Shown: piece after piece, positions 1 to 30,926 of the stretch | Layout: each line of letters starts with the position of its first letter | Numbering within the stretch: position 1 is the stretch's first letter | Assembly (NCBI GenBank): GCA_946186535.1 | Contig: CAMHNT010000001.1 | Span: forward strand, 1-30,926 | DNA: 30,926 bases | Direction: 5' to 3' | From: an uncultured Clostridia bacterium | GTDB lineage: Bacteria; Bacillota; Clostridia; Oscillospirales; Acutalibacteraceae | Position numbers and translations under genes: made by a program | The notes under the pieces: generated by a model | The model's input: only the letters and a program-made list of their open reading frames with translations | What the model was told of the DNA's origin: nothing | Database searches by the model: none

Positions 1-96
1 GAGTTTTAGTACAACGTTTGAATTTAAAATAAATTTAACGTAATAACATATTTTTGTAAACAAATTTAATTTATAATACAGAAAGCAGTGTAAAAT

Positions 97-1122
97 ATGG
101 AAACTCGGCTTTTACTGCCTACAAAAGAAAATATAGAAATTGTCGGAAAGGCTCTTTACAGCGGTGAGTTGGCTGCCGTTCCGACCGAGACGGTCTACGG
201 TCTTGCCGCAAATGCGCTCAGTGGAAGCGCCGTGAAGGCTGTTTTTGAAGCCAAGGGCAGACCTATGGATAACCCTCTTATTGTTCATATCTCGGATTTT
301 GAACAGATCGAGAGGTTTAAACTTGTCAGTGAAATCCCGGAAAAAGCGTACAGGCTTGCCGAGAAATTCTGGCCCGGGCCGCTTACTATTATTATGCCGA
401 AGGGTTCCGCAATACCCGACGAGGTCAGCGCAGGACTTCAGACGGTTGCGATTCGCTTTCCGTCACATCCGGTGACTCAGGCTGTCATTACGGCGGCAGG
501 CTGTCCGCTTGCCGCACCGTCGGCGAACACCTCCGGCGCTCCGAGTCCTACGGCGGCACATCATGTAATGCACGATATGTCGGGGAAAATACCTTATGTC
601 ATTGACGGCGGAACATGCGAGGTCGGAGTCGAGTCGACCGTAATTACTGTTGCGGAGGAAGTCCCTATGCTTCTTCGTCCGGGCGGAATTACGCTTGAAC
701 AGCTTGAAGAAACAATAGGAAAAGTCAGAGTTTCCGAGGCTGTCCTGTACAAGATGAAGGACGGTCAGAAGGCGGAAAGTCCAGGAATGAAATACAAGCA
801 CTACGCTCCGAAGGCAAATCTGATATTAATAAAATCGAGCGATGAAAAATATATTGAATATGTAAACAGTCACGCAGGCGGCGACGTCGGAGCCTTGTGC
901 TATGATGAGGACGTTGAGAAGCTTTTCGTCAGAACATTCCCCTACGGCGGAAAAAACGATTACATAAAACAGGCGGAAAGGCTTTTCGATTCGCTCAGAG
1001 CTATCGATGAAACGGAGCTGAAAACGGTTTACGGAAGATGTCCCGGCACAAAGGGAACTGCTATGGCTGTTTATAACAGGCTTATCAGGGCTGCAGGATT
1101 CGAGGTGATTGAGCTTGCGTGA
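97..1122 (+). CDS. sua5: L-threonylcarbamoyladenylate synthase, long Sua5 form (YrdC + Sua5 C-terminal domain)
   Basis: Motifs VPTETVYGLAA, KGRPMDNPLIVH, FWPGPLT, AAPSANTSG, GVESTV, PGMKYKHYAP. Confidence 0.95.
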   Translation: METRLLLPTKENIEIVGKALYSGELAAVPTETVYGLAANALSGSAVKAVFEAKGRPMDNPLIVHISDFEQIERFKLVSEIPEKAYRLAEKFWPGPLTIIMPKGSAIPDEVSAGLQTVAIRFPSHPVTQAVITAAGCPLAAPSANTSGAPSPTAAHHVMHDMSGKIPYVIDGGTCEVGVESTVITVAEEVPMLLRPGGITLEQLEETIGKVRVSEAVLYKMKDGQKAESPGMKYKHYAPKANLILIKSSDEKYIEYVNSHAGGDVGALCYDEDVEKLFVRTFPYGGKNDYIKQAERLFDSLRAIDETELKTVYGRCPGTKGTAMAVYNRLIRAAGFEVIELA

Positions 1123-1714
1123 TTTTACGATAATAGGACTCACAGGTCCTACGGGCTCGGGAAAAAGCACTGTGTCGGAGTTTTTTAAAGAAATAGGATA
1201 TGTTATAATAAACGCCGACGAAATCGCAAGAAGGGCATTGATGCCGGGGAGCAGCTGTCTGAAACAGGTCTGCGGAGTTTTCGGTGAGGATATCCTGAAT
1301 GCCGACGGAACTCTTGACAGGCAGAAACTCGCCGGAAGAGCCTTTTCATCGAAGGAAAGTACGGAAATGCTCAATGATATCACTCATCCGTGGATATTTC
1401 TTCAGGTTCTGAAGATTTGCAGGGAGAATATCGACAGCGGTAAAAACAGATTTGTTTTTGACGCGCCTTTGCTTTTTGAAAGCAATTCGGATATTATGTG
1501 CGACTGTGTTGTGAGCGTGACTGCGCCGGTCGGTTTAAGGCTTGAACGGCTGAAAAAACGTGACGGACTGAGCGAGGAACAGCTGAAAAAAAGAATGTCC
1601 GCTCAGCATGACGACGAGTTTTATATCGGCAAATCCGATTTTGTGATAGACGGGTCTTTGCCGCTTGATGAAATAAAGGTTAAGGTCGAAGAAATTAACG
1701 ACAGATTTCTGTAG
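1109..1714 (+). CDS. coaE: Dephospho-CoA kinase
   Basis: IIGLTGPTGSGKSTV P-loop, LDRQKLA, DAPLLFES; overlaps the sua5 stop; start could be TTG 1109 or 1115. Confidence 0.93.
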   Translation: MSLRDFTIIGLTGPTGSGKSTVSEFFKEIGYVIINADEIARRALMPGSSCLKQVCGVFGEDILNADGTLDRQKLAGRAFSSKESTEMLNDITHPWIFLQVLKICRENIDSGKNRFVFDAPLLFESNSDIMCDCVVSVTAPVGLRLERLKKRDGLSEEQLKKRMSAQHDDEFYIGKSDFVIDGSLPLDEIKVKVEEINDRFL

Positions 1715-1755
1715 CTTTTTTACGGGGAAGCGTATATGATAGAAGGAGATGAATT

Positions 1756-2646
1756 ATGGCTAAATCGGCTAAATCTAAATCCAAATCAAAAAAAGAGAAT
1801 AAAGTTCCGTTTATGATAATAGCAAGCCTTCTTGGATTTTCGATACTGATACCGGTTGTTCTTCTTATTTTTTCGACTGTCTTTAACGACAAGGCGACCG
1901 AGGAGTTTACGAAGAGCCTGTATCCTGTGAAATATGAAAGCTACGTTGAAAAGTCGGCGCGGGAGTTTGATGTTGACGTGTGTCTGATTTACGGTGTTAT
2001 AAGGACCGAGAGCAACTTTAACCCCGACGCAGTTTCGAATGTGGGCGCAATAGGTCTTATGCAGATTATGCCCGAGACGTTCAGCTGGCTTCAGAACTAT
2101 CGTGCAGGATTTCAGTCCGACAAGCTTATGGACAGCGACAAACTGTACAATCCGAAGACAAATATCGAATACGGAACTTTTTTTCTGAGCTATCTTCTTG
2201 ACCGTTACGACGGAGACACATCGCTTGCGATATGCGCATACAACGCAGGTCACGGAAATGTGGATTCGTGGATAGCGGACGGTACGATTCCCGACCACGA
2301 CGTAACCTCGGAGGATATTCCTTTTGAGGAAACATCGAACTATCTGACGAGGGTAACCGAGTCAATGGAGATGTACAGGACGCTTTATTTTACGGATATG
2401 GACACGGATACATCGAGCGTTGATACGGAAAGCCTGAGTGATGATGAATCGAATGATGTCAGTGAGGACGAGAACGCTTTCGGTGATGAAGGCTTTTACG
2501 GTGAGAATGAAAACGAAAATGAGTTTGACGGCAACGGCGAAGTATATAACGATGAAAATGTTGACATAAATAATTATGAGGTTTATAATTACGATGACGG
2601 ATATTATGATGCCGGTGATTATGACAATGATGAAGTGTATTATTAG
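1756..2646 (+). CDS. Membrane-anchored lytic transglycosylase (SLT domain) with acidic low-complexity C-tail
   Basis: Lys-rich N-terminus plus one TM helix; IRTESNF (catalytic Glu), AVSNVGAIGLMQIMP, AYNAG, ETSNY; SD AGAAGGAG; coaE-slt adjacency is common in Clostridia. Confidence 0.88.
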   Translation: MAKSAKSKSKSKKENKVPFMIIASLLGFSILIPVVLLIFSTVFNDKATEEFTKSLYPVKYESYVEKSAREFDVDVCLIYGVIRTESNFNPDAVSNVGAIGLMQIMPETFSWLQNYRAGFQSDKLMDSDKLYNPKTNIEYGTFFLSYLLDRYDGDTSLAICAYNAGHGNVDSWIADGTIPDHDVTSEDIPFEETSNYLTRVTESMEMYRTLYFTDMDTDTSSVDTESLSDDESNDVSEDENAFGDEGFYGENENENEFDGNGEVYNDENVDINNYEVYNYDDGYYDAGDYDNDEVYY

Positions 2647-2657
2647 GAACAATGAGG

Positions 2658-2816
2658 TTTTTTATAAAAATGCCGGAGTGCGGCACTTTTAAGAAGTAAT
2701 ATATTGTTAAGGACTCCGTCCTTAAAACCTGCGAGGGCTCTGCCCTCGACCCGCCAGTACCCCAAGGGCACTTCCTTCGGGGCGCCTTTTGAAAAAAGCC
2801 GGGCAAAAACTTTAAC
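2658..2816 (+). repeat. Modular palindromic interspersed element, copy L1
   Basis: Head ttttataaaaatgccggagtgcggcacttttaagaagtaatatattgttaagg, gagggctctgccctc hairpin, gtaccccaagggcac module, terminal ttttgaaaaaagccgggcaaaaactttaa; matches 13113, 28433, 30802. Confidence 0.85.
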
Positions 2817-2954
2817 AGGCTTCGCAATACAAAAAGTAGGAAAAGTCCAAAAACTATAATAGAGAAAAAACCTGGCCGGGAAAAGTCCCTGTCCTCGGGC
2901 AGAGGACTTATGTCAAGAAATGAGTCCGGAATCGGGGCAAAAAAGAGGTGTTTT

Positions 2955-4250
2955 ATGTTGGAAAAAAATGAGAATCTTAAGAGAGTGCAGATCGCTGACG
3001 TTGTGTACTTTAATACGATTTTTGACGACAGATTCAAGACAAGCAGGATCGCAGTGACTATGCTTGTCGATATGGATGAAAATAAGGTTTCGGCCAATGC
3101 TATCGTGCCGAATATTCTGACCCGTTCGTGTAAAGCTTATCCGTCGTTCCTGAAACTCAGCAGAAAGCTTGATATGATGTACGGTGCTTCACTTTCGGGA
3201 TCTAACGGCAAAATGGGCGATTTTCAGGCTATAACCCTGTCTGCCGCAAGTATTGACGACAGATACAGCCTGAGCGGAGAATCTGTTTACAAAGAGCTCG
3301 GAGAGCTTTTATGCAGCGCGCTGTTCGAGCCGAATGCCGCTGACGGTGAGTTCTGTGAAGAGGATTTCAGACAGGAGCAGAGACAGCTTCTCGATTCGAT
3401 AGACGCACAGTTCAACAACAAGCGTTCGTATTCTATGAAGAGATTCCTTGAGGTTATGTTCAAGGGAGAAAAGTACGGCATAAACAAGTACGGAACAAAG
3501 GAGCAGGTTCTTGCTCTTACGGCGAAGGACGCCTATGACGCTTATGTTAATATTATAAAAACTGCGAGAGTAGAGATCATGTGCCTCGGAAGCAGCGACA
3601 CGGAAGAGATCTGTGAGCTGTTCAGGGAGAAATTCTCGGGAATTGAGAGAAATCCTCAAAAGGGCGAGACTCTCGTTATTCCAAAAGCGGAAGAGGTCAA
3701 GGAAAGAACGGACTATCTCGACGTTGTTCAGTCAAAGCTTATTATCGGTTTCAGAACCGACTGCGCCGAGCCGAGTGAAAAGGTTCAAGAGATGAAGCTT
3801 GCGTGCGCAGTTCTCGGCGGTACGGCTCATTCGAAGCTTTTCAACAATGTCCGTGAAAAGCTCAGTCTTTGCTATTATTGTCTTTCGTCATACGATTCGA
3901 ACAAGGGTATCATGTTTATCGAAAGCGGCGTTCAGAAGGAAAATATCGAAAAAGCCAAAGAGGCTATACTCAATGAGATCGAAGAGATGAAGAAGGGCAA
4001 TATCACCGATGAGGAGATGAGCAGCACAAAGCTCAGTCTTTCAAACAAATATTTAAGTTCGGTCGATTCTTCCGCAGGTACTCAGGCGTGGTACATTTCT
4101 CAGATGCTCAAGGGCAAGAAGATTTCTCCGCAGGAGGAAGCGGAGCTCATCAATGCCGTTACCAAGGAGCAGGTCATTGAGGCTGCCAACAGACTTACGC
4201 TTGATACCGTTTATGTCCTGACGAAGGACGACAGCGAGGAGGTTGAATAA
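2955..4250 (+). CDS. ymfF: M16-family peptidase-like protein, inactive subunit (YmfF type)
   Basis: No HXXEH motif; VVQSKLIIGFR and SKLFNNVREKLSLCYY typical; paired with ymfH; start moved to ATG 2955 after SD AAGAGGTG. Confidence 0.8.
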   Translation: MLEKNENLKRVQIADVVYFNTIFDDRFKTSRIAVTMLVDMDENKVSANAIVPNILTRSCKAYPSFLKLSRKLDMMYGASLSGSNGKMGDFQAITLSAASIDDRYSLSGESVYKELGELLCSALFEPNAADGEFCEEDFRQEQRQLLDSIDAQFNNKRSYSMKRFLEVMFKGEKYGINKYGTKEQVLALTAKDAYDAYVNIIKTARVEIMCLGSSDTEEICELFREKFSGIERNPQKGETLVIPKAEEVKERTDYLDVVQSKLIIGFRTDCAEPSEKVQEMKLACAVLGGTAHSKLFNNVREKLSLCYYCLSSYDSNKGIMFIESGVQKENIEKAKEAILNEIEEMKKGNITDEEMSSTKLSLSNKYLSSVDSSAGTQAWYISQMLKGKKISPQEEAELINAVTKEQVIEAANRLTLDTVYVLTKDDSEEVE

Positions 4251-5524
4251 TGGATATTAAAACTGTTGAAAGCAAGCTTGTAAAGGATAAGTATTATGTT
4301 CTCGACCACCCGTCGGGACTTACGATATATGTATATCCGAAGGAGGGCTACAAGTCAACCTACGCAATTTTCGGAACAAAATACGGTTCCGTCAATACAA
4401 GATTCAGAATAGACGACGGTGAGGAGATCACCGTTCCCGACGGTATCGCCCACTATCTCGAGCATAAGCTTTTCGAGAGCGAGGACGGCGACGCATTCGC
4501 AAGATATGCGAAAACAGGCGCAAGCGCAAATGCATATACATCGTTCGAGAAAACGTGCTATCTTTTCTCGTGTACTGAGAAGTTTGAGGAGTCGTTCGAG
4601 ATACTTCTTGACTTTGTTCAGTCGCCGTATTTTACTGCCGAAACCGTCGCAAAGGAACAGGGCATTATCGGTCAGGAAATAAAGATGTACGACGATTCTC
4701 CGAGCTGGAGAGTCATGTTCAATACGCTTCTCGGAATGTATCACAAGCACCCTGTCAGAATTGATATTGCCGGTACGGTGGAGTCTATCGCAGAGATCAC
4801 TGCCGAAAAGCTCTATGAATGCTACAACAGCTTCTACAACCTTAACAACATGGTTCTGTGCGTTGCAGGAAACACTACGGTTGAACAGGTTCTCTCGGTT
4901 GCGGACAGAATGCTGAAGCCGTGCGAAAAGCATAAAATCGAGAATTTCTTCGAGGACGAGCCTTATGAGGTTGCACAGGAATATATCGAGCAGAAATTCC
5001 CGGTTACGATCCCGCTTTTCAACCTCGGATTCAAGGAGAACATCGGCGATAAGGCGGCAACATCAAAGCAGCTTGCATATACGGATATTCTTCTCTATAT
5101 CCTTGCGTCGCAGTCAAGTCCGCTTTACAACAGGCTTCTTGACGAGGAGCTCATCAATGATTCGTTCAGCTTTGAATATATGGAAGGTCCGCACTATGCG
5201 GCGGTTCTCTTCGGCGGCGAGTCGAGAAATCCGAAGAAGGCTGCCGAGGTCATCAAGGAAGCAATAAGGGATTTCAAAAAGAACGGTATCGACAGGGAAG
5301 AATTTGAGATAGCAAAGCGTTCCGTTTACGGCAGCACGATCTCGGGTTTCAACAGCAACGAGAATATTGCGAATGTTCTTGTCGATATGCATTTCAACGA
5401 AAGAGAGCTTTTCGAATACGTTGACGCCGTGGCAAACGCAACAGCGGAGGATGTAGAAAACCGTCTCACAGAGATACTTGACCCGGATAATTGTACGCTG
5501 TCGGTTGTTCTTGGGGAAGATTGA
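4250..5524 (+). CDS. ymfH: M16-family zinc peptidase (YmfH type)
   Basis: PDGIAHYLEHKLFE (HXXEH), NAYTSFEKTCYLF, KEQGIIGQEIKMYDD; start overlaps the ymfF stop. Confidence 0.88.
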   Translation: MDIKTVESKLVKDKYYVLDHPSGLTIYVYPKEGYKSTYAIFGTKYGSVNTRFRIDDGEEITVPDGIAHYLEHKLFESEDGDAFARYAKTGASANAYTSFEKTCYLFSCTEKFEESFEILLDFVQSPYFTAETVAKEQGIIGQEIKMYDDSPSWRVMFNTLLGMYHKHPVRIDIAGTVESIAEITAEKLYECYNSFYNLNNMVLCVAGNTTVEQVLSVADRMLKPCEKHKIENFFEDEPYEVAQEYIEQKFPVTIPLFNLGFKENIGDKAATSKQLAYTDILLYILASQSSPLYNRLLDEELINDSFSFEYMEGPHYAAVLFGGESRNPKKAAEVIKEAIRDFKKNGIDREEFEIAKRSVYGSTISGFNSNENIANVLVDMHFNERELFEYVDAVANATAEDVENRLTEILDPDNCTLSVVLGED

Positions 5525-5554
5525 TTTATAATTAAATTTGAAGATATTTTTCGT

Positions 5555-5850
5555 TTAAAGTTTCGCTCAAGCCTTTTCAAAGGCTTGCGGGGTGCATGGG
5601 GCAGAGCCCCTGCTCGCTCGTCGCAACGAGCGAAACTCCTTTATGCTCCACTCAGCGGATGAGTGACGTCCCAAGAGGCAGAGCCGAAGGCGATAGCCGA
5701 TTGGCTGACGGAACTTATGCTTTAGCTGTGGGGGCAGAATAAACTTTAACATGAGATAAAGTTCGGGTGGGGGCGAACCTGCTGACAGTGGTTCGCCCCC
5801 AGGGAAAAACTTACGGTTTTAACACTTTTAACAGCCAAACAAATTAATTA
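5555..5850 (-). repeat. Modular palindromic element, copy L2 (type-1 body)
   Basis: 5592-5800 is nearly identical to the reverse complement of 19507-19715; multiple hairpins, e.g. tgggggcgaacc-tgctgacagt-ggttcgccccca. Confidence 0.9.
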
Positions 5851-5853
5851 CTG

Positions 5854-5881
5854 CCCGACTGCGATTTCGCTTGCAGTCGGG
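5854..5881 (+). terminator. GC-rich hairpin, possible terminator upstream of lgt
   Basis: cccgactgc(ga)-loop-(tt)gcagtcggg followed by ttcggtcagttttt; the U-tract is displaced, so function is uncertain. Confidence 0.4.
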
Positions 5882-5917
5882 TTCGGTCAGTTTTTAAGAA
5901 AAGAAAGGATAATTAAA

Positions 5918-6739
5918 ATGTCATCATATCATGTTGAATTTCCGGGGCTCGGGTGGAGCTTTGACGTTTCTCCGATTGCCTTTTCGATAGGGGATTTTTC
6001 GATTTATTGGTACGGTATTATCATAGCGGCAGGCTTCATTCTTGCGGTAATATACTGTATGAGAATCGCAAAGAAGCACAACGTCAACGAGGACAAGCTT
6101 TTAAACTGCGTTATCGTAGGTCTTATAACCGCCATAATCGGCGCAAGGCTTTACTACGTTTTTTTTAGCTGGGACAGCTTTAAGAACGATCCGATAAAAA
6201 TACTTAACATACACCAGGGCGGACTGGCGATATACGGAGGTCTTATCGGCGCACTGATCGGAGGACTCACGGTTGCGAAGATTCAGAAGATGAAAATTCT
6301 CCCGATCCTTGACGTTGCGGTCCTCGGTTTTCTCATCGGTCAGGGAATAGGCCGCTGGGGAAATTTCATGAATCAGGAGGCTTTTGGTTCGGAAACCGAT
6401 CTTCCGTGGAGAATGGTTTCCGAGAGAACGGGCGGTTTCGGCGTTCACCCGTGCTTTTTCTATGAATCGGTATGGTGTCTGCTCGGGTTTGTGATCCTGC
6501 ATTTTGTTCGGAAAAAACATCTTAAGTATGACGGTCAGATATTCTATATGTATCTTGTCTGGTATGGTTTTGAGAGAAGCATAGTTGAGGGGCTGCGTTC
6601 GGACAGTCTCTATCTGCCGTTTGCGCCGATAAGAGTTTCTCAGCTTCTTTCTGCTGTTCTGTTTCTTACGGGTCTGGTTCTGCTCATCGTCAACAGGAAA
6701 AAATCTATTCCTGAAACTCATGATACTAATCCCTATTAA
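5918..6739 (+). CDS. lgt: Prolipoprotein diacylglyceryl transferase
   Basis: IYWYG, GARLYYV, GGLAIYGG, GQGIGRWGNFMNQEAFG, HPCFFYES. Confidence 0.95.
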   Translation: MSSYHVEFPGLGWSFDVSPIAFSIGDFSIYWYGIIIAAGFILAVIYCMRIAKKHNVNEDKLLNCVIVGLITAIIGARLYYVFFSWDSFKNDPIKILNIHQGGLAIYGGLIGALIGGLTVAKIQKMKILPILDVAVLGFLIGQGIGRWGNFMNQEAFGSETDLPWRMVSERTGGFGVHPCFFYESVWCLLGFVILHFVRKKHLKYDGQIFYMYLVWYGFERSIVEGLRSDSLYLPFAPIRVSQLLSAVLFLTGLVLLIVNRKKSIPETHDTNPY

Positions 6740-6820
6740 AAAATAGACTTTCTACTTTTTAATAGCACCGTAGATGCATCGGGATTGTATGAGACGTCAA
6801 TTGAGCTATAACGCGTTTCT

Positions 6821-6856
6821 TTCTCTAATAGAAAGTGTCTGCTTTCTATTAGAGAA
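6821..6856. other. Perfect 15-bp inverted repeat
   Basis: ttctctaatagaaag-tgtctg-ctttctattagagaa. Confidence 0.8.
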
Positions 6857-6890
6857 TAGTATGAAACCGAATAAAAATTCCATATCTACG

Positions 6891-6929
6891 CTTCAAGGGG
6901 ACGCTCAGTCAAAGAGCGTCCCCTTGAAG
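6891..6929. terminator. Perfect 16-bp hairpin between convergent lgt and the MarR gene
   Basis: cttcaaggggacgctc-agtcaaa-gagcgtccccttgaag; its core gggacgct..agcgtccc also occurs in repeats L4 and L6a. Confidence 0.6.
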
Positions 6930-6933
6930 TTTA

Positions 6934-7392
6934 TCACTGTTCTCCGCCGTTGATTTCCCTTAATGTACCGAGAACCCTATAGAGCGTTCTGTAAAACTGT
7001 ACCGCTTCTTCCGGTTCAAGCTTCATGCACTGTCCCATAGCCGTCGGAACTTCAGCCGCTCTTTCCTTCAGACCTTCGCCCTCCTCTGTTATTGAAACAA
7101 TCAGAGCTCTCTCGTCCTTTTTCGAACGGTTTCTTTCGACATAGCCCTTGCTTTCAAGCTTTTTCAGTACAGGCGTCAGAGTTCCGGAATCAAGGAACAG
7201 CACGTCTCCGAGTTCCCTGACGTTACAGCTCTTCTTCTCCCACATAACCATCATGACAATATACTGAGTATACGTCAGGTCGAGCTTATCAAGGTGCGGC
7301 TTATAGGCTCTTATCAGCTCCTTTGCACAGGCATAAAGCGGAAAGCAGAGCTGATTTTCAAGCTTCAGACAGTCGAATTTCAAGTCCTCCAT
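6934..7392 (-). CDS. MarR-family regulator, OhrR-like peroxide sensor
   Basis: LENQLCFPLY with the OhrR-type sensing Cys, LTYTQYIVMMVMWE, LDSGTLTPVLKKLE, DER; start ATG 7392 after SD AAGGGGAG. Confidence 0.85.
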   Translation of the reverse strand: MEDLKFDCLKLENQLCFPLYACAKELIRAYKPHLDKLDLTYTQYIVMMVMWEKKSCNVRELGDVLFLDSGTLTPVLKKLESKGYVERNRSKKDERALIVSITEEGEGLKERAAEVPTAMGQCMKLEPEEAVQFYRTLYRVLGTLREINGGEQ

Positions 7393-7411
7393 AGTTCTCC
7401 CCTTCAAATGT

Positions 7412-8515
7412 TCAGTCACTGTAATCCGAATCCATAATTATATCAAAAATATAATCAGGACAGACCTCATGGAGCTCCGACATTACAGCTTCCCTGACCT
7501 CATTCGCATCACATTCAAAATCAACCACCAAATCGAACATAGCGTATTTTATGTTTGCCTCGGCATAAAAACCGTGCATCTGCAAAATTTCCGGATGAGT
7601 CTTTACGACGTCTTCAACAAGTCTTTTTATCTTTCCGAACTCACCCGACGTATTCGAAGCGTAAACTCCGACAGTAAGAATTATTCCGAATTCAAACATA
7701 ATCTCCGCCGAGATTTTCCTTGAAAGCTTGTGAATTTCCCTTGCGGTCATATTGTCGTCAACTTCAATATGAGCCGTGCCTATTATCTTAGTCGGACCGT
7801 AGCTGTGAAGAGTGAGGTCATAGGTACCCTTGACCTCATCGTAGCCGTTTATTTTCTGTTTTATCTTCTCCGTCAGCTCGCTGTCGAACCTCACGCCGAT
7901 AATACTGTTCAGTGTATCGGTGAGGATTTCGACGCCGGCTTTTATGATAAAAAGAGAAATTATCGAGCCCATTATCCCCTCAAGGTTTAGCCCCCATATC
8001 ATTCCGACAAGTGCCGTTATCAGCGTTCCTGCCGAAAGAACCGCATCTGAAAACGCGTCGGTACCGCTTGCAATAAGCGACTGGGAGTTAAGCTTCTCAC
8101 CCATACCCTTTACATATTTTCCGCACAGAAGCTTTGCGGCGATTGCCGCAGCAATAACTATAATCGAAGCTATCGAATAGTCTGTTTCCTCAGGGTGGAA
8201 TATTTTTATCACCGACTCCTTAAGCGAGGTCAGACCGGCGAGAAGTGCAATTAAAGATATTGCAACAGCCGTAAGATATTCTATTCTTCCGTGACCGTAA
8301 GGGTGCTTTTTATCAGGTGCCTTCGCCGAAAGCTTGGTACCTACGATCGTTATCACCGAGGAAAGTGCGTCGCTCAGATTGTTGACTGCATCAAGCACAA
8401 TAGAAATCGAATTTGCGATAAGTCCTACCGCCATTTTGAAGGCAACCAGAACCACATTCACAGCAATTCCGATAACGCTTGTTCTTATGATTCTTCTGTT
8501 TCTTTCTGTTGTCAT
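7412..8515 (-). CDS. Cation diffusion facilitator (CDF) family transporter
   Basis: DAVNNLSDALSS, PDKKHPYGHGRIEY, TDAFSDA, YDLTLHSYGP, HIEVD; duplicated-looking C-terminal domain. Confidence 0.9.
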   Translation of the reverse strand: MTTERNRRIIRTSVIGIAVNVVLVAFKMAVGLIANSISIVLDAVNNLSDALSSVITIVGTKLSAKAPDKKHPYGHGRIEYLTAVAISLIALLAGLTSLKESVIKIFHPEETDYSIASIIVIAAAIAAKLLCGKYVKGMGEKLNSQSLIASGTDAFSDAVLSAGTLITALVGMIWGLNLEGIMGSIISLFIIKAGVEILTDTLNSIIGVRFDSELTEKIKQKINGYDEVKGTYDLTLHSYGPTKIIGTAHIEVDDNMTAREIHKLSRKISAEIMFEFGIILTVGVYASNTSGEFGKIKRLVEDVVKTHPEILQMHGFYAEANIKYAMFDLVVDFECDANEVREAVMSELHEVCPDYIFDIIMDSDYSD

Positions 8516-8581
8516 TTATTTGTTCAACACCCTTTTACCAATATTCTCAAAAAGCCTTATCCTCAAGACCCTTATGACATA

Positions 8582-8851
8582 TTATGCACCTTGTGCCGCT
8601 TTCTGTGCTTCGTAAGCTTCCCTTACCGCCTTAGCGAGCTGGTCACCGCAAGAAGTTGGACGTCTGCCGCATGTGATTCCCGTGAGCTTCGACTCGATTT
8701 CATCAACCGTCCAGCCGTCAACGAGAATCGGAATAGCCTTAAGATTGCCGTTGCATCCTCCGGTAAAAACAACGTTTGTAACAACGTCGCCGTTGATGTC
8801 AAGCTTTATCTCCGTAGAACACGTATTCTTCGTTTTGTAGATATATTCCAT
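8582..8851 (-). CDS. TIGR03905-type TSCPD-domain small Cys protein
   Basis: TCSTEI, FTGGCNGNLKAI, GITCGRRPTSCGDQLA pattern recognised from memory; SD AAGGAG lies inside the gpx end. Confidence 0.8.
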   Translation of the reverse strand: MEYIYKTKNTCSTEIKLDINGDVVTNVVFTGGCNGNLKAIPILVDGWTVDEIESKLTGITCGRRPTSCGDQLAKAVREAYEAQKAAQGA

Positions 8852-8852
8852 A

Positions 8853-9326
8853 TTATAACAACTCCTTAATTTTCGGGTCGATTGCCTCCGGCGTCACCGT
8901 CGGGCCAAAACGCTCAATAACATTTCCTTCCCTGTCAACGAGGAACTTCGTAAAATTCCACTTGATATTGTTTCCGAGAACTCCTTTTTTCTGCTCTTTT
9001 AGATATCTGTAGAGCGGCTCTGCGTCGTCGCCGTTTACGTTTATTTTTGAAAAAAGCCTGAACGTAATTCCGTATCTCGACTGACAGAAGCTTGCGATCT
9101 CCTCCTCCGTCCCCGGCGCCTGGTTCGCAAATTGGTTACATGGAAAATCAAGTATTTCGAATCCCTGAGAATTATACTTCTCGTACAAATCCTGCAGTCC
9201 GTCATACTGCGGAGTAAACCCACAGCCTGTTGCGGTGTTGACGATAAGCAGTACCTTTCCCTTATACTCAGCCATGCTCACATTGTTGCCCTTTGCGTCC
9301 TTAACAACAAAATCATAAATACCCAT
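8853..9326 (-). CDS. gpx: Glutathione peroxidase family protein (Cys type)
   Basis: LIVNTATGCGFTPQY, DFPCNQF, IKWNFTKFLVDREG; start ATG 9326 after SD AGGGAG. Confidence 0.93.
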   Translation of the reverse strand: MGIYDFVVKDAKGNNVSMAEYKGKVLLIVNTATGCGFTPQYDGLQDLYEKYNSQGFEILDFPCNQFANQAPGTEEEIASFCQSRYGITFRLFSKINVNGDDAEPLYRYLKEQKKGVLGNNIKWNFTKFLVDREGNVIERFGPTVTPEAIDPKIKELL

Positions 9327-9359
9327 ATATGTCACTCCCTGTACATAAATTTACAAGTG

Positions 9360-9419
9360 TACAATTAGATTGCACACAATCATTAACTAAATTGTACACA
9401 ATTAATTTTGTTTTGTCAA
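9360..9419 (-). promoter_or_regulatory. SigA promoter of gpx with overlapping OhrR-like operator boxes
   Basis: Minus strand TTGACA-17-TACAAT with an extended TG; TACAATT-A-GATTGCA at 9360-9374 resembles the Bacillus OhrR box TACAATT-N-AATTGTA; ATTGYACACAAT at 9369-9380 and 9391-9402. Confidence 0.7.
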
Positions 9420-9480
9420 CAGGATTTTTAAATATTCTCTGAGAAATTATTGCCAAATATTCATAGAATTTTTTGGCAAT

Positions 9481-9516
9481 AAAAATAACACTACCCCATT
9501 CCGGAAATAGTGTTAA
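9481..9516 (-). terminator. Probable terminator after the 57-aa ORF
   Basis: aacactatttc..ggggtagtgtt stem with G-U pairs followed by attttt. Confidence 0.45.
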
Positions 9517-9559
9517 CCGCTAAAATCCAATTTCAATTATTTTAAACCAAAAACATAGC

Positions 9560-9733
9560 TCATCCCAGAACCGTATAGGAAAAATCCTCCCACTTTAGCT
9601 CCGTGCCGACATCGATTTCATCGGGCAGAAGCGCAAGCGCAACAATCATCTCCTCGCTGTCATCAATGTCTGTTCTGACTAAATAAGCATAGTCGCCGTT
9701 AATTCTTTCGACTCTATAAAAAAACGGTCCCAT
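9560..9733 (-). CDS. 57-aa small protein absent from the ORF track, DUF3006-like pattern
   Basis: Hand translation MGPFFYRVERINGDYAYLVRTDIDDSEEMIVALALLPDEIDVGTELKWEDFSYTVLG*; SD AAAAGGTGAG. Confidence 0.8.
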   Translation of the reverse strand: MGPFFYRVERINGDYAYLVRTDIDDSEEMIVALALLPDEIDVGTELKWEDFSYTVLG

Positions 9734-9757
9734 ATCAGCTCACCTTTTAATTCTATA

Positions 9758-10168
9758 TTATTTTCTGTACTTTATGTTATTGTCAACGCACCACTTTACA
9801 GCTGCTTCTTCCGTAAATTCCTTGAGCTTGTACCCATAGTATATGTTGTTGTTTTCGGTATAAACTCTGAATGCATGGTCATACTGTTCTCTGTCCTTAA
9901 TCTTATCAAACATTTCCGACAGCTTTTTGTTTCTAAAGCTGTCGACATACATTCTGTCAAATTCATATTCATCAACGGAAAACGAGGGTATAATATTATT
10001 ATCAGCCAGCAGCACCTTAAGCTTTTCCTGGTCACTTGTATTATAACCAAATTCCCGAAGCTTTTCGGTAGTGTAAAATTCATATCGGTCTTTATCAAAC
10101 CAAAAGCTTATTTGCTTTGAGAAGCAATAGTTGTTATTCTTAAGGAGGGTATCTATTGAAATAAACAT
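9758..10168 (-). CDS. Hypothetical protein, C-terminus resembling UPF0158
   Basis: 136 aa from ATG 10168; ends EEAAVKWCVDNNIKYRK; low GC in sampled lines. Confidence 0.65.
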   Translation of the reverse strand: MFISIDTLLKNNNYCFSKQISFWFDKDRYEFYTTEKLREFGYNTSDQEKLKVLLADNNIIPSFSVDEYEFDRMYVDSFRNKKLSEMFDKIKDREQYDHAFRVYTENNNIYYGYKLKEFTEEAAVKWCVDNNIKYRK

Positions 10169-10207
10169 TGTCCTCAGACCCTTTCGCAAAAAACATAAAA
10201 ATATGCT

Positions 10208-10236
10208 AAAAAAAGACCTGCACAAAGCAAGTCTTT
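10208..10236 (-). terminator. Intrinsic terminator of tRNA-Leu copy 1
   Basis: aagacttgc-tttgt-gcaggtctt + T7 on the minus strand. Confidence 0.75.
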
Positions 10237-10242
10237 CAAAAG

Positions 10243-10324
10243 TGCGAGTGACGGGACTTGAACCCGTACGTCATACAACACACGCCCCTCAAACGTGCCT
10301 GTCTGCCAATTCCAGCACACTCGC
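10243..10324 (-). tRNA. tRNA-Leu(GAG), copy 1
   Basis: Acceptor GCGAGTG/CACTCGC, D loop GAATTGGCAGA, anticodon stem CACGT/GCGTG with loop TT-GAG-GG, long variable arm, T arm ACGGG-TTCAAGT-CCCGT; CCA not encoded. Confidence 0.96.
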
Positions 10325-10374
10325 ATATAAACTCTTTTCGTTCCCGACTTCATGTCGTTCACTCAACGAATAAT

Positions 10375-10403
10375 ATAATAACACATAATTTTGCTTTTGT
10401 CAA
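10375..10403 (-). promoter_or_regulatory. SigA promoter of tRNA-Leu copy 1
   Basis: TTGACA-17 bp-TATTAT. Confidence 0.75.
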
Positions 10404-10448
10404 CAGTTTTTCGAAAAATTTTTCCGAAAAATCAAATTTAAAAAAATA

Positions 10449-10474
10449 AAAAGAGCTACTAAAAGTAACTCTTT
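10449..10474 (-). terminator. Intrinsic terminator of tRNA-Leu copy 2
   Basis: aaagagttact-ttt-agtagctcttt followed by a T run on the minus strand. Confidence 0.7.
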
Positions 10475-10481
10475 CAAAAAG

Positions 10482-10563
10482 TGCGAGTGACGGGACTTGA
10501 ACCCGTACGTCATACAACACACGCCCCTCAAACGTGCCTGTCTGCCAATTCCAGCACACTCGC
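10482..10563 (-). tRNA. tRNA-Leu(GAG), copy 2, identical to copy 1
   Basis: Same cloverleaf; offset 239 bp. Confidence 0.96.
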
Positions 10564-10613
10564 ATATAAACTCTTTTCGTTCCCGACTTCATGTCGTTCA
10601 CTCAACGAATAAT

Positions 10614-10642
10614 ATAATAACACACATTTAAGATTTTGTCAA
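10614..10642 (-). promoter_or_regulatory. SigA promoter of tRNA-Leu copy 2
   Basis: TTGACA-17 bp-TATTAT; spacer differs from copy 1. Confidence 0.75.
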
Positions 10643-10691
10643 CCTTATTTTTCAAATTTTTTTATTTTTATAAAGAAATTTTTATTTAAAA

Positions 10692-10721
10692 AGGCGTCCG
10701 GCATAATTCATCCGGACGCCT
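10692..10721 (-). terminator. Terminator of the ABC operon
   Basis: aggcgtccgg-N10-ccggacgcct followed by a T run on the minus strand. Confidence 0.75.
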
Positions 10722-10728
10722 GAAATAT

Positions 10729-12375
10729 TCAGAAGCTATTCCAAATTCTCTTTCCATCGGTCGCAAGATAGAAAACTTCCAGCAAAACGAGAAGAAGAAA
10801 ATATATTATACATATTCCGTATGACCACAGAGACGAGAAATCTTCAAGATAAGCCGCCGGAACAATCGCAAGAACGAACGGAACCGCAGTAAAGAACATC
10901 GACAGAAGCAGCGTAAAAATAACGCTCAGGCTCTGTTTTATGACCGTTATCTCGTTGGTCCAGTCAAAACGAGGAATCTTCATGTTAACGCATATTCCGA
11001 GAAAACCGGAAAACAGACACGCAAGAATCGGAATAAATATTATAAACATAATATCAACCGATGTCAGGTCAAGCATTAATGCGCTCGCAACCGAAGTAAA
11101 AATAACTCCCGGAAGCGAAACTATCGGAGCGAGAAGAGCCTTCGCCAGAAAGACGTTCATCGGCTTAACGGGAGTGGATTTCAGCAGCCACATCGTTTTT
11201 CCTTCGAGAGAAATGCTCGGAGCGGTAACGTCGTTGATGGTACAGCACAGCGCAAGCGACGAACCGATCGCCAGAGCCATGAGGTTTGAGGAAGCGTCAG
11301 GGAACATTCTCGGAAGCCATTCAACTATAACGTTGCCTCGTGCGAGAATTCCCACGCCAAGCATGATAGACATAATCGTACTCATGCCGGCATTCATTAC
11401 GTAAGCAGGAATGCTGAAAAAATAACCGACTTCCTTTTTTATCAGCATAAGCTGTATATTCGTCTTTTTCATCGGTTTTTCTACGTATTTTTTCTTTTTC
11501 ATGCTTACCTTTCGTGTTACTATTTTGAGGAACTGTTTCGAAAGGAACAAAAATACCAGATATGTAAGAACCACCGTCAGCAGCACTATCGGAATCAGTC
11601 CGAGAACATTTCCGCCGCTTGACGCGGTTCCGTACCAATAAAGAATAATGACATATTTCCGCACGTCATCCGCAACCATATCAATGTTGTTCATCAGAAC
11701 GCCGAGTATATTTCCGAAATTCAATCCTACAACGGAAAGCAGAGCAATCATGAAAAATCCGAAAACAACCGAAAGCAGATTCTTGTTCGGAATTTTCTCC
11801 GAAATCTTTCCCGTTATGTATCCGAATACGCAGCTGAGCGCTGTAGCCAGAAGAGGAATCATAAGCGCCGAAATAATAAAGTACAGAAACGTAACAACAT
11901 TGAATCTGAAAAACAGTCCGTAAGCGAGCCCCACCGGAAAAAATATCAGATTGCTGTAAATAAAATTTAGAAAATAAAGCGCAAGCATTCTGCTCAGCAG
12001 AACGGACGAAGGTTTTATCGGCATGCTCAGAAGCAGGTCGTTGTCTTTCGATTCGAAGAGATACGACTGAGCGGCAAAAATCGTGCCGACAAGCGAAAAA
12101 ACAGTCGCACAGACAACCCCCATCGGGAAGTAAAGCCAGATGCATCTCTTGTAAAACATCTGGAATCCCATAACCATCGCAAGTCCGAAGGAAAATGCCA
12201 TCATGAGAATGAACGCAATCGCAATTATTCCGATGATTATTGCCGTTCCGACATTAAACCCCTCTCCCCTTTTCTCACGCCCTCGCATGAACGTCAGCAT
12301 TGACGAAATTCCGCCGGTTATTTTTATTTTAACAAGTTGGATTACCGTTTTCGTATTGGTTTTAGTCTTAGCCAT
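10729..12375 (-). CDS. ABC-2-type exporter permease, multi-TM
   Basis: Many hydrophobic helices; DNDLLLSMPI and SLEGKTMWLLKSTPV are typical; overlaps the ATPase stop. Confidence 0.85.
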   Translation of the reverse strand: MAKTKTNTKTVIQLVKIKITGGISSMLTFMRGREKRGEGFNVGTAIIIGIIAIAFILMMAFSFGLAMVMGFQMFYKRCIWLYFPMGVVCATVFSLVGTIFAAQSYLFESKDNDLLLSMPIKPSSVLLSRMLALYFLNFIYSNLIFFPVGLAYGLFFRFNVVTFLYFIISALMIPLLATALSCVFGYITGKISEKIPNKNLLSVVFGFFMIALLSVVGLNFGNILGVLMNNIDMVADDVRKYVIILYWYGTASSGGNVLGLIPIVLLTVVLTYLVFLFLSKQFLKIVTRKVSMKKKKYVEKPMKKTNIQLMLIKKEVGYFFSIPAYVMNAGMSTIMSIMLGVGILARGNVIVEWLPRMFPDASSNLMALAIGSSLALCCTINDVTAPSISLEGKTMWLLKSTPVKPMNVFLAKALLAPIVSLPGVIFTSVASALMLDLTSVDIMFIIFIPILACLFSGFLGICVNMKIPRFDWTNEITVIKQSLSVIFTLLLSMFFTAVPFVLAIVPAAYLEDFSSLWSYGICIIYFLLLVLLEVFYLATDGKRIWNSF

Positions 12376-13081
12376 CGTCTTCCTCCAGTTTCAGGAACAC
12401 GTCCTCAAGCGACGCGGCACCCTTTACCTCATCGGTTGTACCGCTGATGATGAGCTTTCCGTCACGGATAATAGCTATTTTGTCGCAGAGCTTTTCGGCG
12501 ACCTCAAGAACGTGAGTCGAAAAGAAAACAGCCGCACCTTCTCTGCACGCTTCCCTCATCTCCTCCTTCATTCTGTGGGAGGCGATAGGGTCAAGACCAA
12601 CGAACGGCTCGTCAAGAAGAACCAGCTTCGGCTTATGCATAAAAGCCGAAATCAGCGCAAGCTTCTGCTTCATTCCGTGGGAATAGCTGTTAATCGGCTG
12701 AGCCAGATCCTTCGTTATCCCGAACATATCCGCAAGCTTTTTTATCTGAGTTTCTCTCTCCTTGGGAGACATCTCATATATATCCGCAACAAAGTTCAGA
12801 TATTTTATCCCCGGCATAAAGTCATAGAGATCGGGGTTGTCGGGAAGATACGAAAGCCGCCTTTTGCATTCAAGCGGATCTTCCTTTATTGAAATTCCGT
12901 CAACAAAAATTTCTCCTTCATCAAATTCGAGAAGACCGCAGCAGGATTTTATCGTCGTGGTTTTTCCTGCTCCGTTGTGGCCTATAAAACCGTAAATCTC
13001 GCCGCTTTTGATTTCGAGGCTGAGATTGTCAACAGCGATTTTGTCACCGTATTTTTTAGTCAGATTCTGAATTTTAAGCAT
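12368..13081 (-). CDS. ABC transporter ATP-binding protein
   Basis: GHNGAGKTT Walker A, YSHGMKQK signature, LLDEP Walker B, STH switch. Confidence 0.95.
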   Translation of the reverse strand: MLKIQNLTKKYGDKIAVDNLSLEIKSGEIYGFIGHNGAGKTTTIKSCCGLLEFDEGEIFVDGISIKEDPLECKRRLSYLPDNPDLYDFMPGIKYLNFVADIYEMSPKERETQIKKLADMFGITKDLAQPINSYSHGMKQKLALISAFMHKPKLVLLDEPFVGLDPIASHRMKEEMREACREGAAVFFSTHVLEVAEKLCDKIAIIRDGKLIISGTTDEVKGAASLEDVFLKLEEDDG

Positions 13082-13112
13082 TTTTCAGCACAACCTTTTA
13101 AAGATTTTATTA

Positions 13113-13250
13113 GAGTAATATATAATTAAGGGCTTTGCCCTTAAAAAACCACGAGGGCTCTGCCCTCGACCCGCCAACTTTTAAAAAAGTTGGATCAAAA
13201 CTTTAACCGTCCTTTTTCAGACTTTTTGCGGTTTTAAAATTTGTTCGTTT
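13113..13250 (+). repeat. Modular palindromic element, copy L3 (short form)
   Basis: gagtaatatataattaagggctttgcccttaa, gagggctctgccctcgacccg, ccaacttttaaaaaagttgg, atcaaaactttaaccgtcc plus a degenerate tail. Confidence 0.85.
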
Positions 13251-13327
13251 TATGTATGAACATTCGTTCAGCTTTGATTCACTATAATAAATTTCCATAT
13301 AATTTGATTTAAATTTCCTTAAAATTT

Positions 13328-13357
13328 ATTATAACACAACAATATATATGTTGTAAA
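13328..13357 (-). promoter_or_regulatory. Candidate promoter of the ABC operon with an internal palindrome
   Basis: TTTACA-18-TATAAT with an extended TG; ACAACA-N7-TGTTGT at 13336-13354. Confidence 0.5.
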
Positions 13358-13386
13358 GAAGCTAAATGTTAAGAAAAATAAAACAA

Positions 13387-13413
13387 AAAGGCAGGAAAAA
13401 ACTTCCTGCCTTT
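13387..13413 (-). terminator. Terminator of the kinase gene
   Basis: aaaggcaggaa-aaaac-ttcctgccttt perfect 11-bp stem with a T run on the minus strand. Confidence 0.75.
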
Positions 13414-13442
13414 AATAAACAATATAATCAGCCGCTTGAATT

Positions 13443-15794
13443 TTATCGGCTTTCGCTTCCCGATTCCGATATCGGCTCGGGGAAAATAACGACCGAGGAC
13501 TCGTTTTCCGAATTTACGTCGGTGTCTTTTTCCGAAACCGTGGAATTAACGTGACTCTCTTCTCTTGAAGACGTTTCCGAAGAAGACGTGGATTCGCTCG
13601 AGGTGTTTCTTCCCGATGTATCGGAATCGTCCCCGTCGTCGGAGCGGTTCATTGCGCTGACCTCTCTCTGTTCGATGAACTCGGATATTCCGTTTCCGAA
13701 ATCAAAGACATAAGTCTGATAGAGCTCGTCGTCAATCATTACCTCAACCGTTTTCGAGCCTTCGTTGATGTTCCGTGTTATCGTAAAAGTAAACGTGTCG
13801 TCGAAAACAAGAGAGTATCTCTTCTTTTCCGCCTCAAGAACACCGTCGCAGTATACCGTAATCGTGAACGGTGCCTTAAGCTGTGACAGATCTATCGTCT
13901 CGGTGATGTCAATCGGAACGGGACTTCCGCTGCTGATTGTGAGAGGAATTTCGGTTCCCTTGTTAACCTTTGTTCCTCCGTCAACGCCCTGTCTGATGAC
14001 GCTTCCGGTATCGTATTCGTCGCTGTAATCGTAGTATATTTCTCCGACCTCAAGTCCGATCGACTTAAGCTCGTTAGTAGCTTCAATGAGAGTTTTTCCG
14101 GTGAGATCAGGAACTTTGACGCTGTTCTCGGCGATATAGAGCGTAACAACCGTTCCGACTTTGACCCGGCTTCCGTTCGCAGGATCGGTGCTAACGACCG
14201 TGCCGTCGGTAAAATCGTCGTTGTTCACAATAACGATCTCACTCTCAAGATAAAGTGACTTCAGCGTGCTTATCGCAACCGACTGAGACATCTTCGAAAG
14301 AACCGGAACGCTCACCTCGGTGTCGAGACTGTTTACGGTGAGTCTGACGTGAGAGTCCTTTTTAACGTGTCTGGAGCTTGCGACCGGCGACTGACTGATT
14401 ATAACGTCAACGTCCATATCGGGATTGTACACGTTCACGACTTCAAAGTCGAAATCATATTCGCTGCTGTTAAGAACGGAATTTATATTTTCGCCCACAA
14501 AATCAGGAACGGAAATATTGTTTTTCCGATCGATATATCCTACCGTCAGAAGCGTTCCGAGAATTAGAATCGAGAGAACTATCGCCGTAACAACAAGCGG
14601 TGAAATCCTGCTCTTCGTCTTTTCGGGAACGAGCGGCTCGGTTTCGAGAGGATCGGGATCCTTCACCGTTCTGTCGATAGTGATAACCGTAGGCTGATAT
14701 TCCCTCTCTTCGGGAGCGCCGACGTCGACCGGATTAGTTCCGACGTAAGTTTTCCACTGGGATTTCCTCGGAATTCTTTCCGTTTCGACCTTTTCGGGAT
14801 TCTTAGGTTTTTTCTTAACTGGCTCTCTACGGAAATCCTTTAGAGTCATAATCTGATCGAGAAGTTCCTGAGCGGTCTGGGTTCTGTCTTCGGGACGAAC
14901 CGCAAGCGCATTCCTGAGAATATCGTCAAGCTGCGGCGGAAGCCCCTCCCTGAGTTCGGAAACGGGCGCAAGCGTGTCGGTCAGAAGTCTGGAATTCGCA
15001 AAATCCGGAGTGACGCCCGTAAGCATATAATACATCGTAGCGGCAACCGCATAGACATCCGTCCATGTGTTCTGTTCAAGCTTGTTGTCGTACTGTTCGA
15101 TCGGGGCATAACCCTGTTTCAGAATAATCGAAACGCTCTTCGACATCGAGAACGAATTCTGTCTTGCGGCACCGAAATCGATAAGAACGATTTTTCCCTC
15201 TTTTGTTCTTATTATGTTCTGAGGCGAAACGTCACGGTGAATGATTCCTGCCTTGTGAATCTTGATGAGACTTCTCAGAACGGGAACGATAATGTTCATC
15301 GTCTTTCCAAATCCGAGAACCTTGCTTTTCTCAACCATCTGAGAAACCGTATCGCCGCTGAGATATTCCATTACAATATATGCAGTCCCGTTGTCGGCGA
15401 AAACGTCATAAACATTGACTACGCCCTCGATTGAACCGAGGTTGGCCAGTCTCTGAGCCTCCTCCTGAAAGCTTTTGAGACCGCTTTGGTATCTCTCCCC
15501 ACGCTCTCCGCTGAGGGGAGTTACCGTAGTGTCGCCTTTCTGACGGGTGACGCATTCATTCGGAAAGAACTCTTTAACAGCAACCTTTCTTTTCAGAGCC
15601 TTGTCATATCCAATATAAGTAATTCCGAACCCTCCGTCACCGAGAACCCTTCCTAAAACATATCTTTGTTTAAGGACCGAACCCGCAGGCAAACACGTAT
15701 TGTCGTTCGTAGGACCGACGACATCGTTTCCGCAGAACGGACATATTACATCAAGCTCTTCATCATACTCTTCCATACAATAAAAGCATCTCAC
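13443..15794 (-). CDS. Hanks-type Ser/Thr kinase: N-terminal zinc ribbon, kinase, TM, about 3 PASTA repeats, acidic Ser-rich tail
   Basis: CFYC..CPFC; GDGGFG, VAVKE, HRDVSPQN, DFG, GYAPIEQ, DVYAV; TM at VVTAIVLSILILGTLL; VPDFVG/VPVLSK/VPDLTG PASTA starts; GTG 15794 after SD AAGGAGG. Confidence 0.9.
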   Translation of the reverse strand: MRCFYCMEEYDEELDVICPFCGNDVVGPTNDNTCLPAGSVLKQRYVLGRVLGDGGFGITYIGYDKALKRKVAVKEFFPNECVTRQKGDTTVTPLSGERGERYQSGLKSFQEEAQRLANLGSIEGVVNVYDVFADNGTAYIVMEYLSGDTVSQMVEKSKVLGFGKTMNIIVPVLRSLIKIHKAGIIHRDVSPQNIIRTKEGKIVLIDFGAARQNSFSMSKSVSIILKQGYAPIEQYDNKLEQNTWTDVYAVAATMYYMLTGVTPDFANSRLLTDTLAPVSELREGLPPQLDDILRNALAVRPEDRTQTAQELLDQIMTLKDFRREPVKKKPKNPEKVETERIPRKSQWKTYVGTNPVDVGAPEEREYQPTVITIDRTVKDPDPLETEPLVPEKTKSRISPLVVTAIVLSILILGTLLTVGYIDRKNNISVPDFVGENINSVLNSSEYDFDFEVVNVYNPDMDVDVIISQSPVASSRHVKKDSHVRLTVNSLDTEVSVPVLSKMSQSVAISTLKSLYLESEIVIVNNDDFTDGTVVSTDPANGSRVKVGTVVTLYIAENSVKVPDLTGKTLIEATNELKSIGLEVGEIYYDYSDEYDTGSVIRQGVDGGTKVNKGTEIPLTISSGSPVPIDITETIDLSQLKAPFTITVYCDGVLEAEKKRYSLVFDDTFTFTITRNINEGSKTVEVMIDDELYQTYVFDFGNGISEFIEQREVSAMNRSDDGDDSDTSGRNTSSESTSSSETSSREESHVNSTVSEKDTDVNSENESSVVIFPEPISESGSESR

Positions 15795-15985
15795 AGTCCG
15801 ATCCTCCTTTTCCAAAAAATTCGATGCATTCAAACCCCGGTCGCTCTTATCTTTTCACCCTTCACCGTTCATTCTTCAATCAACAGTCCCGGGAAAATCC
15901 TTGTTCAGCTTCACCCAACCGAAGCATAAACCGGTTCGGAATGCATTTTTATACATCTAAAAAATATTACAATTCGGTAACTTAA

Positions 15986-16015
15986 ATTATATCATAAAGA
16001 TACCCTTTTTAGCAA
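15986..16015 (-). promoter_or_regulatory. Candidate promoter of the kinase gene, giving a ~185-nt leader
   Basis: TTGCTA-18-TATAAT with an extended TG. Confidence 0.55.
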
Positions 16016-16115
16016 TAGGAAAAATGTAAATAAAATACTATTTTATAACAAAATTCAATTTATTTTTAACAAACCATAATATCATATTATGCACTCGGGA
16101 TATAAGCTTTCAATC

Positions 16116-16154
16116 AAAAAAAAACAAGAGGCAATGCCAAATAGACACTGCCTC
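16116..16154 (-). terminator. Terminator after coaX
   Basis: gaggcagtgtc-tattt-ggcattgcctc + ttgttttttt. Confidence 0.75.
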
Positions 16155-16195
16155 GAAATTGTACTGTATAAAAATATGTTTCTATAAGTCTGAAA

Positions 16196-16963
16196 TTATT
16201 TTCTATTCTTGTTATAAATAATCATTAATCCCTTCAGCAAAAGCTGTTCGTCGATTATGATATTCCTTTTGCAGTGAGGAATAATCTTAGCAGCAAGTCC
16301 GCCCGTTGAAACGATCGTACATTTCTCGCCGAGCGACTCCTCGATGCGCTGAGTAACGCCGTCGATTCCTGCCGCCGAATAGTAGATTATGCCGCTCTTC
16401 ATGCACTCGACCGTGTTAGCTCCTATCACCTTTTTCGGAGCTTCAAGTCCGATTTTAGGAAGCTGAGACGTTCTGTGAGTAAGCGAATCGAGGGAGACTC
16501 TAAGACCCGGAATAATCATTCCTCCGAGATAGTTCTTGTCCTTGTCGATTACCGAAACGGTAGTCGCCGTTCCCATGTCGATGATAATGAGCGGTACGGG
16601 ATAGAGGTTTATTCCTGCCACAGCGTCTGCGACTCTGTCGCTTCCGAGCTGAGCCGGATTGTCGAGCATAATCTTAAGCCCCGTCTTGATTCCGGGACCG
16701 ACGGTCATAACCTCTGTGCCGGTGAGACGCTCAAGCGCCGCTTTCACGGTCTGGGTCACACTCGGAACAACAGACGAGATAATGCACCCCTCTATTTCGT
16801 CAACGTCAATACTATTTATTTCCAAAATACTTTTTATCGATATCACATATTCCAATGCCGTGTACTGCTGATTGGTAGAAAGCCGTTCGATGAAAAGAAC
16901 GTCATCGCCCTCGAAACAACCGATCACAATATTGGAATTTCCGATGTCAACTGCTAAAATCAT
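16196..16963 (-). CDS. coaX: Type III pantothenate kinase
   Basis: ILAVDIGNSN, SSVVP, LGSDR, IIDMGTATT, GGMIIPG, STGG; start set to ATG 16963. Confidence 0.95.
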   Translation of the reverse strand: MILAVDIGNSNIVIGCFEGDDVLFIERLSTNQQYTALEYVISIKSILEINSIDVDEIEGCIISSVVPSVTQTVKAALERLTGTEVMTVGPGIKTGLKIMLDNPAQLGSDRVADAVAGINLYPVPLIIIDMGTATTVSVIDKDKNYLGGMIIPGLRVSLDSLTHRTSQLPKIGLEAPKKVIGANTVECMKSGIIYYSAAGIDGVTQRIEESLGEKCTIVSTGGLAAKIIPHCKRNIIIDEQLLLKGLMIIYNKNRK

Positions 16964-17005
16964 ATTCCTACTCATTTCTGTTTTCAAAAATTATTAAAAC
17001 CGAAA

Positions 17006-17671
17006 TCACGCCGGAGTTTCGGCTGTTTTCTTACTTTTTTTCACAGGCATAATTCTCGGCATAGCCTTGATGAGAGCCTCGCCGATAACCGTAACGAGAA
17101 CCGCTGCAGCGATAGCCTCCGGAATACCCGATGCAGTAACCGTTCCCATAACAAGACCGAAAACTGCGCTGAGAGCAACCTCTTTCGCATCGGCATACTG
17201 CTGAGCGAACAGAACATAAATGCTGCCCATAACCATCACGGTGTTAACCATTGAACCTAAAAATCCCGTAACCGCAAGAGAAACAGGTGACGGAAGCTTT
17301 GTTTTCGAGAGAAGGATCCAGAGCCAGCCTGCGGCAACGCCGATAAGAATGCGGCATCCAACAGCGATCCAAACAGCCTTGATTCCGCCGACAATACCCG
17401 AAGTACTGAAAAACGGCGAGAAAGCAAAGGAAAGCAGAGTCGGCGCCATAGTGTTGCTGACAATCGAACAGATTCCGAAAACTCCGCCCAGAATCGCTCC
17501 TGCGAGAGGACCGAGCAGAATTGCTCCGATGATGACCGGGATGTGAACCGTTGTCGCCTTAATAATCGGAAGCTGAATCATTCCAAGTGGCGTATTCGCC
17601 AAAAGAACCACAATAGCTGCCATAAGTGCCACACTTACCATCCAACGAATGTCTTTTTGTTTACTATACAT
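17006..17671 (-). CDS. ECF transporter S-component, probably pantothenate-specific (PanT-like)
   Basis: TTVHIPVIIGAILLGP, NTVMVMG, PEAIAAA; specificity inferred from adjacency to coaX/coaBC. Confidence 0.8.
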   Translation of the reverse strand: MYSKQKDIRWMVSVALMAAIVVLLANTPLGMIQLPIIKATTVHIPVIIGAILLGPLAGAILGGVFGICSIVSNTMAPTLLSFAFSPFFSTSGIVGGIKAVWIAVGCRILIGVAAGWLWILLSKTKLPSPVSLAVTGFLGSMVNTVMVMGSIYVLFAQQYADAKEVALSAVFGLVMGTVTASGIPEAIAAAVLVTVIGEALIKAMPRIMPVKKSKKTAETPA

Positions 17672-17796
17672 TTTTTCCTCCTTGTTATCATTCCGATATG
17701 AAAATCGGATACAATACAGTACATTTGATATTATACCAATAAATTTAAAGAAAAGCTATAGCTTTATTGAAATTTTTCTGATAAAATAAAAATATA

Positions 17797-18196
17797 ATAA
17801 GAAATGAGCAAATTTGAAAATTACACAAAGAGGTTTGAAAGAGAACAGTTAAAGTTTTTGACGCACTTTTTTCAAAAAGTGCGCAGGATCCAAGGGCAGC
17901 GCCCTTGGTCGCCGTCCGTAGACGGCGAAACTCTCTTAGCGTTCAGCCCTTTGCAAGGGTGAATTTCAAAAACAGTCCGGCGGACTGTTTTTGAAAGAGG
18001 GACGCTTTGGCAGAAAGCGTCCCTTCCCCAAGGTAAAAAAACAAACTTTTCTCGCCGCTCCAAGGCGACTTGATCAAGTATATTTTTAAACTGTTCACAT
18101 GTTTTTTACTCATTCCGAAAACCTTCCCTTGGGTACAAAGCCCTTAACGATATATTACTCATAAAAAATGCCGCAATGCGGCATTTGTATAAAACC
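17797..18196 (-). repeat. Modular palindromic element, copy L4 (~400 bp, head to tail, type-2 body)
   Basis: Head at 18127-18196 (minus), body 17895-18030 matching 21885-21990, terminal hairpin gcactttttgaaaaaagtgc, tail atttgctcattt at 17802-17813. Confidence 0.8.
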
Positions 18197-18211
18197 ACGG
18201 AGGATTAAAAT

Positions 18212-19405
18212 ATGCTTAAAAATAAAACCATCGTTCTTGCGGTCAGCGGAAGCATTGCCGCCTACAAAATTGCCAACCTCGCGAGAATGTGCAAAAAACT
18301 CGGCGCCGATGTTCAGGTTCTCATGACTCAAAATGCCACAAATTTCATAAACCCCATCACTTTTGAAAGTCTCACCGGAAACAAGTGCCTTGTTGATACA
18401 TTCGACAGAAATTTTCAGTACAGCGTCGAGCATGTCGCTCTTGCGAAAAAATCCGATGTTGTAATGCTTGCCCCGGCGAGCGCAAACGTTATAGGAAAAA
18501 TCGCAAACGGCATTGCGGACGATATGCTTACCACAACCGTCATGGCGTGCCCGTGCAAAAAAATTGTGTCGCCTGCAATGAACCACAATATGTATCACAA
18601 TCCTATCGTACAGGACAACATCAAAAAGCTCGCTCATTTCGGATATGAGATAGTCGCTCCCGACAACGGCATGCTTGCAAACGGCGATATCGGAGACGGA
18701 AGAATGCCCGATGAAAGCGTTCTCCTACAGTATATTTTAAAAGAATGTGCATTTGAAAAGGACATGACAGGCGAGAAAGTTCTCGTTACGGCAGGCGCAA
18801 CCCGTGAGCCTATCGACCCTGTTCGCTTCATCACAAACCACTCTACGGGAAAAATGGGCTATGCTGTTGCAGAAAATGCAGCTCGCAGGGGTGCAGAGGT
18901 AACGCTCGTCACGGCGCACGCAGACATAGAACCACCTATGTTCGTAGACGTTGTAAAAGTATCAACTGCACAGGAGATGTTTGATGAGGTAACATCACGC
19001 TTCGAGGAAAGCACGATTGTTGTGAAGGCGGCGGCCGTTGCGGATTACCGTCCGAAAACCGTCGCAGACAATAAAATCAAAAAGTCGGACGGTGAAGCTG
19101 TTATCGAGCTTGAAAGAACGCCCGATATTCTGGCGGAGCTTGGCAGGAGAAAGAGCCGGCAGTTTCTTTGCGGTTTTTCCATGGAAACCGAAAATCTTGT
19201 GGAAAACTCAAGAGGAAAGCTTCTCCGGAAAAATCTTGACATGATAGCCGCAAACAATCTGAAAACCCGTGGCGCAGGGTTCGGAACAGACACAAACGTT
19301 GTTACCCTTATAACCCAGAACAACATAAAAGAGCTTGATATCATGAGCAAGCAGGAAGTCGCAGGGGCTATATTCGATGAGATTCTGAGAATAAAAAAAC
19401 AGTAA
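18212..19405 (+). CDS. coaBC: Bifunctional phosphopantothenoylcysteine decarboxylase/synthetase
   Basis: VSGSIAAYK, PASAN, PAMN, VTAGATREPIDPVRFITNHSTGKMG, AAVADY; SD GGAGG. Confidence 0.96.
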   Translation: MLKNKTIVLAVSGSIAAYKIANLARMCKKLGADVQVLMTQNATNFINPITFESLTGNKCLVDTFDRNFQYSVEHVALAKKSDVVMLAPASANVIGKIANGIADDMLTTTVMACPCKKIVSPAMNHNMYHNPIVQDNIKKLAHFGYEIVAPDNGMLANGDIGDGRMPDESVLLQYILKECAFEKDMTGEKVLVTAGATREPIDPVRFITNHSTGKMGYAVAENAARRGAEVTLVTAHADIEPPMFVDVVKVSTAQEMFDEVTSRFEESTIVVKAAAVADYRPKTVADNKIKKSDGEAVIELERTPDILAELGRRKSRQFLCGFSMETENLVENSRGKLLRKNLDMIAANNLKTRGAGFGTDTNVVTLITQNNIKELDIMSKQEVAGAIFDEILRIKKQ

Positions 19406-19416
19406 ATAGGCAAAAA

Positions 19417-19447
19417 TCAAAACCACCCATACAACGGGTGGTTTTGA
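19417..19447 (+). terminator. Hairpin after coaBC
   Basis: tcaaaaccaccc-atacaac-gggtggttttga 12-bp stem followed by ctttt. Confidence 0.65.
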
Positions 19448-19455
19448 CTTTTATA

Positions 19456-19782
19456 ATAAGTTAACCTGTTGTGCTATTAAAAGTGTTAAAACCATAAGAA
19501 ATTCTATGGGGGCGAACCACTGTCAGCAGGTTCGCCCCCACCCGAACTTTATCTCATGTTAAAGTTTATTCTGCCCCCACAGCTAAAGCATAAGTTCCGT
19601 CAGCCAATCGGCTATCGCCTTCGGCTCTGCCTCTTGGGACGTCACTCATCCGCTGAGTGGAGCATAGGGAATTTCGCTCGTTGCGACGAGCGAGCAGGGG
19701 CTCTGCCCCATGCACTGGTGTAAAACCACTAGGCTTCGCCGTCGCCCGCCAACTTTTGAAAAAGTTGGATCAAAACTTTAAT
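19456..19782 (+). repeat. Modular palindromic element, copy L5 (type-1 body)
   Basis: Inverted near-copy of 5592-5850; ends ccaacttttgaaaaagttggatcaaaactttt. Confidence 0.9.
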
Positions 19783-19810
19783 ATTGTTTTTAATAGCATA
19801 AAGCGTTAAG

Positions 19811-20584
19811 TTATGTATTAACCATAGCGTCCTTAACGCTCTTCACAAAATCATAAACATACGGTACGGAATCCTCTCCGTGCTCAGCAATGATTTTTAC
19901 AATAGCCGAGCCGATAATAATACCGTCCGCCTTCTTTGAAATATCGGCGGCCTGCTCGGGCGTTGAGATACCGAAACCTACTGCGACAGGGACGTCTGTG
20001 TTCTCTCTTACCTTCTTGACGATAGCTCCGATATCGGTCGTAATGCTGCTTCTCATGCCGGTAACGCCGAGCGACGAAACGCAGTAGATGAAGCCCTTTG
20101 CGTCCTTTGCGATAGTTGAAATTCTGTCGTCGGAAGTCGGTGCGATGAGAGAGATGAAATCAATTCCGTACTGCTCGCATACCGCCGCAAACTCTTCCTT
20201 CTCCTCAAAAGGCACGTCGGGAAGAATAATTCCGCTCATTCCGACCTCCGCCGAGGTTTTCACAAAACGCTCGATACCGTAGGAAAAAACAACGTTTGCA
20301 TACGTCATAAAAACAAGCGGTATGGACAGCTTCGGGCGGACTCTTCTTACCATATCGAATATCTTGTCTGTGGTAACTCCTGCCGACAATGCTCTGATGT
20401 TTGCTCCCTGAATTACGGGGCCCTCGGCTGTCGGGTCGGAGAAAGGAATACCAAGCTCAATCAGGTCTACTCCGCCTTTCTCCATTGTGAGGAGAATTTC
20501 CTCGGTTGTTTCGAGGTTCGGATCACCGCAGGTGATGAAAGATATAAATGCTTTTTTGTTGTTGAATGCGTCTGCCGTTCTCAT
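19811..20584 (-). CDS. trpA: Tryptophan synthase alpha chain
   Basis: [42 protein letters not shown]. Confidence 0.97.
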
Positions 20585-21765
20585 TCTGAAATGTCCTCCC
20601 CTCTGTATCTTGCGATAGCGGCACAGTCCTTGTCTCCTCTGCCCGAAACAGTTATAACCATGATCTGATCCTTTGACATTGTCGGCGCTATCTTCAGAGC
20701 GTGAGCTATTGCGTGCGAGCTTTCGATTGCCGGAATAATGCCCTCTGTTCTTGAAAGATATTCAAAAGCGTTAACTGCTTCGTCGTCCGTTACGGCAACG
20801 TATTCCGCTCTTCCGATGTCGTGCAGATATGCGTGCTCCGGACCTACTCCCGGATAGTCAAGACCTGCGGATATCGAATAAACCGGTGCGATCTGACCGT
20901 ATTCGTCCTGACAGAAATAGCTCTTCATGCCGTGGAAAATTCCGAGCTTGCCGGTTGCGATAGTTGCGGCTGTCTCGAATGTGTCGATTCCTCTTCCGGC
21001 AGCTTCACAGCCGATGAGACGAACTCCCTCGTCCTCAATAAAATTATAGAAAGTACCGATAGCGTTCGAGCCGCCGCCGACACATGCGAGCACAGCGTCG
21101 GGAAGTCTGCCTTCTTTTTCAAGACACTGTTCCTTGATTTCCTTCGAGATAACAGCCTGAAAATCTCTTACGATCGTCGGGAACGGATGAGGTCCCATGA
21201 CGGAACCGAGAACATAATGTGTGTCGGAGATTCTACTCGTCCACTCTCTCATGGCCTCGGAAACTGCGTCCTTAAGAGTCGCCGTGCCTGTTTTTACGGC
21301 GTTGACCTTTGCTCCGAGAAGGCGCATTTTGTATACGTTGAGCGCCTGACGCTTTGTGTCCTCCTCGCCCATGAACACTTCACATTCGAGTCCGAACAGC
21401 GCCGCCGCCGTAGCCGTTGCAACGCCGTGCTGACCTGCGCCTGTTTCGGCGATAACTCTTGTCTTTCCCATTTTCTTTGCGAGCAGAGCCTGTCCGAGAA
21501 CGTTGTTGATCTTGTGCGCACCTGTGTGATTAAGGTCCTCACGCTTAAGATAGATTTTCGCACCGCCTAAATCCTTTGTCATTTTCTCTGCATAGTAAAG
21601 ACGTGACGGTCTGCCTGCGTATTCGTTGAAAAGCGTTGAGAGCTCTCTGTTGAATTCGGGGTCGTTCTTGTAGTGATTATATGCCTCTTCAAGCTCTATA
21701 ACGGCATTCATAAGTGTTTCGGGGATATACTGTCCGCCGTGTATGCCGAATTTTCCGTTTGACAT
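20581..21765 (-). CDS. trpB: Tryptophan synthase beta chain
   Basis: [15 protein letters not shown] (PLP Lys), [27 protein letters not shown]. Confidence 0.98.
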
Positions 21766-21814
21766 AATTTTCAGCTCCTTTTTATTTACTCTTAATAATT
21801 CAAGTTTTTCACCA

Positions 21815-21990
21815 TTTAAAGTTTTGATCCAACTTTTTCAAAAGTTGGCGGATTCCAAAGGCAGAGCCTTTGGTCGGCGGTCGCAACCGCCGAAACACCT
21901 TAGCGTTCAGCCCTCTGCAAAGGGTGAAGCCGAAAACAGTCCGGGGGACTGTTTTCGGAGAGGGAACGCTCTGGCAGAGAGCGTTCCCTA
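21815..21990 (-). repeat. Modular palindromic element, copy L6a (type-2 body)
   Basis: Collinear with 17851-18030: terminal hairpin, ggcagagcc, cggcggt-cgca-accgccg, aacagtcc-ggactgtt, gggaacgctct-agagcgttccc. Confidence 0.88.
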
Positions 21991-22010
21991 AATCGGGAGA
22001 ACAAATTGCT

Positions 22011-22230
22011 ATAAGTTAACCTGTTGTGCAATTAAAAGTGTCTAAACCGTAAGTTTTTCCATGGGGGCGAACCACTGTCAGCAGGTTCGCCCCCACCCAA
22101 ACTTGGTTTCAGGTGAAAGTTTATTCTCCGCTGAGTGGAGAATAAAGGAGTTTAGCTCGTTGCGACGAGCGACCAAAGGCTCTGCCTTTGGAAACCGCAA
22201 GCCTTTGAAAAGGCTTGTGCGAAACTTTAA
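22011..22230 (+). repeat. Modular palindromic element, copy L6b (type-1 body lacking a 77-bp module)
   Basis: Collinear with 19456-19700 except for 19573-19649; ends caagcctttgaaaaggcttg..aaactttaa two bases from the trpF stop. Confidence 0.88.
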
Positions 22231-22232
22231 TA

Positions 22233-22838
22233 TTAACAGTTTCTTAATGTTTTAACAGCCTCAAAAATCTTCTCCCTATCCTTAACTCCGTCCGTTTCAA
22301 CCCCCGAGCTCAAATCAACAGCCCATGGGCTGACCTGCTTAACGGCTTTCGGAATGTTCTCGCTGTTCAGTCCTCCTGCCAGTATAAATTCACGGTTTAT
22401 CCCCGATACGACCGACCAGTCGAACGTCTTTCCGCAGCCTGTTCCGCTGTCGAGAAGAACCTTGTCGGCGGAGCTTTTTTCGGCTTTCAAAATATCATCG
22501 TCGGATTTTATAACGAACGCTTTCCAGACCTGTGTGTCGGGTATCAGCTTCCGAAGATTTTTTATATAATCCTCGTTCTCCGAACCGTGAAGCTGGACAA
22601 TATTTATTATACCGTTTTTCACAAGCTCTGCAATGCTCTCGATCGGATAATCGATAAAAACTCCAACAGTCGGAATATTTTTATCTATAAGACCTCTCAG
22701 GCGCTCTGCACGGTCATGATCGATATTTCGCTTGCTGAACGGAACGCCGATAATAAAACCTACATAATCGGGCTTTGCTTCGTTAACATATTCTGCGTCG
22801 ACATCACGTGAAAGACCGCATATTTTTATTTTTGCCAT
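22233..22838 (-). CDS. trpF: Phosphoribosylanthranilate isomerase
   Basis: KIKICGL, VQLHGSE, LLDSGTG, ILAGGLN, DLSSGVE. Confidence 0.95.
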   Translation of the reverse strand: MAKIKICGLSRDVDAEYVNEAKPDYVGFIIGVPFSKRNIDHDRAERLRGLIDKNIPTVGVFIDYPIESIAELVKNGIINIVQLHGSENEDYIKNLRKLIPDTQVWKAFVIKSDDDILKAEKSSADKVLLDSGTGCGKTFDWSVVSGINREFILAGGLNSENIPKAVKQVSPWAVDLSSGVETDGVKDREKIFEAVKTLRNC

Positions 22839-23618
22839 TTACAGACCCTCTCTCATTTTCTTCAGGAACTCGCCCTTTCTGTCGGTTCTCATGAGAGCCT
22901 CGCCGATAAGCACTGCGTCCGCTCCGCTTTTCAGAAGCTGAGCGCCGTCCTCGGGAGACGAAACGCCGCTTTCCGCAACGTATACGGCACTTTCGGGGAT
23001 AAATTCACGGAGAGTCAGAGCGTTGTCGAAGTTAACAGTGAAGTCCTTTAAATTGCGGTTGTTGACTCCGATAACTCTTGCGCCGATTCTGACGGCTGTT
23101 TCGATTTCCTCTTTGTCGTGAGTTTCGACAAGTGCGGTAATTCCGAGCGTGTCGCAGATTGAGAGATATTCTCTGAGCTTATCCTCGCTGAGTATAGCGC
23201 ATATCAGCAGAACTGCGTCCGCACCCATGACCTTTGCCTGATATATCTGATATTCGTCAACCGTGAAATCCTTGCGTATCATTGGAATAGTAACGGCACT
23301 GCGGATTTCCTTGAAGATCTCGTCGCTTCCCAAAAACCACTTCGGCTCGGTGAGACATGAAATGCAGTCGGCGCCGACTCTTTCGTATTCCTTGGCAATT
23401 TCAAGATAGGGGAAATCCTCGCTTATAATGCCCTTTGAGGGGGAAGCCTTTTTGACCTCGCAGATAGCCGAGCCTTTCGGATTTTTCAGGGCTTTTTCAA
23501 ATCGGAATTCACCCTTTGGCAGAGATAAAGCAAGCTTCTTTATTTCATCAAGGCTTACTTTTTCCTTGTCCTTTTTAACACGCTCCTCTGCGTAGTTTGC
23601 TAAATCATCAAGTATCAT
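22839..23618 (-). CDS. trpC: Indole-3-glycerol phosphate synthase
   Basis: EVKKASPSKG, SCLTE, RKDF, GVNNRNL, ESG, LIGEALM. Confidence 0.96.
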   Translation of the reverse strand: MILDDLANYAEERVKKDKEKVSLDEIKKLALSLPKGEFRFEKALKNPKGSAICEVKKASPSKGIISEDFPYLEIAKEYERVGADCISCLTEPKWFLGSDEIFKEIRSAVTIPMIRKDFTVDEYQIYQAKVMGADAVLLICAILSEDKLREYLSICDTLGITALVETHDKEEIETAVRIGARVIGVNNRNLKDFTVNFDNALTLREFIPESAVYVAESGVSSPEDGAQLLKSGADAVLIGEALMRTDRKGEFLKKMREGL

Positions 23619-23619
23619 A

Positions 23620-23994
23620 TTAGTTCCTCCTTATCATAACGCCCTTCATATATTCCGAATCATTATGACATTCGTAAACGATCTGTTTTTCCTCTTCGGT
23701 ACAGCCGATCAGAATTTTTATCTCCGAATCCCTTTTCAGCAAATCCACCGTACAGATAACCGCGTCTATATTTCGTGATTTATCCGAGCCTACCCATACA
23801 TCTATTCCGTCGCCGTCGGGCGAACTTGAATTTTTCAGATATCCGTAATCAACCTCATAGATAAAGTCGGGATAGCGTGGGTGTGCTGTACCCTTCGGAC
23901 GGTCTATGACAATTTCCGAGCTTTCTGCAAGCTTGTCGAGAAGCTCCCAGAATTCGGGGTTTTTATCGCTTAAAAACAATGTATCATCAGCCAT
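23620..23994 (-). CDS. Short inorganic-pyrophosphatase-like protein
   Basis: IDRPKG, DYGY and DGDGIDV resemble family I PPase motifs; only 124 aa; start uncertain. Confidence 0.65.
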   Translation of the reverse strand: MADDTLFLSDKNPEFWELLDKLAESSEIVIDRPKGTAHPRYPDFIYEVDYGYLKNSSSPDGDGIDVWVGSDKSRNIDAVICTVDLLKRDSEIKILIGCTEEEKQIVYECHNDSEYMKGVMIRRN

Positions 23995-24455
23995 TCGGTT
24001 TCATTCGCTCCCTCTCCTATAATTTCAAATCCAACCTTTTCATACATTCTTACCGCATAGTTTTTCTTGTTTACTCCGAGGGAAACCTTTTTGTATCCCT
24101 TGTTTCTTAAGTATTCGAGTATTTTTGTCATCAAAGCCGTTCCAATTCCTTGACCTCTGTATTCCTTGAAGAGCGAGATTGAAAGGGAGGGTGTTTCCTC
24201 GTCGATGTGACCATACTCGTTTGCAACAGCCGCCCAGACTGCTCCTATTACTTTTCCGTTAACCTCTGCAACTAAGCAGTAATCATCGGGTCGTGTTCCG
24301 AAATCCTTTATCGCACTGTAAACCATAGGATCATCATAAATAATGCTTCTGGGAACCTCTTCCGTGTACCAATCGGGAATGAATATTGCTTCGTACAGAA
24401 AATCCTCCAGAAGCGGAAGCTCATCATTTCGCATTTCCCTTATTGTATATTCCAT
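23970..24455 (-). CDS. GNAT-family N-acetyltransferase
   Basis: YRGQGIGTALM acetyl-CoA motif, NYAVRMYEKVGF. Confidence 0.88.
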   Translation of the reverse strand: MEYTIREMRNDELPLLEDFLYEAIFIPDWYTEEVPRSIIYDDPMVYSAIKDFGTRPDDYCLVAEVNGKVIGAVWAAVANEYGHIDEETPSLSISLFKEYRGQGIGTALMTKILEYLRNKGYKKVSLGVNKKNYAVRMYEKVGFEIIGEGANETEWLMIHCF

Positions 24456-24470
24456 ACGTTTTATTCACCA

Positions 24471-24857
24471 TCAGTCAAGCAGGGTCGTACCGTATGAATT
24501 GTCAATCGCACAAAGCCATTTTCCGTCAACCTTCCTGTAAACGTAGGTCGCACGTCTTTCCATACTGTACTCGGAGGTTTCCTTGTTTTCCGCATCAAGA
24601 AGAGTCTGCGACAGAACAAGAACAGTGTCGCCTGCTTCAATCATCAGCATTTTACCCTGAGTAGGCTCAATGGTGTTTTTGAAATACTCGGCAATTTTTA
24701 TGAATGCGTTTTTTATCTTTTCCTTGCCCTGAACCTCCAGTCCCGGTCTTACGACAAGAACCGCATCATCGGTATAGAAATTCATGAGGTCGTCAAAGCG
24801 TTCTTCCTTTATAGCCTTGTCGGCTTGGTCTATCAAATTCTTTATTGTTTCATTCAC
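24471..24857 (-). CDS. SnoaL/NTF2-like (YybH/DUF4440-type) protein
   Basis: [30 protein letters not shown]; GTG start after SD GAGAGGTG. Confidence 0.75.
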
Positions 24858-24990
24858 TGTGCTTCACCTCTCTGTAATTTTTTCATTAACCCTGTTCTGT
24901 ATCTTTGATTATTTTTTAGTATTATATCTCCAATCATGCCTACAAGGCATATCAAATATATGCACCTTGTAAGCATAATACCTTTAAAAA

Positions 24991-25995
24991 TTACTCATTA
25001 GTAGCCTTAATGAACTCCTCAAGCTTAGCGAGAGCCTTACCGCTGTCAATAGTCTCCTCGGCCTCCTTTACCGCAGATGCAAAATCAATACCCTTTGCAA
25101 CGTGCAAACCTGCGGCAACGTTGAGAACTACCGCATTTCTCTTTGCGCCCTTGACACCGTTTAAAATATCTCTTGTAATCTGTGCGTTCTCTTCGGGAGT
25201 TCCGCCCACAAGCTCCGATTTGTCGCAAAGCTCGAAGCAGTAATCTCTCGGGTCAAGCTCGTATGTCTTGAAGTCGCCGCCGTTTATTTCGCATACAAGA
25301 GTCTTTGCGCTTGCGGAAATCTCGTCAAGTCCGTCTGTTCCGTAAACTACCATACCCTTTGTAACGCCGAGCTTGTAAAGCACATTTGCCATAGGCTCGA
25401 CAAGGTCAGCGCTGTAAACACCCATAACCTGCATTGTTGCGCTTGCCGGGTTTGTGAGAGGTCCTAAGATGTTGAATACAGTGCGAATAGCAAGCTCCTT
25501 CCTTACGGGACCCACGTACTTCATAGCCGCATGGTATGTCTGTGCGAAAAGGAAGCAAATTCCGACCTCATCGAGAACCTTTTCGTTTTTTTCGGGAGTG
25601 ATTGAGATATTTACTCCGAGCGCCTCCAGAACATCAGCTGCACCGCTCTTGCTCGACGCTGCACGGTTGCCGTGCTTTGCAACGTTAATTCCTGCGGCTG
25701 CAAGTACGATTGAGGATGTGGTGGAGATGTTGAAGGAATTCGAGCGGTCGCCGCCCGTGCCTACGATTTCAAGAAGCTCTTTGCTGCTCTGAAGCTGTGT
25801 TGCGTGCTTTCTCATGCCCCTTGCGGACGCTACGATTTCATCGATAGTTTCGCCCTTCATCGAAAGAGCAGTGAGATAAGCGGCAGTCTGAACCTGGGAT
25901 GTCTGACCGCTCATGATTTCGTCCATAACCTGTTCTACAACCTCGGGTGCGAGGTCTTTTTTGTTTGAAAGATCGATAATTGCTTCCTTTATCAT
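24991..25995 (-). CDS. trpD: Anthranilate phosphoribosyltransferase
   Basis: IVGTGGD, FNIST, KHGNRAASSKSGAADVLEALG, RTVFNILGPL. Confidence 0.97.
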   Translation of the reverse strand: MIKEAIIDLSNKKDLAPEVVEQVMDEIMSGQTSQVQTAAYLTALSMKGETIDEIVASARGMRKHATQLQSSKELLEIVGTGGDRSNSFNISTTSSIVLAAAGINVAKHGNRAASSKSGAADVLEALGVNISITPEKNEKVLDEVGICFLFAQTYHAAMKYVGPVRKELAIRTVFNILGPLTNPASATMQVMGVYSADLVEPMANVLYKLGVTKGMVVYGTDGLDEISASAKTLVCEINGGDFKTYELDPRDYCFELCDKSELVGGTPEENAQITRDILNGVKGAKRNAVVLNVAAGLHVAKGIDFASAVKEAEETIDSGKALAKLEEFIKATNE

Positions 25996-26564
25996 TTTGA
26001 TGTTACCTCCAGAAAGTTTTTGATTATTGTATTGCCGTCCGGCGTTAAAATCGATTCGGGGTGAAACTGAAGTCCATAAACCGGATAGTCTTTGTGGCGT
26101 ACAGCCATGATTTCGCCGTCGTCCGCCACGGCTATGATATTAAGTTTTTCGGGGAAATTTTCCTCCCGTGCGGAAAGCGAATGATAGCGTGCGACCTGAA
26201 TATTCTCGGGAAGGCTTTCGAATATTTCGTCCTTTTCGATTTTCACGATTGACGACTTTCCGTGAAAAAGTTTCTTTGCGTATGAAACGGTCGCTCCGAA
26301 TGCTTCGCATATCGATTGATGTCCAAGACAAACGCCCAGGATAGGGAACTTGTCATAAAGCTTCTTTACAGTCTCAATGCAAACTCCTGCGTCCGACGGT
26401 TTTCCCGGACCGGGGGACAAAATAATATGAGAGGGATTCAGGGCTTCGATTTCCTCGACCGTCATTGCGTCGTTCCGGATAACCTTGATATCGGGGTTTA
26501 TTGCACCGATTGCCTGATATAAATTATATGAAAAGCTGTCGTAATTATCAATAAGTAAAATCAT
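25992..26564 (-). CDS. trpG: Anthranilate synthase component II
   Basis: LLIDNYDSF, SPGPG, GVCLGHQ, RYHSL, QFHPES. Confidence 0.96.
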   Translation of the reverse strand: MILLIDNYDSFSYNLYQAIGAINPDIKVIRNDAMTVEEIEALNPSHIILSPGPGKPSDAGVCIETVKKLYDKFPILGVCLGHQSICEAFGATVSYAKKLFHGKSSIVKIEKDEIFESLPENIQVARYHSLSAREENFPEKLNIIAVADDGEIMAVRHKDYPVYGLQFHPESILTPDGNTIIKNFLEVTSK

Positions 26565-28024
26565 TTTCCTGCCTCCTCAAGCGCATTGACTACCGCCTTA
26601 GCTTTGTTTATGCATTCCTGATATTCCTTTTCGGGAACGGAATCCGCAACGATTCCTGCGCCCGAGCGGACAAAAACTCTGCCGTTTTTCTTGAATGCAA
26701 GACGAATTGCAATGCATGTATCCATATCGCCGTTGAAGGCAAGATATCCGATAGCTCCGCCGTAAATGCCTCTCTTGTTGTTTTCGCTTTCGCTGATGAT
26801 CTCACAAGCCTTGATTTTCGGTGCGCCAGAAAGCGTGCCGGCAGGAAGAACCGCTCCGATTGCGTCGAGTCCGTCACAGTCCTCACGGATCTCGCCGCTT
26901 ACGGCCGAACCGATATGCATAACGTGTGAGTAGCGTTCGATGTTCATGTACTTGTCAACTCTTACGGTACCGAACTTCGATATTTTTCCCAGATCGTTTC
27001 TGCCGAGGTCGACGAGCATATTGTGCTCCGCAAGCTCCTTCTCGTCTGCGAGAAGCTCCTTTTCAAGTGCAATATCCTCTTCTTCCGTTTTTCCTCTCGG
27101 ACGTGTTCCGGCGAGCGGATACGTCGTAACGGTATTGTTTTCAAGCTTCACGAGAGTTTCGGGAGAAGCGCCTGCGATTTCAACGTCGTCGCTTGAGAAA
27201 TAGAACATATACGGAGAAGGATTTGTTTCCCTGAGCGTGCAGTATGTGTAGAACAGACTTCCCTCGTATTTTGCGGCAACTCTGTTTGAAAGAACGACCT
27301 GGAAAATATCTCCTTCGAAGATTCTGTGCTTTGCGTTTTCAACCATATCACAGAAAGCTTCCTTGTCAAAAAGCGGAGCGAGCGGCTCAAGGAGTCTGCC
27401 CTTTTCCTCACGCTTAGTCTCACCGTCGGCAAGTATCCTCGACATAGCCTTAAGGTCGAGCAAAGCCTTGTTGTAGCTTGTTTCAAGGTCATCGGTCTTG
27501 ACGTTTACGATATAGATAATCTCGTTTTTCTCGTTGTCAACGGCGATGACTTTGTCAAAAAGCATAAGGTCAACGTCACAGAAATTCTCTTCGTCGAGAA
27601 TATCGAAATTAAGCTGCGGTTCGCTGTATTTAATATAATCAAAAGCGAAGTAGCCGACCAGACCGCCCGTGAACGGAGGAAGATTTTCAATCTTCGGAGA
27701 CTTGTTTTCATCGAGAATTTTCCGGATATAGAAGTTAGGGTCAGAGTTCTCGAAGGTCAGGTCTGTTCCCGAACGAAGTCTGACGCTGCCGTTTCTGCAT
27801 GTAAGCTCCAGACTCGGGTCGAAGCCTAAAAATGTATAGCGGCCGTTCGGCGTATTTTTCTCTGCCGAATCGAGAATGAAAACATTGTGACTGATATTTT
27901 TCAGGATCCTGTAAATTTCGATTTCGGAAATGCTGCATTTTTCTGTGAAAGTCAACGGAACCGACCTGAATTCTCCGCTTTCTGCAAGCTTAAAGATTTC
28001 TTCCTTTAACGGATAAAAACTCAT
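26561..28024 (-). CDS. trpE: Anthranilate synthase component I
   Basis: GDIFQVVLS, NPSPYM, GTRPRG, EHNMLVDLGRNDL; true start ATG 28024 after SD AGGAGG; the ORF-track extension lies in the T-box leader. Confidence 0.95.
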   Translation of the reverse strand: MSFYPLKEEIFKLAESGEFRSVPLTFTEKCSISEIEIYRILKNISHNVFILDSAEKNTPNGRYTFLGFDPSLELTCRNGSVRLRSGTDLTFENSDPNFYIRKILDENKSPKIENLPPFTGGLVGYFAFDYIKYSEPQLNFDILDEENFCDVDLMLFDKVIAVDNEKNEIIYIVNVKTDDLETSYNKALLDLKAMSRILADGETKREEKGRLLEPLAPLFDKEAFCDMVENAKHRIFEGDIFQVVLSNRVAAKYEGSLFYTYCTLRETNPSPYMFYFSSDDVEIAGASPETLVKLENNTVTTYPLAGTRPRGKTEEEDIALEKELLADEKELAEHNMLVDLGRNDLGKISKFGTVRVDKYMNIERYSHVMHIGSAVSGEIREDCDGLDAIGAVLPAGTLSGAPKIKACEIISESENNKRGIYGGAIGYLAFNGDMDTCIAIRLAFKKNGRVFVRSGAGIVADSVPEKEYQECINKAKAVVNALEEAGK

Positions 28025-28057
28025 ATTGATAACCTCCTGTAATTGTCGGAGAACGAC

Positions 28058-28360
28058 AAAAAAACCGTCCCCGACAGATAGTAAAAAATCTGTCAAGGAC
28101 GGATAATAATTCACCCGTGGTGCCACCTTGATTTACGGCGAAAAGCCGTACACTCTGCGAAATACTGACATATTTCCGGCTACTGACGTAAGCCAACACG
28201 TCATAGAATACTCGGCACTGTCCGCATTAAAAGCATATGCGGAAAAGCCTTTGACTATGCCCTCAGCGACCCATTTAATAAGCAGTAACCGCCCGGTTCC
28301 CAGCACCCCGAGCTCTCTGTGCGTTCTTTTCTTATTTTTATCTTCGCCTCAACGGTTTTA
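28058..28360 (-). promoter_or_regulatory. Trp T-box riboswitch leader with terminator
   Basis: Stem I elements AGAGAG and GGTGCTGGGAACC, specifier UGG at 28271-28273, T-box AAGGTGGCACCACGG at 28115-28129, terminator ccgtcc..gacagat..atctgtc..ggacgg + T7 at 28058-28102. Confidence 0.92.
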
Positions 28361-28378
28361 TGTTAAATTGTAATTTTT

Positions 28379-28407
28379 ATTGTATCACTTTATAAAAATG
28401 ATGTCAA
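28379..28407 (-). promoter_or_regulatory. SigA promoter of the trp operon
   Basis: TTGACA-17-TACAAT with an extended TG. Confidence 0.85.
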
Positions 28408-28432
28408 GACATTTTTTGAATATTTGTGCAAT

Positions 28433-28651
28433 GCATTTTTAAGAAGTAATATGATGTTAAGGGCTTCGCCCTTAAAAAAACACCGCACTGCAATAGGAAC
28501 ACCTTTGGTGTTCCGTCGCCGTCTCTGCCTCTTGACTCCGCCAGTACCCCAAAGGCACTTCCTTCGGGGCGCATTTTGAAAAAGCTGGGCAAAAACTTTA
28601 CCGGTTCTCTTTCAGACATTTTACGCAATTTTCATATTTGCTCATTTATAG
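28433..28651 (+). repeat. Modular palindromic element, copy L7
   Basis: gcatttttaagaagtaatatgatgttaagggcttcgcccttaa head, ccgccagtaccccaaaggcacttccttcggggcgc shared with L1, terminal module, tail atttgctcatttatag. Confidence 0.85.
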
Positions 28652-28655
28652 TTTA

Positions 28656-29255
28656 TTACTTCGCATTCTTAATAAACTCAAAATTATCCTTAATATAAAT
28701 CACGCCCGAAACAACCGTCAGCACAGCCGACATCCAGAGAAGCGACTGATTGACAATATTCATTATATTCTGCATACTCGAAATTGTTTCAGCCGGCGCA
28801 CTAAAAACGCCCATTGAAAACAGCTCCAGAATATAGCCGCTTAGAAGCACGACAATTATCGCGATCATCTGACTTACCGTCTTCGCCTTGCCCCAGATAT
28901 TTGCGGCGACTACCTTACCGCTTTCAACCGCAACAAGCCTTATCGACGTAACGGTAAACTCCCTGAAAAGCACGAGGATTATAAAAACCGCATTAACAAT
29001 GTTCAGCTGAATGAAACATGCGAACGCCGAAATAACGAGGATCTTGTCCGCAAGCGGATCGGCGAATTTTCCGAAATCGGTGACCATATTATATTTTCTC
29101 GCAATCTTTCCGTCGAGCATATCCGTAATAGATGCGACCGCAAATATTATCAGCGCTATCAGATAATGATGCGGTATATTCTCAAGCAAAAGAAACACTA
29201 CGAAAAACGGCACCAAAATAATTCTCAAAAGAGTAAGTTTGTTAGGTAAATTCAA
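28656..29255 (-). CDS. pgsA: CDP-diacylglycerol--glycerol-3-phosphate 3-phosphatidyltransferase
   Basis: NLPNKLTLLR, TDMLDGKIARK, FGKFADPLADK, REF; TTG 29255 after SD GGGGGAG. Confidence 0.95.
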   Translation of the reverse strand: MNLPNKLTLLRIILVPFFVVFLLLENIPHHYLIALIIFAVASITDMLDGKIARKYNMVTDFGKFADPLADKILVISAFACFIQLNIVNAVFIILVLFREFTVTSIRLVAVESGKVVAANIWGKAKTVSQMIAIIVVLLSGYILELFSMGVFSAPAETISSMQNIMNIVNQSLLWMSAVLTVVSGVIYIKDNFEFIKNAK

Positions 29256-29286
29256 TTCTGCTCCCCCATTCATTTTCGATATCCAC

Positions 29287-29371
29287 GCAAGCTTTTTGAA
29301 AAAAGCCTGGCAAAAACTGTAACCGTCCTCTTTTCAACTTTTTGTGCAATTTGAAAATTTGCTTATTTATA
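29287..29371 (+). repeat. Terminal fragment of the element family, L8
   Basis: cgcaagctttttgaaaaaagcctggcaaaaactgtaaccgtcctc...atttgcttatttata parallels 28572-28651. Confidence 0.7.
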
Positions 29372-29412
29372 TTTTTAAAAAGCCATATCTAATCGGACAG
29401 CTCCGGTCTCTG

Positions 29413-30744
29413 TCAGTAAAGCATCTCGCCGATCGGGTCACAGTCGAGGAAATCATCGACCCTGACTCTGATTATGTCTCCCTCTCTCGGCTTTGCGTCG
29501 GAGCATGTGAAAAACACCTTTCCGTCAACGTCGGGCGAATCCGCCTTACTTCTTCCGAAGAAGCACTCGGCATAGCGATCGAATCCCTCAACGAGAACCT
29601 CAAGCTCTTTTCCGAGCAGAGCTTCGTTGTATTTCTCCATGATGAACTGCTGCTGTTCCATGAGAATTTCCGCACGGCGTTCCTTGACCTCTTCGTCAAT
29701 CTGATTCGGCATTCTTGCCGCAGGCGTATCCTCCTCCTGGGAATATGGGAAACAACCCATTCTTTCGAATTTTATATCGTTCACGAACTCGGAAAGCTCC
29801 GTGAACTGCTCCTCCGTCTCTCCGGGGAATCCCGTGATAAATGTCGTTCTGAGAACAAGTCCCGGAATTCTCTCTCTGAGCTTTTTAATAAGTTCCGTCA
29901 GCTCCTCGCGATTTCCCTTTCTGCACATTCTCTTTAAAACTGCACCGTCACAGTGCTGCAAAGGCATATCTATATATTTCAGAAGCTTATCCTCCGTCGC
30001 AAAAACATCGATAAGTTCATCGGTAATACATTCTGGATAGCAGTAAAGAACTCTCACCCATTCAATACCGTCAATCTTACATAGCTCTCTCAGAAGCGCC
30101 GCAAGCCTGTATTCGCCGTAAAGATCAACGCCGTACTTTGTAGTATCCTGAGCGATAACGATAAGCTCCTTTACGCCGTTTTCGGCAAGCTGCTTCGCCT
30201 CGGCAACGATATTCTCCGTCTCACGGCTTCTGTAGCGGCCTCTTATCATCGGTATCGCACAGTATGTACATTTGTTGTCGCAGCCCTCGGCTATTTTTAG
30301 ATACGCATAATAGTACGACGTACTCTGAATTCTTCCTCCCTCAAGCGGCAGCTGACGCTTGTCTGGGAAAGTCTCAACCTTTTCTTTTTCGAGAACCTTT
30401 GCGACAACGCTTGCGATATCCACGTTTCCGCCGATGCCGACTACGGCGTCTATCTCATAAAGCTCCTTCATCATCTGATCTCTGTATCTTTCGGCAAGAC
30501 ATCCCGTTGCGATGATAGCTTTTATTTTTCCTTCTTTTTTAAGCAGCGCAAGCTCCAGTATTTCGTCAATACTTTCCTGCTTTGCGCTCTCAATAAAACC
30601 GCATGTGTTGACGATAGCGACGTCCGCCATAGCGACGTCCTCAACGATTTTGTATCCTGCCTGACGAAGCGTAAAAAGCATCATCTCGGCGTCAACACGG
30701 TTCTTTGCACAGCCAAGGCTGACAATTCCGACTGTATATGCCAT
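29413..30744 (-). CDS. rimO: Ribosomal protein S12 methylthiotransferase
   Basis: SLGCAKN, IVNTCGFIESAKQES, radical-SAM CDNKCTYC, C-terminal TRAM with SPDVDG; upstream of pgsA. Confidence 0.95.
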   Translation of the reverse strand: MAYTVGIVSLGCAKNRVDAEMMLFTLRQAGYKIVEDVAMADVAIVNTCGFIESAKQESIDEILELALLKKEGKIKAIIATGCLAERYRDQMMKELYEIDAVVGIGGNVDIASVVAKVLEKEKVETFPDKRQLPLEGGRIQSTSYYYAYLKIAEGCDNKCTYCAIPMIRGRYRSRETENIVAEAKQLAENGVKELIVIAQDTTKYGVDLYGEYRLAALLRELCKIDGIEWVRVLYCYPECITDELIDVFATEDKLLKYIDMPLQHCDGAVLKRMCRKGNREELTELIKKLRERIPGLVLRTTFITGFPGETEEQFTELSEFVNDIKFERMGCFPYSQEEDTPAARMPNQIDEEVKERRAEILMEQQQFIMEKYNEALLGKELEVLVEGFDRYAECFFGRSKADSPDVDGKVFFTCSDAKPREGDIIRVRVDDFLDCDPIGEMLY

Positions 30745-30783
30745 TTCTCAATACCCCTCTCGAAACGTTGTTTTATTTTAATG

Positions 30784-30926
30784 CTATAAATGAGCAAATG
30801 GTTTTATAAAAATGCCACAGTGCGGCATTTTTCAGGAGTAATATTTTGTTAAGGGATTAGCCCTTAATATCCCACGAGGGCGCTGTACCCCAAGGGCACT
30901 TGGCTTCGCCGGCGCAACTCGACCTG
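30784..30926 (+). repeat. Modular palindromic element, copy L9 (cut by the window end)
   Basis: ctataaatgagcaaat, then head ttttataaaaatgccacagtgcggcatttttcaggagtaatattttgttaaggg, and gtaccccaagggcac module. Confidence 0.85.

What the first reader, a model, noticed from the sequence alone, without database searches (positions are those of the whole stretch)
2658..30926. Dense family of modular palindromic interspersed elements with shared ends and swappable interiors
Ten related loci are visible: 2658-2816, 5555-5850, 13113-13250, 17797-18196, 19456-19782, 21815-21990, 22011-22230, 28433-28651, 29287-29371 and 30784-end. Five carry a head module (aaaaatgcc..gcggcattttt-GAGTAATAT..GTTAAGGG, partial in some). 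Nine carry a terminal module (hairpin centred on TTTGAAAA, then CAAAACTTTAA). Four continue into a ~55-bp AT-rich tail ending ATTTGCTCATTT. Interiors are different strings of short hairpins drawn from a common pool. All copies are intergenic and occur in both orientations. This resembles REP/BIME/REPIN-like or MITE-like DNA, but I know of no formal description of this mosaic family. The mobilising enzyme is not in the window; an HUH Y1 (RAYT/IS200-like) or DDE enzyme acting in trans is a hypothesis only.
Basis: partly seen in the sequence, partly recalled or inferred. Interest (0 to 1): 0.78.

Follow-up and report, generated by a model that had tools for sequence, protein, structure and literature searches.

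The report
Mosaic hairpin MITE family, rumen bacterium
The ten flagged stretches are real copies of a genome-wide family of small non-coding jumping elements built from interchangeable DNA hairpins, and one 27-base hairpin inside them occurs letter for letter in bacteria of several other phyla, which no known mechanism explains.

Summary
Observation confirmed. All ten loci share modules. The family fills the 2.15-Mb rumen Bacillota MAG: about 280 regions, about 130 terminal hairpins, and 95 contig ends lying in copies.

Full-length copies (190-300 bp) have terminal inverted repeats (C-TATAAATGAGCAAAT). Six of them have perfect 7-bp target-site duplications. The scaffold is therefore a true MITE, moved by a DDE-type enzyme rather than an HUH/RAYT one. 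No partner transposase was found.

The interior is an ordered string of hairpin slots. Each slot has several fully compensated stem alleles, and these reassort between copies, which points to recombination.

Copies are 92% intergenic and show no orientation bias. They are patchy within the genus (0-81 copies) and absent from an orthologous site in about 20 sister species.

Unexpected: a nested 27-nt unit (TACCCCAAGGGCACTTCCTTCGGGGCG) has 31 exact copies here. The same unit occurs in Thiodiazotropha, Desulfobacteraceae, Patescibacteria and others, always inside lineage-specific repeats and sometimes as 27-nt tandem arrays. In Gammaproteobacteria the same repeat exists in precise empty and filled forms. 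A second hairpin (AAAACAGTCCGnnGGACTGTTTT) is also shared widely.

No match in Rfam, plasmid or phage collections, or the papers searched. Earlier notes of this scan report similar unexplained cross-phylum hairpins on other DNA.

The parts
2658..2816 (+). Locus A. Head (terminator-like hairpin 2668-2692, AGTAATAT, TTAAGG..CCTTAA hairpin), then the GAGGGCTCTGCCCTC hairpin, the nested 27-nt unit (2758-2784, forward), the terminal TTTTGAAAAAA hairpin and CAAAAACTTTAA.
   Evidence: (D2, D3, D5, D9, D13)
2816..2950 (+). Continuation of locus A into two other repeat families: GAAAAGTCCAA..ATAGAGAGAAAC with 35 copies, and GGAATCGGGGTAAAAA with 59 copies. It ends at the ribosome-binding site of the next gene.
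   Evidence: families 4, 12, 16
5555..5850 (-). Locus B, in reverse orientation. Terminal module variant (GCGAAACTTTAA), three ordered hairpins, the 77-nt inserted module (5660-5735) and the GGGGGCGAACC..GGTTCGCCCCC hairpin.
   Evidence: I1, I2, I4, I6, I11
13104..13250 (+). Locus C. A partial head without the terminator hairpin, the GAGGGCTCTGCCCTC hairpin, a terminal hairpin without the 27-nt unit, and a degenerate tail.
   Evidence: (D2, D5, D13)
17797..18196 (-). Locus D. Right-end inverted repeat (17799-17813), tail, terminal hairpin, HP2, HP3, and an 89-nt block holding the AAAACAGTCCGGCGGACTGTTTT hairpin (17969-17991). The head in reverse orientation (18138-18196) abuts the ribosome-binding site of the gene at 18212.
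   Evidence: (D7, I5, I7-I9, I17)
19456..19814 (+). Locus E. It has its own 27-nt inverted ends (19456-19482 and 19788-19814). It also holds a 206-nt block 95% identical to locus B in inverse orientation, the 77-nt module (19573-19649) and a terminal module.
   Evidence: I1, I6, I10, I21, D4, D10
21815..21990 (-). Locus F, between trpB and trpF. Terminal module, HP2, HP3 and the 89-nt block with the AAAACAGTCCGGGGGACTGTTTT hairpin (21933-21955).
   Evidence: (D7, I3, I10, I12, I23)
22011..22230 (+). Locus G. Same type as E but without the 77-nt module (an uninterrupted 10-bp stem around 22120-22146). Ends in the terminal module variant.
   Evidence: D4, D10, I2, I4, I11
28433..28651 (+). Locus H. 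Partial head, interior hairpins, the 27-nt unit (core 28547-28569, one mismatch), terminal hairpin, and a tail with the right-end inverted repeat (28636-28650).
   Evidence: (D3, D5, D9, I8, I17)
29287..29371 (+). Locus I. Terminal hairpin, tail and a degenerate right-end inverted repeat only. It lies in a 142-nt spacer that is 2-50 nt long, and lacks the element, in about 20 sister species.
   Evidence: (D6, I7)
30784..30926 (+). Locus J, cut by the contig end. Left-end inverted repeat (30785-30799), head, then a half unit (GTACCCCAAGGGCACTT) fused to a GGCTTCGCCGGCGCAACT module.
   Evidence: (D3, I5)

Best explanation
The loci are copies and fragments of a family of non-autonomous transposable elements (MITEs) in a rumen Bacillota genome.

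Structure of a complete copy (190-300 bp, no ORF):
- It starts C-TATAAATGAGCAAAT and ends with the inverse of that sequence.
- A second inverted repeat, TTG[TC]ACAAAAAGTTT, lies about 20-35 bp inside each end.
- It is flanked by a 7-bp AT-rich duplication of the target.
- From that structure I infer (not shown) that a DDE-type transposase supplied in trans moves it by staggered cuts.

Interior:
- The interior is an ordered series of short GC-rich hairpin slots: a head with a terminator-like hairpin, then HP3, HP2, and the terminal TTTTGAAAA hairpin followed by CAAAACTTTAA.
- Each slot has several alleles whose two stem halves changed together.
- The alleles occur in nearly all combinations. 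Recombination or gene conversion between the many copies is the likeliest source of the mosaics (inferred from the combinations).

Nested pieces:
- Smaller pieces are nested in the copies, including a 77-nt module and a 27-nt REP-like hairpin unit.
- The 27-nt unit sits at one fixed point of the terminal hairpin in either orientation.
- The unit behaves as an insertion/deletion unit of its own. It is found unchanged in other phyla.
- Its mover is unknown.
For: Shown directly:
- About 20 full-length copies have bipartite terminal inverted repeats.
- Six copies have perfect 7-bp flanking direct repeats and two more have one mismatch. Control 7-mers average 4.9 mismatches out of 7.
- About 130 terminal hairpins exist, with at least 6 fully compensated stem alleles.
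- The three hairpin slots are aligned, and their alleles occur in four-gamete combinations.
- 92% of repeat bases lie outside ORFs, and orientation relative to neighbouring genes is even (30 co-oriented, 27 opposed).
- The end repeat is present in only 10 of 23 genomes of the genus, at 0-81 copies. Interior blocks are present in 19 of 22.
- At an orthologous site the element is present here and absent in about 20 sister species.
- A precise 77-nt indel separates loci B and E from locus G (I2/I4 against D4/D10).
- Of the terminal hairpins, 76 lack the 27-nt unit, 19 carry it forward and 12 carry it reversed, always at the same point.
- In gammaproteobacterial MAGs the same repeat exists with and without exactly these 27 nt.
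Against: - No transposase with these ends was found. The IS630-like, IS5-like and ISL3 copies in the genome have other ends. Relatives rich in the element showed no transposase gene on a contig listed with these ends.
- The MAG is only 89% complete and its contigs break at repeats.
- The target duplication is clean in only 6-10 of about 20 full-length copies.
- Most copies, including most in the window, are fragments, or carry other ends (loci B, E, F, G).
- Recombination is inferred from allele combinations only.
- No strain-level excision or insertion allele was seen in public runs.
Confidence: 0.68

Rival explanations
1. REP/BIME/REPIN-type system. The hairpins are repetitive extragenic palindromes that are cut and copied as single-stranded DNA by a RAYT (Y1 HUH) enzyme, and the mosaics are BIME-like arrays.
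For: - The elements are short imperfect palindromes, strictly extragenic and highly repeated, and they form mosaic arrays.
- The 27-nt unit looks like a REP: a 4-nt tag (CGTA) followed by a bulged hairpin.
- The unit forms tandem arrays and shows precise indels.
Against: - No Y1_Tnp (PF01797) match in the own genome, the Patescibacteria MAG or the Ruminococcus MAG that carry the unit.
- Where IS200 is present (Thiodiazotropha), the one copy examined lies beside a unit-bearing MITE and is not flanked by units.
- The large elements have terminal inverted repeats and 7-bp duplications, which HUH enzymes do not make.
- The hairpins are many different sequences, not one REP in alternating orientation.
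Confidence: 0.12
2. A family of cis-acting structured RNAs (terminators, attenuators or mRNA stabilisers). Its copies are kept for gene control, and the covariation reflects RNA structure.
For: - Stems are compensated in all three hairpins.
- The head hairpin, with A and T runs on both sides, looks like a bidirectional terminator.
- Copies sit right after stop codons or before ribosome-binding sites.
- The elements are present in metatranscriptome contigs.
Against: - Orientation relative to genes is even (30 against 27).
- Terminal inverted repeats and target duplications are present.
- Copy number ranges from 0 to 81 among sister species, and orthologous sites are empty.
- No Rfam family matches.
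- Depth in the RNA library mirrors depth in the DNA libraries, so it does not show specific expression.
Confidence: 0.1
3. The cross-phylum identity of the 27-nt unit and of the CAGTCC hairpin does not reflect mobility. These would be optimal binding or structure motifs for a universal host factor that arise or are kept independently. The window family would then be only a local MITE.
For: - Copies are almost invariant within and between phyla: 5-87 copies per genome, mostly with 0 mismatches. That fits strong sequence selection.
- No enzyme co-occurs with the unit.
- The CAGTCC hairpin has the form of a perfect bidirectional terminator.
Against: - A 25-nt exact match in more than 10 lineages cannot arise independently by chance.
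- The unit is very patchy: 1 of 200 other genomes of the order, and 8 of 23 of the genus.
- It shows precise 27-nt filled and empty alleles and 27-nt tandem arrays, which are marks of insertion.
Confidence: 0.1

Closest known systems
Bacterial MITEs, e.g. Correia elements of Neisseria and RUP of Streptococcus pneumoniae (from my own knowledge)
   Same: Small (100-300 bp), non-coding, high copy number and intergenic. They have terminal inverted repeats and target-site duplications, can sit inside operons, and depend on a transposase supplied in trans.
   Different: The duplication here is 7 bp and AT-rich, not TA. The ends (C-TATAAATGAGCAAAT) match no IS found in this genome or its relatives. 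The interior is a string of reassorting hairpin slots instead of one fixed sequence.
BOX elements of Streptococcus pneumoniae (boxA, variable numbers of boxB, boxC; from my own knowledge)
   Same: A modular build with conserved outer modules and a variable middle. They are intergenic, form hairpins, are numerous, and have no known mover.
   Different: BOX varies by the number of one repeated module. Here each slot has alternative alleles with compensated stems. There is no sequence likeness, and here inverted ends and target duplications are present.
REP / BIME / REPIN elements with RAYT transposases (Nunvar et al. 2010, PMC2817692, listed)
   Same: Short extragenic imperfect palindromes that combine into mosaics. 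The 27-nt unit has the REP form (a tetranucleotide tag plus a bulged hairpin) and makes arrays.
   Different: No RAYT or Y1 gene is present here. REP sequences are specific to a species or clade, whereas this unit is identical across phyla. The mosaics are not alternating copies of one REP.
Neisseria intergenic mosaic elements (NIMEs: RS units between dRS3 repeats; from my own knowledge)
   Same: Intergenic arrays assembled from a pool of interchangeable short units. Recombination is thought to shuffle them.
   Different: NIME units are bounded by one 20-bp repeat (dRS3) that serves as a recombinase target. No such common boundary is seen here.

Membership tests
MITE (non-autonomous DDE-type element) | Terminal inverted repeats | tested here: met
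   About 20 full-length copies have C-TATAAATGAGCAAAT at one end and its inverse at the other, plus a sub-terminal inverted repeat.
MITE (non-autonomous DDE-type element) | Target-site duplication of fixed length | tested here: met
   Six copies have perfect 7-bp direct repeats and two have one mismatch. Control 7-mers average 4.9 of 7 mismatches.
MITE (non-autonomous DDE-type element) | Small, non-coding, many copies | tested here: met
   Copies are 190-300 bp. There are about 130 terminal modules and 283 regions, and 92% of repeat bases lie outside ORFs.
MITE (non-autonomous DDE-type element) | A parent IS with the same ends | tested here: inconclusive
   None was found in the own genome or in 4-5 relatives for DDE_3, DDE_Tnp_1, rve, ISL3 or Transposase_mut. 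The IS copies that are present have other ends. These are incomplete MAGs.
REP/REPIN with RAYT | A RAYT (Y1 HUH) gene, usually flanked by the REPs | tested here: not met
   PF01797 is absent from the own genome and from 2 of 5 other carriers of the 27-nt unit. The IS200 copy examined in Thiodiazotropha is merely adjacent.
REP/REPIN with RAYT | A 20-40-nt imperfect palindrome with a conserved tetranucleotide, extragenic, in many copies | tested here: met
   The 27-nt unit is a bulged hairpin with CGTA/TA at its foot. It has 57-62 copies here and is intergenic.
BIME | The same REP in alternating orientation separated by set linkers | tested here: not met
   The slots hold different hairpins in a fixed order, not alternating copies of one.
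IS200/IS605-derived palindrome-associated elements | Hairpin ends, no inverted terminal repeats, no target duplication, and TnpA and/or TnpB in the genome | tested here: not met
   Inverted ends and 7-bp duplications are present. PF01797 and PF07282 are absent from the own genome.
Any Rfam RNA family | Match at or near the gathering score | tested here: not met
   There were no matches at the gathering score in the window. E-value searches of loci A, B and D and of unit arrays gave only chance-level hits.

The most novel reading that the evidence does not exclude
The 27-nt unit consists of the 23-nt core CCCCAAGGGCACTTCCTTCGGGG plus a repeated CGTA, or a TA and CG foot. The same may hold for other small hairpins such as AAAACAGTCCGnnGGACTGTTTT. 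On this reading they form a class of ultra-small mobile DNA that crosses phylum borders. They insert precisely into or beside existing hairpins of local repeats, in either orientation. Each insertion recreates the target, which would explain the 27-nt tandem arrays. An enzyme that is not a recognised transposase would copy them. Mosaic families like the one in this window would then be built largely by accretion of such units.
Probability: 0.3. Interest if true: 0.85.

Novelty: new variant of a known kind. Interest (0 to 1): 0.66.

Why it matters
1. Assembly and genome content. These repeats make up 2-4% of a small rumen genome and break its assembly at about 95 contig ends. Models of the family would therefore improve MAG assembly and annotation in this genus.

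2. A natural case of repeat evolution. The family shows a MITE scaffold whose hairpin slots carry compensated alleles that reassort. It can be used to study how repeated DNA evolves by recombination and how structure is kept.

3. An open mechanistic question. A 27-nt hairpin is identical in Bacillota, Pseudomonadota, Desulfobacterota, Campylobacterota and Patescibacteria, and it has precise filled and empty sites. This asks for a mover or a selective force that is not yet described. Other windows of this scan gave similar unexplained cases, so the phenomenon may be general and can now be tested.

Tried and rejected
RNA families and literature:
- Rfam at gathering score and at E-value threshold on the window, on loci A, B and D, and on unit arrays gave nothing.
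- Text searches for the unit sequence and for descriptions of such repeats gave nothing relevant.
- ISfinder could not be queried.

Sequence collections:
- Plasmid and phage collections by blastn gave no match.
- IMG/VR scans for the unit and for the terminal module gave no match.

Transposase searches:
- Y1_Tnp and TnpB are absent from the own genome.
- The IS630-like (contig C123), IS5-like (C28) and ISL3 (C46) copies have other ends.
- Searches for rve and Transposase_mut in relatives gave no gene on a contig listed with the MITE ends.

Strain-level alleles:
- The only other contig found with the same protein is 99.76% identical and has no indel.
- Laying Logan contigs of four bovine runs gave high depth over the elements and many cross-copy joints, but no clean excision allele.

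Other points considered:
- Replichore bias: orientation of the unit against position on the closed Thiodiazotropha chromosome shows no obvious pattern (judged by eye).
- Outward promoters in the tail: I found only poor matches by eye and dropped the idea.
- Correction of my own interim note. I wrote that the CAGTCC hairpin nearly always caps a longer hairpin. This does not hold: only some contexts are hairpin tips.
Full report
**What is there**

The window is the whole of contig C1 of a MAG of 2.15 Mb in 306 contigs, 89% complete. The host is a Bacillota bacterium found in bovine gut and rumen metagenomes.

- Five loci carry a head: a hairpin AAAAATGCCGCAnTGCGGCATTTTT, then AGTAATAT, then a TTAAGGGC..GCCCTTAA hairpin.
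- Nine loci carry a terminal hairpin centred on TTTTGAAAA followed by CAAAACTTTAA.
- Four loci carry an AT-rich tail.
- All loci lie between ORFs, in both orientations.

**Extent**

- The ten loci hit 283 merged regions on 160 of 306 contigs, and 95 contig ends lie in copies.
- An annotation-free count of 13-mers with 6 or more copies marks 777 regions totalling 91 kb (4.2%) and shows at least 20 repeat modules.
- Only 8% of repeat bases lie in long ORFs, against 83% for the genome.
- Locus D has matches in 19 of 22 other species of the genus. It has none in the two other genera of the family that were searched, and matches in one genome of another family of the order.

**The scaffold is a MITE**

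- Aligning all terminal modules and heads showed that the tail ends in ATTTGCTCATTTATA-G. Several heads are preceded by the inverse, C-TATAAATGAGCAAAT.
- About 20 copies of 190-300 bp have both ends, plus a second inverted repeat (TTG[TC]ACAAAAAGTTT) inside each end.
- Six of these are flanked by perfect 7-bp AT-rich direct repeats, for example TTGGTAA, TAAGTAA and TTTGAAT. Two more have one mismatch. Control 7-mers differ at 4.9 of 7 places on average.
- Inverted ends plus a fixed-length target duplication are the mark of DDE-type transposition. They do not fit HUH Y1 enzymes, which leave no duplication (established knowledge of IS200/IS605 and RAYTs).
- The end sequence is present in only 10 of 23 genomes of the genus, at 0 to 81 copies.
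- Locus I lies between a radical-SAM gene and a CDP-alcohol phosphatidyltransferase gene. There the own genome has a 142-nt spacer holding the element, while about 20 sister species have spacers of 2-50 nt without it.
- Those species differ too much for the junction to be read, and the one near-identical public contig shows no indel.

**The interior is modular and reassorts**

- 130 terminal hairpins were found. Beyond the T/A run, the stem occurs in at least six fully compensated versions, including CCAGC/GCTGG, CAAGCC/GGCTTG, GCGCAC/GTGCG, CCAAC/GTTGG, CAAGC/GCTTG and CCGGC/GCCGG.
- An alignment of 49 distinct copies shows three ordered hairpin slots separated by short conserved linkers. Each slot has alternative compensated alleles.
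- The alleles occur in nearly all pairings. All four combinations are present for HP1 with HP2 and for HP2 with HP3.
- This is best explained by recombination or gene conversion among copies. That step is inferred.
- Orientation relative to flanking genes is even: 30 co-oriented, 27 opposed, and 10 and 10 for the two mixed gene arrangements. This argues against a strand-specific RNA role.
- Larger nested pieces exist. A 77-nt module is present in loci B and E and precisely absent in G, where a 10-bp stem is intact. That module is itself a repeat with 34 copies (family 14).
- Not all copies share the same ends. Locus E has its own 27-nt inverted ends (I21), and at least three different sequences can follow CAAAACTTTAA.

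**No mover found**

- Y1_Tnp and TnpB are absent from the own genome.
- An IS630-like copy (contig C123), an IS5-like copy (C28) and an ISL3 fragment (start of C46) have other ends.
- The ends of the IS5-like copy are the sequence of another abundant repeat family (TAAGGCAACACC..., 59 copies). So IS-MITE pairs do exist in this genome.
- In relatives rich in the MITE, no transposase gene lies on a contig listed with the MITE ends.
- All of these are MAGs that break at repeats, so absence is weak evidence.

**The 27-nt unit**

- The commonest 13-mers of the genome belong to TACCCCAAGGGCACTTCCTTCGGGGCG. There are 57-62 copies with up to 2-3 mismatches, and 31 have an exact core.
- At the terminal hairpins, 76 have no unit, 19 have it forward and 12 reversed. 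The unit always sits between the 5' stem arm and the T run, in four or more stem alleles. It also sits in two unrelated repeat families.
Hosts include Candidatus Thiodiazotropha, other Gammaproteobacteria, Betaproteobacteria (Dechloromonas, Paraburkholderia), Desulfobacteraceae including the closed genome of Desulfosarcina widdelii, Campylobacterales, Patescibacteria and a Ruminococcus MAG.
- In five such genomes there are 5-87 copies, mostly without any mismatch. The backwards control gave zero.
- The flanks differ between lineages. Apart from the unit, these loci share no high-copy repeat 15-mer with the own genome's repeats.
- The unit is embedded in lineage-specific repeats, often at the centre of a foldback or next to an inverted end. 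In Thiodiazotropha and its relatives it forms tandem arrays with a 27-nt period.
- In gammaproteobacterial MAGs one repeat family exists both as ...TTATTCG-TAG... and as ...TTATTCG-[27 nt]-TAG.... This is an exact 27-nt difference with CGTA on both sides.
- If insertion duplicates CGTA (or TA), each copy recreates its target, which would explain the arrays. This is inference.
- In the own genome the junctions are NGTA-core-CGCC, with one base change beside the unit and no clear duplication.
- The unit is patchy: 1 of 200 other genomes sampled from the order and 8 of 23 in the genus. Sister species carry a one-base variant in a different repeat family.
- It is absent from IMG/VR.
- Y1 transposases occur in only 3 of 5 carriers. 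The one IS200 copy examined next to units is a neighbour, not a partner.

**A second shared hairpin**

- AAAACAGTCCGnnGGACTGTTTT occurs in loci D and F and at about 43 sites in the genome.
- It has more than 120 exact hits in metagenome contigs, in at least 15 unrelated contexts. It has none in 300 other Bacillota genomes sampled.
- About ten hits share the wider 89-nt block of loci D and F.
- Others lie in elements of 140-200 nt placed after tRNA genes, with the tRNA 3' end repeated.
- I did not resolve these.

**Comparison with known kinds**

- The scaffold meets the definition of a MITE, apart from a known parent IS.
- The modular build recalls pneumococcal BOX elements, Neisseria NIMEs and enterobacterial BIMEs, but the family fails the BIME and REP/RAYT tests.
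- The 27-nt unit has the form of a REP. However, REPs are clade-specific and tied to a RAYT, and neither holds here.
- There is no match in Rfam, in plasmids or phages, or in the papers searched.
- Earlier AI notes of this scan describe similar unexplained cross-phylum hairpins on other genomes. I used them as leads only.

**Verdict**

The family is a new MITE family with an unusual slot-and-allele interior. It is a new variant of a known kind, of moderate interest in itself. The nested 27-nt unit, with its cross-phylum identity and its precise filled and empty sites, is the surprising part and remains unexplained.

Noticed in passing
window 2816-2950: Two further repeat families lie directly before the ribosome-binding site of the gene at about 2956. 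One is GAAAAGTCCAA..ATAGAGAGAAAC (35 copies). The other is a 57-nt family containing TTGACAT and ending GGAATCGGGGTAAAAA (59 copies). They may carry promoter or leader sequence.
   Followed up: partly
window 10238-10662: A 239-bp tandem duplication (94% identity) carries two tRNA-Leu(GAG) genes on the minus strand. ARAGORN finds them, but the Rfam gathering scan of the window returned nothing.
   Followed up: partly
own genome contig C28:3226-4367 (not in the window): An IS5-like element (DDE_Tnp_1) has inverted ends that are the sequence of repeat family TAAGGCAACACCGCACAAAGACC (59 copies). This looks like an IS-MITE pair. That family also hosts the one-base variant of the 27-nt unit.
   Followed up: partly
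L139:1826-2040 and L201:4420-4830 (human-gut and other metagenome contigs): Elements of about 140-200 nt containing the AAAACAGTCCGG.GGACTGTTTT hairpin sit just after tRNA genes. They are followed by a repeat of the tRNA 3' end plus its terminator, once in tandem. This resembles tiny integrated elements or local duplications at tRNA genes.
   Followed up: partly
L256 (Ca. Thiodiazotropha chromosome, between rnhA and dnaQ): A MITE with ends CTAGGGCCTG..CAGGCCCTAG carries one to five 27-nt units. An IS200 copy is inserted right beside one such MITE.
   Followed up: partly
window 6744-6930 and 13326-13387: More multi-copy segments are present, among them a hairpin CAAGGGGACGCTC..GAGCGTCCCCTTG whose core AGAGCGTCCCCT has 43 copies in the genome.
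   Followed up: no
window 21766-22232: Two elements back to back (loci F and G) separate trpB from trpF inside the trp operon. Public bovine metagenome and metatranscriptome contigs cover this stretch 25-50 times deeper than the flanking genes, which reflects copies elsewhere.
   Followed up: partly

Follow-up and report, generated by a model that had tools for sequence, protein, structure and literature searches.

The REPs and BIMEs of Proteobacteria, which are mobilised by RAYT Y1 transposases, are short extragenic palindromes, about 100 or more per genome, that form mosaics together with other motifs (PMC2817692). A conserved single-stranded motif lies by the hairpin foot, and complementary changes preserve palindromy, which has been ascribed to selection for complementary mutations (PMC2817692). 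The BOX repeat of Streptococcus pneumoniae, boxA-boxB(n)-boxC, is a modular Gram-positive repeat with fixed end modules and a variable interior, intergenic or sometimes within operons, strongly folding and with no known mobilising enzyme (PMC3049150). Quasipalindrome correction, or short-range template switching, is a mutational process rather than an element family and generates inverted repeats that are perfect, 'compensatory' substitutions that arise in one step, and matched indels (PMC8794818, PMC8604942, PMC7202029); perfect palindromes, matched indels and transversion swaps are among its products without selection (PMC8794818, PMC8604942).

We have analysed a 30,926-nt stretch of DNA (the window) from an uncultured Clostridia bacterium and find in it a new, genus-specific and abundant family of this familiar kind of bacterial intergenic palindromic repeat, like REP/BIME or BOX. 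The head unit, TAAAGTTT-B-C-D (T-B-C-D below), consists of a conserved motif, (R)TTAAAGTTT, a linker of 2–5 nt and three ordered hairpins. At least 108 T-B copies are present in the 2.15-Mb bovine-gut MAG from which the window comes, and 105 of these 108 units are intergenic according to our own ORF-based gene calls. A covariance model gave 142 matches in this genome and about 1,100 in 21 of the 23 genomes of the genus, while BLAST gave no match in 12 further families sampled from the order and there was none in plasmid and phage collections. By sequence the family stands apart, having no words in common with any other genome in the scan index. The whole window has no Rfam match at the gathering score, and a search of 17700–22300 at E ≤ 1 gave only a chance-level sRNA match outside the elements. 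The family copies in the window are as follows.

2659..2823, minus strand: further family copy (type 3) with terminator-like module J, hairpin E, hairpin C and a hairpin B split by the 27–29-nt module X (2757–2783); AAACTTTAA 2807–2815; flank CAGGCTTCGC.
5555..5848, plus strand: element L2 (type 1), repeat coverage 5555–5848; TTAAAGTTT 5555–5563; hairpin B 5568–5587; hairpin C 5594–5613 (loop AGA, one bulged T); hairpin D 5615–5632 (loop CGCA); AAAC 5633–5636; then a body of ~210 bp terminating ...AATTAATTA.
13104..13254, minus strand: element L3 (type 3, without hairpin D), in the 5' untranslated region of an ABC-transporter gene, 12368–13081(-); module P 13207–13254; AAACTTTAA 13198–13206; hairpin B 13174–13193 (AA centre); hairpin C 13152–13168; hairpin E, TTAAGGGC-TTT-GCCCTTAA, 13126–13144.
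17802..18195, plus strand: element L4 (type 2 with extra modules); module P 17802–17848; TTAAAGTTT 17849–17857; B 17863–17882; C 17890–17908 (loop AGC); D 17910–17927 (loop CGTA); AAAC 17928–17931; hairpin F; hairpin G 17964–17996 (terminator-like); hairpin H 17999–18023; module I; terminator-like module J 18149–18195.
19457..19781, minus strand: element L5 (type 1, inverted), located where coaBC and trpA converge and sharing ~97% identity with L2 across ~210 bp; AAACTTTAA 19773–19781; B 19749–19768; an extra module of ~35 nt 19716–19747; C 19694–19714; D 19675–19692; body down to 19457.
21816..21988, plus strand: element L6a (type 2), in the interior of the trp operon between trpF and trpB; TTAAAGTTT 21816–21824; B 21829–21848; C 21855–21873; D 21875–21892 (CGGCGGT/ACCGCCG); AAAC 21893–21896; then hairpins F, G and H.
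22012..22230, minus strand: element L6b (type 1 without a 77-bp block), forming a head-out doublet with L6a; AAACTTTAA 22222–22230; B 22198–22217; C 22173–22191; D 22154–22171 (outermost pair mismatched).
28428..28655, minus strand: another copy of type 3, carrying module X and extra inserts and located between a CDP-alcohol phosphatidyltransferase gene and trpE.
29291..29372, minus strand: minimal copy with module P, the T motif (variant AAACTGTAA) and hairpin B only, 17 nt upstream of the start codon at 29273.
30802..30919, plus strand: partial family copy (modules J, E, C and X) reaching the contig end.

The family is thus built of short hairpin modules strung together (A/T, B, C, D or E, F, G, H, J and so on), in which the types of B, C and D assort freely among copies and nested inserts sit within hairpin arms. 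In type-1 elements the T-B-C-D head lies opposite a far end reading ...ACAGGTTAAnTTA, and these two ends fall short of terminal inverted repeats. An initial reading of the window from its sequence only had placed the three hairpins at the end of the element, with B terminal; TTAAAGTTT is not always that end, since many copies run past it into further conserved modules. There are four head-out doublets in the genome, of 350–540 bp, and their four different make-ups indicate independent juxtapositions. REP and BIME differ from this arrangement in several respects: their head is GT(A/G)G (PMC2817692) rather than TAAAGTTT, a BIME alternates copies of one unit where we see an ordered, one-polarity chain of different hairpins, REP stems are imperfect whereas those found here are perfect, and the present family has no associated RAYT and a Clostridia genus as its host. 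The likeness to BOX is one of architecture only, with no relationship in sequence to be expected; in BOX the two defined ends, A and C, pair mutually, in contrast to one common head with several alternative bodies and nested hairpin inserts.

Exact pattern searches placed hairpin B with arms CAAGCCTTT..AAAGGCTTG at 5568–5587(-) and 22198–22217(+), with arms CCAACTTTT..AAAAGTTGG at 13174–13193(+, AA centre), 19749–19768(+) and 21829–21848(-), and with arms GCACTTTTT..AAAAAGTGC at 17863–17882(-); these patterns had zero matches in any of the shuffled control sequences. All six B hairpins described in the sequence-only reading are therefore where it had put them, and its sequences for hairpins C and D agree with ours, with the added detail that the D stem of L6b has a mismatched outermost pair, CGCTCGT/ACGAGCT. 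A 2-nt hairpin loop is sterically infeasible, so hairpin B takes the form of an 8-bp stem closed by a loop of 4 nt. A closing helix between TAAAGTTT(CGC) and (GCG)AAAC(T) is conceivable, though it would have only 4–7 bp; its pairs do not covary, and 11 of 39 copies have a G:T in it.

The variation of these stems was followed genome-wide in copies of hairpin B picked by TAAAGTTT and the C core only, with pairing not used in the choice. A perfect B stem of at least 9 bp is present in 58 of 68 copies, with at least 15 stem haplotypes; among the imperfect copies eight are interrupted by the inserted 27–29-nt module and only 1–2 have a point mismatch. Hairpin D has five perfect haplotypes (36, 19, 1, 1 and 1 copies), the commonest with loop CGCA in 35 copies and CGTA in one, and the outer stem of hairpin C has six types. 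In the alignment used for the formal covariation test (39 copies from 11 genomes), 98.6% of 925 stem cells pair and both sides have changed at 13 of 25 pairs, with 127 double-changed cells against a single one-sided change, a G-U. The covariation score of 0.379 compares with 0.133 in shuffles (reached by 0 of 500) and 0.01–0.13 with slid partners. RNAalifold independently recovers the same three helices, and a model-fitted alignment of 38 matches from 19 genomes is 98.5% paired with double changes at 17 of 24 pairs. The earlier claim that the three hairpins vary in sequence while pairing and order are kept thus holds across the genome, with a signal beyond all shuffles and few mismatched copies. 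Pairing is actively kept, in the form of perfect DNA palindromes whose sequence drifts.

Comparison of orthologous spacers shows that the elements have been gained or lost recently. The trpF–trpB spacer is 467 bp in the source genome and ~10 bp in G008 and G002, the spacer between the M16 peptidase gene and lgt (the L2 site) is 393 bp against ~10 bp in G002 and G008, and ~395 bp between the promoter region and start codon of coaBC (the L4 site) are missing in G002, G005 and G033. Spacers of ~10 bp in relatives where 390–470 bp are found here imply recent movement or loss. In G016 and G006 these spacers have been colonised independently. The orthologous spacers are too diverged for an exact empty site or target duplication to be read.

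The search for a mobilising partner gave no linked gene. Y1_Tnp (PF01797) has no match in the source genome, an 89% complete MAG in which absence is not proof, and is missing from the repeat-richest genomes G008, G005, G004 and G003; Y1 genes occur in 4–5 of the 23 genomes of the genus and none is flanked by T-B, C or E motifs. Firmicutes are not known to carry RAYTs, and we rejected a RAYT/IS200-605 partner, which is lacking here and uncommon in the genus and has no repeats on its flanks. IS110, present in 3 of 23 genomes, shows no link to copy number. Genes for Avd/23S-rRNA-IVS proteins pass the cut-off in 10 of 23 genomes, with T-B units flanking 0 of the 10 loci. In the source genome one coincidental repeat copy lies ~400 bp from such a gene. 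Because all of the genomes are fragmented MAGs, the assemblies may simply be missing transposases and full-length elements.

How, then, is the family to be explained? A true REP/BIME system, moved by a RAYT (Y1) transposase left unassembled in the MAGs, would account for palindromes that are extragenic, high in copy number and arranged in mosaics, with a conserved motif on the 5' side of the hairpin, and palindromy in REPs is likewise preserved by complementary changes (PMC2817692). We regard it as very improbable given the lack of the GT(A/G)G head and the distribution of Y1 genes described above; moreover, one study found RAYTs and REPs in Proteobacteria only (PMC2817692). Classical MITEs, that is, elements derived by deletion from an insertion sequence of the DDE type and mobilised by cut-and-paste via terminal inverted repeats, their hairpins incidental, would fit the type-1 borders, both T(T)A (TTAAAGTTT... 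and ...GTTAAnTTA) and compatible with a TA or TTA target duplication, and also the occurrence of head-out doublets. Most elements, however, are single-headed with a different far end, the doublets are of four distinct make-ups, many copies extend beyond TTAAAGTTT with other conserved modules, and no parent insertion sequence was seen in a search that covered the Y1 and IS110 families; we judge this origin distinctly improbable. A function at the RNA level, in which the host selects the RNA folding of mRNA stabilisers, processing sites, attenuators or terminators, is improbable in our view; it draws on elements that lie within transcription units, both in the trp operon and in the 5' leaders of coaBC and the ABC-transporter gene, on the resemblance by eye of modules G and J to bidirectional terminators and on the occurrence of the repeats in metatranscriptome contigs. 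The terminator scan, however, calls neither G nor J, and none of B, C and D, which have no T-run; Rfam has no match. The two metatranscriptome and two metagenome runs give only short Logan contigs that break at the repeats and carry no strand information, and read depth over the repeats scales alike in the RNA and DNA libraries. The sequence-only reading had proposed comparing G-U with C-A to decide the functional strand, a comparison that gives no usable signal here (one G-U cell in 925; few mismatches, and these symmetric). Folding is equally strong on the two strands (z = −5.5 to −7.5 against shuffles), and orientation shows no bias with respect to flanking genes (24 forward and 31 reverse in co-directional spacers) or GC skew (49 and 46). 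The scarcity of wobble pairs, the matched runs in the two arms, the equal folding and the unbiased orientation make a strand-specific RNA unlikely and favour perfect DNA-level palindromes. An outward promoter in the B-T end (TTGAAA-17-TAATAT) was likewise set aside, being a mere consensus match that aims antisense into trpA and trpF.

There remain two processes that act on DNA. Mutational homogenisation, by which template switching copies or reverts changes from arm to arm with no structural selection and with spread an unrelated matter, has a documented mechanism (PMC8794818, PMC8604942, PMC7202029) and explains the excess of double-sided changes over wobble. It also explains why T/A-run lengths are equal between the arms (3/3, 4/4, 5/5 and 7/7), why many one-step pair swaps are transversions (CAAGC/CCAGC, CCAGC/CCATC, GCAC/GCCC), for which there is no wobble route, and why stems vary as much as linkers (mean diversity 0.22 in paired and 0.24 in unpaired columns). 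The outer triplet of hairpin G, with at least 12 haplotypes among 41 copies of which 40 are perfect, is hypervariable yet perfectly matched and looks more like the outcome of a copying process. Selection alone has the difficulty that the near absence of mismatched intermediates in more than 100 individually dispensable copies would be hard to obtain. Nevertheless, the linkers and adjoining stems show far less conservation than the loops (AGA/AGC and CGCA) and the AAA tail (diversity 0–0.15 in the D loop and 0.45–0.55 in the D inner stem), which a purely neutral process does not predict and which leads us to favour some selection. Loop inversion, a frequent hallmark of template switching, is not seen, the polarity of TC, AGA/AGC and CGCA being constant among the B, C and D copies listed, and homogenisation does not account for the spread to about 100 sites per genome. 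We therefore consider homogenisation without structural selection possible though doubtful. The earlier reading had ascribed the changes to selection on ssDNA or RNA structure as opposed to neutral decay; its rejection of neutral decay is right, stem changes being almost always matched on the opposite arm, but such selection is only one of two fitting processes, since selection on folded DNA and arm-to-arm template-switch copying both fit and are inseparable here.

Our tentative preference, held at a little short of even confidence, is that T-B-C-D serves as the conserved head in a family of mosaic repeats, non-coding and non-autonomous, that colonise intergenic spacers, and not a strand-specific RNA gene. 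A trans-acting machinery that reads folded single-stranded or cruciform DNA would copy the repeats. The unpaired positions that are conserved, namely TAAAGTTT, the central TC of B, the loops AGA/AGC and CGCA and the AAA tail, would then be its sequence-specific contacts and the stems sequence-free spacers with pairing as their sole requirement, so that only well-paired copies would propagate; arm-to-arm copying in replication probably helps resident copies to stay perfect. A more speculative idea, which we think improbable, is that rumen and gut Clostridia share a RAYT-independent 'hairpin accretion', by which new hairpins enter old arms and stems are rewritten arm-from-arm. If true, it would produce segments that are hypervariable and still perfectly complementary, the outer triplet of hairpin G being an example, and would represent either a novel class of mobile DNA or an activity dedicated to copying palindromes, as distinct from ordinary selection or ordinary replication slippage.

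The about 1,100 copies in 21 species constitute a clean natural data set in which 'compensatory covariation' alone is no proof of a selected RNA fold. Wobble-free perfect DNA palindromes give an equal covariation signal, which calls for caution in covariation-based RNA discovery, and in rumen MAGs the repeats can mislead annotation of small RNAs, terminators and promoters. Lying inside essential transcription units such as the trp operon and the coaBC leader, they can also rewire expression. They occupy about 5–10% of intergenic space and break assembly, as many contigs end inside repeats. In exact-protein look-ups one other sample has the same 467-bp trpF–trpB spacer, and the remaining contigs end at the repeat.

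The window is the longest contig of a genome of 306 contigs (2.15 Mb, 43% G+C), and it is contained in DNA and RNA runs of bovine gut origin. The genes on it have ordinary housekeeping roles (Sua5, an M16 peptidase pair, lgt, a PASTA kinase, coaX, coaBC and the trp operon), and 10 of its intergenic stretches have 10 to 100 further copies in other parts of the genome. The head shared by the repeat family studied here, T-B-C-D, where T is a conserved motif ahead of hairpin B, runs in each copy as (R)TTAAAGTTT, a linker of 2–5 nt, hairpin B, GCGG or GCAG, hairpin C, hairpin D and AAAC. A scan for TAAAGTTT together with a palindrome located about 80 heads genome-wide, and a looser scan 108 T-B units, 105 of which are intergenic according to our own ORF-based gene calls.

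The six hairpin B positions and three stem sequences that the sequence-only reading had listed are all exactly as described, and the sequences of hairpins C and D match its description. A set of 68 copies was picked solely for having the T motif and the C core, with pairing playing no part in the choice. The B stem is perfect over at least 9 bp in 58 of these, with at least 15 stem haplotypes, and in eight of the remaining copies hairpin B is split by an inserted module of 27–29 nt. Point mismatches in B, far from being found in most copies, occur in only one or two of the 68. Hairpin D has two common and three rare haplotypes, all perfect. Six types of outer stem occur in hairpin C, as do a few one-position hybrids between them. 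Many combinations of the B, C and D types are observed, indicating either recombination between modules or their independent assembly.

Compensatory change was assessed in A1, an alignment of 39 heads with uninterrupted hairpin B, consisting of 24 complete T-B-C-D heads of the source genome and 15 drawn from another ten species in the genus, with pairs scored for the three-helix structure. Pairing is present in 98.6% of 925 cells, and in 13 of the 25 pairs both sides have changed. Double changes are seen in 127 cells, compared with one cell altered on one side only (G-U); these cell counts are inflated by copies that share descent. The covariation score is 0.379 compared with 0.133 in shuffles, none of 500 shuffles reaching the observed value, and it falls to 0.01–0.13 when the partners are slid by 1–3 columns. 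RNAalifold independently yields the same three helices. The proposed compensatory covariation in B, C and D is thus borne out. With a covariance model built from A1, 21 of the 23 genus genomes yielded matches, 142 of these in the source genome and at least about 1,100 in all, with at most 150 candidates scored per genome. The best matches from 19 genomes are 98.5% paired and double-changed in 17 of 24 pairs, in an alignment that is fitted to the model and favours pairing.

The idea that TTAAAGTTT forms a constant end of the element did not hold, as many copies extend past it with one of several conserved modules. Hairpin C is followed either by D or by hairpin E (TTAAGGGC-NNN-GCCCTTAA) and then by alternative bodies, the far side of type-1 elements ending in ...ACAGGTTAAnTTA. 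Covariation is also seen in hairpins G and H, across 23 full type-2 elements. Hairpin G has the form T-NNN-AAAACAGTCCGG-N-GGACTGTTTT-N'N'N'-A, with a constant inner stem, a central loop letter free to be T, C or G, and three hypervariable outer pairs (at least 12 haplotypes in 41 genome-wide copies, 40 of them perfectly complementary). It is found twice in the window:

17964–17996, hairpin G
21929–21961, hairpin G

Small modules are inserted into arms of hairpins B and H, and into the stretch between B and C. Of the four head-out doublets in the genome, which include the trpF–trpB one, no two have the same make-up, so they are neighbours rather than a single transposing unit. The heptamer GCGAAGC is known to form a DNA mini-hairpin of unusual stability. 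Up to 200 nt from T-B units, the T-to-B strand carries it 56 times and the other strand twice; these copies lie in the flank AGCGAAGCC, in inserted modules and in the hairpin E loop. Loops are purine-rich throughout on the T-to-B strand. TAAAGTTT with its CGC linker has a complement in the 3' arm of D and the AAAC tail (AAGTTTCGCTC / GAGCGAAACT; window 5557–5567 with 5626–5637). In the minimum-energy fold of L2, the type-1 element at 5555–5848 (plus strand), this helix closes the whole head and D is not formed; across copies only 4–7 bp of it are pairable, with no covariation. Read outward, the B-T end resembles a promoter by consensus match only (TTGAAA-17-TAATAT, if the flank begins TAT); at 19756–19785 and 22205–22234 of the window the match is antisense, directed into trpA and trpF.

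The sequence-only reading had also taken the paired changes to imply selection on the structure of single-stranded DNA or of RNA. The paired change stands; the case for a strand-specific RNA fared less well. Comparing G-U with C-A asymmetry picked no strand because wobble pairs are nearly absent (one G-U in 925 cells), and the few mismatches are symmetric. The folding energies of the two strands in three copies lie within 0.2 kcal/mol (z = −5.5 to −7.5). Heads in co-directional spacers run with transcription in 24 cases and against it in 31, convergent spacers hold 8 copies and divergent ones 6, and orientation relative to local GC skew divides 49 to 46. The heads match no Rfam family. The repeats are present in metatranscriptome contigs, which carry no strand information, and their depth scales as in DNA libraries. 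Taken together, these observations argue against a strand-specific RNA and favour perfect palindromes at the DNA level.

Stem positions change in pairs, and they are not slow to change, since mean diversity is 0.22 in paired and 0.24 in unpaired columns. Far more conserved than the linkers and adjacent stems are the loops (AG+A/C, CGCA), the AAA tail and the T motif, and no inverted loop was seen among the B, C and D copies examined. This pattern fits a folded strand being recognised through fixed unpaired letters, and propagation dependent on structure, aided by arm copying, is the explanation that we tentatively rank first. Template switching in which one arm is copied onto the other is a documented process (PMC8794818, PMC8604942, PMC7202029), and several features speak for it: the lengths of T/A runs are matched in the two arms, transversion pair-swaps are frequent, and intermediates are nearly absent among more than 100 individually dispensable copies. 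Pure one-step copying of this kind we rank second, as a somewhat less probable account.

Comparison with the closest relatives, G008 and G002 (95% TrpB identity), shows gain or loss at orthologous spacers. The trpF–trpB spacer is 467 bp in the source genome versus ~10 bp in both, that between the M16 peptidase gene and lgt 393 bp versus ~10 bp, and neither has the ~395-bp element that separates the coaBC start codon from its promoter region here. Different family members occupy the same spacers in other species of the genus (G016, G006), and the identical 467-bp trpF–trpB spacer is present in another sample. The flanks in the relatives' orthologous spacers are too diverged for an exact empty site or target duplication to be read.

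Y1 transposases are absent from the source genome and present in four to five of the 23 genus genomes, never adjoining the repeats; IS110 is found in 3 of the 23, and no TnpB-type domain was found in the source genome. PF05635 (23S-rRNA-intervening-sequence or Avd-like four-helix bundle) scores over the cut-off in 10 of the 23 versus 1 of 14 control genomes, for example:

G000, contig C60, 2668–2916, PF05635 gene

Avd/IVS-protein genes are unusually common in the genus, yet no T-B units bracket them, and we rejected them as a partner. Plasmid and phage collections hold nothing similar to the repeats.

The family is analogous to REP/BIME mosaics and the BOX elements of pneumococci. It differs from REPs (criteria of PMC2817692) in having neither a GT(A/G)G head nor a detected RAYT, their Y1 transposase partner, and it fails as a MITE because paired terminal inverted repeats are absent. 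Palindromy preserved through complementary changes has already been described for REPs (PMC2817692). The main value of the family is as a caution for RNA discovery based on covariation, and it adds one case to the unexplained class of Firmicutes repeats.

Other repeats in the genome are unrelated to the hairpin family:

Window 2830–2945, ~75-nt repeat
Contig C72, 7020–7280, ~75-nt repeat
Contig C38, 4930–5190, ~75-nt repeat
Window 6720–6875, ~150-bp repeat just downstream of lgt, with ~10 genome copies

The ~75-nt unit (AAACCCTGACCGGTAAAAGTCC...CCTCGGGCGATGGCTTATGTCAAGAATGTCTCCGGAATCGGGGTAAAAAA) is found at ~100 places genome-wide, often as 2–4 tandem copies, and has no Rfam match. Ahead of it there is usually ...GAAAAGTCCAA..AGT..GATAGAG, and within ~10–20 nt after it there usually follow a ribosome-binding site and start codon, belonging to unrelated genes. 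The ORF call at 2910–4250 begins inside this repeat, so that peptidase gene in fact probably starts at the ATG near 2955. Two tRNA-Leu(GAG) genes, 239 bp apart on the minus strand (10242–10324 and 10481–10563), both lie in a direct repeat (186 bp, 94% identity). At gathering score, Rfam has no match anywhere in the window, and hence no T-box is called in the trpE leader (28128–28420). In the relatives G006 and G015 what looks like a T-box sequence lies instead between trpF and trpB.
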